Made by a program: the position numbers and the translations under genes
DNA from: a phage
Direction: 5' to 3' (one strand)
Length of the DNA: 64,000 nt
Sequence record: PV636258.1
The notes under the pieces: generated by a model
What the model was told of the DNA's origin: nothing
The model's database searches: none
What the model saw: only the letters and a program-made list of their open reading frames with translations
Shown: in pieces, positions 1 to 64,000 of the stretch
Layout: the number at the start of each line of letters is the position of its first letter
Position numbering within the stretch: the stretch's first letter is position 1

Positions 1-209
1 CTTTTCATGCGCCACCGATATCTGGCGGGTTTCGTTCTGTAAAGGGTGATCCATGGGATACGCGTTCAGGTCAATCCTTGTTGTCTAAAGGTCTGATCGA
101 ACCTGCGTTTACAATGGTTCACGACAACTCTGAAGAGTATAAGCATTGGCCGAAGTCTGAAGTAACATTCTATAGGCTTACAGACCTCGGTAAAGCATGT
201 ACTGAATAA
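1..209 (+). CDS. 3' end of an upstream gene, product unknown (5'-truncated by window edge)
   Basis: Reading frame 3 is open from the window edge to TAA at 207-209; a hairpin terminator follows. Confidence 0.35.
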   Translation, partial: FHAPPISGGFRSVKGDPWDTRSGQSLLSKGLIEPAFTMVHDNSEEYKHWPKSEVTFYRLTDLGKACTE

Positions 210-230
210 TATTTTAGGTTATTGAAGAAA

Positions 231-249
231 GGGGAAGGTATACTTCCCC
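231..249 (+). terminator. Stem-loop (GGGGAAG-GTATA-CTTCCCC) followed by T-rich tract
   Basis: Perfect 7-bp inverted repeat read directly, then TTAATTTATT. Confidence 0.45.
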
Positions 250-272
250 TTAATTTATTGGGAGAGACAAAC

Positions 273-590
273 ATGATTTCATTAAAAGAAATGTACGAAC
301 GCCTCGAAGAACTGAAATCTAAAGAACGTCTGTATTCAGAAGAGAATGCAGAAATGTCAGATCTTATCGAAAAAATTGCGTTGCGTGAAAAGTATCTTCA
401 ACGTTATATCAATCATCCACCTCATATGGTTGAGCGCATGTCTACAATTCTCGAATTGGACAGCAGCGGTGTAACAGGCAAAGACCTGATTGTCAAAGAG
501 GTTCATTCCATGGTGTCACTCGGTCAGATCTTTGGCCGCGCCGACCAGGATGACATGATCTTTTTACTTGAAAAGGCTCTGGTAAAATAA
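273..590 (+). CDS. Hypothetical protein
   Basis: ATG at 273 preceded by GGGAGAG; the track ORF start at 222 is TTG and overlaps the hairpin; stop overlaps next start (TAATG). Confidence 0.5.
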   Translation: MISLKEMYERLEELKSKERLYSEENAEMSDLIEKIALREKYLQRYINHPPHMVERMSTILELDSSGVTGKDLIVKEVHSMVSLGQIFGRADQDDMIFLLEKALVK

Positions 591-1111
591 TGGCTATCAA
601 ACCACGAATGATGTTCGCCCATATGCGATCAGCTGCAGCATATGGTGTAACCAGTTATGCTCGGCGTCTGCAAGTCGGTTGTGTTATCGTAAACCCTGAA
701 ACTGATCAGCCTGTGGCTATCGGATGGAACGGAACGCCTCCTGGCATGCCGAATGTTTGTGAGATGGAACAACACGGGCAAATTGTTACAAACCCGCGTG
801 TCATTCATGCGGAGGAAAATGCTCTAATGCGTATCCCCGAAAATGCAGATGATTTCACAGGGTTGGTTATGTTTGTGACACATAGCCCATGCCCTGATTG
901 CACTCAGAAGATCATCGACAACGGCAAGATCGATAAAGTATATTATCAAGAGCCATATCGTATCATGGATGGAATCAAAATATTGATGAACTCCGGAATT
1001 GAAGTTTACCGGATGGTGGGCGATATGGCAATCCTTAAACACGTTTTCGACGATCAAGGCGAAGTCGGATACGAACAAATCTTATCCAACCCAGACAAAG
1101 TAAGGAATTAA
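590..1111 (+). CDS. cd: dCMP deaminase (deoxycytidylate deaminase)
   Basis: Cytidine/dCMP deaminase zinc motifs HAEENA and PCPDC in a 173-aa protein; ATG start. Confidence 0.85.
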   Translation: MAIKPRMMFAHMRSAAAYGVTSYARRLQVGCVIVNPETDQPVAIGWNGTPPGMPNVCEMEQHGQIVTNPRVIHAEENALMRIPENADDFTGLVMFVTHSPCPDCTQKIIDNGKIDKVYYQEPYRIMDGIKILMNSGIEVYRMVGDMAILKHVFDDQGEVGYEQILSNPDKVRN

Positions 1112-1112
1112 A

Positions 1113-1520
1113 ATGCGTTATGTAGACCGCATGCTCGGCGAAAATGAACATGTCATCGCTTTCACCCGCCCGACTTGGTGGAGCGGTTTTTGGATTTATG
1201 TTCTGGTTATTTTAACGATTATCCCAACATTTGGATTCAGCTTGTTATTTCTGATACCAACAATTTTAAATGTGTTGACAACTGAATTCGCAGTCACCAA
1301 CAAGCGTGTTATTGTCAAACGGGGATTTATTCGTCGTGATGCTGATGAACTCCGTCTTGGTAAAGTAGAAACCATTAAGGTGGACCAGTCTATTACAGGC
1401 CGTATCTTGAAGTTTTCGACCATCAGTGTTATTGGTACGGGCGGTACTCGCCTGTTGGCTACAGGTTGTGCTAAAGGGAACGAATTCCGTCAAAAAATTT
1501 ATGATCATCTGGGTGACTAA
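1113..1520 (+). CDS. Membrane protein, bacterial PH-like
   Basis: N-terminal hydrophobic hairpin (two predicted TM helices) then soluble domain; AAGGAA SD before ATG. Confidence 0.45.
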   Translation: MRYVDRMLGENEHVIAFTRPTWWSGFWIYVLVILTIIPTFGFSLLFLIPTILNVLTTEFAVTNKRVIVKRGFIRRDADELRLGKVETIKVDQSITGRILKFSTISVIGTGGTRLLATGCAKGNEFRQKIYDHLGD

Positions 1521-1739
1521 ATGATTACTGCAGGATACACCGTCGATTTGTATTGTGAGTGTGTTGAATGCAAATCTTGTAATTGGGCTTGGGAAGAACA
1601 TCACCCCAGATGTGGGATGAAGTCTTATGCTGGTGAATCTTGGGGAGACTGTGCTAGACAAGCCCGTGCTGATGGGTGGATGATATGCAGGGACAAACAA
1701 ACTTGCTTTGCCCCTGGACATCCAAGGAAATCAGGGTAA
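1521..1739 (+). CDS. Small Cys-rich protein (possible zinc-binding)
   Basis: 72 aa with several Cys including CECVECKSC; ATG start immediately after previous stop. Confidence 0.4.
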   Translation: MITAGYTVDLYCECVECKSCNWAWEEHHPRCGMKSYAGESWGDCARQARADGWMICRDKQTCFAPGHPRKSG

Positions 1740-2351
1740 TAACAAACCATCATCTTCCGATTGCGTTGGTTGTTTATTAGCAGTTTCCTTCTTCATTTGC
1801 TCTTTCAACGCATTAATCCTTTGAGCGCGGCGTCGATCTTCCATTTCGACTTCGCGCTTTTTCTTAGAACGAAGAGCAAATTGTTTTTTAACTTCTGGGT
1901 CTTCACCTGGCACCAAATGTTCTTCTGTCCAGATAATGAATTTCCAACCCACCTTTGCACAATGTTCTTTAGTTGCTGTCCACTTTGCCTGATTTACCAA
2001 CCAAGTGCGCATTGAATTATTGAATGTTGATTCCTTCATCGTTTTAGTTTTGCGAGGTTCTTTAATCTGGTCTTTGGGTTTTATTTCAATAAGAGTAATT
2101 TGTAATTCATCGGAATCCTGCCGACGAGTCCAAACCTTCAAATCCATGAAATAACGATGGGCGCGGCCATCAACCGGAGATATGTAAGGGATTACACAAG
2201 TTTCCGAACCCCACTTCACGATAGCAGGATTCATGTCACAGAATTTGAATGCAACCAATTCTAAAGAGGAACGAAACACGATATCTTTTACGTCTCCGAC
2301 ATATTTTTGAGGATTTACGGGGACATACTTCCCCTGCAAATACATAGCCAT
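1731..2351 (-). CDS. gp4-like head completion protein (PD-(D/E)xK-like N-terminal domain)
   Basis: Pattern FRSSLEL...VKW.SE...IPY...HRYF.D...IEIKPK resembles the T4 gp4/gp50/gp65 family as recalled; AGGA SD. Confidence 0.5.
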   Translation of the reverse strand: MAMYLQGKYVPVNPQKYVGDVKDIVFRSSLELVAFKFCDMNPAIVKWGSETCVIPYISPVDGRAHRYFMDLKVWTRRQDSDELQITLIEIKPKDQIKEPRKTKTMKESTFNNSMRTWLVNQAKWTATKEHCAKVGWKFIIWTEEHLVPGEDPEVKKQFALRSKKKREVEMEDRRRAQRINALKEQMKKETANKQPTQSEDDGLLLP

Positions 2352-2404
2352 ATTCTAGTCCTAAATAGTGTCATCACTCTATTCTAATTAAAGGGCTTCA
2401 GACC

Positions 2405-3373
2405 ATGGCGAATTTCAAGTCGACCATCGATAAGATCAAAGTTCTGAACACAAAAGGCTTGGCCAAGTCTCAGAAGCAATTGGTCTATCCATTAGACATA
2501 ACAGGGGGTAAAACCCTGGGCCATTATGTTCTATTCAACATCAACCGAATATCTGGTTCTTCATATGGGGACACCACAACCCAAACCGTCGAAAATCCGA
2601 TACAAAATCCATTGGGTAAGACTCCTGTGGTTTATGGTTCTAAATCGGGGTCTATTAGCAAATATGCTTGGGCGCGTCATGTCCGCTCTAACGAGTCAAT
2701 CGTGTTGTGTATGCCCGAATCCATTACAACCAACTATGGCGTTGGTTGGAACGGCTCCGAGTTGGGATTAGCAGGTATGGGTGCCCAATTCTTATCACGC
2801 GCCGCCCAAGATATGAGTCAATTCAAACTTGGGGATGCTTTGAATGTTGGGAAAGAAATGGGGAGATTTGCGGCAACAAAGGCCATTCAATCTGCTTCGG
2901 AAGCAATTCCTTTCTTGCCGACAATTAATGCTCATGATACATTAGAATTGTTTACAGGTACGATGACCAACCCGTATGTGGAAATGATTTTCCAAGGGGT
3001 GCGCAACCGAGAAATCCCGTTCACATTCAAATTCACTCCAAGATCGCAAAAAGAGGCGAAAATGGTGCGGGAGATTATCCGTTTATTCAAGATGCACATG
3101 TATCCAGAATACAAATACAACAAGAATTCCAGCGCATTCTATCTTCATCCATCCACGTTTGATATCACGTTCATGGTCCAGGGAGAACGCAACAAATGGT
3201 TGCATCGGATATCGACTTGCGTCCTATCAAATATGTTTGTCAACGAGACGCCTGACTCTTCATATGCTGTACACAAAGATGACAGCATCGTGTCGACACA
3301 AATCGACATGACGTTTATAGAACTAGAACCGTTGCACAAAGGCCGCTTTGATACCGAAGGCGACAGCTTCTAA
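2405..3373 (+). CDS. Hypothetical protein, possible virion/baseplate-tail junction component
   Basis: 322-aa ORF in a plus-strand block divergent from the gp4-like gene; beta-rich composition; function inferred from position only. Confidence 0.4.
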   Translation: MANFKSTIDKIKVLNTKGLAKSQKQLVYPLDITGGKTLGHYVLFNINRISGSSYGDTTTQTVENPIQNPLGKTPVVYGSKSGSISKYAWARHVRSNESIVLCMPESITTNYGVGWNGSELGLAGMGAQFLSRAAQDMSQFKLGDALNVGKEMGRFAATKAIQSASEAIPFLPTINAHDTLELFTGTMTNPYVEMIFQGVRNREIPFTFKFTPRSQKEAKMVREIIRLFKMHMYPEYKYNKNSSAFYLHPSTFDITFMVQGERNKWLHRISTCVLSNMFVNETPDSSYAVHKDDSIVSTQIDMTFIELEPLHKGRFDTEGDSF

Positions 3374-3386
3374 GGAGAAAGATGCC

Positions 3387-3944
3387 ATGAAATATTTTGA
3401 GAAATTTCCACTCGTGTGGCATCAACTAATTGGTGTCAAAGAGGATGACCAAGTCCTGTTGCAGAACTTAACACGACGGGTTATGGTTGTTAAGAAAATT
3501 AGGGACATAGAAGGGCTTCTCCTGCCGTATACTGTTTTTGATGGGGAAACCCCAAGGTCTTTTGCCGAACGCGTCTACGGTTCCTTCGAGCTGTTTTGGA
3601 TCCCATGTCTTATCAATGGTATCATGGACATCGCAGAGGACTGGCCAAAACCAGAGCGCCGTATCATTGAAGAACTGACGGCTCGATACGGCCTTGACGG
3701 AATGTGGGATGTGAAATACTATGTTGACGAATTCGGTCATGAAACAGATCCTAGAGCAATACGTTTAGCATATGGCCTTGGTTCTATGGATGATTCCACG
3801 ATTATCGCCAACTATGGTCTGACAGGTATTACATATCATGATGATGCTATAAACAAAAACGAAGCCAAACGGAATATTCAGGTTCTAGACCCAGATTATG
3901 TTTCTTCCTTTGTTAATCAGCTGGAACAGGAGCTGACCAAATGA
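3387..3944 (+). CDS. Hypothetical protein
   Basis: ATG at 3387 with AAGGAG SD 9 nt upstream; the track start at 3348 is TTG. Confidence 0.45.
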   Translation: MKYFEKFPLVWHQLIGVKEDDQVLLQNLTRRVMVVKKIRDIEGLLLPYTVFDGETPRSFAERVYGSFELFWIPCLINGIMDIAEDWPKPERRIIEELTARYGLDGMWDVKYYVDEFGHETDPRAIRLAYGLGSMDDSTIIANYGLTGITYHDDAINKNEAKRNIQVLDPDYVSSFVNQLEQELTK

Positions 3945-5329
3945 TCGAAAATAAAGAATCCCAGGACGGAATTTTAACTCCGTCCACAACATTTGATTTG
4001 AAATATATGGCGATATTACCACACACGCCTGAAGGCGGTACTCCCAAGCCTTATGACCTTTCATCGTTGTTTCAAGAATTCAACGTATATCAGGATCTTG
4101 GTCTGGAAGGGAATGCTTCACCGTCGCTGACAGCTAATATTCTGATCAAAGAAGGCTGGGATATATTGGATACAATGCCAATCCTCGGAGGTGAGGAAGT
4201 AGTGGTATCGTTCAAATCTCCTGCAGCTTCTGATTACACTACGCTTTCATTGCGAGTCAGTCGGGTAGGAAGAGTTGCTGATGAATCGAACTCTTCTTCG
4301 AAAAAGGCATTCTGGTTACACTTGGTAACAACAGACGCGTATCGAGATAGCATGTTGCGTAAATCTCTTGGATTAAGCGGTTCTTATTCTGAGATGGCAG
4401 CTAAGATCTTTGAGCAACTGAATTCACGCACCAAATTTGAAGACATAGATCCTTCATATGGGATACAAGAAAGGTTCGCTACCCCTCTTTGGCCTGTACT
4501 CCGCTCCATAGATTATATGGCCAGCCGTGCATATGACGAATTATTCATGCCGTTCGTTTTCTATGAAGACTTTACGGGTTATCACTTCAAAAGCATGACG
4601 ACGTTGTTCAACCAGGGCAACCAGTCTATGACTGCTGAAGAGAAGCAAGAGGCTTCTATTGAAAAGAAATTCTTCCGAGACCCTCAAGACGCGCCGTTGA
4701 TGCAGGATAACAATTTCAACTCAGAACGTTTCATGCGGACTATAATCAAGGCTGAAAAGAAACTGGCGCGTGATCAATACATGGCGAATTATCGGGATAT
4801 CTTGGCAGTGAACGAGCGCGTGTATGACTTTAGTACAAAATCCACGACAGCGACCCAACGCATTTATTCAGAATGGTTTGACAGCACTGCTCACCTTGAT
4901 CCTTTCCCTTTGTTCTCTGATCAATTCGACCGCGAGAACGTTAGGTACATTGAAGCGCAACCGGATGGTGCCGAACAAATAGATTACGCACGACGCGTTA
5001 TAGAATTCAGCCTCGCGTCAACGGTTATGCGTTTGCTGGTCGTGGGGGATAACCGTCTGAATGTTGGGCAGGTTTATTATATTGAAGATTTGTCGAACCG
5101 CCCGAAATCTAATGAAAACATTGCCGAGTTAAGTAAGTTATCAACAGGCCATTATATCGTCACAAAGATACGCCACAAGATTTCACGCCTGACAAATGAT
5201 TATCAATGCGTCGCTGAGATTGCCAAAGATAGTATGATCCAGAAGGTCTTACCGCCTCAGACTGGTCAAACTGTGGCTTCTACACCAACTCCGACGCCAA
5301 TAGAGAAAGGACAAGCCCAGAAGGTCTGA
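3941..5329 (+). CDS. Hypothetical protein (462 aa), possible structural
   Basis: ATG overlapping previous stop (ATGA); no motif recognised. Confidence 0.45.
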   Translation: MIENKESQDGILTPSTTFDLKYMAILPHTPEGGTPKPYDLSSLFQEFNVYQDLGLEGNASPSLTANILIKEGWDILDTMPILGGEEVVVSFKSPAASDYTTLSLRVSRVGRVADESNSSSKKAFWLHLVTTDAYRDSMLRKSLGLSGSYSEMAAKIFEQLNSRTKFEDIDPSYGIQERFATPLWPVLRSIDYMASRAYDELFMPFVFYEDFTGYHFKSMTTLFNQGNQSMTAEEKQEASIEKKFFRDPQDAPLMQDNNFNSERFMRTIIKAEKKLARDQYMANYRDILAVNERVYDFSTKSTTATQRIYSEWFDSTAHLDPFPLFSDQFDRENVRYIEAQPDGAEQIDYARRVIEFSLASTVMRLLVVGDNRLNVGQVYYIEDLSNRPKSNENIAELSKLSTGHYIVTKIRHKISRLTNDYQCVAEIAKDSMIQKVLPPQTGQTVASTPTPTPIEKGQAQKV

Positions 5330-5339
5330 GAGGTGACAA

Positions 5340-7280
5340 ATGGCAGATAACAATCAACCGACACCAGGGCAGCAAGACATCGTCAAGGTTTTGGATAAAA
5401 TCAAAAAAGAAATGATGGAGCGCAAGCAATTGCGCGCCCAATCCGAGACGAATAAACAGCTCGCAGATGTCAACAAACAACTGCAATCTCTGAAGACACG
5501 CCAGGCGTCTAATCAGGAGCAGAAAGTACCGCCAATTAAATTCCCATCGGTGAATGACATCGTCGGTGGGTTCGTTCGCGTTAGTCCTATTTTCACAAGG
5601 GACTATAGCACGTGGATGAAAGACACTGTCAGCCTTTCCAAGGACGGAAATGAAGAACTGATGCGAATCGCAACCAAAATAGAAAAATTTGGCGAAGCGG
5701 CGAATGGTCCTGTTGATGATATGTCTGTTGAATATCTTGACATGATATCAGATCAATTGGGCGCGGCCAACGAAGATAGTCTTGAACGCCTTGATGGATT
5801 AAAGGATAAGCTGGCGTTGGTCGGAGGGGAGATCGTAAACCTGACTGACATAATGCTTCAAACGCATAAGGACACGCTGGATTTCAATAAAGATGCCAGT
5901 AACGAAACTGTTACCCGCCTCGACAGCATTGATGACAAATTGGGATACATGAACGAAGATCTTAATGATACTCTGACACGTATCTATGAAAGTGATCAAA
6001 AATATAGAGAAGAAGAGAAATTCCGTCGTGGCGAAGAAGGTAAGGAAAACAAGAACAACCCAGAGGCTGGTTCTATCCCTCCGTCTGAGCCTAAACAAGA
6101 TGGTCAATCTTCTGGGTTAGGCGCGGCGCTGGGGGCACTCCTTGGACTGGGTGCGTTAAAACTCCTGATGTCCCCATTAAAACTTGTTGGTGGCTTCATT
6201 AAATTATTCATGGGGTTTGGTGCTGGGATCGGCGGGTTGCTTGCGCCTCTGAAAGCAGCAACCAAGATGCTTCGAGTTGGACCTCTGGCGTTAATAACAT
6301 CTGTATTTGAATTCGGTAAAGGTTTCTTTAATGCTAAAGAAATCCTTGGTAAAGCGCAAGTATCGATCGTTGATCGGGTTCAGGCAGGGATAACAGAGCT
6401 GGTCGGTAGTTTCGGGGATCTCGCTGATTGGGTTGCTGAAATATTCGGATGGAACAATGCTGGGTTTGGAAAGGCGTTCCGTGAACAAGTGCTGAAAATG
6501 ACCGAAGCGCCCGTGCGTTGGTTGAACTCGATTGTTGATTGGGTCACCAACGATTTGTTTGCGGGTATCGGGAAGAGTACATCACTGACCGAAATCCCTG
6601 GTAAACTTGCAGACAACTTACAAGGCCAATTGATAAAATTGGTTGATTGGGTAACGGGCGGAATATCAGGATTGATTGATGATGGCATGGCGGCTGCAAA
6701 TAAAGTCGTTGAAGATATGAAGAAAGGATTTGCGGAAAACGTGAAGAAACCATTCTTTAATATGTTGAATGCCATAACCAATGCCATGTTTGATATCGTG
6801 GATAAATTCGTGAGTATCATACCTGATGCTCTGGGTGGTGAAGCAGCCAGGAACAAAATGGCGGAAGCAAGACAGTCTATGCTAATCAGCCAAGACGATA
6901 AGGCTCCTGAGAATGCGTCTACGCCGCCAAGCAGTCAATCACCAGCACAACCCAATGCCAATATCAGCACGTTAACTCCGATGCCTTCTGGGGTGTCCTC
7001 AGACGCTGTCAACGTTACGGATAGAACTTCACAATTGAAAGACGCATACGCGGGAATTGGGGGAGGTACTCTGGGCGGGGCTTATCCGGTTCAAGGAAGA
7101 GCAGCCAATAACATCGAAGAAGTTAAATCCGCCTATGCTAACCCGCCAGCCAGTGTTGTGGTTCCAGTACAACAAAATGTGGACAACTCGAAGAAAGTCA
7201 GTACGACGAACAACTTCAATAGTTCACAGTTGGAGCCGTCCAACCGTACTGATACAGGGCGCATTCTCTGGGATTGGTAA
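5340..7280 (+). CDS. Large coiled-coil protein with central Gly-rich hydrophobic segments (tape-measure-like or membrane-active protein)
   Basis: 646 aa; N-terminal heptad-like repeats rich in D/E/L/K; central stretch GLGAALGALLGLGALKLL...GFGAGIGGLLAPL; GAGAGGTGA SD. Confidence 0.5.
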   Translation: MADNNQPTPGQQDIVKVLDKIKKEMMERKQLRAQSETNKQLADVNKQLQSLKTRQASNQEQKVPPIKFPSVNDIVGGFVRVSPIFTRDYSTWMKDTVSLSKDGNEELMRIATKIEKFGEAANGPVDDMSVEYLDMISDQLGAANEDSLERLDGLKDKLALVGGEIVNLTDIMLQTHKDTLDFNKDASNETVTRLDSIDDKLGYMNEDLNDTLTRIYESDQKYREEEKFRRGEEGKENKNNPEAGSIPPSEPKQDGQSSGLGAALGALLGLGALKLLMSPLKLVGGFIKLFMGFGAGIGGLLAPLKAATKMLRVGPLALITSVFEFGKGFFNAKEILGKAQVSIVDRVQAGITELVGSFGDLADWVAEIFGWNNAGFGKAFREQVLKMTEAPVRWLNSIVDWVTNDLFAGIGKSTSLTEIPGKLADNLQGQLIKLVDWVTGGISGLIDDGMAAANKVVEDMKKGFAENVKKPFFNMLNAITNAMFDIVDKFVSIIPDALGGEAARNKMAEARQSMLISQDDKAPENASTPPSSQSPAQPNANISTLTPMPSGVSSDAVNVTDRTSQLKDAYAGIGGGTLGGAYPVQGRAANNIEEVKSAYANPPASVVVPVQQNVDNSKKVSTTNNFNSSQLEPSNRTDTGRILWDW

Positions 7281-7943
7281 TTAAATTCCGTGGGCAAGGA
7301 TTAGCTCACGGAGTTTTCCTTTTGTGTATTCTGTGTTTTCATCAGGAACAACTGAATTGGTTTTCTTTAATAAAAAAGACTCAGAGTTCCAATAGATGTC
7401 ATCCTTGAGTATTGTATCATATAAATGGATGAAACCCACTACTTTATTCAATCCAACGAGAAACCAAATTGGATAGCGTTTAACAATAATATCTGTCAGT
7501 AAAGGTGGATGCCCATTACCATTTCCTTTGATATATTGGATAAAATTCACGCCTCTTTCTTTTATCTCAGGGATCATATATCTCTCAAAATGTTCAAGAA
7601 AATTATATGAGAAGTTGTCATACAGGCGGCGATATTCATTATAATTTTCTTGGGCCTGTCTTGTAAGTAATGTTGTCACCCACGTCTTTGGTGATTTAAC
7701 AAAGTTGGCAATAATATAATTTTCCACCACTTCACCTTGGGACGATTCGAACCGACGAGCAAGTTTAGCAAATTGTTTGGCCACGCCCTGTTTAGAATAG
7801 AACGTTTCAAACTTGTAATTGTTCATCGGTCCATACAGGCCATAATCAAAGTCTTTTGTGGTGAAATGCAATTTGATCGCCATATAGATGCAATAAACGT
7901 TGAATGCCCTTTCATATTGCATTTTCTCCCACTCAGTTATCAT
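7281..7943 (-). CDS. gp59-like helicase loading protein (tentative)
   Basis: 220 aa; N-terminal pattern Y.IYMAIKLH...Y resembles T4 gp59 as recalled, and size matches (T4 217 aa). Confidence 0.4.
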   Translation of the reverse strand: MITEWEKMQYERAFNVYCIYMAIKLHFTTKDFDYGLYGPMNNYKFETFYSKQGVAKQFAKLARRFESSQGEVVENYIIANFVKSPKTWVTTLLTRQAQENYNEYRRLYDNFSYNFLEHFERYMIPEIKERGVNFIQYIKGNGNGHPPLLTDIIVKRYPIWFLVGLNKVVGFIHLYDTILKDDIYWNSESFLLKKTNSVVPDENTEYTKGKLRELILAHGI

Positions 7944-8086
7944 GGAGTTTCTCCTTGCGTTTCTGTCTTTGAAGTCGGTGACGTTCTGAGCAAAACTGGT
8001 AGTACTCAGACAGCAATCCTTTCTCCTTTATAAAGAGAATGGCGTTTCGAAAAGCAATTCCAATCTTGGCATATGACGGCGGATTT

Positions 8087-8350
8087 TTACCAACCACGTG
8101 ATCTCTCCTCTGATTTAACGAAACGTTGAAACTCTTCTGTTTTTCCTTGGCGATGAATAAACACCAACGCCAAAATAAAACGACGGAATGATTTTGGGAT
8201 AAGACGATAGCCGTTGGTCCAATTATAAACGACATCAGAACAATTCATCATCTTCATCATTTGCAATTCAGAAACTCCCAACTCCCGCATAATGGTTAAG
8301 AGATGTAATGAGTCATTATTCTTTCTTGGTTGTTTGTCAACAAGTTTCAT
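8087..8350 (-). CDS. Hypothetical protein
   Basis: 87-aa ORF with ATG start; preferred over the overlapping W/C-rich 7933..8235 ORF. Confidence 0.35.
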   Translation of the reverse strand: MKLVDKQPRKNNDSLHLLTIMRELGVSELQMMKMMNCSDVVYNWTNGYRLIPKSFRRFILALVFIHRQGKTEEFQRFVKSEERSRGW

Positions 8351-8427
8351 AATAACACCTGGTAATGATTTCTTGGAATTATACTGCTACTGTCTTTATT
8401 GAATGGGGTTCCGAAGAACCCCAATTT

Positions 8428-9855
8428 TCATGCCGCTTCCAACAACACCAAAATATTTTCGATATATGCTTTCTGGATAGCATAGACTTCAGCCAGTGTA
8501 TTAGCGACTTTCTTGTCTGTGCGTACTTCAACGAGACGTGGAAGGAATAGAGACTTCATGGCGTCATCGGTTTTATCCTGTACGCCATTAGAGAGCACGG
8601 CGGCAATCTTACCAATGAAGTCCTCTTGGTTTTCCCACATTCGTAGTCTCAACTCATCTGAGATCCCCGATACGCCAACAACTAAGAGGCCATCAGAGGT
8701 CTTGCAGAGGAGAGATCCAAATGTCTTGGCGTGCTTCCCTTTCTTATCGGCCTCGTTGAAGCCAACGATTTCAAGGTCACATTCTACTTCCATTTTTAGC
8801 TTTAACCCTTCAGATGATGTTCCATCTTCCCAAGGCATATCTGCGGCCTTACAAATCGTGCCTTCTTCCCGACGAGCCAAAGCGTCTTTGAAGTGTTCGA
8901 CAGCTTCTTCAAATGAATGAACAACACGGGTTTCTTGAACCTGAACCAGTCCGTCATCCCCTTCGAACAACTGTTGTATGATATCAAAACGGCGCTCATA
9001 TGGGGTGTCCACACGCTGAGCATTGAACCAATTATCATACGGCACAACGTCCCATACCCGATAGATCACCTTGTAACGATCTTCCAGGGGTTCACCCGTT
9101 TGGATAACACTGTTGAGCTTACCATTGCCGATAGCCCGAGGCAACACTGTATTCGTTTTCAGATCAATGACGAGCAGTTCACCATGGAAGACGCTTTCAC
9201 CAATCCCCGCATCGTAGATCAGGTCTTTGAAAACCAATGATAGGTTATCAACGGAACCACCCGCAATAAGAGAACCGGAACGAGAACGAATCTCTGGGTC
9301 TCTTCCATAACGACAGATGATGTTGGCAAACATGCCATCTGACTTCAGCTGGCTGAAGACGCCGCGCTTGAAGTCCATCTTCTTCAGCAAGTCAATCGTC
9401 ATGTTATCATAACGGTGATATGGAAGGATATTAATCAGACGCCCTGTACCACCTGCTGCGTTGAATGCTGCGTTTATACCTTTCTCGGCAATTCCCGCTT
9501 TGATGTCTCTGTCGAGTATAATTTGTATCAGGGTACGGTAATCCGGATGGATGTTGGTTGCAGCCTTCGCAAGTTCTTGATCTGCCTTCATCCCACCGAT
9601 CTTGCGTTCGGCCATCATATCGAGAACATCATAAACCTGATCCCAGCTACCAACAACGCCGCGCGAGAGCATGCGAGGGAATGCGTTTAGATTGAATTGA
9701 GTGCGGTAATAAGAACGCATCGGGTCGTAGACGTATTGAAGGAAATCAACCAATTCTGGGTTGTTTCTGAACGCCTCGGTCAGCACAGCTTTCTTGGCGT
9801 TGGTGCCTTTGGTATCGCGAAGATTTTGAATTATTTCTAAAAGAGGAAGCATCAT
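8428..9855 (-). CDS. 30: ATP-dependent DNA ligase (T4 gp30-like)
   Basis: 475 aa; N-terminus MLPLLEIIQNL...TKGTNAKKAVL parallels the T4 ligase N-terminus; candidate adenylation lysine in KSDGM; GGAGAC SD. Confidence 0.8.
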   Translation of the reverse strand: MMLPLLEIIQNLRDTKGTNAKKAVLTEAFRNNPELVDFLQYVYDPMRSYYRTQFNLNAFPRMLSRGVVGSWDQVYDVLDMMAERKIGGMKADQELAKAATNIHPDYRTLIQIILDRDIKAGIAEKGINAAFNAAGGTGRLINILPYHRYDNMTIDLLKKMDFKRGVFSQLKSDGMFANIICRYGRDPEIRSRSGSLIAGGSVDNLSLVFKDLIYDAGIGESVFHGELLVIDLKTNTVLPRAIGNGKLNSVIQTGEPLEDRYKVIYRVWDVVPYDNWFNAQRVDTPYERRFDIIQQLFEGDDGLVQVQETRVVHSFEEAVEHFKDALARREEGTICKAADMPWEDGTSSEGLKLKMEVECDLEIVGFNEADKKGKHAKTFGSLLCKTSDGLLVVGVSGISDELRLRMWENQEDFIGKIAAVLSNGVQDKTDDAMKSLFLPRLVEVRTDKKVANTLAEVYAIQKAYIENILVLLEAA

Positions 9856-9913
9856 GTGTCTCCAGGGTTATTCGTCATGCTATTATAACCCTAGAGACTT
9901 CAATAGAATTATT

Positions 9914-10252
9914 CTAACTCCTTTCCTTGACAGAAGTGAAAGATTCTTTCCATCCTTTAAATTGTTCGGTCAGGGATTCTTTCCCCATTTCCCCATTGGA
10001 AACGCTATGGATATATGCAAATGCATCGTAACCATAACCAGGCATTGCTTCACAAATACGAAGAGAGACCAATGTTTCGCCAACAGAAACCAGATAATGA
10101 TCACGGCGATGGCTCAAAGGATAGTGATTGTCATGGAATTTGTCGATAACAACGCAGTTCTGGGGTTCGGCGTCAATTGCCAGCCCGTTGGCTTCGCTAC
10201 CGCCGCGCCCAAGGGTGCATCCTGGGAATAATGTTTCTACGAGTGTGGTCAT
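9914..10252 (-). CDS. Hypothetical protein
   Basis: 112-aa ORF on the strand of the flanking genes, ATG start. Confidence 0.35.
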   Translation of the reverse strand: MTTLVETLFPGCTLGRGGSEANGLAIDAEPQNCVVIDKFHDNHYPLSHRRDHYLVSVGETLVSLRICEAMPGYGYDAFAYIHSVSNGEMGKESLTEQFKGWKESFTSVKERS

Positions 10253-10253
10253 A

Positions 10254-10463
10254 TTACTTCCTCATCATATTCAATAAATTAATTTTACCCTTTGCTTCTG
10301 GGGCATACCAAACGTTCTGAGAGTGCCTCTTACAGCACGGACAATCCTTGGTGGCAATTACACAGGGAGCCTTGTCCACGGCATATCCAGCGTCTTCGGC
10401 TTCCTTGACGGTGTTAAATGGCAAGTATGCACTTGTGCCTTGCCCTCCGCATGAACATTCCAT
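10254..10463 (-). CDS. Small Cys-rich protein
   Basis: 69 aa with CSCGG and CPCC clusters. Confidence 0.4.
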   Translation of the reverse strand: MECSCGGQGTSAYLPFNTVKEAEDAGYAVDKAPCVIATKDCPCCKRHSQNVWYAPEAKGKINLLNMMRK

Positions 10464-10579
10464 CAGCGTTTCCTCTTAAAGGGGATGATCAGGGCTATGA
10501 TTAACAGCATAGCTGTGATCACTCCGCATGCGATAAGACCGAATGCAAATGATTTCAAAACAAATTGAAAAATAATCAT
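10463..10579 (-). CDS. Small hydrophobic membrane peptide (38 aa), absent from the ORF track
   Basis: ATG overlaps the TGA of the upstream 397-aa gene and its stop overlaps the next ATG; translation MIIFQFVLKSFAFGLIACGVITAMLLIIALIIPFKRKR. Confidence 0.35.
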   Translation of the reverse strand: MIIFQFVLKSFAFGLIACGVITAMLLIIALIIPFKRKR

Positions 10580-11769
10580 AATTTCCTCAGTTTTGCCCTT
10601 GTGATCTGAGTTTGTTTAACACCTTTGAATTCGGTCAATTCTTTGACGCGACCACGAATGATCATATCACCTTCCAGGAATTCAGTTTCCATATAAGAAG
10701 TCTTCCATGTAATGGTATTGCCTTCCTTGGTTTTGAAAGTATACAGATACGTGTCACCATAATCAGACGAATACAGGAAAATCCTTGCTTCAAATTTGAC
10801 CTGTGCTTCTAACATTTCACCAACTTCACCAACCCAATTTGATACAGTGCGCGTTTGGCGGGGGGTGTGGATATAATCATAATACTTTGCTGCTCCCCAA
10901 CGAACTGTCGTGGAGTCCTTAACGAGGTGATATCCAGGTTCGCACATACGTTTCAACCGGACGTTGAAATCGTTATTTTCAGACAACGATGCGATGAAAA
11001 GCATCATATGATACATCTCTGATTGGGCATCTTCGCGAGCTTTGATAGCCTTATTGTAAAACATTTCTACGTCGGAACCTTTCTCCGGACGAGTGCCGCT
11101 AGAGATATGACCAAGAACCCGACCAAAATCATCACTTTTAATGCTCAGGCCGGACAGCAAAACCTGAAAGCAATTCCGCAAATAACCTTCAGTGTCAACG
11201 TAATCAGGTTCGTTCACTCGATAGATGCCTTCAGGTTCATCTTCATCAGGTGAGAACATTTCATGTATCGACATATAATAAGACATCACGGCATCAAGCG
11301 ATTTCTGATGCGGAACATAATGATGCATGCAGCTGCTACCCACGAGCATCTGTGCGCCAGATTGTTCGTTACGAACGACATATGTGTTATGACGACGCAC
11401 AGATTTGTTGCAATGCTCGCACCAAGATACGTTTTCAGCTTCAAATCTTTGAACGAAATTTGGGTGGATGTCATCTGACAGTTTATTCAGAATGACTTTT
11501 GGATACTGGTGGTTGAATTGTCCAATGATACTCCACCCACCATAAGAAACGGGGCGGTCGATGCCTTCACCAGTTAGAGTACAATCTTGCCACCAACGAT
11601 AAAATTTTTCGCCAGTGATAGAATCGCGGTGTTGTGTTTTGTATGGTTCACTGAACTCAACAAGAGGGAACTCGAGATTCAGGCGCTTGGCCGTTCTTTC
11701 AAGTTTGGCCAGACGTTCCTTGACACGACCAATGTTATCAATTGGGATGCTGAAGGTCTTGGCTTTCAT
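10576..11769 (-). CDS. Hypothetical protein (397 aa) with Cys/His cluster
   Basis: Cluster WCEHCNKSVRRHN...SSCMHHY suggests metal binding; preceded by early promoter. Confidence 0.5.
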   Translation of the reverse strand: MKAKTFSIPIDNIGRVKERLAKLERTAKRLNLEFPLVEFSEPYKTQHRDSITGEKFYRWWQDCTLTGEGIDRPVSYGGWSIIGQFNHQYPKVILNKLSDDIHPNFVQRFEAENVSWCEHCNKSVRRHNTYVVRNEQSGAQMLVGSSCMHHYVPHQKSLDAVMSYYMSIHEMFSPDEDEPEGIYRVNEPDYVDTEGYLRNCFQVLLSGLSIKSDDFGRVLGHISSGTRPEKGSDVEMFYNKAIKAREDAQSEMYHMMLFIASLSENNDFNVRLKRMCEPGYHLVKDSTTVRWGAAKYYDYIHTPRQTRTVSNWVGEVGEMLEAQVKFEARIFLYSSDYGDTYLYTFKTKEGNTITWKTSYMETEFLEGDMIIRGRVKELTEFKGVKQTQITRAKLRKL

Positions 11770-11812
11770 TTTTGCCTCTCATGATGTAGTGAAACTTTTC
11801 AATGTAGGTTAA

Positions 11813-11841
11813 ATGATAGCCGCAAGTTTTATTGAAGTAAA
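11813..11841 (-). promoter_or_regulatory. Sigma70-like early promoter (minus strand: TTTACT-N17-TATCAT)
   Basis: Located right after the hairpin, about 40 nt upstream of the ATG at 11769. Confidence 0.4.
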
Positions 11842-11857
11842 GTTTTATTGAATTAAA

Positions 11858-11875
11858 GCCCAACAAATGTTGGGC
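11858..11875 (-). terminator. Stem-loop terminator (GCCCAAC/GTTGGGC)
   Basis: 7-bp inverted repeat followed by T-tract on the minus strand. Confidence 0.45.
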
Positions 11876-11886
11876 TTTTACCGATA

Positions 11887-12189
11887 TTATTCAGCAGTGC
11901 GATCAGGTGCTGCGTTAGGATACAGTGACTCATAAAGATCCTGGTATTTGGCGCTGGTCTCGATGGTCTTGGTATAAGTTCCACCAGCGCGATCGGTAAC
12001 GACTTTGCGCAGATCAACGGCTTTGATGCCTGTTTCTTTTGCCAATTCAGCCAGGGCTTCGGTAACAAAGGTCTGTTCAGACTTGATACGGATCTGGGCG
12101 GCACGACAATTTTCTAAAGTCTGCATCATCTTTTGACGCAGTTTTGGATCAGAAGGGAGTTGATAAAAACCAATTTGTTCAACTGACAT
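11887..12189 (-). CDS. Hypothetical protein
   Basis: 100-aa ORF, ATG start. Confidence 0.45.
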   Translation of the reverse strand: MSVEQIGFYQLPSDPKLRQKMMQTLENCRAAQIRIKSEQTFVTEALAELAKETGIKAVDLRKVVTDRAGGTYTKTIETSAKYQDLYESLYPNAAPDRTAE

Positions 12190-12201
12190 AATATATCCTC
12201 A

Positions 12202-12534
12202 TTAATGACGAGAACCGAGTGGACCGATACTAGTTCCCAAACGGCGCAGGAAGAAATAAACGATACTGTGAAAACCAAACTCAGGAATAATATCAACGCC
12301 TTCAACATTGTAATATTCCTGAGTGTTGGTCTGTACTGGCAATGGAAAAGACGGAAGATCAAGCTGAACCAATTCACCTGGTTCGCAATGTATCTTGACA
12401 TTCTTACCCCAATGCCGACGATTCTTATAAAATTCTAGAGTCTGCTCTGTAGTGAGTTTGAGACTGGTTTCTCCAGACTGGCACACCTGTTGTGCCGCCC
12501 GAATCAGGTCAGCTATAAATGCAACATCCGACAT
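12202..12534 (-). CDS. Hypothetical protein
   Basis: 110-aa ORF, ATG start verified at 12532-12534. Confidence 0.45.
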   Translation of the reverse strand: MSDVAFIADLIRAAQQVCQSGETSLKLTTEQTLEFYKNRRHWGKNVKIHCEPGELVQLDLPSFPLPVQTNTQEYYNVEGVDIIPEFGFHSIVYFFLRRLGTSIGPLGSRH

Positions 12535-12597
12535 GATGTGCTCCTGGGTTAATATTCAGATCATAGAGATTATACCCTATGATCACCATTATTGAAG

Positions 12598-14022
12598 TTA
12601 ACCGAAATTCCAATTGTTCACGGTCTCGGCTTTCTTGACATCATTTACGTCGCCTGTTTTGTTTAAGTCATGTTTGATATGAACATTCTCAACATAACGG
12701 GCTTCCTCTTCTGTCAGGTCTCGCTTGACTTCATTCCAATCCAAGTCAAACAATATCTGTTTATCTTGATCCATACCGAACAAGAACGATTTGAGTTTCT
12801 GTTTATTGGCATAACGGTTTTTCAAGATAGACGCTCGGGCTTTCTTAACAGCCGCCAGTTCATCAGGGGCATAGAACGCCATGATGAAGTCTGCAACCTT
12901 CGGAATACCGATAGCATCTGCCAGGTCGCTAATATCACCATCAGTCGCCGATTGTTTTTCACGGTTAAATTGCATACCTGTCCATACAGGGCAATCAAAT
13001 TCAAATCCAAGCGCACGGAATTCACGCGCCACCGACGTATAATACACGTTGGTGTTCTGCATTAAATGGGCAGGAAGGCGAGAAGACGCTGATTCACCCA
13101 AGTAGTCTATAATAATGACGTCCGGCGTAATTCCCGTGGATGTCGCATAATCAAGGATATCGCGGCGATATAGTCCTGTATGCCCAGCGCCTGAAGGATA
13201 TTCCTTGATAACAATATCACCCTTCATGGAACCGTCTTGACGAGTTCGCAACTTTTGTATCGTGGCGACATATTCATGTCGTGAGAGCTTCTCTAAGGAC
13301 TCGAAGTCCCTGCGCATCATACGGGCATCAAGGCGGTGACGCCAGACGTTCTCAGCCACTTCTAGGGTGAATACGAATACGTTCAACCCTTGCTCGGAGT
13401 AACCAGCAGCCAAATCAATCAGAGTTGTTGTCTTACCCGCATTAATTGCACCCGTCACGATGTTCAGCGTTTTCTTACCAACACCACCACGAGTCGCTTT
13501 GTTGAATATCTCTACAGCGAAAGGAATCTTCGCTTCATTAGAGTTCATGTGGTCGTATTGTTGTTCAGCCATTTCCCAATAGATATGGCCAAGATAAGAA
13601 TCAAAACTTATCGCCAACGCCTCTTGTAGGAGAGTTGGAATCGTGTTCATCTCATCTTTACGTTTCTCATCACCATAGATGTTGACGGCGTGTTTGATCG
13701 CATTATGAACAGCTTTCTGCCGCGCCCAACTTTCTGTTTCTTTTACAAGCCATTCCTGATGGAATGTGTTGTCATTGATATTCTCAAGAGCAGAAATAGC
13801 TTGTTCAAATACGTGTTCGTTGAGCGAAGTCTTTTCCAGCATAATAGACAACGCTTCAACCGAAGGACGAGCATTATATTCGCAAGTGTAATGGTCAATG
13901 AGACCGAATATAATTTTCTCGCCTTCGTTATCGAAATAATCGGCTTTCAAATACGGCTGGATCTTTCTTTGATATTCTTCGTTATAGATTAATTGGGAAA
14001 GCACGACAGATTCGAGTAACAT
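12598..14022 (-). CDS. 41: Replicative DNA helicase (DnaB-like, T4 gp41-like)
   Basis: Walker A GAINAGKTTTL and DnaB-family C-terminal ATPase architecture; ATG is the third codon of the track ORF (TTG at 14028). Confidence 0.8.
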   Translation of the reverse strand: MLLESVVLSQLIYNEEYQRKIQPYLKADYFDNEGEKIIFGLIDHYTCEYNARPSVEALSIMLEKTSLNEHVFEQAISALENINDNTFHQEWLVKETESWARQKAVHNAIKHAVNIYGDEKRKDEMNTIPTLLQEALAISFDSYLGHIYWEMAEQQYDHMNSNEAKIPFAVEIFNKATRGGVGKKTLNIVTGAINAGKTTTLIDLAAGYSEQGLNVFVFTLEVAENVWRHRLDARMMRRDFESLEKLSRHEYVATIQKLRTRQDGSMKGDIVIKEYPSGAGHTGLYRRDILDYATSTGITPDVIIIDYLGESASSRLPAHLMQNTNVYYTSVAREFRALGFEFDCPVWTGMQFNREKQSATDGDISDLADAIGIPKVADFIMAFYAPDELAAVKKARASILKNRYANKQKLKSFLFGMDQDKQILFDLDWNEVKRDLTEEEARYVENVHIKHDLNKTGDVNDVKKAETVNNWNFG

Positions 14023-14028
14023 TGGCAA

Positions 14029-14358
14029 CTACCCCACCAAAATTTTGTTGTAATCCTGAGCATTTTGCTGTATCAGATCAACTAAGATATCCCCAGACAC
14101 CACAGTGAACAAGTCATTTTCTTTCAAATTAACAAATAACAAACGCCATGGTTTCTTCAATATATCTGTTGTAAAGGATAACCGAGGCTCTCCATTATCT
14201 AAATGGACACCCACTTTCCCTATACGAAATTGAACGCCACGGAATTTGCCTTCCGTTATTTCGATTATTGCTAACTGATCAGAACCAGGGTCGATGATTT
14301 TGTAATTAACGGGGGAGTCTCCTCCCCCTGCAATATTACTCGGTTGTTTTGATGACAT
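14029..14358 (-). CDS. Hypothetical protein (occupies the gene-40 position between uvsX and 41)
   Basis: 109-aa ORF overlapping the uvsX stop; assignment by synteny only. Confidence 0.4.
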   Translation of the reverse strand: MSSKQPSNIAGGGDSPVNYKIIDPGSDQLAIIEITEGKFRGVQFRIGKVGVHLDNGEPRLSFTTDILKKPWRLLFVNLKENDLFTVVSGDILVDLIQQNAQDYNKILVG

Positions 14359-15421
14359 TATCGAGGCGCTCCAGCATATCTGCAGGCATAACCGAACTCT
14401 GAGAGATACCGAACATGTTGTTCACATCGTCAACAAAGTCTGGGTTTTCCAGCAGCGGATACCAGAAGTCATCCCCCAGCTCTGCCTTACGATATTTCTT
14501 TTCTTTTTCTGGATCAAACCCGCCTTTGGCAGTGCGTTGATACCAAGAACCACTCACCAAATCCACATACCCCAGCATGCGCGCAATTTCTAACATACCG
14601 GACCAACGGTCAATACCGCCTTCATACAACACAGTGACAGGGAACTTGGCTTTTTCACGGACAAAGCGGCCTTTCATAATGTTGACTGTAAACTGCCATC
14701 CCAAAAGGTCTTTGTCTTCTTTAACTTGAGAACGCGTGATGAACCACAATTGGTTAGAAGACAGGAACCCCTGTTTACCGCCTTTGATGTTCGGCTCGGC
14801 GTATTGGTTCCCGATTTCATCATAGTACGAGTTGATCCATACCAAAACGAATTTCTTTTCAGTGACCAACGGGGTGATAACACGCCAAAAACTATTGAGA
14901 GCGCGAGCGCGGGTCATATCTTGTGTGTCTTTGCCCGCGATGGCATCATCAACTTCTTTGGTAGACGGCAACTGGCTGATTGAGTCAATGAATACGATGA
15001 TCTTGTCACCTTTCTGTGCATCGTTCAGAAGCTGTGTCAGCTTGATCTTCGTCTTTTCAACGTTTTCAATCGGCAGATACAAGACACGGTCCATGTCAAT
15101 ACCCATAGATGTCCAGTAGTTTTCATTCGCACCGCCTTCTGAATCCGCGAAGATACAAATTGCATCAGGAAACTTATCCATGTAAGCCTTAACATCCACC
15201 AGCCCAAACATGGTTTTGAATGTACGAGAATCCCCTACCAACTGTTTGATGCCTGATATCAGACCACCATCAATACGACCGGACCAGGCCAAATTCAGAA
15301 TAGGAATACCCGTACTGCAAATAATGTCAGGCTTCAGCGCATCGGTCTTTGACAGCACTTCGGCATTCGGGTCCAGTTTCTTTGCTGTCTTGAGCATGCG
15401 AGCCATCAATGAATCGGCCAT
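14336..15421 (-). CDS. uvsX: RecA-like recombinase UvsX
   Basis: 361 aa; segments PILNLAWSG..GG, DAICIFADSEGG, VFIDSISQL, DMTRARALNSFWR, GGIDRWSGMLE parallel T4 UvsX. Confidence 0.85.
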   Translation of the reverse strand: MADSLMARMLKTAKKLDPNAEVLSKTDALKPDIICSTGIPILNLAWSGRIDGGLISGIKQLVGDSRTFKTMFGLVDVKAYMDKFPDAICIFADSEGGANENYWTSMGIDMDRVLYLPIENVEKTKIKLTQLLNDAQKGDKIIVFIDSISQLPSTKEVDDAIAGKDTQDMTRARALNSFWRVITPLVTEKKFVLVWINSYYDEIGNQYAEPNIKGGKQGFLSSNQLWFITRSQVKEDKDLLGWQFTVNIMKGRFVREKAKFPVTVLYEGGIDRWSGMLEIARMLGYVDLVSGSWYQRTAKGGFDPEKEKKYRKAELGDDFWYPLLENPDFVDDVNNMFGISQSSVMPADMLERLDNVIKTTE

Positions 15422-15936
15422 TTCGTTTCCTCTTGCTTGTTGATCGTAATTAATAAATCGGTGCCCAAGACTTTCTTGGACAATATATTGATTGCTTCGT
15501 GAATCGCCATTATTGACGGGAGTTTTTCATCGTTAATTTCGGAACCCCCGCGTTCTGTTAAATACATATTACGCAGACGATTGTGCTGTGCCCTGTTGAC
15601 ACAAGAAACATTCAATGCGATATTCAGGATATACATCATTTGTTCAGTTGTAACATCCTTTGGAATAGCATGAACATAATATATCGCATCTTCAAAATAG
15701 ATATGCTGTAATGACTCAGGAATTTCTTCTCCACCGAAAGCAAAATCTTCAATACGTTTGAAAAGGGTTTCCGGCTCTGGTGTTGTAATATGTTGCGTTA
15801 CAGTAGCCGCACCATCTGGTTCTTTGTTGAATTTGGTCGCGATAACGACATGACCGCCTGGTTTAATAAACTCAGCGAAGTTCTCTGCCATGTGCGGGGC
15901 ATATTCCGCATAATATGATACGACAACTGTAAACAT
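15406..15936 (-). CDS. Hypothetical protein
   Basis: 176-aa ORF between uvsX and the nucleotide-metabolism genes (the position occupied by beta-gt in T4); no glycosyltransferase motif recognised. Confidence 0.4.
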   Translation of the reverse strand: MFTVVVSYYAEYAPHMAENFAEFIKPGGHVVIATKFNKEPDGAATVTQHITTPEPETLFKRIEDFAFGGEEIPESLQHIYFEDAIYYVHAIPKDVTTEQMMYILNIALNVSCVNRAQHNRLRNMYLTERGGSEINDEKLPSIMAIHEAINILSKKVLGTDLLITINKQEETKWPIH

Positions 15937-16481
15937 TAGAACTCCAGAGTCAGAGGGGTTTCGGCAGACTTGTCATAGTTCGCACCGCCAGCAGCACGTA
16001 GACGATTGCGATCGTTTTTGCGCTTGTGTGCCAGCATGTAGGTCTCAGCATCCAGCCCCAAATATCCGCAAGCCGCTGCCAAGAAGGTAGCCAAAACATT
16101 CCGAAGAGGGTGTGACATGAAATACGTGAACAGTTCAGTCACTTTCCTGAGGTCGTTAGGGGTTTGAATTGGCTGCGCCTGAACGAATCTCACCATTTCT
16201 GGAATATCGTGTGGTTTGTCTTCCTCCTGCAGGACAGCACAGAGCATGAAGTGAACAACGTCCACCAACTCGTATATGGCATCCACTTGTCGCCAATGCT
16301 TACCACCCCCATAGATCTTCCAGTCTATGGTTGTTTCGTCTAGAAACTCTGCCCACTCACGATAGATGGAGTTTGCTATCGCCACTTCGGTCCAGCGCTT
16401 CTTCCACTCTTCCCCAAAATAGGCCACGTTGGTGGCCTTTTGAAGTTCGAGCAGACTTTTAATATGCTCTGCTGTGATCAT
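15936..16481 (-). CDS. MazG-like all-alpha NTP pyrophosphohydrolase (gp56 dCTPase/dUTPase-like)
   Basis: 181 aa; helix with ELVDVVHFML resembles the T4 gp56 family as recalled; translationally coupled to neighbours. Confidence 0.5.
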   Translation of the reverse strand: MITAEHIKSLLELQKATNVAYFGEEWKKRWTEVAIANSIYREWAEFLDETTIDWKIYGGGKHWRQVDAIYELVDVVHFMLCAVLQEEDKPHDIPEMVRFVQAQPIQTPNDLRKVTELFTYFMSHPLRNVLATFLAAACGYLGLDAETYMLAHKRKNDRNRLRAAGGANYDKSAETPLTLEF

Positions 16482-17047
16482 TTCCGATCCCTATAAAATT
16501 TGACGAACGGTTGCCAACCTTCAAACGGATTGACAAATTCATAATCAACTTCCATCTTATCAATGAAAGCCTCAATGTCATCCTCTATGATACCACCGCG
16601 ATCCGCCTTTGAAATGCGGGTGATGGGACATTTAGTGCTCAGCGCCCATTCATATTCCTGAGGGGTGCGCAAATCACTCACGATATAATGAACGTGTGGG
16701 TTCTGTTCCACCAAAGGAAGTTGATATCGTTTAAAGAATGACAGAAACAGGTCTGGTTGTACGTAACGCAAGCCCGTATCGCTGCCGAGATGAAGCCAGA
16801 TCTGCCGTGGAGTTAATCCCTTGGGGTTATCAGGGTGAACATATGGCAAGTCCTTGATGTCGTCCTCTACTTCCTCTGGCAACCAAGGATAGATGTAATG
16901 AGCCACCCGACGCAACTCGTCTGAGAAAGATAAGCGCTGGATGTCCATATCACCCTGTAAATGGTGAAAGCTGATGAGGGACTCCAAACAGAAGTCCTTG
17001 CCGGAGCGCTTGCGCCCCGTAAAGAATTCCAGATTAGGGTATTTCAT
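16478..17047 (-). CDS. 1: Deoxynucleoside monophosphate kinase (T4 gp1-like)
   Basis: From the ATG at 17047 the N-terminus MKYPNLEFFTGRKRSGKD matches the T4 gp1 P-loop GVKRSGKD; the track start at 17062 is GTG. Confidence 0.7.
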   Translation of the reverse strand: MKYPNLEFFTGRKRSGKDFCLESLISFHHLQGDMDIQRLSFSDELRRVAHYIYPWLPEEVEDDIKDLPYVHPDNPKGLTPRQIWLHLGSDTGLRYVQPDLFLSFFKRYQLPLVEQNPHVHYIVSDLRTPQEYEWALSTKCPITRISKADRGGIIEDDIEAFIDKMEVDYEFVNPFEGWQPFVKFYRDRK

Positions 17048-18084
17048 TCCCCATACCCCCACATGTGTTTACGGTCAACGGGTGATTGTAACAACGCATT
17101 ACGAAGACCATCATCAGCAATCCGACGTTTATCAATTTTAGTATCATTAAGGCGACACCACAGACAATATGACATATCCATCATCAAACCTGTATCTGCG
17201 TTATATTCCTTCAAATGCTCTCTGATTTTACCAAATTCACTGCCAATGTCACAGTGATGAAGTACACCGAGGAACAGATTTTGGATGTTTTCTTGACATT
17301 TCACCTTTTCCGAAGAGAATTCCAACAAAGAATTGTACATACCAGTAGAAGTTCGGGTCTTGTTGGTTATGTTCCCGAGTTGCTTCCGACTGACTTCGTT
17401 GTTGTAATAGTGAAGGTTATTCGAGAACAGTTTATAATTCCCGACTTCCACGTTCAACACCTTCGCCAATACTTCCTGCAAAATGGAGAATTCAATGAAG
17501 TTGATTGAACTCATACCCCAGAGGACATCCTGACTTCGATTGATGACCGTGATGTTCAACCGCCCTTCTGTTATACTGAACAATAAAGCCAGATTACAGA
17601 TCATGTCTTTAGTCTTGGCTTCTCCTGTTTCACTATGCGCGGCCAAACTTTCATCTGAGTCCAGAGCTGGATCATAGATGGTGAGATACGCCTGACGGGT
17701 GTTGGGGTTATTGCGCAAACGGTTGATGACACTATTCAGCTGGCCATAGTTGTACAGGCGTGGTCCGTAAGCACCACGCCACGTTACGCCATCATCCGAG
17801 AAGTTGACCGCACGAGGGAGGACTCGGGAAAGGAAACGGATGTCATTGCGGCCTGACAGAACCCAGAATGTTTCACCAATCGCAGCAAGCGCAGATGAAT
17901 TACGACCTTCAACAGATAACCAACGATCTCGAGGGTCAGCCACCGTAATCGTCACGCCATCAATAAAACGAGTGCCGTCAGTGTTAATCTCTGCGTTGCC
18001 AGGATCTGACTCAATCCCGTGTTCACGGATAGCCAACACAGCTTTCTTCAGCATATCATTATTGTTTAAAGCAAAAATCTCCAT
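17044..18084 (-). CDS. Thymidylate-synthase-fold pyrimidine deoxynucleotide hydroxymethylase/methylase homologue with about 110-aa C-terminal extension
   Basis: TS-family blocks: candidate catalytic Cys in DMICNLALLF (vs PCHAFFQF), NRSQDVLWG (vs QRSCDVFLG), NNLHYY (vs GDTHLY); 346 aa from the ATG. Confidence 0.7.
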   Translation of the reverse strand: MEIFALNNNDMLKKAVLAIREHGIESDPGNAEINTDGTRFIDGVTITVADPRDRWLSVEGRNSSALAAIGETFWVLSGRNDIRFLSRVLPRAVNFSDDGVTWRGAYGPRLYNYGQLNSVINRLRNNPNTRQAYLTIYDPALDSDESLAAHSETGEAKTKDMICNLALLFSITEGRLNITVINRSQDVLWGMSSINFIEFSILQEVLAKVLNVEVGNYKLFSNNLHYYNNEVSRKQLGNITNKTRTSTGMYNSLLEFSSEKVKCQENIQNLFLGVLHHCDIGSEFGKIREHLKEYNADTGLMMDMSYCLWCRLNDTKIDKRRIADDGLRNALLQSPVDRKHMWGYGE

Positions 18085-18746
18085 CAATCAATACTCCCAA
18101 AATCACGATTGAGAAACGCAAAAACAGCCTGCTCTACAGTCAGGCCATCGGACTTCATCATACCTGCAGCCACCGTAGGGAACAAGCCTTTATGCCGTTG
18201 ACGGTGATCATGAACTCTCTCCCACTTCTCGACCACCAGACTTTCATTGAAGTCTGCGCCACCGTTACGCGATTTAACACGGGCAATACAGGTTTCAAGA
18301 GGGGTATCCATAAAGAGGACGACCAATTCACGTGGTGGGCGTGTCAGGCGGGGAATCCAAGAACTCAATAATGTAGACGGAATGATGCCTTCGAAAATCA
18401 CATCATATTTCAGGTATTCTGGTTGGTCAGCAATAGACAACGCGAACAACATCTGCTCAGTATCCTTCAGAGAATCAACCCCTTTGGACTTAGACTTGTC
18501 ATATTTACCGACACAGACAATATTGTAAGATGGACAAACCGTGAGCATGATCTTACTGTTATGGGTTACGACATACGCCTGAGGATCATTCTCCGCCAAA
18601 TAAGAAGGCACAGTAGACTTACCACTACCATTGGAGCCTTTAATGTAATACAACTCTCCTCGTGCCGAATATTCCCCTTCTACAGCAGGTGGTTTGACAA
18701 ACAAATGAACAGGGCGCTTCAACAGCCCTTTGAGCGAATAAGACAT
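18084..18746 (-). CDS. P-loop kinase (nucleotide or DNA kinase, specificity unknown)
   Basis: Walker A GSNGSGKST; stop overlaps the ATG of the TS-fold gene; ATG at 18746 (track start is TTG). Confidence 0.5.
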   Translation of the reverse strand: MSYSLKGLLKRPVHLFVKPPAVEGEYSARGELYYIKGSNGSGKSTVPSYLAENDPQAYVVTHNSKIMLTVCPSYNIVCVGKYDKSKSKGVDSLKDTEQMLFALSIADQPEYLKYDVIFEGIIPSTLLSSWIPRLTRPPRELVVLFMDTPLETCIARVKSRNGGADFNESLVVEKWERVHDHRQRHKGLFPTVAAGMMKSDGLTVEQAVFAFLNRDFGSID

Positions 18747-18818
18747 GACATGCTCCAATAAACAAAAGGAGCTGCTATTATAGCAGCCCCTTTATCTATT
18801 GAACGCTTCTGAATTAAA

Positions 18819-19778
18819 TTACGCAGCAGCTTTCGCTTCGGCCAACGCCTGTGGTAACCATTCATTGATTGCTTTCACCAGAGATTCGGCATCAGTTTCT
18901 TTGATTTTCTGGCGTTTGGTGAATGATTTACCATTCACATACAGACTGAACCCCCAGCCGCCGGAAACGATCGGCGCCAGATCAACATAAGTATTGGTGC
19001 GGGCGTGTGGATTGGCTTCATCTGCCAATTCGGTAACAGGGAACTGGAACCAGCGCATATCCGGATTCACATAGCTCAAATAAACCCCAGGCACAACCCC
19101 CGATTCAACCGCAGCCAGGATAGGACCATAATTGGATGCGCGAGCCGCTTCAACCATTTCTTCACGCTTGTTATGACGACGCTTGCGTTCTTCGGTAGAA
19201 GATGCAGGGCGCATTTCAGAAGATTTCTTGGCCAGAACCGCCTTCGCGTTCGCTAAAGCCTGATCATCCTTCGGATTTTCAACGTCGGCGATTGCTTCAG
19301 CAACGGTTGTGCCCAGCATACGACGGCGAACTTCTTCAGCACGGGCTTGCGCTTCTTCGTCAAGAACTTCTTCGCCTTCAACTACCAGGGAAATGGAACC
19401 GTCTTTGTTGACTTCAAGAGAACCGTCTTCGACGGTCTGGGAATTTTGATCACCGACAGGTTGCCCAACCGTTTCTTCGGCGTCAATCACCGGATTTGAT
19501 TCACCGTCGCCCTGTTTAACCCCCGCATCTTCGGTCGGTTTAACTTTTTCGGCTTCAGCGCGGTCAAGAGCTTCGAGAGTCTCTTCTTTCTCTTCCTGGC
19601 TCAGACCTTCGATGAGTTCAAAGCCATTGGCTGACTGAAGGACGCCTTCCATCATGCGGCGTAATGTTACATTGCCAATGATAAGGTCTGCACCTTTAAT
19701 TTCTGCTTGAAGTTCAGCAGCGGTTTTACCATCAATTTCAAATTTCAGGCCGGACTCGATATGAAGAATATAGGACAT
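18819..19778 (-). CDS. Hypothetical protein with acidic central linker
   Basis: 319 aa; N-terminal domain, D/E-rich low-complexity middle, C-terminal domain; preceded by early promoter. Confidence 0.5.
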   Translation of the reverse strand: MSYILHIESGLKFEIDGKTAAELQAEIKGADLIIGNVTLRRMMEGVLQSANGFELIEGLSQEEKEETLEALDRAEAEKVKPTEDAGVKQGDGESNPVIDAEETVGQPVGDQNSQTVEDGSLEVNKDGSISLVVEGEEVLDEEAQARAEEVRRRMLGTTVAEAIADVENPKDDQALANAKAVLAKKSSEMRPASSTEERKRRHNKREEMVEAARASNYGPILAAVESGVVPGVYLSYVNPDMRWFQFPVTELADEANPHARTNTYVDLAPIVSGGWGFSLYVNGKSFTKRQKIKETDAESLVKAINEWLPQALAEAKAAA

Positions 19779-19845
19779 AATAAAAACCCTTTTGTGTAGT
19801 AACCTTCTTTGGCAGTCTAATGTTCAACTGTGCGTCTGGAACATT

Positions 19846-19874
19846 AATATACTGCCTTTTTAGAAGATGTAAAC
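19846..19874 (-). promoter_or_regulatory. Sigma70-like early promoter (minus: GTTTACA-N16-TATATT)
   Basis: Read directly upstream of the 18819..19778 gene. Confidence 0.35.
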
Positions 19875-19951
19875 CACTTTTTATTGAAAAGTTGGTTAAC
19901 ACTTCTGTGTTAGACAACGGAACGCTGGAACAGCGCGGACTGACGTGAATA

Positions 19952-20239
19952 TTAACTTTGTATATCAATATTGAAAACTGTTTCAGGTGGCCACATGGCA
20001 GATAACTCGATTTGTGTGAATTTGGGTTGAACATACTGGTCCAAGACTTCGTCCCAGAGAGCATGTTCTATGTTAGCAATCAACAATTCGTCGTCCACTA
20101 TTTCGACGGAATGAACCACTATCCGGTGGTCATAAGTCAAAGCATCGCTCACATGATCATTTTCTGCTCTCAGGTGCTGCATTATGAAATATTCGATTAC
20201 AGATTCCAGTACTGTGTTCAGGCGAACATATTTCTTCAT
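19952..20239 (-). CDS. Hypothetical acidic protein
   Basis: 95-aa ORF, ATG start. Confidence 0.4.
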   Translation of the reverse strand: MKKYVRLNTVLESVIEYFIMQHLRAENDHVSDALTYDHRIVVHSVEIVDDELLIANIEHALWDEVLDQYVQPKFTQIELSAMWPPETVFNIDIQS

Positions 20240-20256
20240 ACAGCCCCCTGCTTGTG

Positions 20257-21003
20257 CTACAGATAGAAATTAGGGATTTCGCCGGATTCACAACCAAACC
20301 CGTTAAAATTCTGCTCAACATGTAAGCGAATTTTGTTCACCACTACCTGACGATGCTCTTCTTCCATACAACGTTCAATCAAAGAATACGCTGTATATGA
20401 CAGACTGTTGAACAATCTGGAAATAACAAGGCAATTCTCTTCATTGTAAACGACTTCAGTATGGATTGCGAAAGCGTGGTCTTCGTCGGTAAGAATTTTA
20501 CAGCCTTTGACCACAAATGGTTTTTCAAAGAAATCACGAGCTGAATCAGTGCCAGATTCTGGCATTAAACGGAAATCACCTTCTTCGCCGAAAACTGCTT
20601 TCAGATTTTCTTTACTGAATTCCGCTTCCATCTGTATACGTTTGTCGGCAAGATATTTCGCCGCAAAGTAGAATTTACCCACTGCATCATTAGCAGCGCG
20701 GCGGTTCGTAGCGGCTTGGGTATAACCAGAAACGAAGTCTTCAATGAATTCCAATGCTTCTGGTTTGCCAAAACGAATTTCGTCGCCCAGATCCAAGCTG
20801 GCTTCGGAATCAAGTTCAATACCCATAACCTTAAGAAGATCCGTTTCATTCAGCCTGTGCTGATTAAACAATTGTTCCTTGGAATATCCCAACTGGCTAC
20901 CGAGTTCATATCCGGTTTTACCACCCGAATCTTTATGGGTGCGATCATAGCGAACGCAATTAGAACTGAATTCAATACCAAAAATACGATGTAGCTGTGA
21001 CAT
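20257..21003 (-). CDS. Hypothetical protein
   Basis: 248-aa ORF, ATG start; no motif recognised with confidence. Confidence 0.45.
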   Translation of the reverse strand: MSQLHRIFGIEFSSNCVRYDRTHKDSGGKTGYELGSQLGYSKEQLFNQHRLNETDLLKVMGIELDSEASLDLGDEIRFGKPEALEFIEDFVSGYTQAATNRRAANDAVGKFYFAAKYLADKRIQMEAEFSKENLKAVFGEEGDFRLMPESGTDSARDFFEKPFVVKGCKILTDEDHAFAIHTEVVYNEENCLVISRLFNSLSYTAYSLIERCMEEEHRQVVVNKIRLHVEQNFNGFGCESGEIPNFYL

Positions 21004-21064
21004 ATCATAACCTCATGTTTATAGAAAGCCGTTCGCGAATTATCACGTAGAACGGCTTTTAGAA

Positions 21065-21769
21065 CTAACCATTTTTGTGTTTACGACGTGCGTCCTTCCA
21101 AACAGACATCTGACTCTGTTTCTGGAATCGAGCAGTACGCATAAACAAAACGACCTCCCAATATTGCGGTTCAATTTCATAAAGTTGTGAACGAAATTGA
21201 TCTGCGCGGTATAATTTGACACAATGATTGTACAAAGGGTGATTCGCAAACCGCTTTAGCGCATCCCAGGTAAGTCTCAAACGTGTTTTAGAACGATATG
21301 CCCGTTCATTTCTCAATTTAATGAGATCTTCAAATACCAACAATCTGAGTTTAGGCGGTAAATAATGGAGGTTTAGGCCATAAAGATAGGTTACACCACG
21401 TTCACCGAATTTCACCCCATCCCCCTTCACAAAATTGAAGAAGAACACCAGAGGATACATATCCCAATACGGGAGTTCATCTTTAGTCAGCGCATCATAT
21501 TTGAAATAATACATGCGGCCAACAATATAACGCACACCCTGAACAGGACGTTTATTTTCAGCGAATGCTTTCATCATGTGATTCGGAGATAAGTTAGCAT
21601 CTTTCGATACGCGCTCCATAAACCACACATGAGAACGACGGATATTACGCTTCGCTTCCGGCCCAAAATGTTGACGATATTTGCGGATGTAACGCTTGAC
21701 CAGTTCTGGGGCGTCCATCTCGGCGGGAAGCAACAACGGGTCTTCTTCACCCATAGCGTTCTTAGCCAT
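21065..21769 (-). CDS. Hypothetical protein
   Basis: 234-aa basic, aromatic-rich ORF, ATG start. Confidence 0.45.
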   Translation of the reverse strand: MAKNAMGEEDPLLLPAEMDAPELVKRYIRKYRQHFGPEAKRNIRRSHVWFMERVSKDANLSPNHMMKAFAENKRPVQGVRYIVGRMYYFKYDALTKDELPYWDMYPLVFFFNFVKGDGVKFGERGVTYLYGLNLHYLPPKLRLLVFEDLIKLRNERAYRSKTRLRLTWDALKRFANHPLYNHCVKLYRADQFRSQLYEIEPQYWEVVLFMRTARFQKQSQMSVWKDARRKHKNG

Positions 21770-21781
21770 TTGTCAACTCCT

Positions 21782-21789
21782 TATAAATA
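21782..21789 (+). promoter_or_regulatory. T4-type late promoter core TATAAATA
   Basis: Exact TATAAATA 35 nt upstream of a GGAG-preceded GTG start at 21824. Confidence 0.35.
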
Positions 21790-21823
21790 TCAACAGATAT
21801 ATTATTTAAATGGAGTCCTCATC

Positions 21824-22765
21824 GTGGAAGACTATCGCAATTTTCTAACGCAACTGCTTCAACGGGGTATTTCCCGCAAGAACAGATTTCGTGTTACAAT
21901 TCCGTTGCCGCCTGGAATATTTGATTCCAATGCGACACTAGCAAATGATGGGAACGCATATCCTTCATCTTCATTCGGCGATTTATTCAAACAAAGCGCC
22001 CGTATTGTAAACGCATTCTTTGGAGGGACAAACCAAACATCTCGTTCCCTGCAAATGATGTGTATGGTCGCATCTTTACCTGGTACAGGGATTGACACTA
22101 CTCCCATGACCAACAACGGCAACCACATTAAAATGCCGAACAACAAGACGAACATTGATCTGGAGTTGTCGTTCCTCCTCGCCAACGATTATTATGAAAA
22201 GTCGGTCATGGACAAATGGAAGAATCTGATATTCGACCCATACACAACCAAGATGGGTTATTATGAAGACTTCGTGACCGATATTTGTATAGAGCAAATG
22301 GATACAGAAGATCAGGTTGTTCATCGCGTTTATGTGACTGAGGCTCACCCCATCAACTTCAGTTCTATAGATCTGGATAAAAGCGCCGCCGATCAATTTA
22401 ATCAGTACAACATTTCCTTTTCTTATAACAAAGTATTATCGGAGACTGAATATGAAACGCGCAGCCTCGCCAGCGATTTTCTTCCTTTGGGTATTACTGA
22501 TGCTCTTGCTTCCGGAGACTGGGAAACCGCTGCGTCAAAAGCCGGACAGCTATATAAAAAGATCAAAGAAGGAAACTTCACAGGTGAAGCCCTGCTGGCT
22601 TATAAGCAACTCGATCAGCTTGTAAACAATCTGGCTGGTATCAGCTTGGCTGATTTCGAAAGGATCTCTATCGGCATCCAGAGGGATATCTTAGGCAATG
22701 ATAACCTGACGGCGTCTGAGAAGAGTAGTTTACTCGGATTGTTACAGGATGTTGTCAAAAACTAA
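21824..22765 (+). CDS. Hypothetical late protein (possible virion component)
   Basis: In-frame GTG with GGAG SD; the longer track ORF from 21629 overlaps the divergent gene and has no ATG before 21824. Confidence 0.4.
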   Translation: MEDYRNFLTQLLQRGISRKNRFRVTIPLPPGIFDSNATLANDGNAYPSSSFGDLFKQSARIVNAFFGGTNQTSRSLQMMCMVASLPGTGIDTTPMTNNGNHIKMPNNKTNIDLELSFLLANDYYEKSVMDKWKNLIFDPYTTKMGYYEDFVTDICIEQMDTEDQVVHRVYVTEAHPINFSSIDLDKSAADQFNQYNISFSYNKVLSETEYETRSLASDFLPLGITDALASGDWETAASKAGQLYKKIKEGNFTGEALLAYKQLDQLVNNLAGISLADFERISIGIQRDILGNDNLTASEKSSLLGLLQDVVKN

Positions 22766-22767
22766 AA

Positions 22768-22783
22768 AGCCCCCGAAGGGGCT
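22768..22783. terminator. Bidirectional stem-loop (AGCCCC-CGAA-GGGGCT) between convergent genes
   Basis: Inverted repeat flanked by A-tract on one side and T-tract on the other. Confidence 0.5.
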
Positions 22784-22792
22784 TTAGCGAAA

Positions 22793-23824
22793 TTAGTCTT
22801 GCTTCAGGAACTGCTCGAACTCATCAATGGTAGCCGTCTGTTTCGCATCGGCACCACCATTATTGGCTGGAACAGATTGCTGTGCATTAGAAGGCTGAGA
22901 TTGTTGTTGGTTCAGACTTTCCTGCGCTGTTGGGCGCTGTGGTTCCTGAGACTGGGTAGGCGCATGTGCCATAGTAGAAGCACCACCTTCAACCAGAGGC
23001 TGATTGTCAGGGATGGCCAGAACTTTGCGCAAACGTTTTTCCAGATCTTCGTACGATTTGAAGTTGGCCGGATTAAAGAACTCAAACAGACTGTGTTCTT
23101 TTTCCCAGATCTCTTCAATGTATTCGTCTGTCCCCAAAGGTGCCGGAGTATCCCACTTCACATTGGTGAAGTTAGCCACCAGACCTTTCCAGTTTCCGAA
23201 CTCTTTCTCTTCACCAAAGAGGTTCAGAATCAGGTTCGCGCCTTCCCACATATCGAACGGGTCGAATTTAGGGTCAGTTGAGAACTTAGGATTCTGAGCC
23301 GAATCCAGGATTTTCTTGACGGCATTACCGAACTCAAGCAAGAAGACCTTGCCGTTGTTTTCCGGATTGTTACCATCTTTGATCACCAGGATGTTGGCGT
23401 AGTATTTGGTGTCCGGCAGACGTTTTTTGAGAACTGTTTTCAGCTTTTCATCATTCGTTTCTTTCTGTTGTGCCCACAGAGGACGGTCATGGTCGCGAAC
23501 AGGATCATCGTTACCGAAAGTCTGAGGAGAGTTTTCGATATACCAACCACCAGCGCCCTGGAATGCGTGTTTCATGATCATGGCACACGGAGTTAACACA
23601 GCATCTTCAGGGATGGTGCCTTCTTCTTGAGCCTTCATGTCCACCAAAGGGATCGGCAGGAAACGAATGATGTTTTCAGAAGTACCCTTGTCATTCCAGG
23701 TCCACTTCCAGATGCGCGGGTCACGACCGCCACCAACACGCTGGCCTTGCTGAGCGAGTCGCTGTTGCATAGCTTCGGCTTGTTGGCCACGAGATTGTTT
23801 AAGACGATCAAATAAATTACCCAT
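22793..23824 (-). CDS. 32: Single-stranded DNA-binding protein (T4 gp32-like)
   Basis: 343 aa; IRFLPIP, WYIE, YANILVIKD..PEN.GKVFLLEFG and WEGANLIL parallel T4 gp32 blocks; acidic C-terminus. Confidence 0.75.
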   Translation of the reverse strand: MGNLFDRLKQSRGQQAEAMQQRLAQQGQRVGGGRDPRIWKWTWNDKGTSENIIRFLPIPLVDMKAQEEGTIPEDAVLTPCAMIMKHAFQGAGGWYIENSPQTFGNDDPVRDHDRPLWAQQKETNDEKLKTVLKKRLPDTKYYANILVIKDGNNPENNGKVFLLEFGNAVKKILDSAQNPKFSTDPKFDPFDMWEGANLILNLFGEEKEFGNWKGLVANFTNVKWDTPAPLGTDEYIEEIWEKEHSLFEFFNPANFKSYEDLEKRLRKVLAIPDNQPLVEGGASTMAHAPTQSQEPQRPTAQESLNQQQSQPSNAQQSVPANNGGADAKQTATIDEFEQFLKQD

Positions 23825-23896
23825 TTTAATATTCCTCTATAATCCGCCCCTTCGGGCTATTCTGTAAATGTATTTGTCAATTATTCCGACGGTGTA

Positions 23897-23925
23897 ATTA
23901 TACTGCGTTTTGCTATTGAGTTAAC
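23897..23925 (-). promoter_or_regulatory. Sigma70-like promoter upstream of gene 32 (minus: GTTAAC-N17-TATAAT)
   Basis: Read directly; a weak hairpin and AT-rich leader lie between promoter and start. Confidence 0.3.
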
Positions 23926-24160
23926 CCGCAATCATTTGTTTTGCTGGGTCTATTTCAATAATGTCGTACACATCTGAGAAGGTTTTGTGTCCTTCCAAGA
24001 ATGTATGGTATTCGATGACATAGGATTTACCTTCCGGCGTCGTGTAACGTACACGATCCATATCATCAGCATGTTCATTGAGGCTACCGTGCCGCCAGCG
24101 GATAGAACCTGGCAGATACTCTTGCGCCTTCAACATTTTATAGATTTGCTCTTTGCTCAT
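23921..24160 (-). CDS. Hypothetical protein
   Basis: 79-aa ORF, ATG start. Confidence 0.4.
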   Translation of the reverse strand: MSKEQIYKMLKAQEYLPGSIRWRHGSLNEHADDMDRVRYTTPEGKSYVIEYHTFLEGHKTFSDVYDIIEIDPAKQMIAG

Positions 24161-24169
24161 GTTACAACC

Positions 24170-24412
24170 TTAAATGAGTTTTTTAGATTTCAATTCACCC
24201 TTCAACAACCGAGCATCAGAACATTCAGCTGTTAGCCTTGACAGAAGAGGAGGCGTGATCAATTTTTTGACCTTTGCTTCTTCGATGTCATACTCTTCAC
24301 AAACACTGGCCATCGTTTCAAGGATTGATTCCTTGCGTTGGCTTGCTCTCATCAACACCAATTCGGAAAAAGAATCTGGTGTGAGCACTTGTGCTATTTG
24401 TTGATCAGACAT
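24170..24412 (-). CDS. Hypothetical protein
   Basis: ATG at 24412 overlapping the stop of the upstream gene (ATGTCTGA); the longer track ORF has an implausible N-terminus. Confidence 0.4.
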   Translation of the reverse strand: MSDQQIAQVLTPDSFSELVLMRASQRKESILETMASVCEEYDIEEAKVKKLITPPLLSRLTAECSDARLLKGELKSKKLI

Positions 24413-24650
24413 CGATTGTATTCCCCTTCCCTGATTGCTTCTTAATATGACGCAAAACGTCTTTGAAGCCATCAGGCGCGGACTGAGGACCACGAACACC
24501 AGATACGATCTTTGGTGCTCCAATAATCATTTTTATTTCACCGCCACATTCAGAACATGGCTCTAATTCAGGTGTATGACGTTCAGCACAAGATTTTCGA
24601 GCACTAAACGAATTTCCACAACCTGTACAGGCATAATCATAAAACGGCAT
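24405..24650 (-). CDS. FmdB-family zinc-ribbon protein
   Basis: From the internal ATG the protein starts MPFYDYACTGCGNSF and has a second CxxC (CSECGG); the upstream part of the track ORF is implausible. Confidence 0.5.
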   Translation of the reverse strand: MPFYDYACTGCGNSFSARKSCAERHTPELEPCSECGGEIKMIIGAPKIVSGVRGPQSAPDGFKDVLRHIKKQSGKGNTIDV

Positions 24651-24933
24651 GAATCGCCTCCAATACGTGTCGCAGAAATATAATAACTGCTCCCACCAGC
24701 GTAGAAAACAGGACAATCCTGATTGCTTTGTCACGCAGCAAAACATATTCGGCCAACATATCAGATTGATTTGCAGCTCTTACATTGACGTCACTATGTG
24801 GCGAAACCGCATAGAAAGATACCATGGCACTTAATGAATGAAGGAATGTCAAGAATCCCTTAATCCAAACAAACGCCGTCATCAACAGCAAGGCGAAAAG
24901 CAGTATATCTGCCAGCAGCCAGTAGTTAATCAT
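24637..24933 (-). CDS. Small integral membrane protein
   Basis: 98 aa with about three hydrophobic helices; overlaps neighbours by a few codons. Confidence 0.4.
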   Translation of the reverse strand: MINYWLLADILLFALLLMTAFVWIKGFLTFLHSLSAMVSFYAVSPHSDVNVRAANQSDMLAEYVLLRDKAIRIVLFSTLVGAVIIFLRHVLEAIHAVL

Positions 24934-25537
24934 TTCTTACACCTCTATTGAAATCAGGATAATTTTCTATGAAGTAAGGACCAGAAACCATATTTGCGAA
25001 CGAATCCACGAGGTCATCGATTGGCTTTGGATCCTTCACGTCCAACATGTCCATTATACCGCGCATCTTAACGTTGAACAGCTTCTCAAAGTGATCTATC
25101 ATGACCAATTTGTCGGCATTTCCTTTACCACAAAAATGTTTCTTAACAAAAGACGGGGTAACAATCTGAAATTCCATATTGTTCCGGCGCATCGCTTGTT
25201 TCAATAGAGATGTGTTCTCGGCGGTTTGGCATATGTTGTTGGAGTTTTTTGAATTCCCCATAGCATAGCCTTCTAGGGTGATGAAATCCGGCTTCTCTGT
25301 AAGAAGTACGGCTTCAGCCCATTTGGAAATGTTATAAAACCGTTCTTCGGGGGATTCATATTTGGGTTGACGTAAAATAAGAATATTGTGTCGCACTTGA
25401 CGACAGTGCTTCTCAACGGTATGATGTGCATAGAAATGAAGATGATCAAAATCCAGAGGATCTTTGTCGTCCCAGAAGCACATGGCTGGACAGCCGTAAG
25501 AATAGTCGATTCCGCAAAATTTCATAAAAATACCCAT
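24926..25537 (-). CDS. RuvC-like (RNase H-fold) Holliday junction resolvase, tentative
   Basis: N-terminal FCGIDYS, ITLEGYA, C-terminal IDDLVDSFA consistent with RuvC-type acidic residues; 203 aa. Confidence 0.4.
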   Translation of the reverse strand: MGIFMKFCGIDYSYGCPAMCFWDDKDPLDFDHLHFYAHHTVEKHCRQVRHNILILRQPKYESPEERFYNISKWAEAVLLTEKPDFITLEGYAMGNSKNSNNICQTAENTSLLKQAMRRNNMEFQIVTPSFVKKHFCGKGNADKLVMIDHFEKLFNVKMRGIMDMLDVKDPKPIDDLVDSFANMVSGPYFIENYPDFNRGVRND

Positions 25538-25574
25538 AACGAAGTTTCATTGTGTTATGGGTATTTAGACCGGA

Positions 25575-26060
25575 TTATCTGGTGACGATTTTGCTTTCCG
25601 GTAAAATCAGGCGAGGTTTGGAGTCCATTTCTTCTTGCATCTGACGTATCTGTTGCAGTAATGCAGAAGTGTCCACATGACGTTTGATCCCCCGCGCTTC
25701 ATCACCATATGACACATGGCCGTTGGCGTCCACATAATGCGCGGTGCAAACCATCAAAACATAACCCAACTCACCAACGGCAACCGTTAAATCAACCACT
25801 TCGGAAGCCAAAGATTCTCCGTCAACACTGAGATTGGGCGAATAATGGATTTTACCATCAGCCATAAATTCGCTATTCAGCATAATCATGCCAGCGATCG
25901 TTTGTACAACGGGGTTCCCCTGATCATCAGCAACGAAACCGTCGAATGCGCCTTCAAACCCTGGCGCAATTTCTCCCTTTTCATTTGTGATCACAGCGCG
26001 AAGGCGTTGAAGGATGACGTCTTGTACCTGCTGAATATCAGCGCGTTCTACGTTTGGCAT
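25575..26060 (-). CDS. Hypothetical protein
   Basis: ATG at 26060 with GGAGAA SD; the longer track ORF would overlap the upstream gene by 92 nt. Confidence 0.4.
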   Translation of the reverse strand: MPNVERADIQQVQDVILQRLRAVITNEKGEIAPGFEGAFDGFVADDQGNPVVQTIAGMIMLNSEFMADGKIHYSPNLSVDGESLASEVVDLTVAVGELGYVLMVCTAHYVDANGHVSYGDEARGIKRHVDTSALLQQIRQMQEEMDSKPRLILPESKIVTR

Positions 26061-26562
26061 TATTGTTCTCCAGTTCATAATCCCGTTCTTTAACATATTC
26101 ATAAAGACGAGAAGTAATTCGGTCGGCATTGCCTGTGGTATTCTTCACAACCCAACCGCTCGTAAGGACATCCATTTTATATCCACAATCATTATCTTGA
26201 AAATAACTTTTAATTGTTTCAAGGCGACGACGTTTATGAAAATACGGTATTAATTCGCCAATGATGACACAATCGGGATAATGCTTATCCAGAGTGTTTA
26301 TGTCTCGTTGAACCCAAACTGGAATAACATCTTCCTCGTCAATTGGGCTGTACGTTGGATCAACGATAATCACATTGAATCCATAATTCAATAAATCTTT
26401 AACTCCCAGCCACCCGAATTTCATATCGGACACGGTCATGGCGACATTCTTTATCCCCAATTTATTTGCAAAATCTGTGAGTAATACAAAAAAGTCCGTG
26501 TTTGCATCCGGATAATTAATTGCGAGTTGCTCCCCCACTTTACTGAAACAGAACGCGTGCAT
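26038..26562 (-). CDS. Hypothetical protein
   Basis: 174-aa ORF, ATG start. Confidence 0.4.
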   Translation of the reverse strand: MHAFCFSKVGEQLAINYPDANTDFFVLLTDFANKLGIKNVAMTVSDMKFGWLGVKDLLNYGFNVIIVDPTYSPIDEEDVIPVWVQRDINTLDKHYPDCVIIGELIPYFHKRRRLETIKSYFQDNDCGYKMDVLTSGWVVKNTTGNADRITSRLYEYVKERDYELENNNAKRRTR

Positions 26563-26575
26563 TTTCAGTCCTCGT

Positions 26576-26583
26576 TATAAATA
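26576..26583 (+). promoter_or_regulatory. T4-type late promoter core TATAAATA
   Basis: Exact TATAAATA 28 nt upstream of the ATG at 26612. Confidence 0.4.
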
Positions 26584-26611
26584 CAATTACAATATACCGT
26601 GGAGATACATT

Positions 26612-27415
26612 ATGAATTTACCATCATTGCCCAAAACTGAGAGAACACATAAAAGTGATTTCTGGCCGACTGTGATCAAATACCGCGCCTTTACAGCAGG
26701 GCAACAGACCATGTTACTTCAGGTTGCTGATCCGAACACTCCTATGGGTGAGCGCGTGGCAACATTGGAGCAACTATTTGACAGTTGTGTTGATGCTGGC
26801 GTTCCCTTTAGTAAACTGCCAATCGGTGTTACTGAAGAAGTATTTTTAAAGATGCGCTGTATATCTATCGGCGAGGTCATGAAGATACGTTACAAATGTA
26901 ACAATAAAGTTCAAGCCGACACAAATGAAGGTGAAGAACCAGTTTCTGGTGTTAAAGATTGTGGCCAAGAGCTTGTGTTACCGATCCCGCTCAATCAGGT
27001 AAAATGCGTGTCCCCAGAAGGCTTCAGGGAGACGTTTGATCTACCAGGTGGTTATCATATAAAGATGCGCCAGCCGTCCTTCTCGGATGCCTCAGTGCTT
27101 AATGAAGCATCCTCTGTTGAACAAATGATTGCCACCTTTATCGATTGCCTGTATGACGACGATGGTCAGGTTTGGAAGGTGGAAAATCCGGCTGAACCTG
27201 GTATCAATCCAGAAGTTGCTAAAGAACGCCAACGCATTAAGGATGAATTTGTCAAATGGGTTGGGGACAATATCGAATCTGAGATTGTTCAGGACATTTC
27301 GAATGATTTCTTTAAAAAGATTCCGCGTATTCGTTACGCGACAAAAATTAAATGCCCTTCGTGTGGGAAAGAACACGAAGTCAAATTTAACAGTGTCACC
27401 GAGATTTTCATTTAA
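26612..27415 (+). CDS. Hypothetical late protein with C-terminal CxxC (possible baseplate/hub assembly component)
   Basis: 267 aa; GGAGA SD; late-promoter motif upstream; KCPSCGKEHE near C-terminus. Confidence 0.45.
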   Translation: MNLPSLPKTERTHKSDFWPTVIKYRAFTAGQQTMLLQVADPNTPMGERVATLEQLFDSCVDAGVPFSKLPIGVTEEVFLKMRCISIGEVMKIRYKCNNKVQADTNEGEEPVSGVKDCGQELVLPIPLNQVKCVSPEGFRETFDLPGGYHIKMRQPSFSDASVLNEASSVEQMIATFIDCLYDDDGQVWKVENPAEPGINPEVAKERQRIKDEFVKWVGDNIESEIVQDISNDFFKKIPRIRYATKIKCPSCGKEHEVKFNSVTEIFI

Positions 27416-27564
27416 TTTTTGAAATTGATTTACTCTCCTATTTTGTGATGTGTGACGAATTAAAGGCACACGGCTATAGCATATTTGAAATCAGTGAATC
27501 GATGCCGTGGCATCTTGATTTGCTTACCGAGACACTGAAAATTAGATTGTCTAAGAAATCTTCC

Positions 27565-27585
27565 AACCCCACGTAATGTGGGGTT
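27565..27585 (+). terminator. Stem-loop (AACCCCAC-GTAAT-GTGGGGTT) followed by T-tract
   Basis: 8-bp inverted repeat then TTCTT; the stop codon of a possible 42-aa ORF sits in the loop. Confidence 0.4.
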
Positions 27586-27921
27586 TTCTTCGCTTACCTG
27601 TATTACCGTTTAAGAAAGGATTGTTTAACCCGAAATTGCTATATCACCATTGTTCCTGATATGAATGTTGTGTAAATCTGGTTTGAATTTGTTTTGAAAC
27701 AAAAATAATGCTTTTCTACGCATGTTCTGAGGTGTACAGTATTTTCCTCGCCTTTATGCCTCCATGGCATTGGAATGGGACTGCCTGTCAAGGCGGTGTT
27801 ACGAGCTTCAGCGAGTAGGAACGAAAAGAACAAAGGTTGAACGGAAGCAGAGCTTCCTATAATATATTATTCGACAGATTTCAAATCCCCGCCATAAATA
27901 TCACATGATTCTAATTGACTA

Positions 27922-29547
27922 ATGGGTTTCAATATGTTAGACAACTTGCGTTGGTTTTACGGGCGCGTTGAAGACGTGAATGATCCCGATCAAAACGGGC
28001 GCGTCGCAGTACGCATCTATGGGGTGCACACGGAGGATACCACTCTCCTGCCTACAGAATTATTGCCTTGGGGTAAAATGCTTATGCCAGCATCTAACGC
28101 ATCCTCGGCAGGTTTAGGCTGGTCTCCGACGGGTATCACTGTCGGCTCTGACGTTATGGGGTTTGCTTTGGATGAAGCATATCAGAACATCCGTATTGCA
28201 TGGGTATGGCCAGCAGCAACACCAACAGATGGGTCAGATACAAACCCATTGGCGCTGGGCCAGGTCGTTCAATCTATAGAAAGGCAGAAGTATAATGCCG
28301 TCGAGAATGTTCCTGTTAAGATTGAGGATGAACCACAACCGGATCCACAACCACCAGTAGACGGTTATGATCCTGAGAAGTGGATGACCGTGGCTCGTGG
28401 GGAATTGGGCGTCAAAGAATATTCTGGTAAGTTCAATAACAACCCAAGGATATTGGAATATCATAAGACAACTTCCCTGGGGGCTTCAGAAGATGAAGTT
28501 AGTTGGTGTGCGTCGTTTGTTGGATGGGTTCTGATACAGGCCGGATATACATCAACACGTTCTGCTTTGGCTCGCTCATATCTACAATGGGGGTCTCCTC
28601 TGTCAGAACCACGTTACGGCGCTGTTGTAGTGTTCCGGCGCGGGAACAACCCGACATTCGGTCACGTTGCATTCGTTCAGAAATTTGACGCCAACTACGT
28701 TTGGTGTATCGGGGGAAACCAATCCGATTCTGTGAAGGTGAGCCGTTTTAGCCGCTCATCCGTGTTGGGTTATCGTTGGCCAGGTCCAGCAACTACAGCT
28801 TCAGCAGCTCCGGCACAACAAAACGGTAAATGGTCTGAACCTATTCCAGATCGTACCCCGAAAGTCCAAGAAACACCGCCTCCTTCTGGTCGTGTTCAGG
28901 ATATTGACAACACAGGAGAGGTATCGGTTCCTTCGGCTGGGGGGTCTCGTTATCCATACAACAATGTTATGGCTTCTCGCGCTGGGCATATTATGGAGGT
29001 CGATGACACTCCAGGCGGGGAACGTTTGCATTGGATGCACTCTTCTGGGTCTTATAAGCAAATGCTTCCTGACGGTGATGTTGTTAATAAATCAGTCAAA
29101 GATCATTATGACCTAACGATGTTCGACAAACGTTATTATGTGGGGCGCGATCATAACCTGACTATCGGCGGGACTGAAGTACAGCGTAAGACAGGAGAAG
29201 TTTACCACTTGCACTCTTCTAACTATTCCAATGTGGTCGCTGGAACAGCGTTGATGAAATTTTCCCAATTGGCTGAGATACAGGCACAGAACGTGTTGCG
29301 TCTCATCTGTGAAATGTTTGAAGTGTCTAACACTTTGAAGGTTCCTAAGATACTGGCAACTGAAATAATTTGCGATAAATTATCGGTCGCACAGACTATT
29401 GAAGGCAACATCAAATATGCTGAAGGCGCTGGTCGCGCCGCCTCACGTGCGGGGGCAACTCCTGTAACAACTACAGGCCCAGGTCCAATTGATATAAAAC
29501 CGGAGTTAGAGGATAACGGTGGCAATTTTGGTGGTAAAGGCGCATGA
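27922..29547 (+). CDS. 5: Baseplate central spike/hub protein, gp5-like, with CHAP/NlpC-P60-type cell-wall hydrolase domain
   Basis: N-terminus LRWFYGRVEDVNDP..GRVAVRIYGVHTEDTTLLPTELLPWG parallels the T4 gp5 OB domain; middle domain has Cys in SWCASFVGW and His in GHVAFV. Confidence 0.7.
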   Translation: MGFNMLDNLRWFYGRVEDVNDPDQNGRVAVRIYGVHTEDTTLLPTELLPWGKMLMPASNASSAGLGWSPTGITVGSDVMGFALDEAYQNIRIAWVWPAATPTDGSDTNPLALGQVVQSIERQKYNAVENVPVKIEDEPQPDPQPPVDGYDPEKWMTVARGELGVKEYSGKFNNNPRILEYHKTTSLGASEDEVSWCASFVGWVLIQAGYTSTRSALARSYLQWGSPLSEPRYGAVVVFRRGNNPTFGHVAFVQKFDANYVWCIGGNQSDSVKVSRFSRSSVLGYRWPGPATTASAAPAQQNGKWSEPIPDRTPKVQETPPPSGRVQDIDNTGEVSVPSAGGSRYPYNNVMASRAGHIMEVDDTPGGERLHWMHSSGSYKQMLPDGDVVNKSVKDHYDLTMFDKRYYVGRDHNLTIGGTEVQRKTGEVYHLHSSNYSNVVAGTALMKFSQLAEIQAQNVLRLICEMFEVSNTLKVPKILATEIICDKLSVAQTIEGNIKYAEGAGRAASRAGATPVTTTGPGPIDIKPELEDNGGNFGGKGA

Positions 29548-29611
29548 TTACACTGGTGAGGGCAGATAATGCCCTCTCGTGCTGGAGAGGCAATATCCAA
29601 AGGGGTTTAAC

Positions 29612-29992
29612 ATGAAAGAGTACAAGGACATTGACCTGAAGTTTGGCATGCATCCGGTCACCAAAGATGTCACTAAGAAAACAGGCATTTATGCTGTACT
29701 ACAATCTGTGCGAAATATCGTGATGTCGACGGTAGGTGATTGGCCGACATATCCGAGTATTGGGGCAGGGTTGTATACCATGTTGGGGGAAAACACAAAT
29801 CCCACGATACAGGTCGACGTGAAGAACAAAGTTGAAGATGCCATTGCTCTTTTTGAGCCAAGAGCTGAATTGCAATCTGTTGATGTATCATTGTCGGACG
29901 ATTATCATTCTCTGGGCGTAACCATCACGTTCTATGTGGTCAACAACCCAGAGCCGATAACAGACACCATATGGTTAAAACGCACAAACTGA
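29612..29992 (+). CDS. 25: Baseplate wedge protein, gp25-like (GPW/gp25 family)
   Basis: 126 aa from the ATG at 29612 (track start 29579 is GTG); size and position next to the gp5-like gene; AAAGGGG SD. Confidence 0.55.
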   Translation: MKEYKDIDLKFGMHPVTKDVTKKTGIYAVLQSVRNIVMSTVGDWPTYPSIGAGLYTMLGENTNPTIQVDVKNKVEDAIALFEPRAELQSVDVSLSDDYHSLGVTITFYVVNNPEPITDTIWLKRTN

Positions 29993-30331
29993 TTAAGGTG
30001 CGTTGGTATTGGAGCGGTTGGTAATTATTTCAAAATGCGTCAGTAAACGGTACAGTAATTTCCCACCTATTCTATGGACTATGGTGGTTGACTTTAGGTT
30101 AACCACCACACCATCTAGTCTCCCCGTCAACACAAATGTTAAACGAATGCGAAGGATATCACTGCCTTCAGAACGCATTATTTGACAGTCATGGATGTAC
30201 CCTATTTCTTTCCCTTTGAGGACAAGAGGAACATGTGCGCTTTCCTTTAACAGGGTATCTAAATTTTCAAATAAAGGTTCTTCTTTGTTATTGACGGAAT
30301 ACACCGTCTCTAATATCGGGAATTTATACAT
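29993..30331 (-). CDS. Hypothetical protein
   Basis: 112-aa ORF, ATG start. Confidence 0.4.
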   Translation of the reverse strand: MYKFPILETVYSVNNKEEPLFENLDTLLKESAHVPLVLKGKEIGYIHDCQIMRSEGSDILRIRLTFVLTGRLDGVVVNLKSTTIVHRIGGKLLYRLLTHFEIITNRSNTNAP

Positions 30332-30332
30332 A

Positions 30333-30794
30333 TCATGGCACCAACGTAATCACAATCATGTTGAGTACCGTATCAACCGCGACACCAGAATCTTCTTCAT
30401 GGATAGTTGATGCACGTAAATGAATGTCAGAAATATAATTGTCTATATGCATCGATGTCAAATAAGGGCGGTGCTGATACACAGGACGGTTGACCTGAAC
30501 ATATTCACGCAGAATGCTAAATGAAAAGTCTTCACATTGAGTGGTGTCAATGCGCAAAAATCTTTGAGCATGGCAGGTCTTTAACTCGGTCACTTTCCCC
30601 AAATAATGGAGGTCTCCGGATGAACCGATACGGAACATCACGTCTACTTCAGATTTGAAAATTTCGCGTTCAATAAGGGTCGCTGGTGCCCAACAAACTT
30701 CTTCCTTGTCTTCTGGGAATAACGTATCGATCACTTCAGGCAATTGGATGTAACCGAAGTTGTGACGAGGGTTGGTCAGTAATTTGTTAGACAT
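30333..30794 (-). CDS. Hypothetical protein
   Basis: 153-aa ORF, ATG start. Confidence 0.4.
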   Translation of the reverse strand: MSNKLLTNPRHNFGYIQLPEVIDTLFPEDKEEVCWAPATLIEREIFKSEVDVMFRIGSSGDLHYLGKVTELKTCHAQRFLRIDTTQCEDFSFSILREYVQVNRPVYQHRPYLTSMHIDNYISDIHLRASTIHEEDSGVAVDTVLNMIVITLVP

Positions 30795-31029
30795 TTTGTG
30801 CCCCTATTACGTGCTCCGAGGCTTGTTCATAAGCTGTACGGAGTTCAAGATAAGAATCGGCTAACAGAGGAGATTTTTCATTGCTTCGGTTCATGATTAT
30901 TTGGTGGTTAACGACAGCACGGCGTAATCTGAGTTCTGCCACCCAGAATGCTTTTTGTTTGGCGTGTCCTGGACGGGCGCGTAGGTCGTGATAATGCATA
31001 GAAGCATGATATATTTCAGAGTTGGTCAT
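30787..31029 (-). CDS. Hypothetical protein
   Basis: 80-aa ORF, ATG start, downstream of early promoter. Confidence 0.35.
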   Translation of the reverse strand: MTNSEIYHASMHYHDLRARPGHAKQKAFWVAELRLRRAVVNHQIIMNRSNEKSPLLADSYLELRTAYEQASEHVIGAQNV

Positions 31030-31079
31030 GATGTAGTACCCGCTTTCAATTTGTGGCGTTGGCCAATGAATTACTGGGA

Positions 31080-31108
31080 AGTATAAGCGCAGGATTTATA
31101 GAAGTAAA
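31080..31108 (-). promoter_or_regulatory. Sigma70-like early promoter (minus: TTTACT-N17-TATACT)
   Basis: -35 overlaps the 3' arm/T-tract of the preceding hairpin. Confidence 0.4.
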
Positions 31109-31125
31109 GCCCCTCGATGAGGGGC
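31109..31125 (-). terminator. Stem-loop (GCCCCTC/GAGGGGC)
   Basis: 7-bp inverted repeat read directly. Confidence 0.45.
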
Positions 31126-31133
31126 TGGTCGGG

Positions 31134-31520
31134 TTACTTGATGAAGAGTACCAGAGGCAGGTTTGTGCCCTTGTCTACCACGTACAGAGCGTCATCGCCC
31201 TTCTTGAACATCAGCTGGTCGTTCTCGTACATCAGCTGAGCTTTACGGGCGTCGTTTTGGAAATCTTGGTACAGTTCTGGTTCTTCAGATAACAGTTCCG
31301 GGTCGATCAGGTGCACTTCTTTAGATCGCAACTCTTCCTTGGTCAGCGCCGCCCCGTTACGCAGGGCATCACGCAGGGCACGCAGGATAGAGCGCGGGTA
31401 TCTCTCCCCGTGGACGTTAAACGCAAAGGGGACTTGTTTAAGGAACGCTCTGGACTTCGCCAGGCCTTGGATAGGGAAAGAGATGGTGGCTTCTAATACG
31501 GCTGGTGTGTTCAGATACAT
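31134..31520 (-). CDS. Hypothetical protein
   Basis: 128-aa ORF, ATG start. Confidence 0.4.
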   Translation of the reverse strand: MYLNTPAVLEATISFPIQGLAKSRAFLKQVPFAFNVHGERYPRSILRALRDALRNGAALTKEELRSKEVHLIDPELLSEEPELYQDFQNDARKAQLMYENDQLMFKKGDDALYVVDKGTNLPLVLFIK

Positions 31521-31568
31521 GATATAGTCCTTCTGGTCAAATGTGGCGTTGTTGCCGTGACCTAGAAT

Positions 31569-31596
31569 ACTATAAACCAGGTTTTTGAAAAGTAAA
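31569..31596 (-). promoter_or_regulatory. Sigma70-like early promoter (minus: TTTACT-N16-TATAGT)
   Basis: Immediately follows the hairpin. Confidence 0.4.
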
Positions 31597-31613
31597 GCCC
31601 CTGGGTTAGGGGC
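31595..31613 (-). terminator. Stem-loop (AGCCCCT/AGGGGCT)
   Basis: 7-bp inverted repeat read directly. Confidence 0.45.
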
Positions 31614-31622
31614 TTTGAAAGA

Positions 31623-31847
31623 TCAGCGTTTCAAACTTGCGGCGAGTCCAGTAACGTCGGTCACGGTTTGGTCAGCCAGAACAATCACGGGCATAGACAT
31701 GCGTTGCTTACCAGTGATTTTCTGTAATTCTTCCAGCTTGTAGTCTTTGTCTAGCTTCAGAATTTGGTGTTCAATACCGCGAATGCGACAGATGTTTTCA
31801 GCTTGTAAACATTGCGCACAACCTTGTTTGGAATAAATCGTAATCAT
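31623..31847 (-). CDS. nrdC: Glutaredoxin/thioredoxin-like protein (NrdC/NrdH-like)
   Basis: 74 aa; N-terminal MITIYSKQGCAQC with CxxC active-site motif; adjacent to nrdB. Confidence 0.6.
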   Translation of the reverse strand: MITIYSKQGCAQCLQAENICRIRGIEHQILKLDKDYKLEELQKITGKQRMSMPVIVLADQTVTDVTGLAASLKR

Positions 31848-31856
31848 TTCTCACCT

Positions 31857-32960
31857 TTAGGCAAATTTCAGACCGTCGGAGACTGATCCAGTAAGGACAC
31901 CAGTCAGATAATCAGGGGCTTCCGCTTCCTGTAATGCATATTGCATTGTTTTATTATCTAGCCACTCATTTATCCATGGCACCGGATTGTCTTTACGGGC
32001 TTGTCCTGGATATGGGTGGCCAATAGCTCCCATACGGTGTGTTGCCAACCAGTCCACCATTTGATGAAGGATATTTGCATTCAGTCCCAGCATTGAGCCG
32101 TCTTTGAACAGATAATTCGCCCATTCTTTTTCTTGGTTGACAACGTCGACATACACCTGGGTCATTTCGCCGCGCAGTTCTTCTCTAATAATGGCAAAAT
32201 CAGGGTCCATCAGTGGCAGACGGTTCAGGAAAGTCTGGGTCAGGATGAGGTGATCTTGCTCATCACGAGCAATCTGGCGGATGATTTTAGCGTTGCCTTC
32301 CATTTTGTTGAGGAATTGCATGAAAGCCCAAGAACACGCGAATGAAACATAGAAACGAACGCCTTCGAGGGAGTTAGCAGCAAACAGAGCACGCCAGAAT
32401 GCACGCTTGGCGTTCATGATGTCTTCACGGGTGAACGCGCGTCCAGCCATACGCATCCCGCTGTAACGCACCATGTCGTCGTAGTATACGCTGATCTGTC
32501 CGGCGCAATCGACGATCTCCTGAACGTCCAGAACATGGTCAAAAACGATACCAGGATCATTCACTGTGTTACGAAGGATATGCGTGTAAGATAGTGAGTG
32601 GATGGCTTCTTGGCGCGTCCACTCCAGAATAGCAAATTGCGCTTCTGGTGTTGATGCCCATGGGCCAAACGCTTCGAACGGAGCAGCGCCCTGAATAGAG
32701 TCCAGCATGGTTTGGCGTTTCAGGTTGCTGAAGTAGATGTGTTGTTCCGCAGCGGATAGAGTGGCAAAGTCCGCTTTGTCTTTGGTGACATCCACTTCTT
32801 CCGGACGCCAGAATTGGCTGAGGCCTTTTTCATACCATTTTTGAACAAAAGGCCAAGCCACTTTGTCATAACGCTGGATACTTACAGGGTCGCCAAAGAA
32901 CGGCAAACCTGTATTATCTGAAGATGGGTCAAATACTGAAAATTGCTTTTGTTCGTTCAT
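31857..32960 (-). CDS. nrdB: Ribonucleotide reductase class Ia small subunit NrdB
   Basis: 367 aa; iron-ligand E..H block (EAIHSLSYTH) and ferritin-like architecture. Confidence 0.85.
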   Translation of the reverse strand: MNEQKQFSVFDPSSDNTGLPFFGDPVSIQRYDKVAWPFVQKWYEKGLSQFWRPEEVDVTKDKADFATLSAAEQHIYFSNLKRQTMLDSIQGAAPFEAFGPWASTPEAQFAILEWTRQEAIHSLSYTHILRNTVNDPGIVFDHVLDVQEIVDCAGQISVYYDDMVRYSGMRMAGRAFTREDIMNAKRAFWRALFAANSLEGVRFYVSFACSWAFMQFLNKMEGNAKIIRQIARDEQDHLILTQTFLNRLPLMDPDFAIIREELRGEMTQVYVDVVNQEKEWANYLFKDGSMLGLNANILHQMVDWLATHRMGAIGHPYPGQARKDNPVPWINEWLDNKTMQYALQEAEAPDYLTGVLTGSVSDGLKFA

Positions 32961-32980
32961 GTTTATTTCCTGATGAATAA

Positions 32981-32998
32981 GGGGTGACGAATCACCCC
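32981..32998 (-). terminator. Intercistronic stem-loop between nrdA and nrdB (possible attenuator)
   Basis: GGGGTGA-CGAA-TCACCCC; 7-bp perfect stem, followed by AGGAAA SD for nrdB. Confidence 0.35.
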
Positions 32999-33030
32999 TG
33001 ATATTAAACGATTGTGTGGTATAGACCTAA

Positions 33031-35307
33031 TCAAACAACACAGGTGTCACAAATTTCTTCAACTTGTTTCAGCTCCTCGTCTTCCTTGGAGTCTTTGTTG
33101 GTGTTGTAATACAGAGTTTTACCACCCCACATGTAGAAAGACAGAATATCCTGCATCATAAGAGAGCGCGGGATCTTGCCTTCTGGATATTTCTCTGGGT
33201 CATACCATGTGTTGGTGCTGATGGATTGATCTACCCAACGTTGTATGACCGCCGCCGTCTTCAGGTATTCAATACAATCCAGATTCCATTTCAGGTCATA
33301 TAGAGGACCAAGGGTTTCTACATCCGGAACGATCTGTTTATAGACGCCGTCCTTGCTGCCTTTGATGCTGATGAGACCTTTTGGTGGCTCTATACCGTTC
33401 GTTGCGTTCAGCACCTGAGAGGAGCTTTCAGTTGGTGCTACGGCTAACAACGTGGCGTTACGGATCCCATACTCGGATAGGTTCTGCTTCAGACCTTCCC
33501 AGTCAAGACCATAGGCTTGCCCAACAGGCTTTTTGCCATTGGGTAGGATGTCCAGCGGGAGAGGCTGAAGGTCGGCTGTTACAAATCCGGAATCATGGAT
33601 AGTTGACTTCTTACAAGATCCGAAACGCATGGCCAGACGGTTGGACGCTTTGACCAAGTAGAAATGAAGATGCGCCATCCACTTGTCTAGAAGTTCTAAT
33701 CCGATAGGCGATCCATAACCCGTGAAATTCTTGGCCAGGAAATGTGCGACGTTGACGATACCGATACCCAGAGGACGATATTCTTCTACGGCCAAACGGG
33801 CTTGGCGAGCTGGATAGTCCTGATATTCCAACAACATATCCAAAGCTGAAACCAGAACGAAAGCAACATCTTCCATTTCTGTTGGATCTTCAAATGCCGT
33901 CAGGTTAAATGATGCGAGTGTACATAGGGCAATGCGACCATCTTCATCATCATACTGTTGGAACTCACGAGTCGGGAGCGCGATTTCTAAACATAGATTA
34001 GAGCTATAAATCGTGTCCAAATTGAACGGACTATACTCGTTCATGTGATCAACGAATGCGATGTAGATCCGGCCAGTGTCAGAACGCTGGTCTAGTAGCA
34101 TTTGGAACACTTCTTCAGCTTGCAGCTTTTTGGAACGACATAATCCGGCGTCGGCGGCCTTGATCATATTGTCGTACATTTCGCGGAATTTATTGACGTC
34201 TGCGAAAAATGCTTCATACATTTCGCGGTTGTCTTTTGGATCAAACAGGTATAGAGGCTGTTTGTTCACCAGGCGCTCGAACATGACGCGGTTAATCTGA
34301 ATCCCATAGTCGATACGGCGTTCACGGTTCTCTTCCAATCCACGGTTGTTTTTGAGAACAACGACATCATCAAATTGATAATGCCAGATGGGAACATAGC
34401 ATGTTGCCGATCCACCACGGATACCGCCTTGAGAGCAAGACTTCAGGGCACCAGTCAAATACTTGATGAATGGAACCAGACCTGTATGGACCATTTCCCC
34501 TTTACGGATAGGGCTACCGATGCCACGAATTGCCCCAACATCGAATCCGATGCCAGCACGTTTGGAAACATAATCCACGATGCTTTTCGCAGTGGCATTA
34601 ATTGAGTCCAATGTATCACCAGTTTTGATCAATACACAAGAGCTGAACTGTCGGGTCGGGGTGCGGACGCCGGACATAATAGGTGTTGGAAGACTGAATT
34701 TGCCTGTACTGGCGTATTCATAGAACTTCTTCACCATTGTCAGTCTGCTTTCTTTATCCCACGCTGAGAATAATGCCATAGCGATTGCCATGTACATGAC
34801 TTGAGGGGTTTCATAATACACTTTGCTGTCAGAAGAACGATCACGCAAAAGATATTTTTGAGTCAGCTGGCCCATTGCTGCCCAAGTGAAATTCTTGTCG
34901 CGTTTGTGGTTGATGACTGTGTTAAGTTCTTCGAATTCTTCTTTAGAGTAAAGTTCGAGGAATTCGCGGTCATAAACACCCAGCTTGGTGTTCTTTGCAA
35001 AGATATCCAGCAAATGAGGTGGCTTGTATTGACCATAGACAACCTTTCGCAGGTCATACGACTTCAGGCGGGCAGCAACATATTGATAATTGGGTTTATC
35101 AACAGAAATTAAGGTGGCCGCAGCTTGGATAATGATATCCTGAATGCGTTCGGTTTTCATGTTATCGGTGAATTGAATCTTCGATGCAGCTTCCACCTCA
35201 GACACCGATACTCCTTCAAGGCCGTCACATGCTCGTTCAATAACGGTATGGAGTTTTTCAATGTCAAAGGGGACAGAAGATCCGTCCCGCTTTATGATGT
35301 TAATCAT
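33031..35307 (-). CDS. nrdA: Ribonucleotide reductase class Ia large subunit NrdA
   Basis: From the ATG at 35307 (GAGGA SD) the N-terminus is MINIIKRDGSSVPFD (ATP-cone); NLCLEIALPT active-site block; C-terminal Cys pair. Confidence 0.85.
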   Translation of the reverse strand: MINIIKRDGSSVPFDIEKLHTVIERACDGLEGVSVSEVEAASKIQFTDNMKTERIQDIIIQAAATLISVDKPNYQYVAARLKSYDLRKVVYGQYKPPHLLDIFAKNTKLGVYDREFLELYSKEEFEELNTVINHKRDKNFTWAAMGQLTQKYLLRDRSSDSKVYYETPQVMYMAIAMALFSAWDKESRLTMVKKFYEYASTGKFSLPTPIMSGVRTPTRQFSSCVLIKTGDTLDSINATAKSIVDYVSKRAGIGFDVGAIRGIGSPIRKGEMVHTGLVPFIKYLTGALKSCSQGGIRGGSATCYVPIWHYQFDDVVVLKNNRGLEENRERRIDYGIQINRVMFERLVNKQPLYLFDPKDNREMYEAFFADVNKFREMYDNMIKAADAGLCRSKKLQAEEVFQMLLDQRSDTGRIYIAFVDHMNEYSPFNLDTIYSSNLCLEIALPTREFQQYDDEDGRIALCTLASFNLTAFEDPTEMEDVAFVLVSALDMLLEYQDYPARQARLAVEEYRPLGIGIVNVAHFLAKNFTGYGSPIGLELLDKWMAHLHFYLVKASNRLAMRFGSCKKSTIHDSGFVTADLQPLPLDILPNGKKPVGQAYGLDWEGLKQNLSEYGIRNATLLAVAPTESSSQVLNATNGIEPPKGLISIKGSKDGVYKQIVPDVETLGPLYDLKWNLDCIEYLKTAAVIQRWVDQSISTNTWYDPEKYPEGKIPRSLMMQDILSFYMWGGKTLYYNTNKDSKEDEELKQVEEICDTCVV

Positions 35308-35391
35308 AGCGATCCTCGGTTTGTGTTTATGCAGGCTGTTATTATACACCGCCTCCATGGATTGAAGGCGGCGGGGAAGTTCGTGTGGTAT

Positions 35392-36231
35392 TTAAATGTT
35401 GTACAGGTCGTTAATTTCTAACATCAGGCGGGTGAAGTTGCCGCGACCATTACGATCAGACTTATCGAATTCGATGATGCTGAATGGTTGAACCCACTCT
35501 GGATATTCATCTCCGATTTCTACACCGTCAATTTGCAAGGAACCTGTTTCCAGCTTATTGTTGAAGTCTTTAAAGGAATCCACATACGTCTGTAACGCAC
35601 TGTCACGCAGTCGCTTGTTAGACTGTTTGATATCTCCATTCACGAAGATGTACGAAGAATCTGAAGCACGAGTCAACAAGTTTTTCAGCTGCTCCATATC
35701 ACATTCCTGTGCTTCTTCAATAATCAGGAAACAATCATCGAAAGTCATCCCCTTTACAGTTTCAAGGTCTTGAATTTCTATGATGCGTTTCTCCCACAGA
35801 TAGTTGAAGAAACCGTCGGAACCCGTATCTGTTTTGAGAACCTTTTTAAATGTCTGTATGAGCGGCATCAAATAAGGCATCAGCTTTTCATATGTGTCAC
35901 CAGGCCGGAACCCTGCTGTGGTACCAGTTGGAAGGGGAGAACGTGTGATGATGATCTTGTTGATTGTTTTGTCTATCAGATGTTTTGCTGCAGCAGATGC
36001 ACCGCAATAGGATTTGCCTGTACCTGCCGGACCGATTGCGATAGTGAGGTGTTCGTTTAATGCGGATTGATATGCGAGGTTCTGATTTTCTGAGAGGCCA
36101 TTGAACGGAGCAATTTTGAAATCACCTTTAGAAAATTTCATCCAGTCTTCTTCTTTCTGGATGGTGTCTTTCTTACGAGCAGATTTTGTCTTCGCTGGCT
36201 TCATGGATACAACTTTAGACGCAGATTGCAT
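35392..36231 (-). CDS. phoH: PhoH-like ATPase
   Basis: Walker A GPAGTGKS in PhoH-like context; ATG at 36231 with GGAAGG SD (track start is GTG). Confidence 0.7.
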   Translation of the reverse strand: MQSASKVVSMKPAKTKSARKKDTIQKEEDWMKFSKGDFKIAPFNGLSENQNLAYQSALNEHLTIAIGPAGTGKSYCGASAAAKHLIDKTINKIIITRSPLPTGTTAGFRPGDTYEKLMPYLMPLIQTFKKVLKTDTGSDGFFNYLWEKRIIEIQDLETVKGMTFDDCFLIIEEAQECDMEQLKNLLTRASDSSYIFVNGDIKQSNKRLRDSALQTYVDSFKDFNNKLETGSLQIDGVEIGDEYPEWVQPFSIIEFDKSDRNGRGNFTRLMLEINDLYNI

Positions 36232-36338
36232 GTTGAACCTTCCTATATCTACAGGGGTTGTCGACACCTTTAATTAAGCGACACGCCCAGCATACCTGTA
36301 TATCAGATAAAGAAAAAGGCCGTTTCCGGCCTTGAGAA

Positions 36339-37133
36339 TTAGCAGAAACTCTTGTATGCTGCCGCCAGTTTAGTATCATACTGGTTTTTCGCATATGCCG
36401 GACCATTGTACCGACGAGCAAACTCGGCCCAATTCTTGTTCTTCAGGGCTTTCCACATATTGGCATCTGCCTTGATGAACTTGACAAATGCCAGAAGGTG
36501 AGCGCGTTCACCAGTCAGGAAATCAGTGAACATCTCTTTGGCATTTGAATAGCCACAGATTTGGCAGTTGAACCCCATGATCTGGAATAGGCCGTAGGAA
36601 GCACTCTCGTAAGCGCAGTCCTCGTCAAGGGCGATTGCACCCTGAAGGCGTTCCAACTCCGCGTCTCCGCCGATATACCCGCCAGAATTGGGGTTAACCA
36701 ATGTTGGATAGAGTTGGTACAGAGCATTGGCTCTTGCTTGCCCGAATTTGGCCGTCACCTTTTTGTACATGATGTGGCGCTCAAACAGAGTTTTGATCTT
36801 GCCAGTTTTGGTAAAACCCGTGCCACGGGATTCTACCTGATTCACAGCTTTCATACTGGCCAGCTCAACACCAAGTTCACGTGCTGCGTCAACCAAGTCC
36901 GCTTCGGTCAGATGTTCCTGGTGAGCGTCTCCAGCGTTTCGGATAGCATAGAAGGTCTTTGGCCCAGCAATACCATCAATAACCAATCCAGCACCTGCCT
37001 GAACGGATTTGACAGCATTCTCTGTTGCCTTACCAAATATGCCATCGGCTGTAAGAGAGAAACCGATTTTGTTGAGGCTTTGTTGAAGTGCTTTGACTTC
37101 AGAACCTCGGTTGCCAAGTTTTAGAATGGCCAT
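36339..37133 (-). CDS. Endolysin: N-terminal peptidoglycan-binding domain plus C-terminal muramidase-like domain
   Basis: N-terminus MAILKLGNRGSEVKALQQSLNKIGF (PG_binding_1-like repeat); C-terminal YGLFQIMGFN block; GGAGG SD before the ATG at 37133. Confidence 0.65.
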   Translation of the reverse strand: MAILKLGNRGSEVKALQQSLNKIGFSLTADGIFGKATENAVKSVQAGAGLVIDGIAGPKTFYAIRNAGDAHQEHLTEADLVDAARELGVELASMKAVNQVESRGTGFTKTGKIKTLFERHIMYKKVTAKFGQARANALYQLYPTLVNPNSGGYIGGDAELERLQGAIALDEDCAYESASYGLFQIMGFNCQICGYSNAKEMFTDFLTGERAHLLAFVKFIKADANMWKALKNKNWAEFARRYNGPAYAKNQYDTKLAAAYKSFC

Positions 37134-37200
37134 AAGAAAATACCTCCGCAATGTATGCGAAGGTATTTAAAGTGAAAGTCGAACTTGAGGAACTGCTGGG

Positions 37201-37536
37201 TCACATCTGAGGCAACAAGGCCGCTATTTTCTCGACCTTTTGGCGTAGATGGATATACGCTTCTGAAGCCGATATGCCACGTCCTTCTAATGAATCCCGC
37301 CCGATGATTTTCACCGACCAGAGTTTCTCATACTGGTGGTAAGTCATCAAAAAAGATCCACGACACATTTTGATGTCTGCGTCCTCTATGTTTCTGAGTA
37401 CTTTCCAGTCCGCCTGGCCCAAAGAAATTCTGAGTTCATACAGAGCGAGCCTTGACAATTCCAAGTTGCTCTTAGGACTTCCTTCTGGGAAGCCTGACTC
37501 GGTTATGACCAAAGCCTCTTGTTTTGTCGGTTTCAT
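37201..37536 (-). CDS. Hypothetical protein
   Basis: 111-aa ORF, ATG start. Confidence 0.4.
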   Translation of the reverse strand: MKPTKQEALVITESGFPEGSPKSNLELSRLALYELRISLGQADWKVLRNIEDADIKMCRGSFLMTYHQYEKLWSVKIIGRDSLEGRGISASEAYIHLRQKVEKIAALLPQM

Positions 37537-37721
37537 CTTGATACCACCACTGGCATGATTTCGCTGAAGGACGTACGAACTTCGGTGTCGTACCCGTATT
37601 TTTCAAATATTTTCAACATTGCTTGTTCCAGTTCCTCTTGGAACTGAGGAAAGTGCGCGTTGGGAATTCGGTCGGCAACCCATAGAGCGCCAGGAGAGGC
37701 TTGGATAATTGCTCTACTCAT
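37533..37721 (-). CDS. Hypothetical protein
   Basis: 62-aa ORF, translationally coupled. Confidence 0.35.
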   Translation of the reverse strand: MSRAIIQASPGALWVADRIPNAHFPQFQEELEQAMLKIFEKYGYDTEVRTSFSEIMPVVVSR

Positions 37722-37776
37722 GTCTCATTCTCCTACCAAAACTTTGAAAAAGAGGGGAGAAACCTCCCCCTTGCGG

Positions 37777-38265
37777 TTAAGCCAATTTGTTCACCAGAGT
37801 TTCTACTGCGTCGGCGCTCAGTTTACCCATTTTGACATACTGGGATTTCGCTTCACCGCCAGCGGCTTTCACGATATCACTGTTGTCATAACCCTTTTTC
37901 GGGAATACCATCACGGAGAATGTTCCGTTGTTCAGCGGGTTCAGCTGAATACGACCTTTACCGACTACGATGGTGCCGTAAGTTTCGGTATTCGCTTCAA
38001 CAACGTGGATGTCATGGCCCAGGTCTTTCAGCATGCCAACTTTGTCAGCAGTCTTGGCAACTACGGCTTTGTCTACGACAACCTGCTCTACCAGGGTGAA
38101 GCCGTTGGTTGCTTTCACTTTGCCGTTCAGCAGATTCATGAAGGAAGTTTTGCCACCAGTGAATCCAGCTGCCTGAGCGATGCGGAACATCTCAACTTTT
38201 GCAACTTCGGTGTTCAGCTCAAAAGAGATGGTGCCGTTGGTGATCAGAGTTTTGGTAGTAGCCAT
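37777..38265 (-). CDS. Hypothetical protein, likely abundant early product
   Basis: 163 aa from the ATG at 38265 with GAGGAA SD; strong promoter with AT-rich upstream element; the track start further upstream is implausible. Confidence 0.5.
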   Translation of the reverse strand: MATTKTLITNGTISFELNTEVAKVEMFRIAQAAGFTGGKTSFMNLLNGKVKATNGFTLVEQVVVDKAVVAKTADKVGMLKDLGHDIHVVEANTETYGTIVVGKGRIQLNPLNNGTFSVMVFPKKGYDNSDIVKAAGGEAKSQYVKMGKLSADAVETLVNKLA

Positions 38266-38342
38266 GATGTAATTCCTCATAATGTAGTTGGGTCGTTTCA
38301 CTTTTCATTCGGCGGTGTGTTGTGTACCGCCCTATGTGAACT

Positions 38343-38371
38343 ATAATAGTGCATCATTATTGAAGAGTAAA
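38343..38371 (-). promoter_or_regulatory. Sigma70-like early promoter (minus: TTTACT-N17-TATTAT) with AT-rich upstream element
   Basis: Read directly; about 40 nt of A/T-rich sequence upstream of -35. Confidence 0.45.
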
Positions 38372-38415
38372 GTCTTTTTCAATAAATTTTTAAATTATTT
38401 TTGAAGTATTTTAAA

Positions 38416-38436
38416 AGGCCTCATAGAACGAGGCCT
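38416..38436 (-). terminator. Stem-loop (AGGCCTC/GAGGCCT)
   Basis: 7-bp inverted repeat followed by T-tract on the minus strand. Confidence 0.45.
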
Positions 38437-38464
38437 GAAGGGAAATAATTTGAGTTAAAAAGTT

Positions 38465-38674
38465 TTAGGTCGGCTTCTTTTTCAAATACTGGCGAGCCAA
38501 ATCCATTTGTTCTTCAGTGATAGGACAACCGCCGAAGTCCACCATTCCATTCCTCCAACCATGGATGAAACTCTTAGATTCTAAGCCAGATAGGACATAT
38601 CCTTCACGGGCTTGCATATACCCGCGAAGAATCTCTTCATCGTCCATACTATTCAGTTCTTTCAAATCCATCAT
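38465..38674 (-). CDS. Hypothetical protein
   Basis: 69-aa ORF overlapping the primase stop. Confidence 0.4.
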   Translation of the reverse strand: MMDLKELNSMDDEEILRGYMQAREGYVLSGLESKSFIHGWRNGMVDFGGCPITEEQMDLARQYLKKKPT

Positions 38675-39735
38675 ATCTTCCTCAAGTCAGAAAATCGTAA
38701 GGACGCCGACAGTCCCTGATATACGTTCTTGGCCATGATCTGAAGCAGATCACGTATCGGGATATTTCCCTTGTCGGGGCGAACCATATCATTGATATCC
38801 TTCCACGGTATTTCCGGTGGAAACAGAACGACTTTGACTCCGCTGTCTATCATCTTCTGTATACCGTCACAAACTTGTTTGTTCCTGTATTGGTTATCGG
38901 GGATATAGATGTCCCCCTTAGCACTTAATAAGTCGGCATCGGCAGTCGCAAGACAATTAGGTAGAAACAAGCTATCAATTGGACCTTCTACTACCAACTT
39001 TGTTTTGTTCCAAATGATGCGCTCTTCCCCGTAAATCTTAGTGTCTTCGTTCTTAGGCTTGACAGTGGCATACCGTAATACCCCATCAGGAAGGTTATCG
39101 CCGAATGCGCGCCCCTGAACTATCTTCATGCGCCCGTCTTGGGTCCAGAATGGGATTACCAGCCGCTCATCTTCGGGTATCTTCTTCTGCTTCTCAACAT
39201 CCGTTTCGAAACTCAGAAGATCTTGACGAAAATTTCTGCTGTAATATAACAAAGATAACGTGCTCTCCGGCATTCCCCTGCCTTCAACATAACGACGGGC
39301 GATATGATCACGGTCAAGAAGATCAAGGCGTATCATATTCCCAAGGTGCTCTTCATCCCGTTTGGCGACCCGAGAACCGATACGTGCTGTCTGGGTCAGG
39401 CGCTGTAGTGGTTTGAGTTTTTGTAACGGGCGGGAACTGGTATCCCCCATGATTCTGAATTTTTCAAGGTTGTATTCATTATACAGACGCTCGTCAAACT
39501 TCTTCAACCAGAATTCAAACGCCCAACCGCTCATTTCATTACAGTTGTGGCACTTGAAACGAAACACATCGTCATCACGATCATAAAAGAAGTGACCACG
39601 ACGCTTGTTAGCACTCTTCTTAGAATCCCCACATAATGGGCAACGAAATTTGGCGACAGCGCCAACACGTTCCCAGCTGAATTTATCAAGTCGGGGGGCG
39701 AGAAAATTGATGTATTGTTCGTCAAGAAATTTCAT
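38671..39735 (-). CDS. 61: DNA primase (T4 gp61-like)
   Basis: 354 aa; zinc ribbon FRCPLCGDSK...KCHNCN as in T4 gp61 (FRCPVCGDSK...CYNCN); Toprim-type acidic blocks (VVEGPIDSLF). Confidence 0.75.
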   Translation of the reverse strand: MKFLDEQYINFLAPRLDKFSWERVGAVAKFRCPLCGDSKKSANKRRGHFFYDRDDDVFRFKCHNCNEMSGWAFEFWLKKFDERLYNEYNLEKFRIMGDTSSRPLQKLKPLQRLTQTARIGSRVAKRDEEHLGNMIRLDLLDRDHIARRYVEGRGMPESTLSLLYYSRNFRQDLLSFETDVEKQKKIPEDERLVIPFWTQDGRMKIVQGRAFGDNLPDGVLRYATVKPKNEDTKIYGEERIIWNKTKLVVEGPIDSLFLPNCLATADADLLSAKGDIYIPDNQYRNKQVCDGIQKMIDSGVKVVLFPPEIPWKDINDMVRPDKGNIPIRDLLQIMAKNVYQGLSASLRFSDLRKI

Positions 39736-40007
39736 TTACCCCACCCGGTCCGGAAAAGGATAGATTTATATTCTTCTACCATGTTCTGGTCATAATGCGT
39801 AAGACGAGAATATGCTTTGGCTTCATAACTGTCAGCCCCAAGTTCAGTCGCCGCCATGGCCGCTTTCATGTTCAATGTGTTTTCATATCTGGATTCCATA
39901 CCATGGGTTTCCAAATATTCTTTCGCCTGTACAAATCGGCGCTCACTCGCAAACAAGAAGTCATAATTTATTTCTGAAAATTCTTTGTTGTATGCTGCTA
40001 ATGACAT
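39732..40007 (-). CDS. Hypothetical protein
   Basis: ATG at 40007 with AGAGGTG SD; the longer track ORF overlaps the upstream gene. Confidence 0.4.
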   Translation of the reverse strand: MSLAAYNKEFSEINYDFLFASERRFVQAKEYLETHGMESRYENTLNMKAAMAATELGADSYEAKAYSRLTHYDQNMVEEYKSILFRTGWGK

Positions 40008-40017
40008 AGTACACCTC

Positions 40018-40635
40018 TTAAATCGCGGGCCTCTGGAACACTTCTGACACATTATAATCCACCCCGCGACTTTGAGCTATGCAAAGCTGTCTCCATGCAC
40101 CATATAGAATATTCTGCTCTGCGACTTGATTGCGTTCAAAGTGGGCGAATTCTTCCAGCATCTGTTTGTACCCCAATAGATAAGGAGGGATATCTGTAGG
40201 TCTTCTTTTGCCCAAAGATTTAGACAAATATGATGCATAATGTTCCGGTGAAGACAAAGATGAATATTGCATATTTGGAACGTGAACGGGCTTCAAAGAT
40301 TTTCTAGGGGTGAAGTACAACAAACCCCACTTGGGAGGGAGGTCTTCAATTTTAATAACATCTGCTGGGCAAACATAGAAACGATATGCTCCCATGCCTA
40401 TGGAAGGATTCATGCGATGAGGTTTCTTTTTGTCTGTCAGGAAGTCGGCGCGGGAGACTTTAACTTCCATTAATATAGAACAACCCCCAGGTCTGAACCC
40501 GATGGCGTCAGGGGATTCACGATTATCGAATGAATTTGGTTCTACGAACACAGCACCACAATTCATTTGTTTGTGTAGAAATTTTGCAGCGATTTGACAA
40601 CCTTCTGAGTGAGAAGGTATAAAGATTTTGCCCAT
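40018..40635 (-). CDS. Putative PD-(D/E)xK-fold nuclease
   Basis: 205 aa; candidate motif PDAIGF...ILMEVKV (D...E.K). Confidence 0.35.
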   Translation of the reverse strand: MGKIFIPSHSEGCQIAAKFLHKQMNCGAVFVEPNSFDNRESPDAIGFRPGGCSILMEVKVSRADFLTDKKKPHRMNPSIGMGAYRFYVCPADVIKIEDLPPKWGLLYFTPRKSLKPVHVPNMQYSSLSSPEHYASYLSKSLGKRRPTDIPPYLLGYKQMLEEFAHFERNQVAEQNILYGAWRQLCIAQSRGVDYNVSEVFQRPAI

Positions 40636-40698
40636 TGTTATCTGTATCCTATTGATGACGAATGGGCAAAATTATAACCTGACGATGATCCTATTGAG

Positions 40699-41052
40699 TT
40701 AGGACAGTTGCTTCAGTTTGTAAATCGTTTGATAGCACAGAGTCTTGATTTCGTCAAGCGTATTTTGTAAATGGCTATCACACTGATTGTAGATCCCATT
40801 AACGTCGATGATCACGCTGTTGATATACGATATCGGTTCAGGATTGTACAATTTGATGTTCTCGAATCCTGGAATGTATATACCTCCCGCACCAATATAC
40901 GCTTCCGTAAAGGTGTCCAGCAAGTCCTCCAGTTCCCCGTAGAACTCCCCGAGTGCCTTGTGCTTGGCATAGGACGTTGTAACGAAGTGGAGGGCATGAG
41001 AGTGGGCTATAGCAAGCAGTCCACGGTTGATGAATATACTCGCGTTAACCAT
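40699..41052 (-). CDS. Hypothetical protein
   Basis: 117-aa ORF, ATG start. Confidence 0.4.
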   Translation of the reverse strand: MVNASIFINRGLLAIAHSHALHFVTTSYAKHKALGEFYGELEDLLDTFTEAYIGAGGIYIPGFENIKLYNPEPISYINSVIIDVNGIYNQCDSHLQNTLDEIKTLCYQTIYKLKQLS

Positions 41053-41101
41053 GATTGTTTCCTCAGAAAAAGAAATCCCCCTGTATTTAGGGGGATTGTC
41101 A

Positions 41102-41344
41102 TCAAGGCTTGATCAAAGTCAGCTTGACGGTTTCACCCGTGCTGGTGTTCGTCAGGGTCATAATGTTCTGTGCGTTCACAGACTTCACTTTCCCCTGATG
41201 TTTATCCCCGTTGCGATCATAGTAATCAATCAAATCGCCTTTGTTAGGGCGGCCAACGTCGGTGATGTCATACATGCCCTGCTGTCCAAGACGGCGATGG
41301 TCAACCTTTGCTTCCTTCAAGAGGAAGTCCTGGAATCCTTTCAT
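41102..41344 (-). CDS. Hypothetical protein
   Basis: 80-aa ORF, ATG start. Confidence 0.4.
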   Translation of the reverse strand: MKGFQDFLLKEAKVDHRRLGQQGMYDITDVGRPNKGDLIDYYDRNGDKHQGKVKSVNAQNIMTLTNTSTGETVKLTLIKP

Positions 41345-41353
41345 ACAACCTCC

Positions 41354-41923
41354 TTAGACAGGTTTAACGCCGATATATTTGGCAATGTCCGCAGCTAGGG
41401 TTTTTCCCTTACTGATGTCATGCTGTTTGCCAGCGACTGTGACAATTACATATGGATCGTCTTCTCCGCCGAAGTCGATTGCGACAGGTTTTCCAATACC
41501 AGGAATACCGGAATATTCAAACTCTGTACGACCGCTTTTACGAGATTTGCCAACGCCCAGCGCTTTACCGATCATCTTATCCATGTTCGCCAATTCTTGG
41601 GCATAGGATTCTGTGACCTGACCTTTGCTGGCATCTTTCCCAAAGAAGAACTCAAAACCGTCATGAACGGCAACCACATCTTTACCGACAGAAACTGCAT
41701 GAACCTGGTCCGGTGTGAGTTTTACTTTGGTGGTGTTGCCGTTAGTCAATTCCAGATTATAGATGTCGGCCTGATTATCTGGAGTGATCTGGGTTACGGT
41801 GGCACCAGTACACCATTGGGTTCCGTCGGCCTGTTTGGTGATGGTTACACTTTTGCCTTGTATGCCGCCATGAGTTTGCGGTTGTTGAGCTTGTTCTTTA
41901 AAATATTCGATAAACGGTTTCAT
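41354..41923 (-). CDS. Hypothetical protein
   Basis: 189-aa ORF, ATG start. Confidence 0.45.
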   Translation of the reverse strand: MKPFIEYFKEQAQQPQTHGGIQGKSVTITKQADGTQWCTGATVTQITPDNQADIYNLELTNGNTTKVKLTPDQVHAVSVGKDVVAVHDGFEFFFGKDASKGQVTESYAQELANMDKMIGKALGVGKSRKSGRTEFEYSGIPGIGKPVAIDFGGEDDPYVIVTVAGKQHDISKGKTLAADIAKYIGVKPV

Positions 41924-41952
41924 CGTGGATCTCCTAAGGATTTTGATGTATT

Positions 41953-41970
41953 TAGCCCCCGAAGGGGCTA
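41953..41970 (-). terminator. Stem-loop (TAGCCCC-CGAA-GGGGCTA)
   Basis: 7-bp perfect inverted repeat downstream of the 909-aa gene. Confidence 0.45.
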
Positions 41971-41974
41971 TGAC

Positions 41975-44704
41975 TTATTTCAGACTAATCTGAAGATTAC
42001 CACCCAGCGATTGTTCATATTCACTGTATGCACTATCACCATTACTCATAGCCCATTCGTCGGATTGGCGAGCGCGTTCAAGGGTCATGAGATTTGGCTC
42101 GGTAGGATTATAGCCTTTAGATTTCGCGTCGTTGTATACCGTTTGCAGGTATTGGTTGGCACGGTTGATCTGATCCTTGAATTCACGATATGCTCCTTCG
42201 GTCGTATTGCGACGGAAAGTGATATCCCAAGCAACATTCAGAACTGTACCATTACTGGCTGTGTATACCTGCCAATCCAGATCTCGTCCATTAGGAGCGC
42301 TGTCACGAATGGATTCGGCATAGGTGGCCAGATCACCTGCATTCTTACCTCCAGCAGCCTGATCTTTAGCCCGAGCCAGAGCATCAATGACTGCTGTGCG
42401 GTTCCTGGACTGCGCCAAATCTTTGTCTTGGAACATAATCGCGCCAAATTTACTGACAGTGATGTCATTCAGGAACAGATTGTTAGGGTTATAGTTTGAT
42501 GAACTGAGGTGGCTCAGTTGCGACGCTGCGTCTTTCAGGCGTCGAGAAATCTCATCCAATGCATCTTGCACTGATTTGACAGACAACGAAATATCATATC
42601 CATTGCTGTCTACTACATTTCGACCATTTTCAGTCAACATGGTGGTGATGTTGGCTTTGTTTCGATCGAAGTCGTAAGTTACGTTGGTAACGAATCTTGC
42701 GGCTTGCAACTTGCTGCCAGCAGGGAACTGGAAATCCCACGCTACAGAGAAGCCATGAACGGTTTCACCAAAAAATTTAGCATTGCTTGGTACTTTGATG
42801 TTTGCAGTGATCACTGCATTTTCACTGGAATTGGTGTTGATTTCACCAAAGATAGTACGCTCGTCGGAAGATTGAACCAACAGAGTATCTTTTCCACGCC
42901 AATCATAGCGGACTTTGAATGTTGTACGAGGAAACTCTTTCATCAGATCAAGTTTGACCGCCTTGCCCAAGGTAAACCGATTCAGCAGAGCGTCAGCGAT
43001 CTTCAATGTGAAAGAACCGCAATCAACGTAAGAATATCCCTGAGAACGGGAAATTTTTTGAATCGGATATGGGGCACCGTTAATAGGAACAACACGGCAT
43101 TCTACTTCTCCTGCAAATTGAGAATCGGCTGCACGGGAGATTGCGCCCACTATTTCATAAGCGGCGTTTTTCACGTCTCCTTCCAGCATAAGTTGGTCAT
43201 GACCAGACAAATCTGATACTACTTCTACAGAAAGTTTTCCGTTGACAATTCCCCAGAAATAAACCTGAATGTCCAGACCACCCGAAGTACGATATTTGCC
43301 CGCACCGATTCGTGTTAGTTTCTCACCTGCATACATACCGACCTGTTGTGGAGCATATGTATCAACGATACCCAAGATGCGGGCGATATAACCCTGGTTG
43401 CGCAGATCATCCATAGAACCGGTTTTTGGAAGAGTTTTCATGTCGACGGGAGCAGTAGCCCCTATTCCAAATTCAACATATGCCACAATCTTGCCGCCGG
43501 ACTTCAGTTCCCACCCCATTCCCTGACGGTCAGAAGCTGCCATGATTTTGCGATCCACTTCACCGCGACCGACATATTCTTTGTTGAATACGGTCACCTG
43601 AGCGATAGATTGGGAGCGGGCAATCTTCGCCATTGCGCCATCTTTGACCATGATGGCCAGATCATTGGAACTCAGAGTCACATCGTTCGCACCGACTACC
43701 TTCACAACAGAACTGAAGATACCGTTGGACTTCGCCATGATTGAAATGTTCCAGTCAGGATTGGTAGAATCTGAATTGCTGGTGTCAACATCCACAACAA
43801 GTACAACCTGCCCGCCTTTCTTGAACGTGTACTGGTCATACAACCCTTTCTTCTGTTTAGACATGTCTGCGCCGATTAAGTCCTGGTTGGTGAAACCGCG
43901 CTTCATGCTCCAGGATACTTCTGTGCCATCCAGGTATTTATCAAAATTGTAGCCATAGAAGGTGGCAACTTCACGGGAACCGCTCACCAGTCGGACGTAG
44001 TTTCCGCGGATAGGGTCGCGACCATTCTTCAATTCAAGGCTAGTGTCGGAAGAGTTATACCAATCACGGTTGACTTCAACCTCTGAACTGTTGTAAGAAG
44101 ATGAAGTCCCCACATCCAGAGTATCGTTCTGAACCGGAACGTCACCGACTTTGTCCGGATCATCCCATGTGACACCTTTCATTTTCGGGCCATCAAATAC
44201 CTGAGCAGGATCCTTACCTTTACGCACAACCCATACAAATGCACGATCAGGGATAGGGGTATACGTCAGGTCCATGACATTGAGCTTCTGCTTCAGGCCG
44301 GACTGACGGATGATCTTCGGCAGGAGGGTAACACCACGTTCCAATGCTTTCTTGGAGAAGTTAATTGCAAAGCCGTCAATGGTTTTACCCAAAGGCGTCG
44401 CCATGAATTGCTTTGTTGCTTCAATCATGGATGCGATAACGCGCATCGGATTCTTGAAACGACCGATGGCATCGGGATATGTGGAACCACGCTTCTGACC
44501 GATAAAGACTTGGCGAACATTCTTGCCTAGACCTTGTGGGGTATAGAATTGAATACGGAATTCTTTTTCGTCTTCATCAACAAATGTGAAGAAAATGTCG
44601 CCAGCGTTCTTCTTGCCGAATGTCAATTCATACGGGGATGAGTTAAACGCTTCGTCTAATTGTTTAGACTCTTCAAGAAAGTTCAAGAAAGATGGGATGG
44701 CCAT
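41975..44704 (-). CDS. Large hypothetical protein (909 aa)
   Basis: Uninterrupted 2.7-kb ORF, ATG with AGGAG SD; S/T/N/G-rich, beta-rich composition; no polymerase or ATPase motifs seen. Confidence 0.6.
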   Translation of the reverse strand: MAIPSFLNFLEESKQLDEAFNSSPYELTFGKKNAGDIFFTFVDEDEKEFRIQFYTPQGLGKNVRQVFIGQKRGSTYPDAIGRFKNPMRVIASMIEATKQFMATPLGKTIDGFAINFSKKALERGVTLLPKIIRQSGLKQKLNVMDLTYTPIPDRAFVWVVRKGKDPAQVFDGPKMKGVTWDDPDKVGDVPVQNDTLDVGTSSSYNSSEVEVNRDWYNSSDTSLELKNGRDPIRGNYVRLVSGSREVATFYGYNFDKYLDGTEVSWSMKRGFTNQDLIGADMSKQKKGLYDQYTFKKGGQVVLVVDVDTSNSDSTNPDWNISIMAKSNGIFSSVVKVVGANDVTLSSNDLAIMVKDGAMAKIARSQSIAQVTVFNKEYVGRGEVDRKIMAASDRQGMGWELKSGGKIVAYVEFGIGATAPVDMKTLPKTGSMDDLRNQGYIARILGIVDTYAPQQVGMYAGEKLTRIGAGKYRTSGGLDIQVYFWGIVNGKLSVEVVSDLSGHDQLMLEGDVKNAAYEIVGAISRAADSQFAGEVECRVVPINGAPYPIQKISRSQGYSYVDCGSFTLKIADALLNRFTLGKAVKLDLMKEFPRTTFKVRYDWRGKDTLLVQSSDERTIFGEINTNSSENAVITANIKVPSNAKFFGETVHGFSVAWDFQFPAGSKLQAARFVTNVTYDFDRNKANITTMLTENGRNVVDSNGYDISLSVKSVQDALDEISRRLKDAASQLSHLSSSNYNPNNLFLNDITVSKFGAIMFQDKDLAQSRNRTAVIDALARAKDQAAGGKNAGDLATYAESIRDSAPNGRDLDWQVYTASNGTVLNVAWDITFRRNTTEGAYREFKDQINRANQYLQTVYNDAKSKGYNPTEPNLMTLERARQSDEWAMSNGDSAYSEYEQSLGGNLQISLK

Positions 44705-44772
44705 TGTAATTCTCCTGATTATAAAATCGGTGCGGTTTCCCTTAATTAGCGAAAAGAAAGGGGTGCTTCTTA

Positions 44773-45048
44773 TTAACGACGAAACGGGCGAGACGCGTTT
44801 TGGCGATTGTTGTAATTCTTATCAAATTGTGCCAACGCCGCCGGACTCCATTCGCGTTCCCATTCTTTGTCAACTTCGGTTTGGTTGGCAGGTTCAATCA
44901 TTTCAGCAGTAGGAAAATCGCGTTTCATAATTTCACGCAATTGTTCAGAAGGGGCGGTTTGGGCGTGGACTAATTCTTCACCGTCGTAAACTTTGGCCAT
45001 CAACCATTTGCTGCCGTAACGGATATATGCGTCGAGGATGATTTTCAT
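44773..45048 (-). CDS. Hypothetical protein
   Basis: ATG at 45048 with AGGAAC SD; the track start at 45069 is TTG. Confidence 0.4.
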   Translation of the reverse strand: MKIILDAYIRYGSKWLMAKVYDGEELVHAQTAPSEQLREIMKRDFPTAEMIEPANQTEVDKEWEREWSPAALAQFDKNYNNRQNASRPFRR

Positions 45049-45096
45049 AATGTAGTTCCTGCTTTTCAAGTTGGTGTCGTACTGCTTATGTTTAGA

Positions 45097-45124
45097 ATTA
45101 TACGTGGGTTATTGAAGAAGTAAA
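45097..45124 (-). promoter_or_regulatory. Sigma70-like early promoter (minus: TTTACT-N16-TATAAT)
   Basis: Consensus -10 TATAAT; -35 abuts the hairpin. Confidence 0.45.
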
Positions 45125-45140
45125 GGGGCTTTTGCCCCTT
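45123..45140 (-). terminator. Stem-loop (AAGGGGC-TTTT-GCCCCTT)
   Basis: 7-bp inverted repeat with flanking T-tract. Confidence 0.45.
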
Positions 45141-45152
45141 TTATTGAATAAT

Positions 45153-45791
45153 TTAAGGTGTTGGGTTGACAACGGGAATATGGAACCTGATCCCAGAGAC
45201 AATGTCCTTCAACTGTGGCTGCCAACCCGTGACCAAACGGGGTAGCGCATTAGAACCAGGATAGACAATAATGATATCGCTTCCGGTTACATTATGTTGA
45301 GGGAATTGTGACATGTATTGCTCCATCGTCACCCCTGGGTCTATCAACACAGGACCGACATCCGAAGATGCATATGTTGCCCCCAAACCGTCGACGCCCC
45401 ATGCTAATATTCCATAATCAGGAATATTGGCTTCAGAAGTTATGGTGAATCCGAAGATACGATTCAGCGCAGAAAAATCATACACGCCGTGAGCACTGTC
45501 ATATGTCAGATAACCCTTTGCCAGCATATCGGCGAATATCGCGTCTGTGTCACCAGTTGCCGGAGTCGGTATGGTAAACAATAACTCACCAGCAGGAGGT
45601 GATGGATACGTGCCGAGCGCATAAAGGCACCAAGCGTCAATGCATTTCTTGATGAATGCTTCAGGCGCGACATAATCCGCAAGGCGCATTGTACCGGAAT
45701 ATTCTGAAGTAATGATCCCTTCCTTCGCGCCCTGAATAGCCAGAAACACCATTATGTGTTCATATCCGGTCTGAGATGGAGTGATATTCAT
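45153..45791 (-). CDS. Hypothetical protein
   Basis: 212-aa ORF, stop overlapping the next start. Confidence 0.45.
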   Translation of the reverse strand: MNITPSQTGYEHIMVFLAIQGAKEGIITSEYSGTMRLADYVAPEAFIKKCIDAWCLYALGTYPSPPAGELLFTIPTPATGDTDAIFADMLAKGYLTYDSAHGVYDFSALNRIFGFTITSEANIPDYGILAWGVDGLGATYASSDVGPVLIDPGVTMEQYMSQFPQHNVTGSDIIIVYPGSNALPRLVTGWQPQLKDIVSGIRFHIPVVNPTP

Positions 45792-46408
45792 TATCTGGTC
45801 CTCTTGAGTTTCTCAATCGTGCGCTTATTCATGGCGATCACTCCTGGGTCGACCTTTGGGTTTATTGCCATGCCTTTGAAAGACACACATCGTTGAAGAT
45901 ATTTAGCCTTCTTCACGACGTCGGCTGCATAAGAATTGGATTTCTGGTTACGATTGAACCCAGCATTGTAAGAGGAAAGGGATTTGCGGATGTTTTGGTT
46001 ATGATATTCTAGCCAGAAATTCATTTCATCAAGGGCAGCATTGGCAGCATATTCTTGATTGACCAGTAATTTGATCGCGACATTGGCGTAACACTTCTGC
46101 GTTTTGCATCCCTCCCGTTTCCCGACGGTTTGGACGCGATTTTGAAATGCCCCCATATTAGCCGATTTGAGGTTATTCCGCATGGATACAACATCTTCTC
46201 CGGCGCGGCTTTCCCTCCATGATATTGCGGCGAGAGTGAAACCAAGGTCTTGTTGTTTTCCCACGTGATAGGCTGTGGCCATGGTTGAAAGTTGTTGATC
46301 AGAAAACTCATAATCACATTGGGTGGTACTTTGGGAAGCGTGCACACTCCCGCTGGCAATGGTAAAGGTCACGGACAAGGCCATGGCCTTCAACGTTGTC
46401 ATCGTCAT
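45791..46408 (-). CDS. Secreted protein with lytic-transglycosylase-like (SLT) motif
   Basis: N-terminal signal peptide (MTMTTLKAMALSVTFTIASGSVHA); block AISWRESRAG...NMGAFQ resembles the SLT catalytic E-S...G.FQ region. Confidence 0.4.
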   Translation of the reverse strand: MTMTTLKAMALSVTFTIASGSVHASQSTTQCDYEFSDQQLSTMATAYHVGKQQDLGFTLAAISWRESRAGEDVVSMRNNLKSANMGAFQNRVQTVGKREGCKTQKCYANVAIKLLVNQEYAANAALDEMNFWLEYHNQNIRKSLSSYNAGFNRNQKSNSYAADVVKKAKYLQRCVSFKGMAINPKVDPGVIAMNKRTIEKLKRTR

Positions 46409-46474
46409 GATGGCGTTCCTTATGTGTTTGTCGACTTGCAGCTCGCTGGAGCCTCCTGACAGGGTTAAAAGATA

Positions 46475-46500
46475 AAGGGCACGTGATATTTAGTGCCCTT
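46475..46500 (-). terminator. Stem-loop (AAGGGCAC/GTGCCCTT)
   Basis: 8-bp inverted repeat with 10-nt loop. Confidence 0.4.
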
Positions 46501-46504
46501 CACC

Positions 46505-46789
46505 TTATTCGTAGATCAGATGGTATGATTCCTCGATGCATTCCAACCAACCGTAGACAAATTCCATAGGATCATCCCAAGCTGTATGGGAAGCAATAGT
46601 GAAATCCCCGTCCAAGATTTGCATATCAGTATATTTGTTGAAACCTAACACGGCATCAACGACTATTAAGCCACCTTGCTCTAGATAACGCTTTGGGGTC
46701 AACGTTACCTGATAATGTTTGTTTCGCTGATTCCATAACTCGACAGCGATATCACAAGCAATCTGAATTTCATCTTTCTCTTCTGACAT
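46505..46789 (-). CDS. Hypothetical protein
   Basis: 94-aa acidic ORF. Confidence 0.4.
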   Translation of the reverse strand: MSEEKDEIQIACDIAVELWNQRNKHYQVTLTPKRYLEQGGLIVVDAVLGFNKYTDMQILDGDFTIASHTAWDDPMEFVYGWLECIEESYHLIYE

Positions 46790-47099
46790 ATGTTTGTCTC
46801 AAATATTCAGTAAAAGATTTACCCAACTTGCGGAATAGTTTAATACGACCGATCACTTTGACATAAACATCTCCATGACATGGGCGCGGCTTACACCAGC
46901 ATCCCAAGGTCTTTCCATCTAATTCAAGGAGTTCATCCTCGGTGATATCCCCTTCAATCAGGCGCACATACAAATCGTCTTCAAACAACTCAATACAGTT
47001 TCCCCGCCCGTGGTCTCTGACCTCGAACGGGTTTCCCCATTTACCAGGGCGACCAATGTAGACGTCGTATGGCTCCTTCTTGAAGTGGACGACTTTCAT
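46770..47099 (-). CDS. Conserved phage protein with GKWGNPF and CWC..PCHG motifs (DUF4326-like, tentative)
   Basis: 109 aa; motifs read directly; family name from memory. Confidence 0.4.
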   Translation of the reverse strand: MKVVHFKKEPYDVYIGRPGKWGNPFEVRDHGRGNCIELFEDDLYVRLIEGDITEDELLELDGKTLGCWCKPRPCHGDVYVKVIGRIKLFRKLGKSFTEYLRQTYVRRER

Positions 47100-47404
47100 T
47101 CCAGTTCTTCATTGTCAGAGATTCTTACCAGAAACGCCTGGTCTCTGTTTGCTTCAAGATCAACGAATCTTCGACTTCCGATAGCTTCAATTTTCCACCA
47201 ATCGAAAGAACACCAATTCTTGATGATACATTTGATAGCTTTTTGCTGCATACTACAATGAGCGCGGCGATAGCGTTCCTTGTATTTCTTTGTCCAACCG
47301 TGGTTGTCCGCCTTGTGATCATAAATAAACATCAGGCGAATAGCTTTGTACAGGCGCTTTTCAGCGCCCTTAGATTTCTTCGATACCCTGATCATGATAT
47401 GCAT
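47096..47404 (-). CDS. Hypothetical basic protein
   Basis: 102-aa ORF, K/R-rich. Confidence 0.4.
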   Translation of the reverse strand: MHIMIRVSKKSKGAEKRLYKAIRLMFIYDHKADNHGWTKKYKERYRRAHCSMQQKAIKCIIKNWCSFDWWKIEAIGSRRFVDLEANRDQAFLVRISDNEELE

Positions 47405-47407
47405 GCG

Positions 47408-49741
47408 TTAATCCTTCTTAATCACTTCGGTCATGCCATTACGCAGACCATAACGAATGTTGTGCTGGAAATATTCTTGGAACTCCTGTTCACGCTGACT
47501 GATGACAAACAGATTGTTCCCACCAAATTTATGTTTCAACATCTCGACGGATTCTTGAACCCCTCGCTCACTCATGTTTTCGAGTATCTCATCCAACACG
47601 AAGAGGTTACATTGTACAGACGCCTTCAGGTTAGCGACGTCCCGCAGGGCTAATGTCACCGCCAGATTGAGTCGGCTGCGTTGTCCCGTAGACAGGGAGA
47701 ATATGCTTTGCCCTTTACGACCTGCAGCGCTCATGGTGATTTCAAATGTATCATCAACCGCAATATCCAAGAACATATTGAGTGCTTCAAGATACTCGTT
47801 TATTTTACTATTGAGGAAAGGCAAATACAGGCTGATAATTCGAGCCTTGGTCTGATCATCTTTTAGGAAGAACAGAAGATGGTTCAGGTCTTGCAATTTC
47901 TCATCCAACTCTACGCGCCGCGCATTCAGATCTTCCATTAATGCCGTGATGCGAGCGATCTCTCCTTCCAGGGCGTCAGTTGGTGTCGGCTTAACCGCCA
48001 ATTTACGCTCTAAATCGGCAATGGATGCCTCCAGAGGGGCACGGCGTGATTTCAGGCTGGTGAGTTTATCAGCCGTGTCGTTGATACTCTTAGAGAGCTG
48101 CTCACGGGCTTGGCGAATAGAAGTTGTGATATCTTCATAACGGGTGTCTACGGCCTTGAGGACGTCGTTAATTTTGGACTGTTGTTCCCGCTGTAAAGAT
48201 GTTTTCTCAACAGCAGCGACATCATAGAATCCTTGGATGTCGCGTTTTAATGTAGTGATCGCTGATTCCGCTTCTCGGATTTCATTGCGCAAAGCATCCA
48301 GTTCTTTGTCAATAACCGAAATTTGAGAAGATAATTCTGAATCTCTGACATTGTAATTCTCAATCAGGGAATTCACTTCTTCTAGGGCTGTATCAACCTG
48401 AAGAATCTTGTCAGTCAGTTCACTGATTTGTGGATAATATTGACTTTCAATGCGTGATTTGGTATCGTCCGACACTAATTGCGTACACGTAGGGCAAGTG
48501 CCCATATCGTGGAAACGTTTGATGGCAGATTCATGTCCTTCCATTTCTGTTACGAATTTGATACGGAAGTTCTCACCCTGCTGACGCCGCGCTAATGCTT
48601 TGTTCAGTTCATCCAGGTTAGCATTCCGTTGGCTGACCAGATCATTTTTACGTTCCGCGACTACCGCCATTCTCTCCCGAATTTCTTGTAATGAACGTTC
48701 TCCATCAGACACCTCGATACGCTCATAGTCTTCAGCCTTGGTATCAGCCTCATCCTGAACCGCTTGGATTTTGGCCGCATACTCTTCATTGATGGCATCG
48801 ATATCCCCTTTCATTTCGGCATTCAGTCTATTTCGAACATCTGATAATTCTGATTCCAATTTAGAGTCTTGAGCACGGGACTCTGTCAGTTGTTCCTGCA
48901 CTGCGCCGATATCTGAATTCAGGCTATTCAGACGTTCCTTCTCTTGGACAAGAATATCCGCAGATTGTTGCTGGATCATCGCATTGGAATTATTGATCTG
49001 TTCCAACTGCGCTTGCTGGCCTTTTAGATTCACATCATGAAAGGCGTAATCATTGGTGACCGTCGTGAGTTCATTCGTTACTGTCTTGATAGATGCTTTT
49101 ACATCTTCATTCATCAGACTGAAGAACCCCAAATCCCAGATTGTCTCTACCATAGCGCGACGGTCGGCAGTGTACATTTCCGTGAATGGGATGAACTTCT
49201 CTTTGCCTAGAACCAGGGAGTTCTCAAACATCTTCTGGTCTACGCCAATCAGGTTCACGATATATTTGTTCATGTCGGCTTTGGCCGCATCATTCACGAC
49301 CTGCTTCCACTGACCGTCTACCATCTGATAGACTTCTACGAAATCAGGTTTGATACCACGACGGACTTTCCATTCACTTCCTCGAGTGGAGAACTCAACT
49401 TCACCCACGCATTCCTTTTTGTTTTGAGAGTTAACCAATCCGGCTTTCTTTTCTTTCTTACTGTATGTGTCGTTGTACAGAACGAAGAATAACAACCAAA
49501 CAAGCATGGTAGATTTACCAGCGCCATTGTCATCGGATGTAACCAAGGTTGCCGAATTGCGTTGGTAATCAATTTCCATGAATTCATTACCGATGGAACG
49601 GAAGTTTTTAGCGCGACCGCGATGGAAAGTCAGTTTGTGGGTAATTTCCCCACGGATTTCAAATGGTGCTTCAACAGAAACAGGAGTGTCCGCTTCTTTC
49701 AACAGCGAACCAAATTTTGATAATAGGTCTACATTGCTCAT
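47408..49741 (-). CDS. 46: Recombination endonuclease subunit gp46 (Rad50/SbcC-like ABC ATPase)
   Basis: N-terminal Walker A DDNGAGKST, long coiled coil with zinc-hook CPTC, C-terminal signature LSTGQRSRL and Walker B LFVLDE. Confidence 0.8.
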   Translation of the reverse strand: MSNVDLLSKFGSLLKEADTPVSVEAPFEIRGEITHKLTFHRGRAKNFRSIGNEFMEIDYQRNSATLVTSDDNGAGKSTMLVWLLFFVLYNDTYSKKEKKAGLVNSQNKKECVGEVEFSTRGSEWKVRRGIKPDFVEVYQMVDGQWKQVVNDAAKADMNKYIVNLIGVDQKMFENSLVLGKEKFIPFTEMYTADRRAMVETIWDLGFFSLMNEDVKASIKTVTNELTTVTNDYAFHDVNLKGQQAQLEQINNSNAMIQQQSADILVQEKERLNSLNSDIGAVQEQLTESRAQDSKLESELSDVRNRLNAEMKGDIDAINEEYAAKIQAVQDEADTKAEDYERIEVSDGERSLQEIRERMAVVAERKNDLVSQRNANLDELNKALARRQQGENFRIKFVTEMEGHESAIKRFHDMGTCPTCTQLVSDDTKSRIESQYYPQISELTDKILQVDTALEEVNSLIENYNVRDSELSSQISVIDKELDALRNEIREAESAITTLKRDIQGFYDVAAVEKTSLQREQQSKINDVLKAVDTRYEDITTSIRQAREQLSKSINDTADKLTSLKSRRAPLEASIADLERKLAVKPTPTDALEGEIARITALMEDLNARRVELDEKLQDLNHLLFFLKDDQTKARIISLYLPFLNSKINEYLEALNMFLDIAVDDTFEITMSAAGRKGQSIFSLSTGQRSRLNLAVTLALRDVANLKASVQCNLFVLDEILENMSERGVQESVEMLKHKFGGNNLFVISQREQEFQEYFQHNIRYGLRNGMTEVIKKD

Positions 49742-49743
49742 TA

Positions 49744-50859
49744 TTATGCATCCAATGTGTTCAGGCGTTGTTGGGCAGCATTATAAAATTGTTCTGCAAG
49801 TTTGCAAACATTTTCAGGGCGCTGGATATTGTTGGCTGCGCGGATATCATTTTTCAAGACTTCCACCGCATCAGTAGCCACCATCTCTTCAGTGACTTCT
49901 ACCTTCTCGGAAGCAACAGTAATCGTCCGATCGATGAAGTTGTAATCGATGCATTTACAGCGCTTCAATGCGTCACAGAACTTTTCATAATGCTTGGCAT
50001 TGTCACGGTTCTGTACAATCACCTTAACGATTTGCCCTTCAATACCCAAAACATTGTTTAACCAATCGGGGTCGATCCAATTACCTTCAGTATCAGAAGA
50101 CATTTGTGTGTAGTCGTATTCCACGAACCGGAACAACGTTTGTTGTTCGTTGTTGGGGATAAACAATTCCCCGCCATTCATGTCGTCTACATAGAATCCT
50201 CGGTTCGTCCCGTCTTTGTGGTCTTCCCAGGTAAGGTGATAAGGAGTCCCAATATACTGAATGTTACCTTCCATCGAACGGGTATGGAAATGTCCGGTAT
50301 CCACGCGCTCGAATTTCGAAAGGAGCGCCAAGTCGATCTGACCTTTATCACATACAGAGGACTGGTACATTTTGAACCCTGCCAACTCCAGATGCGCAAA
50401 ACAGTACTTGGCGTCTGTATCTTGTATCGCTTTAATGGACGCATCATAGTTCTCTTTGTTAATCCACGGCAGTAGGAGGGTCTTGACACCTTCAATCATT
50501 ACTTCAGTTGGTTCACTGTAATAATGATAAACATCTGGTGCCAATTCATTAAGATAAGAAGGCCAGTTAATGCGATTGGACTCTTCTAACGTGATATCAT
50601 GGTTGCCGACGATGCCATTCCATTTAATACCTGCTTTGCGCAGCGCTGGCGTCAATTCATCTTTCAACCAATCTTTATCGCGACCATACATGAATTTGCG
50701 AACATCAAACGTATCACCAAATTGCCACACTTCTTTAATATCGGCGTCAACCAATTCTGGAATAAAATAATTGATGAGATAATTCTTTATGAATTCTCGA
50801 ACGTAACGGGAACCATTACGGCTCCCGATATGTAAATCACCAATTTTAGCAATCGCCAT
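49744..50859 (-). CDS. 47: Recombination nuclease subunit gp47 (Mre11/SbcD-like phosphoesterase)
   Basis: Calcineurin-like motifs IGDLHIG, GDTFD, GNHD; directly downstream of the gp46 gene. Confidence 0.8.
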   Translation of the reverse strand: MAIAKIGDLHIGSRNGSRYVREFIKNYLINYFIPELVDADIKEVWQFGDTFDVRKFMYGRDKDWLKDELTPALRKAGIKWNGIVGNHDITLEESNRINWPSYLNELAPDVYHYYSEPTEVMIEGVKTLLLPWINKENYDASIKAIQDTDAKYCFAHLELAGFKMYQSSVCDKGQIDLALLSKFERVDTGHFHTRSMEGNIQYIGTPYHLTWEDHKDGTNRGFYVDDMNGGELFIPNNEQQTLFRFVEYDYTQMSSDTEGNWIDPDWLNNVLGIEGQIVKVIVQNRDNAKHYEKFCDALKRCKCIDYNFIDRTITVASEKVEVTEEMVATDAVEVLKNDIRAANNIQRPENVCKLAEQFYNAAQQRLNTLDA

Positions 50860-51637
50860 TATTTTGTTGCTCCCGTTCTAATGCTCGTTTCTTTGCTTCT
50901 TCCCAATCTGGTTCCATAGAACATATTTCGTCTTCCAGATTGAATTGAGTAGAGCCGAAGTCATAGTCTGAATTATCTTCGGCGTCGGCGGTAATGGTAT
51001 TTTCACTCTTTGTGAGACATTGAAGTATACCGCGTGGAATTTTCTTATTCTTTTCCTCTTCTTTGATGGCGATTTGCTTTTGGCGTTCCTTTTCGCGCTG
51101 GGCTTCTTTCTTAGTTTCAAAATTTCCGATACGCTCACGAAAGTCCATTGTTATACCAGTGCTGTCTACGAACGTCTGTTGCTGGAAGTCTGGGTCATCT
51201 GATAATGCAGCGAAACCACCTGCTTCTTCAAATGAACGCAACTTGATATAATTGTGTTCTTCTTCACTGGTGAGTTTCTTGGCGAATGAACGGTCGGCGC
51301 ACATCGTTACCCAAGAGAAGAAATTGATTTTTCCTTTCTTGCCGATATGACTGACGTCAAATGTATGGAGGTAACGAAGAATGTTAACAACGGCCTCACT
51401 GACCATGTCTTCGCGGTATGGATAATCACGATAGTTGTAGCGCATACTCATGTTCTTAATAATCATCTGAACATTCATGGCCACATAATTGGGGATTCTT
51501 GGTAGGGGTGTTCCTTCGGCCAAAGCCTTTTTGCGAGCCGGAATCCAATCTCTCAATATTCCAACAACACGGTCATTATCTTCGTCTGTGAAATATTTGG
51601 TGACGTTATCACCCCTGTCTACAAAATTCATACCCAT
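50846..51637 (-). CDS. 55: gp55-like late-transcription sigma factor with C-terminal extension (tentative)
   Basis: Blocks ILRDW and EDMVSEAVVNILRYLHTFD...FFSWVTMCADRSFAKK parallel T4 gp55 as recalled; position after 46/47 as in T4; GAGGA SD before the ATG at 51637. Confidence 0.5.
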   Translation of the reverse strand: MGMNFVDRGDNVTKYFTDEDNDRVVGILRDWIPARKKALAEGTPLPRIPNYVAMNVQMIIKNMSMRYNYRDYPYREDMVSEAVVNILRYLHTFDVSHIGKKGKINFFSWVTMCADRSFAKKLTSEEEHNYIKLRSFEEAGGFAALSDDPDFQQQTFVDSTGITMDFRERIGNFETKKEAQREKERQKQIAIKEEEKNKKIPRGILQCLTKSENTITADAEDNSDYDFGSTQFNLEDEICSMEPDWEEAKKRALEREQQNNGDC

Positions 51638-51648
51638 CGTGATAATCC

Positions 51649-52176
51649 TCAAATACCAATGAATTCATTGAAAGAACCAACGACTTTCTTGACCGAGAAA
51701 CGGTTATTTTCAAGAACCATTGAACTATCTTCTTTGGCTCTAACGCTCCACTGATCCGCAATTTCGTTGCCCATCGTTCCTGCATGACCTTTCACCCATT
51801 TTAATTCAAGTTCACAAATTGAACAAACTTTGTCATAATAATCGAACAACTCGAGCAGAAGTTCTGTGTTCTTAGGCGGCATTCCTTCATATTCCCATTT
51901 ACGACGCCACTCCAAAACGCTATTGATAACATATTGGCTGTCGGATATGATGCGGGCTGGGGGAATGCAGCGTTTACCGCAATTAGAGAATTTCCATAGG
52001 ATCTTCATTGCGTTTATAACCCCGAGTAACTCAGCTATATTGTTCGTTGACGGCGGGGGTAAATACCCATAAAACACTTTCCATTGCTCTCCAGTGATTG
52101 GACTGATGGCAAATGCCCAACCAGCGGCTCGTGTCTTCTGAGGGGACGATGCCCCGTCAGTGTATATTTCAATCAT
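51649..52176 (-). CDS. Ribonuclease HI
   Basis: From the ATG at 52176: MIEIYTDGAS, NNIAEL, SDSQYVIN, WVKGHAG..GNE.AD, the RNase HI catalytic blocks. Confidence 0.8.
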   Translation of the reverse strand: MIEIYTDGASSPQKTRAAGWAFAISPITGEQWKVFYGYLPPPSTNNIAELLGVINAMKILWKFSNCGKRCIPPARIISDSQYVINSVLEWRRKWEYEGMPPKNTELLLELFDYYDKVCSICELELKWVKGHAGTMGNEIADQWSVRAKEDSSMVLENNRFSVKKVVGSFNEFIGI

Positions 52177-52218
52177 GTATAAGTATCCCAAACTGGTTTT
52201 ATCGATGAGGAACGAATC

Positions 52219-52986
52219 ATGTCAGAACGCGCATATCGTTTCAGTCTGACCGCCCCAGAAATTGAGCGTTTGCTCTTGTCTATAAATGATTCCATACAAA
52301 AGCTGGACATCATTTATGACTACACGGCGGGTGGGACTGAAGGTCAAGTCGCAGCTGCGTCAGCTGTCAAAAACATGTGGCTAAAACTTAATGAGATGGT
52401 CACAGGTGAAGGTCTTAAAGACGCAATCAATGCAGCTAACGACAGCAACGTATTCACCGATTATTATAAGTCTATTTTAGATCGCGAAACCTGGAAATTT
52501 ATTGGTTCTCCGGCAGATTTATTAGCAAGGGACGATATAGACACTTCCAATTTTGAAGGCGGTGAAGTAATCCTCCTACAAAAGAACGCTTCGGGCAACC
52601 CAGAATTCCAATACTGGAAAAGAACTCCTGTGGCAGGAGGTGATCCAATATTTGGTTGGGGATCTGTTTATGAAGGAAACTCCAACGACTCTTCTATTGA
52701 TATTCCGGTTGTTGGGACCAGCATACTGAAGACCATCCCAAAAGCATTGTTTCATATGGTCGAATTCCGAGTACATGCTCGAGAGTCTACCCTCGGTCAT
52801 TGGCAGGACACTGATGGCAAAATCGGTTATCGTGGTGAAGATCTGATTTATAGCCTGTATAATCATGTTCAAACCAAACCGATCGCAAATATATCTTTCA
52901 GCCAAGATGTGGACAATATGATTATCACGATAACGACACTTGAACCAAATATCAAGTGCCATTTATCGTTTATTGCGGGTTATTAA
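52219..52986 (+). CDS. Hypothetical protein (possibly late/structural)
   Basis: 255-aa plus-strand ORF with GAGGAA SD inside a minus-strand region; TATAAGTA (late-promoter-like) 34 nt upstream. Confidence 0.45.
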   Translation: MSERAYRFSLTAPEIERLLLSINDSIQKLDIIYDYTAGGTEGQVAAASAVKNMWLKLNEMVTGEGLKDAINAANDSNVFTDYYKSILDRETWKFIGSPADLLARDDIDTSNFEGGEVILLQKNASGNPEFQYWKRTPVAGGDPIFGWGSVYEGNSNDSSIDIPVVGTSILKTIPKALFHMVEFRVHARESTLGHWQDTDGKIGYRGEDLIYSLYNHVQTKPIANISFSQDVDNMIITITTLEPNIKCHLSFIAGY

Positions 52987-54704
52987 ACCTCAAACACTGC
53001 ATCGGTGAACCAGGTTGGGAAGAATTCTGGGTTGCGCATCATAAGAGATTCAAAGGATGAATCAATGATGTATGTCGCAGCCCAGTCATCAACACCCCTG
53101 ACCGAACGCCCACACATTTGAACAATGCGCAGTACTGCATTGCGGAAATATGCCGACGGATCCACTGAATTGATATGTGCTATCAGTGGATCGCCCAGAT
53201 AATCATAAGGGACTTTGATCAGTATTTGGAAACGGCTGTAATCCCCTTTGAAATCATAACCTTCTTCCATAGCCGGACTGGCAATGACGCATGGGGACTT
53301 TGTTCTAAAAGCATTTTCCATAATATCCATCAACGCCTTTCGGGTGCGCGGAACATGGATAAAATTCTGATATTTACTGAATTTTTGTATTGCCAAGGCG
53401 CGATCATAACTCACTGTATGGATAATGCCGGACTGACCTGGGTGGAACGCGATTATTTCATCAATATATTCCGTCAACCTTTTCATTTCATAGTCGCCCA
53501 TATTGTTAGTCATCTTCACTATGGGCATATAGTTGACTTTTCTGTTTTCAATTGGGATAGGGTTGCCGATCTGAATGGAATGATAATCCCCCTGTCGAAT
53601 ACCCAATGAACGAGCATAAGAATCTATGCCGCAGATCGTTGCTGACATATGAACGTGATAATCGGCTTTTCGGAATAACCCGAATTCACTTACATCAGAA
53701 GGCATAACAGGTTTAAACCGAATAAAATCTTCCCCCTTTTCTTGCACAATAAATGTACTTGCTTGGGTTTGTGACATAATACCGCAATAATCACTCAAGT
53801 TGTGCAAGACATCTATAATGTCTGCGAGTTTCATCACTTGGCTTTCACTCAAGCGATCATCTTCGACCAATTCTTCAAGGACTTCCAACAAATTTTCTAC
53901 TTTGAGATGGAGGTCTTCAAACATTGAATGTAGTTCACCAGACAAAGAATATAACTTGCCCAGGACATAGTCCTTGGTACGTTCTACGATATCACCAATG
54001 GTAGAGACGATCTCCTTGCCCTCAGGGATAGAACGCAGCCCCTCCACGGCCTTTGTATTGTATTCCATGATCGTGTGCTCTAGGAGCGTAGAGGGCATTT
54101 TATGGCACTCGTCAAGAATCAGCATATCGGAACGGTTTTCGGGCTTCATGCAGATGGTTGTACACATTTCGATCATCATGGCAGCATTAGTACAACGCAA
54201 TGATGAAATATCCGTCCACAAATTACGCGCCTGTACATAAGGACAGCGGCGTTTGCTACAATGCCCGTCACGGCATGCTATACGGCATTGGACAGCATTG
54301 TAATACACATCTGGATGTACGTGGCAACGATAATTCTTCTTGCCTTTTAGGATATCGATTGATACTGCTTTTTCAGCAGCATACTGATCTTGCAGACCTT
54401 TGGTCGGGGTGCTGATAGAAGTGCGAAATTGCCCATAAGGATCAGCCTGTAAAACTAGATGGCGAATCACTTTATGAATGGTAGTTCCAATCAAAGATTT
54501 ACCGACGCCTGTCGGAGCTTCAATGATGACATGTTTAACCTTTTTGTTGATAAGCGCATCTATGGCTTCGATGATGCATTCCATCTGGCCTGGGTTCGCT
54601 TTGTCATATGGGAATTCATCTTTGGCAAGGCGTTGTATTTCTTCCATAGGAACCTTACGGCCTATGGCGTCAATCGCCTTTCGGTGTTGATTAAATGCTG
54701 TCAC
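52983..54704 (-). CDS. Superfamily 2 DEAH-box helicase with internal Cys cluster (DinG/Rad3-like, tentative)
   Basis: Walker A APTGVGKS, Walker B/DEAH LILDECH, Cys-rich insert RCHVH...CRIACRDGHCSKRRC; GTG start with AAAGGAGG SD. Confidence 0.65.
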   Translation of the reverse strand: MTAFNQHRKAIDAIGRKVPMEEIQRLAKDEFPYDKANPGQMECIIEAIDALINKKVKHVIIEAPTGVGKSLIGTTIHKVIRHLVLQADPYGQFRTSISTPTKGLQDQYAAEKAVSIDILKGKKNYRCHVHPDVYYNAVQCRIACRDGHCSKRRCPYVQARNLWTDISSLRCTNAAMMIEMCTTICMKPENRSDMLILDECHKMPSTLLEHTIMEYNTKAVEGLRSIPEGKEIVSTIGDIVERTKDYVLGKLYSLSGELHSMFEDLHLKVENLLEVLEELVEDDRLSESQVMKLADIIDVLHNLSDYCGIMSQTQASTFIVQEKGEDFIRFKPVMPSDVSEFGLFRKADYHVHMSATICGIDSYARSLGIRQGDYHSIQIGNPIPIENRKVNYMPIVKMTNNMGDYEMKRLTEYIDEIIAFHPGQSGIIHTVSYDRALAIQKFSKYQNFIHVPRTRKALMDIMENAFRTKSPCVIASPAMEEGYDFKGDYSRFQILIKVPYDYLGDPLIAHINSVDPSAYFRNAVLRIVQMCGRSVRGVDDWAATYIIDSSFESLMMRNPEFFPTWFTDAVFEV

Positions 54705-54756
54705 GTTGTTCCTCCTTTGGATTCTGTTATAGTTTACCCGAATCCCAACAACGAAA

Positions 54757-54780
54757 AAGCCGAGGCATTAACCTCGGCTT
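54757..54780 (-). terminator. Stem-loop (AAGCCGAGG/CCTCGGCTT)
   Basis: 9-bp perfect inverted repeat with T-tracts on both strands. Confidence 0.5.
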
Positions 54781-54839
54781 TCTCTTTTAGCCTTGCGCCG
54801 CTGCACTGCAGACATGCGCTGGGCCGACGCCTGGTGTGA

Positions 54840-55118
54840 TTACTGGCCGTTGGCAGCAGCTTTCAGACCTTCACCGACTTTGAATTTAACTACATTTTTC
54901 GCTTCGATCTGGATCTGTTGTCCGTTCAGCGGGTTGCGGCCAGTGCGCGCTTCCTGATGTTTAACTTCGAACGCGCCGAAGCCTACGAATTGGACAGATT
55001 GGCCAGCCGCGACTGCAGTTTTCACGCCATTGATAAAAGATGCAACGATTTTCTCAGCTTCGCCTTTGGTCATACCCTGAGTCTGGGCGATGTGAGCGAT
55101 AAAATCAGTACGGTTCAT
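54840..55118 (-). CDS. HU/IHF-family histone-like DNA-binding protein
   Basis: From the ATG at 55118 (GGAG SD): MNRTDFIAHIAQ..., GFGAFEVKHQEARTGRNPLNGQQI, the hallmark HU arm motif; 92 aa. Confidence 0.8.
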   Translation of the reverse strand: MNRTDFIAHIAQTQGMTKGEAEKIVASFINGVKTAVAAGQSVQFVGFGAFEVKHQEARTGRNPLNGQQIQIEAKNVVKFKVGEGLKAAANGQ

Positions 55119-55201
55119 TCGGATTACTCCAGTTGGTTGTTTACGATGTTTCACTACAAGAGGACTACAGCTTACCTAACAAATATTATTGAATAAAGCG
55201 T

Positions 55202-55993
55202 TTATTTGCCGACGTTCAGAATTTTACCTGAGCCGGATCCGTCAACGATCAGAGTACATTTCCCGCTGTTGGCGCAAGATTGCAACACCATGTTATATTC
55301 GTGTTGTAAATATTCAGATGTCAGAGATGTCGTCAGTTTCTGATTCGCCTTGGCTTCTTGGTCGCGAATTTCAACGTTCTTTCTTGCTGTATCCAAACGT
55401 TTGTCAGCCATGACATTATCACGGATAGATTGCTCAATCGAAGGATCTGTCAGCGCCTTTTTCACCAACACGCGTGTGATTGTGAACATGCCAGGCGCAG
55501 CAGTTTCCAATTGCTGCTGGGTGCGTTCCTTGATCATCTTTTCTAACTCAGCCCGTTGGGTGTGAATTGTCATAGAATCCAAAGAAGAAACGGCGTCCAT
55601 CGTTGAGGATGCTGCGGCGGTTTTAACCAGGTTGAATCCCACCGCTATCGTGCCGTCACCGAGTTCAGCGCTCTGACCTGCAAATTTGGTATGGAACCAA
55701 GGAACCTTCGCGACGTTCGGTGTGTAATAAACGTCCACATCCAGATCTTCCAAGGTCAGGTTGTCTTTGGCCTTTGGCGTCATTTTCGTCAGACTCACGA
55801 CGGCTTCTTTAGTCGTATAGACATCTACACTTGAAACGAAACTGGTGTAGATACCTGCGGTTACAGGGTTCATGTCCACTTCACCCCATTGGGTTCGAAC
55901 ACCGACGTTTCCTTCATCGATAACACCGCCGCAGCCTGAAAGAAGGCTTGTTGCTAGGACCATAATTGCGCCAAATACCAGTTTCTTGAACAT
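55202..55993 (-). CDS. Lipoprotein with SPFH/band-7-like domain (tentative)
   Basis: Signal peptide with lipobox LLSGC; following domain GNVGVRTQWGEV...DNLTLEDLDVDVYY is compatible with an SPFH fold; coiled-coil C-terminal half. Confidence 0.45.
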   Translation of the reverse strand: MFKKLVFGAIMVLATSLLSGCGGVIDEGNVGVRTQWGEVDMNPVTAGIYTSFVSSVDVYTTKEAVVSLTKMTPKAKDNLTLEDLDVDVYYTPNVAKVPWFHTKFAGQSAELGDGTIAVGFNLVKTAAASSTMDAVSSLDSMTIHTQRAELEKMIKERTQQQLETAAPGMFTITRVLVKKALTDPSIEQSIRDNVMADKRLDTARKNVEIRDQEAKANQKLTTSLTSEYLQHEYNMVLQSCANSGKCTLIVDGSGSGKILNVGK

Positions 55994-56202
55994 CAATGTA
56001 CTCCTTCAAAAATGTAAATATAAGCACCCAATGTGAGTGCAGTTATTGTAACCGAAGAAATCAGCAGTAGGAAAGTTACTCTCACCCGTTTGCGCCAACG
56101 TTTACTTCGGTAGATTTTAGTCTCTTTCAAGTATTTGAAAAAGAAAAATAAAATGAATGTTGAAATTACGAATATGAACAGATAACGGATTAACCCGATC
56201 AT
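55993..56202 (-). CDS. Small two-TM membrane protein coupled to the lipoprotein gene
   Basis: 69 aa from the ATG at 56202; two hydrophobic helices separated by a K/R-rich loop; stop overlaps the next start. Confidence 0.45.
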   Translation of the reverse strand: MIGLIRYLFIFVISTFILFFFFKYLKETKIYRSKRWRKRVRVTFLLLISSVTITALTLGAYIYIFEGVH

Positions 56203-56519
56203 ATTTCCCACCCTGTGCTACGCAGATGATCAAAATAATCGTTGAGTTCGTCAATATCTTCGATATCAACCCAACGATCATCCAGTCCCATATCATTTAG
56301 ATCTTCTTCAGTCAGATCATGTTGATAAATCTGAATGCCCGAAGCATTACAATAATCCGGCTTGATATTGTTGTTGAACTGGAACAAATCATAATCAGCC
56401 AGAGTATTCTTCAGGCGCTGCGCTTCTTCAAATGTTGGAACCTCAACATGAAAAGCGATCCCAGGAACCTGGGGAATATGCCAAACACGAAATTTAAGTT
56501 CAAATGGTTTATTCGACAT
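56199..56519 (-). CDS. Hypothetical acidic protein
   Basis: 106-aa ORF, ATG start. Confidence 0.4.
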   Translation of the reverse strand: MSNKPFELKFRVWHIPQVPGIAFHVEVPTFEEAQRLKNTLADYDLFQFNNNIKPDYCNASGIQIYQHDLTEEDLNDMGLDDRWVDIEDIDELNDYFDHLRSTGWEI

Positions 56520-56796
56520 GTTGTTCTTCCTGCGCCAATATTACTTTCATTTGCTCACGAGTAATGATGGTTTCAACAAGATTCTCGTCAATCATCATTT
56601 CGTTTAACAGTTCACAACCCAGCACGTGTGGTCGCGCCATATACGGTATGGCGTTGAGTTTTTCTTCTATGTCAAGAACGCGCTTGACAGTCAGACCCAT
56701 AGAAGAAAAGGGAACAGGATAAAAGAATGAAATGATCTGATTATCCATCCCGTTTGAAAATCTTACCAACAATACATCACACCATACGCCGGACAT
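56509..56796 (-). CDS. Hypothetical protein
   Basis: ATG at 56796 with GGAGGTG SD; the track N-terminus upstream is implausible. Confidence 0.35.
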   Translation of the reverse strand: MSGVWCDVLLVRFSNGMDNQIISFFYPVPFSSMGLTVKRVLDIEEKLNAIPYMARPHVLGCELLNEMMIDENLVETIITREQMKVILAQEEQHVE

Positions 56797-56797
56797 A

Positions 56798-57466
56798 TTA
56801 CACCTCCAGACGGTTACAATGAGAAAGCGCGTTATCAATCTGTTCCCGAGACAGATATTCCAACGGGTTGCGAGAATACGCGTCTAACAGCAGCAGTTGG
56901 AGCACAGCGCGATTACGAGTTTCACTCTCCATCATGATACCGTTCATATGTGGTGAACGGGCTGTCCATACAACATACTGACCTAAATCGTCGTTGGCAG
57001 TCAGGCTAATGCGAAACTGATTACACAATTTGTCGATTAACGCATAATCATATGTGAACGTCCCTTCAGTTTTCCAGCTTGATTTCTTCACCTGAAGAGC
57101 TTCACCACGAGTTCTGAATTCTAACGTCACTCCATGAGTTTCATTGTCGAAATGAACAACTCTCTGAGTTTCATTTTTCAGAGTCCGGTTCATATTATAT
57201 GCGAAGAAACGGGCGTCGATCTCCCTATTGCTCATGGAATTAAAATCGATCGGCCAAAAACGAGCGCGCATAATCGCGCCTTCTGGCAATACAATTAGTC
57301 CATTTTCACGGGAGACATAGCAAAGACGTTTAACTGCAGGGTCAGGATGTTCCACACAATAAACGGAAATTCCAGTGGGAAGGATAGCGTGGGCGACAAC
57401 ACCAGATCTTTCAAAATATAAATTACCCTGGTCAGCCCCGATGATAATACGGCTCTTGTTGTTCAT
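56798..57466 (-). CDS. Hypothetical protein
   Basis: 222-aa ORF, ATG start. Confidence 0.45.
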   Translation of the reverse strand: MNNKSRIIIGADQGNLYFERSGVVAHAILPTGISVYCVEHPDPAVKRLCYVSRENGLIVLPEGAIMRARFWPIDFNSMSNREIDARFFAYNMNRTLKNETQRVVHFDNETHGVTLEFRTRGEALQVKKSSWKTEGTFTYDYALIDKLCNQFRISLTANDDLGQYVVWTARSPHMNGIMMESETRNRAVLQLLLLDAYSRNPLEYLSREQIDNALSHCNRLEV

Positions 57467-57487
57467 AATATAGATCTCTCAAATAAA

Positions 57488-57508
57488 GGCGGTTTAATAA
57501 TAACCGCC
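57488..57508 (-). terminator. Stem-loop (GGCGGTT/AACCGCC)
   Basis: 7-bp inverted repeat with AT-rich loop. Confidence 0.4.
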
Positions 57509-57522
57509 CTTGTATTATAGAA

Positions 57523-58314
57523 TTATTTTATATCACCGACATACATGTTCAAACTTTCATCCCATTCTAAACGAACGCGGATGGTTCCGGAATCGTTAGG
57601 GAAAGACAACTTACTAGACATATGTTTGTTGGCATACGTTCCGCTCTTGTTTACAGGATAATCTTTACCTTCACCGATTGCGAATCGTTTGAAGTTCCGA
57701 CTCACCATCATATTAATGTTAGGCCACTGCAATTGTTCCCGTAGGGTTTTGCACAATATAATCTTCCCATTAGACCGGAAAGACACGAATAAATCATTTG
57801 GTGAAGAAAATCGCCTTTCTTGCGGGCATAATTGCCTGATTGAAATAAACTCAGATTCTTCTTTATTCTCAACTGGAGACTTCACGGGTTCTTCTTTTCG
57901 TTTTTCTGCATATTGCTCAACAGCCTTTTGGCTGATAGGCGGCAGATCAATAGAAGGGGAGATGACTGCGGGCTTAACGACTGGTGAAGTACGAGCGACT
58001 CGAAGTTTTTCCTGAGCCTCTAAAATCCTTTCTTGGCGGGTTTTGGGTTTAGTTTCAACCTTAGAGCTGAAATCGCAGACTGTAACCCAATCACCCTGAT
58101 CATTGCGCTTGGCAACCAGAGTCAATTTATAGATGATGCCCTGCAGCTTGCTTTCGCGCATAGTATCTGCGAACCAGAAAGCGCAACCCTGCTCGAACTT
58201 TTCAGCGAAGATGACGCGCCCATCTTCGTGAATCAGAATGACCTTTGCTTTGTTGGGTGCGAACATCTTATTCTTTTCAATGATCGATTCGGCGATCTTT
58301 TTGGTAATAATCAT
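57523..58314 (-). CDS. Hypothetical protein
   Basis: 263 aa from the ATG at 58314 with AAAGGAAA SD. Confidence 0.45.
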   Translation of the reverse strand: MIITKKIAESIIEKNKMFAPNKAKVILIHEDGRVIFAEKFEQGCAFWFADTMRESKLQGIIYKLTLVAKRNDQGDWVTVCDFSSKVETKPKTRQERILEAQEKLRVARTSPVVKPAVISPSIDLPPISQKAVEQYAEKRKEEPVKSPVENKEESEFISIRQLCPQERRFSSPNDLFVSFRSNGKIILCKTLREQLQWPNINMMVSRNFKRFAIGEGKDYPVNKSGTYANKHMSSKLSFPNDSGTIRVRLEWDESLNMYVGDIK

Positions 58315-58364
58315 CACGAAGTATTTCCTTTCAGTTCAATGGAAGTTAAATTTTAACCTGAAAA

Positions 58365-58685
58365 TTATCTTTGATTTCCAACGAAATTAGTTGCAATTTC
58401 ACGGCACATAGTCAGATCTTTAATAGTCTGTTTGCTGTTGTCTGCGGCAGATTCCATCATAGATAAATCAAGCGCATTCTCTATCTGGTCCACACTATAG
58501 AGATCAAGGCGTTTCAATTCACCTTCATAATCAGATAAAAGAATTGATGTATCCTTATCATCCGGATGGAATTGTTGATATGTAGACAACCAAGCAGCAC
58601 AAATATTCAACTTACTGGCCGGAGCTGCCAATACTTGGGAAGACATGAAAGTGCACAGGAATAACAATAAGATTTTGATTTTCAT
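58365..58685 (-). CDS. Small secreted/periplasmic protein
   Basis: 106 aa with N-terminal signal peptide (MKIKILLLFLCTFMSSQVLA); start overlaps the upstream stop. Confidence 0.45.
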   Translation of the reverse strand: MKIKILLLFLCTFMSSQVLAAPASKLNICAAWLSTYQQFHPDDKDTSILLSDYEGELKRLDLYSVDQIENALDLSMMESAADNSKQTIKDLTMCREIATNFVGNQR

Positions 58686-59371
58686 CTTTCGTTCTCCTTC
58701 ATCATATTATCACAGTCAATTCTTGTTTGCTTGAGTTCACGGGAAAGCCTTGGATCATCAAGATTGACAGACAAATTAGTGGAAAGATCTTTCAAACCAT
58801 TCTGAACACGGTCTTCATAATAATGATCATTTTCCACCAGCCATGCTCTCAGGCCAAGGGCGCGAGTCCGCCATTCCTTTTTCAAACGTCGATCAGATTC
58901 TTGATCAGCACTGTATTCAAATACTCGGATACATTGGTTGCCATCATTGATGAGATCCAGCTGACGTCGGCCAACCTGCACACCTTTTTGTAATGCTGGA
59001 GAAGGAAGAGAACGGCACTGTCTTACGGTCATTCGTCCTTGTGTGACCATACGACCAGTCATGATGAGATCGCCAGCCTCCATGCCTCCTCGGTTAAATT
59101 CTTCGTCGTTCATATATCCTTTCAGGTTGAATGCGCCTTGCTTATATCGATTAAACTCGATACCAGCATTTACAACGGCATCTGTGACATTACCTGTGGC
59201 CCAGAGTTCAGCAAAGTTCTCTATGGAACCAGTTTTGTCTATAGCCACGGCTTGGGAGAACCCAGCACAGTAGGAAAGATCAGACCACAGTTTTTCACCT
59301 GTGGAATTCAGCTTGGCTGTGGCAGGAAGTGCCAGACCAGCCAGCACAACCGCGATGATTAAACGTTTCAT
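58682..59371 (-). CDS. Secreted/periplasmic protein
   Basis: From the ATG at 59371 with AAGGAG SD: signal peptide MKRLIIAVVLAGLALPATA; 229 aa. Confidence 0.5.
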   Translation of the reverse strand: MKRLIIAVVLAGLALPATAKLNSTGEKLWSDLSYCAGFSQAVAIDKTGSIENFAELWATGNVTDAVVNAGIEFNRYKQGAFNLKGYMNDEEFNRGGMEAGDLIMTGRMVTQGRMTVRQCRSLPSPALQKGVQVGRRQLDLINDGNQCIRVFEYSADQESDRRLKKEWRTRALGLRAWLVENDHYYEDRVQNGLKDLSTNLSVNLDDPRLSRELKQTRIDCDNMMKENER

Positions 59372-59399
59372 GGTGATTCTCCTTATTTCATTGGATAAA

Positions 59400-59429
59400 A
59401 TGATAGGGCTGTCACCATGTTGAGTAAAG
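59400..59429 (-). promoter_or_regulatory. Sigma70-like early promoter (minus: TTTACT-N18-TATCAT)
   Basis: Read directly upstream of the secreted-protein gene. Confidence 0.35.
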
Positions 59430-59455
59430 GGTTTCAATAAACTATCGTATTCAGA

Positions 59456-59905
59456 TCAGTATCGACTATCACTGACCGTTCTGTATCGCACACCCTGAAA
59501 CTGTTTAGCGAGTTTAACAAATTCCATCGCTGGCAAATCAACTTTGTAGACCTTCATGCGCTGTTTGCCGTCCATGTTCAACGCAGCGACAAATCGGTGA
59601 GAACCGTCAACAACGTAATTGTCAGAAGACACCCAAACTCGACCCATGGGCTTCTTATTTCTGATCTGCTTCATAATCTTCCAGACCTTCATTTTATTGA
59701 TTTCGTTCTGGGTAAGACGAAGCATTTTGATAGGCACTTGCGCAGCATCTATAGACACGCCGTTGTCTTCAAGATATTTGTGAAAATCTTCTTGTTTGTC
59801 GGCATCGATTTGCGGCATCGAAGAACGAGAAAGCCCGAGGTTCCCAACAGGAATCCTCAGGCCATTTATGATATTCATCCAGTCAATAAAGGATGTAAGG
59901 AACAT
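59456..59905 (-). CDS. ParB-like nuclease domain protein (tentative)
   Basis: 149 aa; block VVDGSHRFVAAL resembles the ParB/Srx DG.HR..A motif. Confidence 0.45.
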   Translation of the reverse strand: MFLTSFIDWMNIINGLRIPVGNLGLSRSSMPQIDADKQEDFHKYLEDNGVSIDAAQVPIKMLRLTQNEINKMKVWKIMKQIRNKKPMGRVWVSSDNYVVDGSHRFVAALNMDGKQRMKVYKVDLPAMEFVKLAKQFQGVRYRTVSDSRY

Positions 59906-59942
59906 GACACACCTCGGGATATAGGGTTATCCCTTAGTTAGT

Positions 59943-60221
59943 TCATTCGGACTTAAACAGCAATTCGCGAACAGAAGTCCCAACGATATTCTGGGTGTTC
60001 AACAAACGAGTTAAATCATCCATGTCATATGCTGAATTGGTGATATGACGCAAGATAATCGCCAACATTCCCTCCAGCGCTCTCCGATTGTTATTCTCTT
60101 CAATGTCAAACTTAATTTCAACAAATCGAGATAGCATTCTGGATTGAGCATTTGTTTCGTTGGTTTTGCTCTGTATAATATCTTTGATTTCCGAACGAGC
60201 AATACTTCTTTGATCTGTCAT
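59943..60221 (-). CDS. Hypothetical protein
   Basis: 92-aa ORF, GAAGGAAC SD. Confidence 0.4.
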   Translation of the reverse strand: MTDQRSIARSEIKDIIQSKTNETNAQSRMLSRFVEIKFDIEENNNRRALEGMLAIILRHITNSAYDMDDLTRLLNTQNIVGTSVRELLFKSE

Positions 60222-60245
60222 GATATAGTTCCTTCATTTCAAATG

Positions 60246-60267
60246 GGCGGGGCAAAGATACCCCGCC
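60246..60267 (-). terminator. GC-rich stem-loop (GGCGGGG/CCCCGCC)
   Basis: 7-bp inverted repeat between two minus-strand genes. Confidence 0.4.
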
Positions 60268-60273
60268 GTGGGT

Positions 60274-60780
60274 TTATAGGGTAATAAGTGATACGGTAAA
60301 AACCATCGTCCCATCTGTTGCCATTTTTCTTGAAACTGGGAAGACGCGAGGCTGGCAGAATATCCATTCTTTCTCCATGGACGCCAAGTCCAGCATATCC
60401 ATTTCTGATTCATCGTCTTTGTTCACAAATTTTTCTAGAGAACCAAAGACATTAAGCCCCTCTGGGAGTCCGTTTCGATGTTTGTAACAAATGCGAGCAA
60501 CAGCTCTGGTTCCATACGATTTAGAAAATTGTTTGGCCACATGCTTCAATTCACTGAAGCTGAGACAAGAATCCCATGTCTGGAACATGTCGCCTCGTTC
60601 AAACATCATCTCTAAACGCACAACGTCCTCTTTAGGCAACCCACGATAAAGTGTGGTCATCTGCGGTTCGCGAAATTCTTGCACCAGATCACGGACGACA
60701 GGAGAAACAGTGCCAGGGCGCATAATATGGGACTTATCATGGACGAGGTAAAATAAATCTTGAATTTGTTGATCGGTCAT
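60274..60780 (-). CDS. Possible mono-ADP-ribosyltransferase (R-S-E type, ModA/ModB-like), tentative
   Basis: From the ATG at 60780 (168 aa): ordered candidate triad TLYRGL (Arg), CLSFSEL (S.S), MEKEW (E.E) with ART-like spacing. Confidence 0.35.
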   Translation of the reverse strand: MTDQQIQDLFYLVHDKSHIMRPGTVSPVVRDLVQEFREPQMTTLYRGLPKEDVVRLEMMFERGDMFQTWDSCLSFSELKHVAKQFSKSYGTRAVARICYKHRNGLPEGLNVFGSLEKFVNKDDESEMDMLDLASMEKEWIFCQPRVFPVSRKMATDGTMVFTVSLITL

Positions 60781-60806
60781 GGTGTAGTTCCTGCATTTCA
60801 AATCGA

Positions 60807-60824
60807 CGGGGTAATCATACCCCG
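60807..60824 (-). terminator. GC-rich stem-loop (CGGGGTA/TACCCCG)
   Basis: 7-bp inverted repeat; overlaps the implausible 5' extension of the track ORF. Confidence 0.4.
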
Positions 60825-60839
60825 CCCTAAGTTATAGAA

Positions 60840-61079
60840 TTAACTGACGTGCTTCAGAAGAGCGAAGAGGATCACGGCCTTGGCTTTCACCTTGCCGACG
60901 ATGCCTGTCTCAACATCGACTTCTTCCGCAACCCACTCTTTACCCTTCTTGCTAATGATGACGTCGCGGCGCTGGACGTATACCTCTTTCGTCGCATACA
61001 CACGACGGAACCCTTTAGCGCGGAGCAAGCCCCAATTACGGTCAATCTCCACTGAAGTTTCTACCATTTTGTTCTTCAT
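60840..61079 (-). CDS. Hypothetical protein
   Basis: 79-aa ORF, ATG start, own promoter. Confidence 0.4.
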   Translation of the reverse strand: MKNKMVETSVEIDRNWGLLRAKGFRRVYATKEVYVQRRDVIISKKGKEWVAEEVDVETGIVGKVKAKAVILFALLKHVS

Positions 61080-61130
61080 GATATAATCTTACCTTTCAAC
61101 CTGGTGAACCCATCGTTCGCCAGTTATTGA

Positions 61131-61159
61131 ATAATACGCATTTGCCTTATAGAAGTAAA
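61131..61159 (-). promoter_or_regulatory. Sigma70-like early promoter (minus: GTTTAC-N17-TATTAT)
   Basis: Read directly. Confidence 0.4.
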
Positions 61160-61174
61160 CCCCTAAAAGTAAAA

Positions 61175-61196
61175 ATCCCCAACGTTTGTTGGGGAT
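61175..61196 (-). terminator. Stem-loop (ATCCCCAAC/GTTGGGGAT)
   Basis: 9-bp perfect inverted repeat followed by T-tract on the minus strand. Confidence 0.5.
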
Positions 61197-61202
61197 CTTC
61201 AG

Positions 61203-61520
61203 TTACTTGCGCAGGGCAACGACGAGTTCAGCTAACTCTCCGAGGGTAGGATCATCTCCATGTTTACCCACCCACTCGTCACTAATTTCTACATCGTACT
61301 CTTCTTCGATTTCCATGACCAGCTCAATCATGTCAAGATCGTCACCGCCGAGATCATTCTTAACCCGTAACGGCGCTAAAGCATCGATATTATCATCAAT
61401 GTTATCAAACTTGTCCTTGTGATCCCCGTTGCGCCAAGTTTCCATGTTCAGGTTGTCACAAGCGTACTGAGCCAGAACACGCATTACTTCAACATAAGTT
61501 GGTTTGTTTGACATAAGCAT
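61203..61520 (-). CDS. Acyl-carrier-protein-like protein with Asp at the phosphopantetheine-attachment position
   Basis: LGGDDLDMIELVMEIEEEYDVEISDE aligns with ACP helix II (GADSLDTVELVMALEEEFD); codons GAC GAT CTT GAC confirm D-D-L-D. Confidence 0.5.
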   Translation of the reverse strand: MLMSNKPTYVEVMRVLAQYACDNLNMETWRNGDHKDKFDNIDDNIDALAPLRVKNDLGGDDLDMIELVMEIEEEYDVEISDEWVGKHGDDPTLGELAELVVALRK

Positions 61521-61533
61521 ATCTCAAAATGAA

Positions 61534-61549
61534 GGCGGGTTTCCCCGCC
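61534..61549 (-). terminator. GC-rich stem-loop (GGCGGG/CCCGCC)
   Basis: 6-bp inverted repeat between the vWA gene stop and the ACP-like gene start. Confidence 0.35.
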
Positions 61550-61557
61550 AGTTGAAT

Positions 61558-63774
61558 TTAGATTTTGACTTCTTTTTCAGCCAGTTCGGCAGTGACGGTG
61601 TATTTCACCCCATCAACTTCCACATCCATAGTGGATTCTTCCAAATCCAGGTCGGTAAACCAACCATGGCCTGCAACAATCCCATAAACTACCTTGGACA
61701 GCGTTTTGTTCAGGGCGCGGACTTCGTTGATAGCTGCTTTTGCTGCGTCTCCGATCCAACTTTCGATCAGCTTTTTCTGAGTCTCTTCCGGTACGCTGGT
61801 GATCATCGGTGATTTAACGAATGCATTGTATTCAGCCAGGGCATTAGCGATCAGCTGATCAGCGACATTCAGTTTTTTACCGTCCGTCTGTTTTTTGATA
61901 ACAGACGCGATGCTCGGCAGTGAAGATGCGCCTTTGATTTTCACATTCAATTCACGACTCATATAGACATCGGTTGATTCTACAGAAGAAGTCTTCGGTG
62001 AAAATCCATAGTCGCGAATGCCGTTTGCTGACAGGAAATCAGCCGCTTCTTTGCCATATTTTGAAGCCAGACCAGTAGCGTTGCCTTTGCCAACCAGTTC
62101 ATCACGGTAGAATTTCAGAACTTTCTGTTTTGCCTTCAATGCTTCACGGCGCACATTGTCTGCAAAGAATTCAGCAGCACTGATATTCTTTGTCATGGCG
62201 CGGTTAACCATTGGGACACTTTCCAGATTTACAATGAAGACTTCCGGCCCACCAAACACATGAACACCCATGGCAGTCAAATCCTGTGCCACCTTAGCCC
62301 GAACAATCGGAGAATCTGCAGTGATAGGCATTGTTTTCAGGTTGATGATACCATCCTTGACAATAGTGTAATTACGATAACGCCAGGTTCCCAGCTCTTC
62401 AGGAAGTTCATATTTCTTCTGTACAAACTCAGGCACAACAACCGTTCCGTGTTGAACTGTCTGCACACTGATGTTAGGACGTTCTGAATTATAGACCAAA
62501 TTGCTGATCGGGACAATCCCTTTATCATCTGCTGGATTGAATTCGGGGGTCCAATCTTCGTGCTCGGCCAGTTTGAGCGCCAGGGCTTTACGCTCTTCTT
62601 TAGAAGTCGCATTCGCAATCTCTTCGGCCAACTTGTCTTCGGTGTCATCAACTTTCTGTACAGTACCGCGCCCAATGCTCTTGTAAGAGAATAGCGGATG
62701 CTTGGTGACGATAGAGACATCTGCTTCAGCCAGATACGTCAGAACATCAACAATGGTGGTGGCGTCTTCAGCCGGAACCATATTATAATCGATGCCATCA
62801 ACTCCTCGCAGAGATTCGTCTACGATAGCCTGAGTCAGATCGACTTTGATGTTGGAATAGTCCTGCTTGGTGAAACAGTTGCTGTATTGTTTGATGAAGC
62901 GGACGTCACCCGTCTTCTTCAGCGCGGCCCAGACCAAATCGGCGTCCATGGTGTACACGCCATAGAATGCCAGCACGTATGCCGCCTGGGTGTCTGCCAG
63001 ATTATCCAGCTGGTCGATCATGTTGGGGTTTACAACCCACAGCTGAGAAACGCTTTCAGGGATGCTGACGTGGCCAATAGGGTGCTCTTCATCAGGATGC
63101 ACGGCTAAAACAGTCGCCACACCATTTTCAACATAAATGGCATGGGTGTAAACCAGGGGAACATCGACCACCACTTTCGGTGAAGAAGTTTTCAGCACGT
63201 TTTCCAATTCGGTCTGATATTCATTCTGGCCTTCGGCGAATACGTGGGTCGCACCAGAACGTTCTGCCATTAGCCCCAGCAGTTCGCGATTACAATACCA
63301 ACCGTATTCGATGAAGGTAATGTTATCAAACGCTTTGGGCAGTACTTCAGCGGCATCCAGGATTTCATTAGAACGCCAGCAGTTGTCATATCCGTCGGTC
63401 ATGAATGCCAGGTTATTAACATAACCAGGTTTATTCAGGCTAATGGCAGTTTCCGCAGCCAATTTCAGCGGCTCAACAAAACCAGTACAACCAGAAGGCT
63501 TCAGGAAACGGTCAATTAGATTATTGATCTCACTGAGATCAGTTGCACTGTTAATCTGACGTCCGGCAAATACCGTTCCGAAATCACCGCGAGATGAAAA
63601 GTAAAGGATGCTCACAGTATCTTCCGGTTTCACCAGGGAAGGCAGGTTCTCCTTCAGATGCTTACGGACTTCTGGAAGTGAACGATACATGGAACCGGAG
63701 ATATCCACAACGATTACATGGTTAGACGGCGCGACGGTCGCAACCGCATTCTTAAATGTTAATGATTCAATCAT
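61558..63774 (-). CDS. Large von Willebrand factor A (vWA) domain protein
   Basis: From the ATG at 63774 (738 aa): N-terminal MIDAS-type motif VIVVDISGSM; the track 5' extension is implausible. Confidence 0.55.
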   Translation of the reverse strand: MIESLTFKNAVATVAPSNHVIVVDISGSMYRSLPEVRKHLKENLPSLVKPEDTVSILYFSSRGDFGTVFAGRQINSATDLSEINNLIDRFLKPSGCTGFVEPLKLAAETAISLNKPGYVNNLAFMTDGYDNCWRSNEILDAAEVLPKAFDNITFIEYGWYCNRELLGLMAERSGATHVFAEGQNEYQTELENVLKTSSPKVVVDVPLVYTHAIYVENGVATVLAVHPDEEHPIGHVSIPESVSQLWVVNPNMIDQLDNLADTQAAYVLAFYGVYTMDADLVWAALKKTGDVRFIKQYSNCFTKQDYSNIKVDLTQAIVDESLRGVDGIDYNMVPAEDATTIVDVLTYLAEADVSIVTKHPLFSYKSIGRGTVQKVDDTEDKLAEEIANATSKEERKALALKLAEHEDWTPEFNPADDKGIVPISNLVYNSERPNISVQTVQHGTVVVPEFVQKKYELPEELGTWRYRNYTIVKDGIINLKTMPITADSPIVRAKVAQDLTAMGVHVFGGPEVFIVNLESVPMVNRAMTKNISAAEFFADNVRREALKAKQKVLKFYRDELVGKGNATGLASKYGKEAADFLSANGIRDYGFSPKTSSVESTDVYMSRELNVKIKGASSLPSIASVIKKQTDGKKLNVADQLIANALAEYNAFVKSPMITSVPEETQKKLIESWIGDAAKAAINEVRALNKTLSKVVYGIVAGHGWFTDLDLEESTMDVEVDGVKYTVTAELAEKEVKI

Positions 63775-63943
63775 CGTTTTGACCTTTTTGGGCTTTGGAG
63801 TGTTTGGAGTTCGCGTCGGCGTTCTCCAGCATAGTTTCAATGAAATCCCGGTTGTTTTCCATTTGGGCGACCAGAACATCACTGGGACGGAATGAATTGT
63901 CAAGACAATCAAGTCCGGCGCGTTTTAATTTGTTGTCGGTCAT
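63767..63943 (-). CDS. Small hypothetical protein
   Basis: 58 aa from the ATG at 63943 (track start is TTG); stop overlaps the vWA start. Confidence 0.25.
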   Translation of the reverse strand: MTDNKLKRAGLDCLDNSFRPSDVLVAQMENNRDFIETMLENADANSKHSKAQKGQNDD

Positions 63944-64000
63944 CAGGCTCTCGTGAGTTATATTTCCCAACTATTTCAACATGGGACTATTATATTACGA

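Follow-up and report, generated by a model that had tools for sequence, protein, structure and literature searches.

A probable tail length tape measure gene of a Kuttervirus-like phage and a putative terminator hairpin written into the convergent gp59-like gene

The closest described counterparts of the protein studied here are the tape measure proteins of the Ackermannviridae, among them LIMEstone1 ORF27, Sajous1 gp53 and CBA120 orf047, which belong to the same family over their full length and share 57-100% identity with it. In these relatives, the tape measure gene likewise follows the gene for a gp27-like hub protein, and the junction with an abutting convergent gp59 gene likewise carries a terminator hairpin; we found no difference of substance between their tape measure proteins and the one encoded here. 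Because the tape measure gene and the terminator have both been described in close relatives, where their identity is already known, the present finding is an ordinary one.

The locus lies in a stretch of 64,000 nucleotides of phage DNA (sequence record PV636258.1; hereafter the window). Positions 4800-8300 match Salmonella phage Chennai (Kuttervirus, Ackermannviridae; MN953776) at 100% identity. The genes considered and the translation signal in front of the tape measure gene are as follows.

2405..3373, plus strand: gp48-like baseplate tail tube cap, first gene of the operon (phrog_230, E=6e-117)
3387..3944, plus strand: gp53-like baseplate wedge subunit (phrog_232, E=1.9e-60; Pfam Phage_gp53, E=4.8e-8)
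3941..5329, plus strand: gp27-like baseplate hub or tail protein of 462 aa (phrog_350 "tail protein", E=2e-102)
5330..5335, plus strand: Shine-Dalgarno-like GAGGTG, read from the sequence, 4 nt before the ATG at 5340
5340..7280, plus strand: tail length tape measure protein of 646 aa and ~70 kDa (phrog_3799; identity to MN953776)
7281..7943, minus strand: gp59-like DNA helicase loader of 220 aa, convergent (phrog_269, E=2.6e-66, residues 4-218)

The 646-aa plus-strand ORF reported in a preliminary description of this locus is present at 5340-7280, with its stop codon at 7278-7280, and its counterparts are named Chennai_084 and CBA120 orf047. Residues 1-646 match phrog_3799 on profile positions 1-651 (E=0, 1218 bits), and "tail length tape measure protein" is the product name in many GenBank records of relatives. 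We consider it very probable that this ORF encodes the tape measure protein of the family, in a Vi01/CBA120-like Salmonella myovirus (Kuttervirus), and that the protein and the junction act in the ways proposed below. In the Chennai record, as in many Kuttervirus records, the gene is named "hypothetical protein".

Orthologues of the protein have been detected in virions. Sajous1 gp53, which is identical to the 646-aa protein at 637 of 646 positions (99%), yielded 52 spectra in mass spectrometry of CsCl-purified virions (PMC10892097). LIMEstone1 ORF27, with 59% identity over the full length, is a structural protein confirmed by seven unique peptides in virion mass spectrometry, and ORF26 of the same phage, the orthologue of the gp27-like hub protein, was also confirmed in virions (PMC3296691). 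Judged from these orthologues in other phages, the 646-aa protein is probably a component of the mature virion, and the virion findings for Sajous1 gp53 and LIMEstone1 ORF27 contradict the possibility that it is absent from virions and belongs to a non-structural family.

The tape measure gene is the last gene of a plus-strand tail and baseplate hub operon, of which it is a member by position. The order gp48, gp53, gp27-like hub and tape measure, with gaps of 13, -4 and 10 nt, is kept in six genera, and the gp27-like gene accordingly overlaps the upstream gp53-like gene by 4 nt. The gene at 2405..3373 also matches Pfam T4_tail_cap (E=9e-5) and is called a baseplate protein in the Chennai annotation, and in LPST94 the gp27-like gene bears the product name "putative baseplate hub subunit gp27". 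For the gp53-like gene, the annotated start is 3387 and the mechanically called ORF starts at TTG 3348. A convincing late promoter upstream of gp48 was not found: the T4-type late promoter TATAAATA does not occur near the operon, the motif CTAAATA at 2361-2367, 38 nt before the gp48 start, was rejected as a promoter because its frequency in the window does not exceed chance expectation, and sigma-70-like matches were at chance level, so none is claimed. An Rfam scan of positions 2000-9000 returned no family.

From the family alignment, hydropathy and structure prediction, we divided the protein into the following regions.

5340..5624, plus strand: N-terminal helix (residues 9-57) and conserved motif P69...S82-P83-x-F85...W92 (residues 61-95), from the alignment and helix prediction
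5625..6044, plus strand: long helical "ruler" segment, residues 96-235, with three repeats, from the AF2 model and the alignment
6114..6260, plus strand: Gly/Ala/Leu-rich hydrophobic segment, residues 259-307, by Kyte-Doolittle
6261..6854, plus strand: most conserved helical domain, residues 308-505, with invariant Gly, Trp and Phe columns
6855..7277, plus strand: linker rich in Ser, Pro and Gln, variable in length (residues 506-580), then the conserved C-terminus (residues 581-646)

The positions of the motif at residues 61-95 are invariant columns in the family alignment, and the N-terminal region is possibly the tube-distal or terminator-proximal end of the protein. The internal repeats that had been noticed in the translation resolve into three copies of a motif ..LD.[ILM].D.L starting at residues 131, 149 and 192; the comparison of residues 129-146 with residues 189-206 scores 46, a value reached by 0 of 2000 shuffles (23.3 +/- 4.4; z ~5). 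At the DNA level, the only direct repeat within the gene is a trivial 16-nt pair. Relatives carry insertions or duplications of 28-43 aa inside the ruler segment, and helical and linker regions vary in length among relatives. The glycine-rich hydrophobic core of the preliminary description is likewise borne out, with a 19-residue Kyte-Doolittle maximum of 1.77 in residues 257-307 and 33% Gly+Ala in residues 259-330; the segment at 259-307 has room for two membrane-spanning helices. In the C-terminus, N591, L631, N635 and W644 are invariant, and we presume, by analogy with other tape measure proteins, that this end binds the baseplate hub.

The AF2 model contains ~68% helix, including residues 9-57 and 128-236, which bear on the possible coiled coil of the preliminary description, and a longest helix of 109 residues, at a mean pLDDT of 52 (low confidence). 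Because the confidence of the model is low, the outcome of a Foldseek search against the PDB, with nothing below E=0.2, says little. A sequence search of the PDB matched no solved structure; the only PDB matches of the family profile, all weak, were SNARE proteins and designed coiled coils, and neither the literature nor the PDB searches turned up an Ackermannviridae tape measure structure. In BFVD, all seven significant matches (E<=0.001) belong to the protein's own family, four of them carrying a tape measure name, one the name "putative membrane protein" and two no name.

A kinship of the protein with tape measure proteins beyond its own family is suggested by remote relatives retrieved with the family profile. 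In a sample of 10 such relatives that we scanned, seven tape measure PHROGs were matched at E 1e-6 to 2e-12 (PHROGs 1272, 4200, 58, 1535, 4372, 5493 and 4070), in the region after the hydrophobic segment, and the same relatives also match phrog_3799, which makes the link transitive. The 646-aa protein itself gave sub-threshold matches to tape measure PHROGs 5448 and 4211 (E ~0.0015). These generic families and the window protein are all helical and variable in length. Tblastn matches in Vibrio and Aeromonas phages are limited to residues 277-512, and the domain at 308-505 is also found in tape measure proteins of those phages. In the Pfam scan, no family reached E<=0.01 and the matches up to E<=10 were noise, and the protein lacks the enzymatic add-on domains (lysozyme, peptidase) that are present in some tape measure proteins.

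The gp29 family of T4, also put forward for this protein, received no sequence-level support. PF25671, the only family for T4-type tape measure proteins, which gives T4 gp29 itself 1388.7 bits, did not match even at E<=10; hhalign of the family alignment against the gp29 alignment gave a probability of 2%; the BLASTP match was non-collinear and compositional; and 0 of 133 remote relatives exceeded 11 bits with the gp29 profile, the reverse hmmsearch being equally empty. On sequence comparison, homology to T4 gp29 (PF25671, phrog_1283) is thus rejected. What the two proteins have alike is a gene position after gp27 within the baseplate hub module, a similar size (590 aa in T4 vs 646 aa) and a collinear layout: a helical region with internal repeats at the N-terminus, then a linker rich in Pro, a hydrophobic segment in the middle, a helical domain with Trp residues and, at the C-terminal end, a region of low complexity. 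As a fraction of protein length, the hydrophobic segment spans 0.40-0.48 here vs 0.38-0.44 in gp29 (residues 226-259). The shared domain order is a resemblance and not proof of homology. The gene order also differs, because T4 has gp28 between the hub and tape measure genes, where the window has none, and because gp48 lies upstream of the tape measure gene in the window but downstream in T4.

The tape measure reading agrees with the orthologues in virions, the annotation of relatives and the helical and hydrophobic make-up of the protein. In addition, its size and helicity are in keeping with a tail of ~100 nm, taking 1.5 A per residue. Published tail lengths are 113-118 nm for the 646-aa protein, 114 nm for one of 649 aa, 120 nm for the 629-aa protein of phiMAM1 and 126 nm for the 696-aa protein of Bue1; in these four electron-microscopy pairs, which are of uncertain precision, a longer protein tends to go with a longer tail except in phiMAM1.

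The exception of phiMAM1, whose shorter protein does not come with a shorter tail, would also suit a protein that serves as a virion ejection, membrane-channel or hub-plug protein while tail length is set otherwise, as would the missing homology to T4 gp29 and the fact that the hydrophobic segment and the conserved central domain, and not their flanks, are common to other phages. We regard this alternative as very improbable, given that the 646-aa gene is the one annotated tape measure across relatives, that no other long helical candidate stood out in the tail and baseplate clusters within the genome parts examined, that the remote relatives match tape measure PHROGs and that size and helicity suit the tail. 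Moreover, known tape measure proteins combine the ruler role with channel formation.

Under the tape measure reading, the protein would be made late, as the product of the final gene of the gp48, gp53 and gp27-like operon. A helical oligomer would then dock in the baseplate hub by one end, presumably the conserved C-terminus, and the tail tube and sheath would polymerise round it, so that its extended length would help to set a tail of ~115 nm. At infection, the tape measure protein would exit the tube, and the Gly/Ala/Leu-rich segment together with the conserved central domain would be the part most likely to enter the cell envelope and to aid DNA passage.

At the 3′ end of the operon, the zero spacing to the convergent gene holds as described, with TAA at 7278-7280 directly followed by TTA at 7281-7283 (the reverse-strand TAA). 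Over the first 50 kb of the window, four convergent junctions are annotated, with spacings of -9, 0, 27 and 0 nt, so that zero occurs in two of four and is not exceptional in this genome; the stop-to-stop gap is 0-2 nt in the 26 related loci where it is measurable. The convergent gene is annotated as DNA helicase loader in Chennai. Because no Pfam gp59 domain was found in the 220-aa protein at E<=0.01, its membership in the gp59 family rests on the PHROG profile and the annotation.

The absence of a spacer had raised the question of how transcripts from the two strands are terminated. The question is a fair one, and judging from the sequence it probably has an ordinary answer, a hairpin that looks like an intrinsic terminator of the plus-strand operon.

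7283..7316, plus strand: hairpin with a 13-bp stem (6 G-C, 2 G.U) and an 8-nt loop, starting 3 nt after the tape measure stop
7314..7327, plus strand: T-rich tract TTTTCCTTTTGTGT, overlapping the end of the 3′ arm and running on beyond it

The hairpin consists of a 5′ arm at 7283-7295, a loop at 7296-7303 and a 3′ arm at 7304-7316, followed by TCCTTTTGTG. It had been placed at about 7294-7318 inside the 3′ end of the gp59-like gene; its presence there stands, and the coordinates were slightly off. Within 1500-10500, this is the best plus-strand terminator-like site. The plus-strand RNA folds at -19.2 kcal/mol (z = -4.6, with 0 of 200 shuffles folding as well) and carries the tail UUUUCCUUUUGUGU, so that a stem-loop and then a U-rich tract follow the stop codon on this strand. 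The minus-strand RNA folds at -12.9 kcal/mol (z = -3.0) and has a poorer U-tract. Two minus-strand terminator-like sites in the tape measure gene (6069-6056 and 5439-5418) were weak and indistinguishable from chance. We found nothing relevant, transcript 3′ ends included, in the literature on Kuttervirus transcriptomics (RNA-seq, Term-seq).

A hairpin lies directly 3′ of the tape measure stop in 27 of 27 related loci from six genera. Among 15 different sequences, drawn from five genera, the proportion of paired cells is 96.9%, which is above all slid registers; compensatory changes occur in two pairs, and one pair is an invariant G.U. At the corresponding position, a "putative factor-independent terminator" is already annotated in the LIMEstone1 record. 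In Erwinia phage phiEa2809 (Nezavisimistyvirus), this site carries a hairpin of unrelated sequence, which covers gp59 residues that differ. The phiEa2809 hairpin has a good U-tract on neither strand.

The hairpin is carried by the codons for the last 11 gp59 residues, KLRELILAHGI, and the stop codon. Five genera share the C-terminal peptide R-E-L-I-x-x-H-G-I of gp59, so that coding accounts for some of the conservation at the nucleotide level, and the hairpin might be a by-product of that coding, or else an mRNA 3′ stabiliser or processing site, and not a terminator. This seems to us most improbable: phiEa2809 has other residues and yet an unrelated, equally strong hairpin at the same position, and neither the compensatory changes in two stem pairs, nor the T-tract that follows in most lineages, nor the stability relative to shuffles is what such a reading would favour.

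Transcription of the operon would therefore, if the hairpin acts as its form suggests, end at an intrinsic terminator made of the hairpin at 7283-7316 and its T-tract. Intrinsic (Rho-independent) terminators of compact phages likewise combine a G+C-containing stem-loop with a U-tract after the last gene of an operon. Unlike typical ones, the putative terminator in the window lies wholly within the reading frame of the gene on the other strand, since no spacer separates the two genes, and is strand-asymmetric through its G.U pairs; its being written over the last 11 gp59 codons would follow from the tight packing of the genome.

A true bidirectional terminator, acting with similar efficiency on late plus-strand operon and gp59 transcripts, might be expected of a hairpin that stands exactly between two convergent genes, is A-rich on one side and T-rich on the other and still folds as minus-strand RNA, and a canonical bidirectional terminator does occur at another convergent junction of the window (22766-22792). 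We nevertheless think it rather unlikely here. Because two stem positions are G.U on the plus strand, they become C.A mismatches on the minus strand, and one of them is invariant in 15 of 15 sequences; the minus-strand fold is weaker by 1-10 kcal/mol in every lineage; and the minus-strand tail AAUUUAAUUA is a poor U-tract. Furthermore, the minus-strand hairpin lies within translated codons, where ribosomes would presumably melt it. On our preferred reading, the hairpin, whose minus-strand form is weaker and has a poorer U-tract, would thus stop gp59 transcripts leakily at best.

One speculative extension, which we hold to be improbable, is that the overprinted terminator works one way. It would stop the late tail operon and let gp59 (early/middle) transcripts run antisense across the tape measure gene, and that "anti-late" RNA would help to keep the tape measure and hub proteins off until late transcription. 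Selection for asymmetry, and not just for compactness, would then keep the G.U pairs and the 0-2 nt gap.

Beyond annotation, the significance of these results is slight; in Chennai-type records, the gene can safely take the name tail length tape measure protein. For the Ackermannviridae, they describe a family that has kept a T4-like hub module and yet has a tape measure protein without detectable similarity to gp29, which seems linked instead to generic tape measure families. They also point to a strand-asymmetric terminator within the 11 final codons of gp59, the opposing gene, in at least six genera, which would be an RNA structure overprinted on coding sequence in a compact phage genome.

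An ORF check found both genes that the preliminary description had placed opposite each other, the plus-strand one being the last of a tight block of tail genes.

Genes of the tail block and the convergent gene
2405-3373, plus strand: gp48-like tail tube cap
3387-3944, plus strand: gp53-like wedge
3941-5329, plus strand: gp27-like hub
5340-7280, plus strand: tape-measure gene, 646 aa, ATG start
7281-7943, minus strand: helicase-loader-like gene gp59, 220 aa

The same plus-strand order is found in Limestonevirus, Agtrevirus, Taipeivirus, Miltonvirus and Nezavisimistyvirus, and many records of those five genera name the last gene 'tail length tape measure protein'. From 4800 to 8300, the window has 100% identity to Salmonella phage Chennai (MN953776; Ackermannviridae, Cvivirinae, Kuttervirus), in which the two convergent genes are labelled chennai_084, 'hypothetical protein', and chennai_085, 'DNA helicase loader'; its identity to 175 further records of Vi01/CBA120-like phages is 90-99.6%. 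Gene coordinates in the Chennai record are offset by 6 nt from ~16.5 kb on (about 16480-18820), and the two sequences are therefore not identical end to end. Upstream of the block, a gene at 1113-1520 (plus strand), located between the dCMP deaminase and tail genes, encodes a phrog_3707 protein with a bacterial PH domain (bPH_2, 'membrane-flanked domain'). The gp4-like head completion protein (1731-2351, minus strand) clearly matches the Pfam Tn7_TnsA-like_N endonuclease domain (E = 1e-16). Beside gp59, the Chennai annotation apparently lacks a small gene (7933-8097, minus strand; about 54 aa); the mechanical ORF 7933-8235 (minus strand) matches phrog_7357 (E = 2.6e-37) only within residues 48-100, and the annotated 165-nt equivalent of the small gene in the relative Sajous1, gp51, overlaps the gp59 start by 11 nt.

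The 646-aa protein matches phrog_3799 over its full length, and a Pfam scan of it matched no family. A link to the T4 gp29 family (PF25671, phrog_1283), suggested for checking in the preliminary description, did not survive at sequence level: the protein did not match the PF25671 model, 26 Ackermannviridae sequences compared profile to profile with 24 gp29 relatives gave a probability of 2%, and none of 133 proteins scored above 11 bits against a gp29 profile, these being drawn from the 140 relatives recovered by searching 1.84 billion representative proteins with a profile. The reverse search was likewise empty, and membership of the T4 gp29 Pfam family is thus ruled out. The two proteins nevertheless have a collinear layout in common, with a central hydrophobic segment at equal relative position.

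Of ten remote relatives sampled, six match, in the part that follows the hydrophobic segment, a total of seven PHROG families that carry the annotation 'tail length tape measure protein', and the window protein has sub-threshold matches to two further tape-measure PHROGs. A BFVD fold search returned seven significant matches (E ≤ 0.001), all of its own family and from Salmonella, Enterobacter, Vibrio and Aeromonas phages; four of them are named tape measure. Because of these PHROG and BFVD matches, with the gp29 comparisons empty, we classed the protein among tape measure proteins on the grounds of its function and its own family, outside the T4 gp29 Pfam family.

Virion proteomics, proposed beforehand as a check, has detected two orthologues. 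Sajous1 gp53, identical at 637 of 646 residues, gave 52 spectra in CsCl-purified virions (PMC10892097), and LIMEstone1 ORF27, with 59% identity end to end, was confirmed as a structural protein, with 7 unique peptides (PMC3296691). Together with the phrog_3799 match and the hub-gene setting, these detections support the tape-measure reading: the gene encodes the Kuttervirus tape measure protein, with a putative ruler role.

The internal repeats first noticed, ERLDGLKDKL and TRLDSIDDKL, exist and begin at residues 149 and 192, preceded by EYLDMISDQL at 131; the alignment score of residues 129-146 with 189-206 was reached in none of 2000 shuffles. The glycine-rich hydrophobic core likewise could be located, at residues 257-307 (Kyte-Doolittle maximum 1.77). 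An AlphaFold2 model from 26 family members, of low confidence (pLDDT 52), is 68% helical, with one 109-residue helix and a disordered Ser/Pro/Gln-rich C-terminal third. A largely helical model with a disordered part is the usual look of an isolated tape measure protein.

In the family alignment, the ends and the central domain are conserved, and the helical and low-complexity stretches in between have gained or lost 28-43 residues in some lineages. Three members of the Ackermannviridae alignment A1 (P0030, P0036 and P0037; columns 125-170 and 219-246) are natural length variants; in P0030, the EYLDLI...RLD repeat unit is tandemly duplicated (about 43 aa), and in Bue1-like proteins 28 aa are inserted in the helical region and the Pro-rich linker is longer. 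In published work, a 646-aa protein goes with a tail of 113-118 nm, a 649-aa one with 114 nm and the 696-aa protein of Bue1 with 126 nm, the longest reported, yet phiMAM1 has a 120-nm tail with a 629-aa protein. A rough tracking of tail length with protein length among these values, phiMAM1 excepted, is suggestive only.

At the junction, the plus-strand TAA (7278-7280) directly adjoins TTA (7281-7283), which is the gp59 stop codon read on the opposite strand, so the reported zero spacing is real. How transcripts end there had been raised as a question, and a terminator-like hairpin is the probable answer.

Junction hairpin
7283-7316, plus strand: arms 7283-7295 and 7304-7316, 8-nt loop, then TCCTTTTGTG

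The hairpin does lie within the 3′ end of gp59, as first described, at slightly different coordinates; the codons under it specify KLRELILAHGI, the last 11 residues of gp59. It ranks first among plus-strand terminator-like sites in 1500-10500. Because it starts 3 nt past the tape-measure stop codon and a T-tract comes after it, it has intrinsic-terminator anatomy for the plus-strand operon. The plus-strand RNA folds at -19.2 kcal/mol (z = -4.6; equalled in 0 of 200 shuffles), compared with -12.9 kcal/mol (z = -3.0) for the minus strand, and in every lineage the plus-strand fold has the greater stability. Two stem positions, one invariant, are G.U on the plus strand and would be C.A mismatches on the minus strand. 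These pairs and the greater plus-strand stability suggest that the hairpin chiefly serves the late plus-strand transcript. It is at best a weak terminator for gp59 transcripts, and it is therefore plausible that they read on into antisense of the tape-measure gene. In T4, early 'anti-late' RNA is known.

A hairpin directly follows the stop codon in all 27 related loci (six genera), with a stop-to-stop gap of 0, 1 or 2 nt in 26 of 26 measurable loci. When 15 distinct sequences from five genera are taken together, pairing holds in 96.9% of stem cells, exceeding every slid register, and two stem pairs have changed on both sides in a compensatory way (A-U to G-C, C-G to A-U). Because Erwinia phage phiEa2809 has an unrelated hairpin in the equivalent place, over different gp59 residues, the structure appears, from these comparisons, to be selected in its own right, beyond carry-over from gp59 coding sequence. 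The LIMEstone1 GenBank record has a 'putative factor-independent terminator' at exactly the equivalent position, 2 nt past the ORF27 stop codon and inside ORF28; that study predicted its terminators with TransTerm and Mfold, looking for palindromic repeats that have a U-rich stretch. The hairpin is thus the predicted intrinsic terminator of the tail operon, overprinted on the end of gp59.

Zero spacing was rejected as a special feature, since two of the four convergent junctions in the first 50 kb of the window have it.

Convergent junctions
1731-1739: 9-nt overlap, chennai_079 (plus strand, 1521-1739) and gp4-like head completion gene (minus strand, 1731-2351)
7280/7281: 0 nt, tape-measure gene (plus strand) and gp59 (minus strand)
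22766-22792: 27-nt spacer with a canonical bidirectional terminator (AAAAAGCCCCCGAAGGGGCUUUAG), 'baseplate hub protein' gene chennai_106 (plus strand) and gp32-like ssDNA-binding gene
29992/29993 (region 29960-30060): 0 nt, gp25-like wedge gene (plus strand) and hypothetical gene (minus strand)

At 29992/29993, a hairpin (AACGCAC...GUGCGUU) spans both stop codons. On the basis of this survey, this compact genome habitually sets convergent genes end to end and places their terminators within coding sequence. Both the observation and its interpretation hold, yet each had already been documented in this phage family.

Follow-up and report, generated by a model that had tools for sequence, protein, structure and literature searches.

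The window analysed here is a stretch of 64,000 nucleotides of phage DNA (sequence record PV636258.1), and the locus of interest consists of three overlapping open reading frames on its minus strand that encode proteins of 397, 38 and 69 aa. Salmonella phage Chennai (MN953776; Kuttervirus, Ackermannviridae) matches positions 9800–12300 at 100% identity, and many Vi01-like phages match them at 96–99%. Gene names below are those of the Chennai record. Listed by position in the window, all on the minus strand, the features are as follows:

8428..9855, minus: ATP-dependent DNA ligase, chennai_087 (PF01068, E 1e-14; phrog_114, E 1e-136)
9914..10252, minus: 112-aa protein between the Cys4 gene and the ligase, chennai_088 (phrog_5022, E 1e-63)
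10254..10463, minus: 69-aa Cys4 protein (C3, C5, C41, C44), chennai_089 (phrog_4789, E 8e-44)
10463..10579, minus: predicted 38-aa single-pass membrane peptide, chennai_090 (phrog_6569, E 6e-26), with an ATGA overlap
10576..11769, minus: 397-aa protein, chennai_091 (phrog_2319, E 3e-171, full length)
10579..10836, minus: C-terminal OB fold of the 397-aa protein, residues 312–397
10867..11298, minus: helical domain of the 397-aa protein, residues 158–301
11314..11433, minus: predicted zinc module of the 397-aa protein, residues 113–152; C117-E-H119-C120 beta-hairpin knuckle, second hairpin and helix from C147 in the AF2 model
11813..11841, minus: promoter-like site TTTACT-17-TATCAT from a consensus scan, between the hairpin and the 397-aa gene
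11855..11878, minus: 10-bp GC-rich hairpin directly 3′ of the C092 stop, a terminator-like boundary

The three ORFs are real, conserved genes that are uncharacterised. Their matches to phrog_2319, phrog_6569 and phrog_4789 each span the whole protein and the whole profile. In the Chennai record the 397-aa and 69-aa products are named hypothetical and the 38-aa product (C090) is a “putative membrane protein”. The 38-aa peptide, which a preliminary description of this DNA had taken for an unannotated, hidden product, is thus annotated in Chennai's own GenBank record, as it is in many relatives, and has a PHROG of its own. The coordinates, minus strand, lengths and both overlaps given in that description were confirmed in the sequence, and so were the residues on which it had drawn, namely W-C117-E-H119-C120, H127-N128 and C147-M-H149-H150 in the 397-aa protein and CSCGG and CPCC in the 69-aa protein. 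No Pfam, NCBIfam or PADLOC match was obtained for any of the four small and large proteins scanned.

Downstream of chennai_089, the Chennai record continues with chennai_088 (112 aa) and then the DNA ligase. A homologue of chennai_088 was detected by local tblastn only in Det7 among nine related loci, and only within Kuttervirus among the relatives checked. On the 5′ side of chennai_091 lie a small regulator-like gene, a gp41-type helicase and UvsX, so that the three-ORF block is flanked by the helicase and UvsX on one side and by the ligase and a gp59 loader on the other. A gp32-type SSB is encoded by a separate annotated gene (window positions 22799..23830).

The junction between the 397-aa and 38-aa genes is an ATGA with a 4-nt overlap, and that between the 38-aa and 69-aa genes is a TGATG with a 1-nt overlap. 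At both junctions a GAGGA-type Shine-Dalgarno (SD) sequence is found inside the 3′ end of the upstream gene; at the second, AAGAGGAAACGC encodes the KRKR tail of the 38-aa peptide and doubles as the SD of the 69-aa gene. Because such an SD sits in the end of each upstream gene, the three genes are almost certainly co-transcribed and translationally coupled. Three tightly coupled genes in a row had been taken as a sign of stoichiometric co-expression, but in 50 kb of this genome the 64 same-strand junctions include 21 overlaps, of which 13 measure exactly 1 or 4 nt, and there are other runs of several overlapping genes. The overlaps are not special: an SD within the end of the previous gene is the usual phage arrangement, and we see no difference from the translationally coupled overlapping genes of tailed phages, which have the same overlap types (ATGA and TGATG) and the SD in the upstream gene. 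Because about one-third of the junctions in this genome overlap, the overlap by itself tells nothing about stoichiometric complexes. The stretch is an ordinary phage transcription unit, made up of tightly packed, uncharacterised genes.

The hairpin at 11855..11878 has an RNA folding energy of −15.5 kcal/mol (z −4.4), and 0 of 200 shuffled sequences were equally stable. Its U-tail is weak and it was not listed by a consensus terminator scan; a terminator is annotated at the equivalent place in the records of Klebsiella phage Magnus and Dickeya phage LIMEstone1. The promoter-like site at 11813..11841 has 9 of 12 consensus matches, which is no better than the shuffled background and therefore weak evidence, and a putative middle promoter is annotated at the equivalent place in LIMEstone1. 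Taken together, the SDs, the stable hairpin, the terminators annotated in Magnus and LIMEstone1 and the promoter annotated in LIMEstone1 indicate that the 397-aa gene probably opens a transcription unit that reaches the ligase. The stretch would be the start of an early or middle transcription unit in the Kuttervirus replication-gene block, with the order hairpin, promoter, 397-aa gene, 38-aa gene, 69-aa gene, 112-aa gene and DNA ligase.

The AF2 model of the 397-aa protein (mean pLDDT 81) consists of an N-terminal alpha/beta domain, the Cys segment, a helical domain and a C-terminal barrel. We counted residue conservation over 164 full-length members of the family. C117, C120, G144 and C147 were present in 164 of 164 members, R126 in 162 and H119 in 158; residue 118 was acidic in 144, and position 150 was D, H or E in 141. 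H87 is also conserved near the Cys site. The compact Cys/His cluster that the preliminary description had recognised therefore stands for its three cysteines and for H119, but not for H127, H149 and H150, which are not conserved, nor is N128; K predominates at position 149 and D at position 150. In the model, the CxxC forms a hairpin turn between strands 115–117 and 122–124, and C147 starts the helix at 145–150. Such a placement resembles that in a treble-clef or knuckle zinc site, with D/H/E150, H119 or H87 as candidates for the fourth ligand beside the three invariant cysteines. Metal binding by this protein, as had been proposed, is plausible on the basis of the invariant cysteines and the modelled knuckle-plus-helix arrangement.

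The C-terminus of the model is a five-stranded closed beta-barrel that superimposes on known OB domains. Within it, W355, K376 and R391 are found in at least 160 of the 164 members, and T387 is near-invariant. For the other 305 residues no known fold was matched; the helical domain gave weak matches to sigma region 2. A Foldseek search of the model against BFVD returned only uncharacterised homologues. PDB sequences were searched with the protein itself and with a profile of 47 sequences, to no avail; the best match was to ribosomal protein L36 (E 1.1) through a short CxxC…RR likeness. In Pfam, 47 diverged family members, along with longer members and variants, produced only noise. Word-indexed homologue searches with the family profile returned close relatives or unnamed proteins only. 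A regular-expression search for Walker A (GxxxxGK[ST]), GxGxxG and KxDG gave no match in the 397-aa protein, in agreement with the preliminary description, which had noted that a nucleotide-binding motif is missing. That description had also called the protein an enzyme; here, no catalytic family was matched by sequence or by fold, and the sole recognisable domain is an OB fold of the nucleic-acid-binding type.

Several specific identities were considered and set aside. For a P-loop NTPase or an ATP-dependent ligase, the motifs are absent and there is no Pfam match. A primase-polymerase with a UL52-like CHC2 finger was one of four ideas (with an HNH nuclease, a gp32 paralogue and a RecO-like mediator) that failed on motif conservation, domain order or fold match. 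For a gp32 paralogue or T4 gp32-type SSB, Pfam, NCBIfam and PDB sequence searches gave no match. A RecO-like mediator has a different domain order, with an N-terminal OB fold, a helical domain and a C-terminal Cys4 finger.

We conclude that the 397-aa protein most likely binds nucleic acid without catalytic activity, with ssDNA as the probable ligand, for which the conserved W355, K376 and R391 are indirect evidence. The C-terminal OB fold would do the binding, the invariant Cys3(+His/Asp) zinc site would hold the small knuckle-plus-helix module together, and the protein would have its place in the replication, recombination or repair of phage DNA. Among the closest systems are the OB-fold modules of the RPA DNA-binding domains, SSB/PriB and the RecG wedge domain, with which the protein has no sequence similarity and from which it differs in carrying a single OB copy at its end. 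T4 gp32 is a zinc-containing OB-fold SSB, and RecO combines OB, helical and zinc domains; both are replication or recombination proteins that, like the 397-aa protein with its predicted site, join an OB fold to a structural zinc site.

The acidic-His pair at 118–119, R126 and H87, conserved beside the Cys site, could form an active site. The protein might be, for example, a zinc- or magnesium-dependent ssDNA nuclease with an active site made of [E/D]118-H119, H87, R126 and D150 next to a structural Cys site, and with the OB fold holding the substrate. The strong conservation of the polar residues at 118, 119, 126 and 150 (counts as above) is in line with such an enzyme, an HNH-like spacing pattern can be written for it, and the N-terminal fold matches no known fold. 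On the other hand, no HNH or other nuclease family was found in Pfam at E ≤ 0.1 for the protein and 46 diverged relatives, the HNH/His-Me finger motif is not conserved (N128 and H149 vary), and in the AF2 model H119 is positioned within the CxxC knuckle, whereas in a beta-beta-alpha fold it would be expected where the strand before the helix ends. We consider an enzyme of this kind unlikely and retain the reading of a non-catalytic DNA-binding protein.

The 38-aa product has a hydrophobic stretch of ~29 residues (mean Kyte–Doolittle hydropathy 2.18 over residues 5–33) that is followed by KRKR. It is 84% identical in LIMEstone1, and codon comparison between Chennai and LIMEstone1 gave 11 synonymous and 6 non-synonymous differences, the latter mostly clustered at the N-terminal end. 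A single hydrophobic segment of at least ~20 residues, flanking charges and selection on the coding sequence are what is expected of a small single-pass membrane protein, and we regard the peptide as a genuine small protein and, from its hydropathy and KRKR tail, as a credible membrane peptide, which is how it had been described. In each of the five genera of Ackermannviridae that were examined (Kuttervirus, Limestonevirus, Taipeivirus, Miltonvirus and Nezavisimistyvirus), a small transmembrane (TM) ORF was found 3′ of the large gene. The TM ORFs that follow the large gene are:

Chennai and Det7: 38 aa
LIMEstone1: 38 aa
Magnus: 46 aa
Kevin: 38 aa
phiMAM1: 30 aa, unannotated
Bue1: 105 aa, N-terminal TM segment, unannotated, ATGA overlap

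The 397-aa and 38-aa proteins could be a functional pair in Ackermannviridae that, for instance, tethers the DNA-binding protein or the replicating DNA to the inner membrane, while the 69-aa protein serves the ligase. Position and coupling are kept across the five genera, and in Vibrio phage D531 two TM proteins are encoded directly 3′ of the 397-aa homologue. However, the whole region is syntenic in the family, so that conserved adjacency is weak evidence, and the general synteny of Ackermannviridae explains the adjacency equally well as a partnership does. The downstream TM ORFs range from 30 to 129 aa and are set together by position rather than by homology established for each of them. In addition, a TM gene was not found beside the 397-aa homologues examined in Straboviridae, jumbo phages and temperate phages, which places the partner within one lineage. 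Such a pair is in our view improbable.

A profile built from 19 Ackermannviridae sequences of the 397-aa family matched 8358 representative clusters at E ≤ 1e-3, of which 4284 reached E ≤ 1e-10; most of the top 150 were full-length proteins of 330–460 aa. The family is present in all Ackermannviridae genera sampled, in Vibrio schizoT4-like and 157-kb phages, in Aeromonas and Cronobacter T4-like phages, in the jumbo phages RsoM2USA and SCTP-2, and in Rhodococcus phage Finch, Streptomyces phage Zuko and Caulobacter phage CcrColossus. Among the matches listed, the homologues are labelled hypothetical in all records. A literature search on the family, on OB or zinc proteins of Ackermannviridae, on Kuttervirus transcriptomes and on zinc fingers of phage ligases found no description. 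The family amounts to thousands of sequence clusters without a Pfam model or a solved relative, and characterisation of one member would annotate much phage dark matter.

The neighbours of the family differ between phages. In Vibrio phage D531 the homologue is located between an SSB/DNA end protector and the ligase/helicase loader. The context varies among T4-like phages; in Aeromonas phage PX29 and Cronobacter phage S13 a DprA-like gene lies directly 3′ of the homologue (the Pfam DprA match is weak, E 6e-4). In IMG/VR contigs of 30–50 kb and 38–45% GC, the plus-strand genes start with the family member, which lies opposite a CI-like HTH_3 repressor and an integrase; small HTH proteins come after it. 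In other viral contigs it is found beside an SNF2 helicase and a VRR-NUC-like gene, the latter assigned by eye and without a Pfam hit. Hominiventricola filiformis has a prophage copy, and an Oscillospiraceae MAG contains a relative. The common thread of these contexts is early expression and DNA transactions.

In temperate Clostridia phages the place of the gene, first and opposite a CI-like repressor, fits a regulator or an anti-defence factor as well as it does a DNA-metabolism protein. The family might thus comprise early regulators or counter-defence factors, such as an anti-repressor, an ssDNA shield or a blocker of a host nuclease or sensor, rather than replication or recombination factors. 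The low-GC contigs with their small HTH proteins, the Hominiventricola prophage copy and the Oscillospiraceae relative, the variable context in T4-like phages and the weak sigma region 2 matches of the helical domain would all fit such a role. Against it, we detected no match to PADLOC or to a known anti-defence or anti-repressor family, and in lytic phages the family member is found among replication and recombination genes. We judge this role to be quite unlikely and favour a DNA-binding function in phage DNA metabolism.

In the 69-aa protein, C3, C5, C41 and C44 (CxC…CxxC) are invariant in seven diverged homologues with 29–81% identity, whereas C34 and C43 are not. The metal binding that had been suggested for it is plausible from this invariant pattern. 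Its homologues occur in Ackermannviridae and close Vibrio relatives only. For this protein Pfam gave no match and the PDB none of significance, and a word-indexed homologue search returned close relatives or unnamed proteins only. In every genus or lineage examined the 69-aa gene is upstream of the ligase: directly so in Bue1, LIMEstone1 and Vibrio phage D531, and with one or two extra small genes in between in Kuttervirus and Taipeivirus. In Erwinia phage Bue1 the homologue is 2.7 kb and four genes away from the 397-aa homologue, and in Det7-type Kutterviruses one more gene stands between the 38-aa gene and the 69-aa gene. In Serratia phage phiMAM1, the 69-aa homologue forms the N-terminal 68 residues of a continuous 565-aa ORF and is followed by an 18-residue linker and then the ligase, whose adenylation domain is at residues 253–440; here the fused homologue is five annotated genes from the 397-aa homologue. 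Kevin also has a continuous 565-aa ORF, which its record annotates as a single ligase CDS. The fused region of 1698 nt has 82–100% nucleotide identity in seven records of five Miltonvirus phages.

The preliminary description had made the 69-aa protein a partner of the 397-aa protein, but by the Miltonvirus fusion and the separation in Bue1 its gene tracks the ligase. Both an in-frame fusion in five phages and adjacency across lineages were found, and because an in-frame fusion is a classical sign of shared function, the 69-aa protein is more likely an accessory of the ligase, probably in the form of a Cys4 zinc ribbon, than a partner of the 397-aa protein. This link draws on gene fusion and synteny, and synteny is high in Ackermannviridae in general. 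The predicted zinc ribbon would work with the ligase, as a polypeptide of its own in the present phage and as the N-terminal domain of the ligase in Miltonvirus. By analogy with the fingers of other ligases, it probably serves to bind DNA or nicks.

Human ligase III has an N-terminal zinc finger that is an accessory DNA-positioning module. NAD-dependent LigA has a zinc finger by which other domains are positioned on DNA (PMC7470946). In both systems, as in Miltonvirus, a small Cys-rich module (here a predicted zinc module) is attached to a ligase; elsewhere it is encoded beside the ligase. The present case differs from the LigA Cys4 finger and the ligase III finger in that the ligase is ATP-dependent and T4-gp30-like, the module is N-terminal, and in most Ackermannviridae the module is a free protein of 69–73 aa. 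Pfam and PDB searches revealed no sequence similarity of the 69-aa protein or the fusion to known ligase fingers.

These distributions also bear on the stoichiometric three-way co-expression that had been proposed. One complex, in which the 38-aa membrane peptide and the 69-aa zinc protein serve as anchors or regulators of a metal-dependent 397-aa enzyme, would suit the tight coupling with an SD for each gene, the identical three-gene order and overlaps in LIMEstone1 and Magnus, and the small TM ORF after the large gene in five of five genera, even where the large protein is only 35% identical, but it is very unlikely in view of the 69-aa gene being apart from the 397-aa homologue in Bue1 and phiMAM1 (in the latter fused to the ligase), the extra gene of Det7-type phages, the 397-aa homologues of Straboviridae, jumbo and temperate phages outside Ackermannviridae that have neither small gene, the frequency of overlapping junctions in this genome, and sequence and fold searches with no sign of an enzyme.

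All three genes are already deposited and annotated, and what is new is limited to the unassigned family and to the split or fused ligase module. The combined reading, of a zinc-stabilised OB-fold DNA-binding protein encoded with a small membrane protein and a Cys4 ligase accessory, has in our estimation about an even chance of being correct. A wider proposal is more doubtful and is put forward tentatively: phrog_2319 may be a very large, undescribed zinc/OB DNA-binding family with a new N-terminal fold, which acts when phage DNA metabolism begins and which, in Ackermannviridae, works with a membrane micro-protein dedicated to it, and the 69-aa protein may be a detachable zinc-finger subunit of a T4-type ATP-dependent ligase. 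If true, the latter would be a ligase architecture not yet described. The occurrence of the Cys4 mini-protein both split from and fused to a phage ATP-dependent ligase makes it testable whether the mini-protein stimulates or targets nick sealing, and the module could interest users or engineers of phage ligases.

In Miltonvirus, the DNA ligase is 565 aa long because its N-terminus carries an in-frame fused homologue of the 69-aa Cys4 protein, separated from the ligase by an 18-residue linker. The fusion region is kept at 82-100% nucleotide identity (seven records from five Miltonvirus phages).

JX878496 132759-134456 (= L092:460-2157), Serratia phage phiMAM1, Cys4-ligase fusion
L094:4501-6198, Serratia phage Kevin, Cys4-ligase fusion

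In Chennai, the Cys4 gene and the ligase are separated by the 112-aa gene (phrog_5022, window 9914-10252, minus strand), which, of the relatives checked, was detected in Kuttervirus alone. At this position Taipeivirus Magnus carries two other small genes, one encoding a 33-aa membrane peptide. In Det7-type Kutterviruses the 38-aa gene is separated from the 69-aa gene by an extra gene, a 200-bp insertion relative to Chennai. Genes for homing or HNH endonucleases are annotated next to the genes discussed here in several Kutterviruses, and F-LimIV lies just upstream in LIMEstone1. The region appears tolerant of insertions.

L002:2164-2364, Det7, extra 66-aa gene DET7_119

Two ORFs directly 3′ of 397-aa homologues carry no annotation in their records. 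The Bue1 ORF has a hydrophobic segment at its N-terminal end, and its start overlaps the stop of the upstream gene via ATGA.

L005:4222-4314, plus strand, phiMAM1, 30-aa membrane peptide ORF
L093:5152-5469, minus strand, Erwinia phage Bue1, 105-aa ORF

The KRKR C-terminus of the 38-aa peptide is encoded by the Shine-Dalgarno sequence of the next gene, AAGAGGAAA (window 10463-10476, minus strand). Likewise, the 397-aa protein ends in LRKL, encoded by the Shine-Dalgarno sequence of its own downstream neighbor, GAGGAAA (window 10576-10590, minus strand). The residues at both ends are therefore doubly constrained.

Upstream of the 397-aa gene, immediately 3′ of the chennai_092 stop, is a stable hairpin that the terminator scan did not pick up because its U-tail is weak. 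At the equivalent position, records of relatives carry a terminator annotation, and the LIMEstone1 record a middle promoter.

window 11855-11878, minus strand, 10-bp hairpin (-15.5 kcal/mol, z -4.4)

Outside Ackermannviridae, in temperate low-GC phages (viral contig loci L013, L063, L068 and about 30 further IMG/VR loci), the phrog_2319 relative heads the genes whose transcription runs away from a CI-like repressor and an integrase. It occupies the same position in a Lachnospiraceae prophage (Hominiventricola filiformis, L095). Cro-like or DUF739-like HTH genes lie after, not before, it in these phages and the prophage. In two T4-like phages that infect different hosts, a DprA-like gene is directly 3′ of the phrog_2319 relative, and the encoded DprA-like proteins have the common motif ...GGTRTA...VPVYNL. 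This conserved pair was not seen in Ackermannviridae.

L007:5111-5656, Aeromonas phage PX29, DprA-like gene
L009:4891-5370, Cronobacter phage S13, DprA-like gene

Two start codons in the window are ambiguous in a minor way. The longest ligase ORF (8428-9855, minus strand; 475 aa) starts ATG ATG, one codon upstream of the GenBank start at 9852, and the longest helicase ORF (12598-14028, minus strand; 476 aa) starts at a TTG two codons upstream of the GenBank start at 14022.

Follow-up and report, generated by a model that had tools for sequence, protein, structure and literature searches.

The stretch of DNA analyzed here (the window, 64,000 nucleotides) belongs to a Kuttervirus (ViI-like, Ackermannviridae) with 99% identity to the Salmonella phages PM10 and Chennai. 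Eight intergenic sites in the window carry a repeated element, here called class A; these are probably early promoters of the host type, the majority lying just behind a transcription terminator (Table 1). All eight are on the minus strand, in the same orientation as the next gene. Seven of them had been listed in the initial annotation, and each was recovered at its position, intergenic and on the minus strand; the eighth, at 19.87 kb, was new. The genes behind class A promoters encode small proteins with no assigned function, as early genes typically do, and those downstream of cassettes are not paralogues of one another.

Table 1. Class A sites, accessory modules, and class B promoters in the window (dG, predicted folding energy; blank, nothing recorded).
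Feature	Gene	Extent	Strand	Hairpin	-35	-10	Other elements
Class A cassette	g91 (10576..11769)	11780..11878	minus	11878..11855, dG -15.5	CTTTAC, 11842-11837	TATCAT, 11818-11813	upstream box TTCAATAA 11852..11845; spacer TTCAATAA 11836..11829; leader motif 11802..11780
Class A promoter	g102	19779..19888	minus	weak only	GTTTAC, 19874-19869	TATATT, 19851-19846	upstream box TTCAATAA 19888..19881
Class A cassette	g121 (30787..31029)	31027..31126	minus	31126..31108, dG -14.6	CTTTAC, 31109-31104, overlaps 3' arm	TATACT, 31085-31080	leader motif 31049..31027
Class A cassette	g122 (31134..31520)	31518..31616	minus	31616..31594, dG -14.2	CTTTAC, 31597-31592, overlaps 3' arm	TATAGT, 31574-31569	leader ..GAAGGACTATATCATG
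Class A cassette	g130 (37777..38265)	38279..38436	minus	38436..38416, dG -13.6, 43 nt upstream of -35	CTTTAC, 38372-38367	TATTAT, 38348-38343	-35 between inverted pair TTATTGAA 38385..38378 / TTCAATAA 38364..38357; leader hairpin GGGCGG..CCGCC, then ..AACTACATTATG
Class A cassette	g139 (44773..45048)	45046..45148	minus	45141..45122, dG -13.6	CTTTAC, 45125-45120, overlaps 3' arm	TATAAT, 45102-45097	TTCAATAA 45148..45141; spacer TTCAATAA 45116..45109; leader motif 45069..45046
Class A promoter	g158 (58682..59371)	59372..59440	minus	none (fold z +0.28, no better than shuffles)	CTTTAC, 59429-59424	TATCAT, 59405-59400	TTATTGAA 59440..59433; ordinary AAGGAG ribosome site
Class A cassette	g162 (60840..61079)	61077..61201	minus	61201..61170, dG -19.8	GTTTAC, 61160-61155	TATTAT, 61136-61131	TTCAATAA 61131..61124; leader TTGAAAGGTAAGATTATATCATG
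Accessory module	g122	31127..31583	minus				two bounding copies of hairpin + CTTTACTT
Accessory module	g161 (ADP-ribosyltransferase-like)	60270..60768	minus				bounding direct repeat of ~60 nt (hairpin + leader)
Class B	g86	8378..8423	minus	8423..8404, just upstream, dG -14.1			TTCAATAA-N12-TATAAT 8403..8378
Class B	g87 (DNA ligase)	9858..9908	minus	9898..9858, -10 inside, dG -21.6			TTCTATTG-N13-TATAAT 9908..9882
Class B	g93	12559..12596	minus	12584..12559, -10 in loop, dG -13.5			TTCAATAA-N14-TATAAT 12596..12569
Class B	g101	18757..18803	minus	18800..18757, -10 in loop, dG -23.6			TTCAATAG-N13-TATAAT 18803..18777; hairpin followed by TTTTGTTTATT
Class B-like	g104	21025..21064	minus	21059..21025, -10 inside, dG -17.4			TTCTAAAA-N12-GATAAT 21064..21039
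Class B	g107 (ssDNA-binding protein)	23897..23920	minus				CTCAATAG-N10-TATAAT; kept in 3HA11
Class B	g125 (nrdA)	35341..35373	minus	35373..35347, box in loop, dG -18.9			TTCAATCC-N12-TATAAT 35366..35341
Class B	g134	40671..40698	minus				CTCAATAG-N14-TATAAT
Class B	g155	57485..57522	minus	57511..57485, -10 in loop, dG -13.9			TTCTATAA-N12-TATTAT 57522..57497
Class B	g161	60805..60839	minus	60826..60805, -10 in loop, dG -17.0			TTCTATAA-N12-TATGAT 60839..60814

The class A motif, (C/G)TTTACT followed after 17 nt by TAT(N)AT, has the sigma-70 layout. The -35 element had been proposed as GTTTAC; TTTAC held, but the leading G did not, the base there being C at six sites and G at the remaining two (61.16 and 19.87 kb). 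The spacer, proposed as 16 to 18 nt, is 16 to 17 nt once TTTACT is taken as the sigma-70 hexamer. Only one of the eight -10 hexamers is a perfect TATAAT, and no site has the TGn extension that is frequent among T4 early promoters. Searching the window for TTTACT-N15-18-TANNNT, we found eight matches (seven sites), every one intergenic and on the minus strand, against a chance level of 1.76 ± 1.39 for both strands; none of 100 shuffles reached eight. Of 18 matches to the pattern in the near-identical genome of Chennai, 11 fall within the 7.6% of the sequence that is non-coding. The recurring spacer sequence that had been reported is present as TTCAATAA at 11.83, 38.36, and 45.11 kb and as TTCTATAA at 31.10 and 61.15 kb. 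Across the window, TTCAATAA is in excess (23 copies against 4.7 expected), and the copies in class A spacers belong to that excess.

The repeated unit exceeds its first description, since a common leader, TTGAAAG..AGGAACTAYATYATG, extends to the start codon; the leader motif occurs at five sites against 0.02 expected. A complete unit would consist of an A/T-rich upstream box (TTCAATAAAA or its inverse, TTATTGAAA), the -35 (C/G)TTTACT, a 17-nt spacer often beginning TC(T)TCAATAA, the -10 TAT(N)AT, and a leader of 30 to 80 nt ending in the common motif.

A GC-rich hairpin had been described at each of the listed sites. On folding, six of the eight class A sites formed a stable hairpin (dG -13.6 to -19.8 kcal/mol, z -2.3 to -4.8). 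The site at 59.43 kb gave no hairpin, and that at 19.9 kb only a weak one; a convincing terminator is missing at two of the eight promoters. The stable hairpins start 1 to 28 nt past the upstream stop codon, and class A hairpins show compensatory base changes (two pairs before g91, and further pairs before g121). The overlap of the -35 with the 3' arm, said to be frequent, is found at three sites (31.11, 31.60, and 45.12 kb); at the other three (11.87, 38.43, and 61.19 kb), 9 to 43 nt separate the end of the hairpin from the -35 downstream of it. The U-runs behind the hairpins are short and interrupted (UUUACUU), and only one of the six (31126..31108) passed a strict terminator scan; therefore, termination may be partial.

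We compared the window with phages of five other Ackermannviridae genera: Dickeya phiD3, Klebsiella P01, Agtrevirus SW16-7, Erwinia Bue1, and E. coli 3HA11. The -35 and -10 lie at the same gene positions in these relatives, while spacers and flanks drift. Within the range compared, the motif is kept at every orthologous locus except that of g158 in Bue1, where a regex search gave no match. The g102 promoter is kept in all five relatives and the g158 promoter in four; the g121 cassette has orthologues in five genomes, and the g91 cassette in 3HA11, P01, and SW16-7. TTTAC is invariant in 41 sequences, with a spacer of 17 ± 1 nt counted from TTTACT. Identity to the window is 98% and 91% in the two hexamers, 66% in the spacer, and 61 to 75% in the flanks (upstream, 61%), the hexamer values being partly by construction because orthologues were found by a regex requiring TTTAC and TA...T.

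Considering these data as a whole, we think it likely that class A elements are sigma-70-type early promoters behind intrinsic terminators and that their shared units allow recombination. The host sigma-70 RNA polymerase holoenzyme would read the eight promoters right after infection, which would make them the early class in this ViI-like phage. Just past the upstream stop codon, a GC-rich stem-loop with a short U-run would act as an intrinsic terminator or attenuator, and six promoters appear to be placed 0 to 45 nt behind such a stem-loop, so that each small gene or gene group would form a separately started unit. Where the 3' arm and U-run read GGGGCTTTACTT, the same bases may serve as terminator tail in the RNA and as -35 in the DNA. 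The initial reading of promoters behind terminators agrees with the tests that we ran on the sequence (sigma-70 layout, intergenic co-orientation, hairpins after stop codons, conservation, and covariation). Points against it are the imperfect -10 hexamers that lack TGn, the short and interrupted U-runs, and the two promoters with no convincing terminator. The DNA of these phages carries modified thymidine; recognition of class A by the unmodified host polymerase is therefore not to be assumed. In the literature searched, we found no transcript 5' or 3' ends for any Ackermannviridae phage.

The class A element is an ordinary type of phage regulatory signal, yet it appears to act here as a portable module. 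It is quite possible that its recurrence mainly reflects the spread of a cassette (hairpin, promoter, leader, and ATG), with genes moved by recombination between copies. Promoter and terminator activity would then be real, and the regularity would come from shuffling, not from any selective advantage of insulated units. Such spread complements the main explanation more than it competes with it. A promoter-to-ATG unit common to unrelated genes would supply short homologies, and we propose that recombination at these caused the whole-gene insertion or deletion of g122 and g161. Both genes are present or absent among close relatives, with junctions inside the repeated cassette sequence. The g122 module is missing from 3HA11, with a junction overlap of 31 nt, and from the four other relatives; the single 3HA11 cassette at this locus corresponds upstream to the left copy and downstream to the right copy, and the g122 protein has matches in only 22 phage records. 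The g161 module is likewise missing from 3HA11, with a junction overlap of 61 nt, and a three-way alignment supports this cassette-bounded indel; its gene matches PHROG 832, 'RNA polymerase ADP-ribosylase' (E 8.6e-16), and is not a paralogue of g160. In SW16-7, the g162 cassette is in tandem duplicate around an extra ORF. The g139 promoter and leader are common to two cassettes elsewhere in the genome, and unrelated genes at three distant loci are thus preceded by common promoter and leader sequence. Traces of the cassette ATG also favor spread: g91 keeps it as a non-functional remnant before its own ribosome site and start, and at g130 it lies five codons ahead of the annotated start, in the same reading frame. 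A precedent comes from the promoter-early stem-loop (PeSL) cassettes of RB49 and phi1 (PMC2839356). However, only two of about nine indels relative to 3HA11 are bounded by cassettes, and most cassettes are at the same loci in five genera, which argues that they are old and stable. In addition, mean identity among the eight cassettes of the window is only 48%, pointing to motif-level similarity rather than recent copying.

The initial annotation covered one of three promoter classes. A second, class B, consists of TTCAATAA, 12 to 14 nt, and TATAAT, with the -10 often within a hairpin loop. Searching for TTCAAT-N14-16-TATAAT gave four exact sites against 0.05 expected. Class B promoters precede replication and nucleotide-metabolism genes and are conserved across genera: that of g125 is kept in four relatives, and stem changes between genera in the g93 hairpin are compensatory. 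The orthologue of the g101 promoter was listed twice by the AG3 authors, as Porf067 and Torf069. The g161 promoter is followed by the leader TTGAAATGCAGGAACTACACCATG.

In class A, TTCAATAA flanks or abuts the -35, whereas in class B it takes the place of the -35; a single protein could thus silence early promoters and activate middle ones. Class A would then not be plain sigma-70, and a phage factor binding TTCAATAA would be needed for the promoters or would switch them, which we consider unlikely. The excess of TTCAATAA and the statistics, gene context, and conservation of class B favor such a factor, as do inverted TTATTGAA..TTCAATAA pairs around the -35 at g130 and at three Bue1 promoters, and a geometry like that of T4 MotA-dependent promoters (box 12 ± 1 nt from a near-perfect -10). 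Against this, the binding protein is hypothetical: in tblastn searches of the phage, T4 MotA had no match and T4 AsiA only an insignificant one, inside the gp55 gene, and the CBA120 authors likewise found no MotA/AsiA homologue. Moreover, the distance from box to -10 varies in class A (5 to 10 nt), as does upstream orientation, and an A/T-rich box ahead of the -35 may be no more than a UP element.

The hairpins, for their part, could be RNA 3'-end stabilizers or processing signals on read-through transcripts, in which case the genes would have no transcriptional insulation. The short and interrupted U-runs, the single hairpin passing the strict scan, and a RegB-family endoribonuclease encoded by the phage are in keeping with this role. 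It is nevertheless quite unlikely, given that the stems lie directly after stop codons and have an A-run on one side and a T-run on the other (AAAGCCC..GGGCTTT), as intrinsic terminators usually do, and that, in a reporter assay, stem-loops of this design from RB49 matched rrnB T1 in termination (PMC2839356).

Chance, or a by-product of A/T-rich intergenic composition, is extremely improbable: a generic sigma-70 scan gives 45 to 63 matches per 20 kb against 33 to 39 expected and scores class A sites at only 9 to 10 of 12, but the statistics of the specific motif (7 sites where 1.8 were expected, with none of 100 shuffles reaching the observed count), its hexamer conservation in five genera, and the placement of every site on the strand that codes for the next gene contradict it.

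Conserved regulatory sequences are reportedly mentioned in a 2012 'Viunalikevirus' paper. The LIMEstone1 paper gives 5 early, 5 middle, and 33 late promoters by similarity to T4, and the CBA120 authors considered early promoters not identifiable by informatics. Table S2 for Shigella phage AG3 lists orthologues of several class A sites as sigma-70 early promoters, independently of this analysis (Porf069, orthologous to the g102 promoter, and Porf138), and adjacent hairpins as terminators (Torf088 'gcccctcattgaggggctttactttt', Torf057, and Torf101). The AG3 search, which used TTGACA-N15-18-TATAAT, gave nine sites, one of them (Porf100) in a different register; that annotation differs in having neither a CTTTACT class nor a cassette definition.

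The resemblance to T4 early promoters suggested by the initial annotation was borne out, as T4 intergenic sites before rIIA.1, motB, motB.2, and srd have GTTTAC(T/A)-N17-TATAAT-like elements; the T4 sequence reads tagTTTACT..TGGTATAAT (rIIA.1), tagTTTACA..GAGTATAAT (motB), ttgTTTACT (motB.2), and ttgTTTACA (srd). Both groups have -35 xTTTAC(T/A), a 17-nt spacer, a TATAAT-like -10, and an A/T-rich upstream region, and both precede small genes of unknown function. A T4 review describes early promoters as UP/-35/TGn/-10. Class A differs in lacking TGn, in its predominant C where T4 has G before TTTAC, in its weaker -10 (TATCAT, TATTAT, TATACT, etc.), in TTCAATAA in the spacer, and in phage family, T4 being in the Straboviridae. 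Class B is like T4 middle (MotA/AsiA-dependent) promoters in having no -35, in a box 12 to 14 nt before a near-perfect TATAAT, and in its gene context, whereas its box is TTC(A/T)ATA(A/G) rather than (a/t)(a/t)(a/t)TGCTTtA, its -10 is often in a hairpin loop, and MotA/AsiA homologues were not detected.

The repeated units bounding g122 and g161 resemble PeSL cassettes (Arbiol et al. 2010) on our comparison. They differ in phage family, in being far fewer (per genome, about 10 copies of class A and about 17 of class B here, and about 50 there), and in that most copies keep their position from genus to genus and are not clustered in hyperplastic regions. By description, the layout is alike: an early promoter of sigma-70-like type that is A/T-rich on its upstream side; a GC-rich stem-loop, upstream of the promoter or overlapping its -35 or -10, that terminates upstream transcription; and a ribosome site and start codon at the cassette end, before genes with no known function. 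Gene indels among close relatives are explained there by recombination between cassettes, as would be those seen here.

The recurrent promoter element on the minus strand of the window is real and occurs far more often than expected by chance. When we checked the sequence directly, all seven intergenic sites reported in the initial annotation were found where they had been placed. A search of both strands of the window for [CG]TTTAC-N16-19-TANNNT gave 10 minus-strand and 2 plus-strand matches, and 8 of the 10 minus-strand matches are intergenic, comprising the seven listed sites and one more at 19874..19846. We refer to these eight as class A promoters. The narrower pattern TTTACT-N15-18-TANNNT matches seven sites in the window, every one of them intergenic and on the minus strand, compared to an expectation of 1.76 +/- 1.39; shuffled sequences never equaled the observed count. 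Across the whole genome of phage Chennai, 11 of 18 motif matches fall within the 7.6% that is non-coding. A generic sigma-70 scan was rejected as a detector, since it found the sites and could not separate them from background (45 to 63 hits per 20 kb versus 33 to 39 expected).

Salmonella phages PM10 and Chennai are 99.1% identical to a 10-kb piece of the window, which also matches approximately 270 further Ackermannviridae records. The window corresponds to approximately positions 55.3 to 119.3 kb of Chennai (MN953776.1), annotated there as a long minus-strand run of replication and nucleotide-metabolism genes and of genes for numerous small proteins without known function, broken by a few plus-strand baseplate genes. 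Gene starts were transferred from the Chennai annotation onto window coordinates. We assessed conservation in the syntenic 50 kb of five relatives: Escherichia coli phage 3HA11 (Kuttervirus, about 90% identity), Salmonella phage SW16-7 (Agtrevirus), Dickeya phage phiD3 (Limestonevirus), Klebsiella phage P01 (Taipeivirus), and Erwinia phage Bue1 (Nezavisimistyvirus). The motif is kept at every orthologous locus in the fetched range of these relatives, with the exception of the g158 site in Bue1, where we looked for a match and found none. In unconstrained alignments, identity to the window was 0.98 for xTTTACT, 0.91 for the -10, 0.66 for the spacer, 0.61 upstream, and 0.75 downstream, the two hexamer figures being qualified by the fact that orthologues were located with a regular expression fixing part of both hexamers.

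The -35 element had been given as GTTTAC(T); TTTAC is unchanged in 41 of 41 sequences, and the preceding base varies, being C at six of the eight window sites (G at two) and in 30 of the 41 sequences overall. Wherever T follows TTTAC, as at seven of the eight window sites, the hexamer TTTACT agrees with TTGACA at four of six positions. Measured from TTTACT, spacer lengths are 17 nt (32 sequences), 16 nt (8), and 15 nt (1); the reported range was 16 to 18 nt, and with the hexamer read as a sigma-70 element most sites have the canonical 17 nt. The TATAAT-like hexamer was also recovered, with TA...T at every site, as the scan itself demanded, and T at position 3 in 39 of 41 sequences. An extended -10 is absent: the TG of TGn is found at -15/-14 in none of the eight window sites. 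As a candidate for the A/T-rich UP element of T4 early promoters, TTCAATAAAA or TTATTGAAA lies within 32 nt upstream of the -35 at five of the eight; this upstream box is missing where a hairpin adjoins the -35.

A GC-rich hairpin had been described at each site. On folding, six of the eight class A sites gave a stable hairpin (dG -13.6 to -19.8 kcal/mol, z -2.3 to -4.8), the site at 19.9 kb a weak one, and the site at 59.43 kb none. Hairpins begin 1 to 28 nt past the stop codon of the upstream gene, that is, at the gene's 3' end. Overlap between the -35 and the 3' arm is confined to the sites at 31.11, 31.60, and 45.12 kb, rather than being frequent. The stem is followed by a run of three to five U and then by A or C (UUUACUU, UUUUAAAA, UUUUUACUUUU). 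A strict terminator scan (>= 5 T in 8) was passed only by 31126..31108; it misses five of the six hairpins because AC interrupts the T-run, and folding was therefore used. Compensatory changes preserve the pairing, for example CCCAAC/GTTGGG to CCCAGT/ACTGGG; in Bue1, another stem occupies this position. An Rfam search of the whole window returned no family matches. Overall, the reading of a promoter placed behind a terminator is supported, with corrections. As a separate observation, the g102 promoter has its -10 and predicted start inside a hairpin and stands without an upstream terminator.

The repeated unit is larger than the initial annotation described, since a leader is shared downstream of the -10 up to the start codon. 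It consists, in order, of an optional GGGCGG..CCGCC hairpin, TTGAAA(G), and (A)AGGAACTAYAYYATG reaching the start codon. The pattern TTGAA-N4-16-CTAYAYYATG occurs 5 times versus 0.02 expected, and near-variants of the leader are found at g122, g130, and g162. A stretch ending in ..AGGAACTAYATYATG, which includes the ribosome site and the start codon, is common to g121, g122, g139, g160, g161, and g162. The likeness covers even the spacer between ribosome site and ATG, which is normally unconstrained, and the leader is preserved across genera. Duplication of whole genes would account for shared leaders; we rejected this explanation because the downstream proteins have no mutual similarity, all of them belonging to PHROG families of unknown function except g161. 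A conserved upstream open reading frame starting at the g91 leader ATG was also rejected, given that its frame and length vary by genus (it may be out of frame, in frame, or only two codons long). Both g91 and g130 have their own ribosome site just downstream of the cassette ATG, which is out of frame at g91 and in frame at g130, five codons before the annotated start; the g91 cassette ATG looks like a cassette remnant. Outside the window, Chennai carries two more class A cassettes, at 24635 and 136292, whose promoter and leader are common with the g139 cassette. The eight window cassettes are on average 48% identical to one another, and their likeness is therefore at the level of motifs. The leader could be a translation signal, a target of a RegB-like nuclease (g141), or a mere trace of cassette ancestry.

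Coordinates of cassette leaders, promoters, the conserved block, and indels (window positions unless noted).
Feature	Coordinates	Strand	Remark
Leader TTGAAA(G)-N-AGGAACTAYAYYATG	11780..11802, 31027..31049, 45046..45069, 60219..60242, 60778..60801	-	
g102 promoter hairpin	19812..19855	-	44 nt, GCAGTATATTAATGTTC..GAACATTAGACTGC, dG -13.9
Class B promoters	8378..8423, 9858..9908, 12559..12596, 18757..18803, 21025..21064	-	
Class B promoters	23897..23920, 35341..35373, 40671..40698, 57485..57522, 60805..60839	-	
Late-type sites	41072..41100, 41953..41970, 46471..46504, 25562..25568	-	CTAAATA in hairpin loop at 41100..41072 and 46504..46471
Late-type sites	2360..2370, 21805..21815, 27893..27900	+/-	
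Conserved non-coding block	27712..27862	+	Core 27758..27806; 345-nt gap between g116 and tail-lysozyme gene g117
Second block copy	Chennai MN953776.1 13866..13914	-	L003; 49-nt core 94% identical, inverted
g122 indel vs 3HA11	31127..31583		Junction overlap 31 nt
g161 indel vs 3HA11	60270..60768		Junction overlap 61 nt
g161	60274..60780	-	168 aa
Indel vs 3HA11	37192..37524		g128 present only in window
Indel vs 3HA11	39736..40027		g133 present only in window
Indel vs 3HA11	41064..41105		g135/g136 hairpin; 3HA11 has 714 nt extra, including an opposite-strand gene
Indel vs 3HA11	56198..56206		g152/g153 gap; 3HA11 has 297 nt extra

Aligning the window with 3HA11 revealed about nine indels, two of which, those containing g122 and g161, are bounded by cassettes. 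Their junctions overlap, indicating that both modules sit between direct repeats of cassette sequence. Three-way alignments at both loci show that the single 3HA11 cassette corresponds to the left copy in its upstream part and to the right copy in its downstream part. In SW16-7, the g162 cassette is tandemly duplicated around an extra ORF. We found g122 in 22 phage records and g161 in 76. The product of g161, an accessory gene missing from 3HA11, matches PHROG 832 'RNA polymerase ADP-ribosylase' (E 8.6e-16), and several of its homologues carry that name in RefSeq; its YRG, SFS, and EKEW stretches may correspond to the R-S-E motif. The gene is at odds with a 2011 statement that Alt/ModA homologues are lacking in ViI-like phages. 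Four other gene-level indels between the two phages have no junction repeat overlap by blastn chaining.

Oriented k-mer counts over all Chennai intergenic regions yielded three enriched signals: CTAAATA(C), TTCAATAA, and CTTTACT. The second of these marks another promoter class (class B), in which TTC(A/T)ATA(A/G) precedes TATAAT by 12 to 14 nt without a -35 element. There are about 17 such intergenic sites genome-wide, ten of them in the window, and they precede replication and nucleotide-metabolism genes such as those for ligase, ssDNA-binding protein, and nrdA. The exact form occurs at 4 sites versus 0.05 expected, the class is kept across genera, and the -10 is TATAAT in seven of the ten window sites. 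Six of the ten have their -10 within a strong hairpin, in its loop or its stem, and a T-run comes after that hairpin; this placement within a terminator-like structure suggests that the same DNA serves as terminator for incoming transcripts and promoter of the next unit. The recurring spacer sequence of the initial annotation is real and forms part of a wider excess of TTCAATAA, with 23 copies versus 4.7 expected. The box is found upstream of the class A -35 as well, in one orientation or the other, and inverted pairs surround the -35 at g130 and at three Bue1 promoters.

A point with some potential is the presence of the TTCAATAA box and class B promoters in a phage family where neither MotA nor AsiA was detected. 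Conceivably, although we think it unlikely, TTCAATAA is the site of a putative phage-encoded transcription factor that turns class B (middle) on and class A (early) off. From a box located 12 to 14 nt upstream of a perfect -10, such a factor would substitute for the contact at the -35 and activate the class B promoters of replication genes, and the same factor beside or across the class A -35 would shut off early promoters; the placement of the -10 inside hairpin loops is perhaps part of the switch mechanism. If true, T4-related phages would hold a second early-to-middle switch of independent origin. Searching the phage genomes with T4 MotA by tblastn, a search of low sensitivity, gave no hit at E <= 10. 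The equally insensitive AsiA search gave only nonsignificant matches (E 0.1 to 0.8) inside the gp55 gene, at the same place in three genomes (Chennai 106573..106743; window about 51250..51420 in g147, a gp55-like late sigma gene; 32 to 33% over 57 aa). This match inside the late sigma gene is probably due to chance.

The most enriched oriented intergenic 7-mers in the whole genome are CTAAATA(C) and TATAAATA, present in 16 regions versus 0.9 expected. They precede structural genes and are therefore probable gp55-type late promoters. Several of these late-type sites lie in a hairpin loop or 3' arm. Separately, we observed a conserved non-coding block at 27.7 to 27.9 kb, which is kept across four to five genera and has a second copy in most relatives. 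In Chennai, that copy stands at approximately the same distance (115 to 165 nt) upstream of another late baseplate gene, and a TAAATA late-promoter-like site follows each copy. The block's CTGCC..GGCGG hairpin has a single compensatory change and contains G-U pairs that favour the downstream gene's strand; covariation is weak overall. It has no Rfam family match, and a small ORF within it was rejected, not being kept in phiD3 or P01. Possible identities of the block are a small RNA and a cis-regulatory leader acting on baseplate genes.

Judged from the sequence, both promoter classes are packed into or against predicted hairpins. Most likely, class A comprises host sigma-70 early promoters behind intrinsic terminators or attenuators, and class B is a later class with its box near -30. 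We infer early timing, sigma-70 dependence, and termination efficiency by analogy with T4 and with the promoter-early stem-loop (PeSL) cassettes of phages RB49 and phi1, whose stem-loops and promoters were tested experimentally (Arbiol et al. 2010, PMC2839356). As a kind of phage regulatory signal the element is ordinary and had been listed in part; here it is delimited as a class and characterised as a portable cassette, and none of these points is conceptually novel. Table S2 for phage AG3 already has entries for orthologues of some sites, as early promoters and as terminators, and promoters of early (5), middle (5), and late (33) type were reported for LIMEstone1. The CBA120 genome paper reported that informatics could not identify early promoters, and it found no homologue of MotA, AsiA, Alt, or ModA; neither transcription nor promoters come up in a 2024 review of the family. 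Our literature searches found no transcript mapping or transcriptome of Ackermannviridae and nothing relevant for the motif strings.

The transcription programme of ViI-like phages (Ackermannviridae) is almost unstudied, and biocontrol, diagnostics, and the engineering of tail spikes make wide use of these phages. Together with its leader, the early consensus CTTTACT-17-TATNAT, beside the TTCAATAA-12/14-TATAAT class, would guide the design of 5'-end mapping. A defined consensus would also make it possible to predict which unknown genes are expressed first, and it would offer compact promoter and terminator parts for engineering.

T4 early promoters consist of UP, -35, TGn, and -10 elements (T4 review). 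The T4 record carries no annotated promoters, so our comparison is with four intergenic examples read directly, which have the form GTTTAC(T/A)-17-(TG)nTATAAT. The proposed likeness of class A to these promoters stands for TTTAC(T) and the spacing; it does not extend to TGn, which is absent, and extends only in part to the preceding base, which is mostly C instead of G. Class B resembles T4 middle promoters in having a box near -30, at 12 +/- 1 nt in T4 and 12 to 14 nt in class B, a near-perfect -10, and no -35; however, the T4 MotA box TGCTTtA differs from TTC(A/T)ATA(A/G). Among known systems, the PeSL definition suits the cassettes described here well. Relative to the promoter, the stem-loop has a variable register, as in PeSL: class A has it upstream of the -35 or overlapping it, and in class B it surrounds the -10 or the box. 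The cassette ends with a ribosome site and ATG, precedes genes of unknown function, and bounds indels (g122, g161, and the SW16-7 tandem). Unlike PeSL cassettes, which are concentrated upstream of ORFans in hyperplastic regions, the copies in this phage are fewer and mostly syntenic across genera. The cassette-bounded indels carry the PeSL idea, that regulatory cassettes act as recombination modules, beyond the T4 family.
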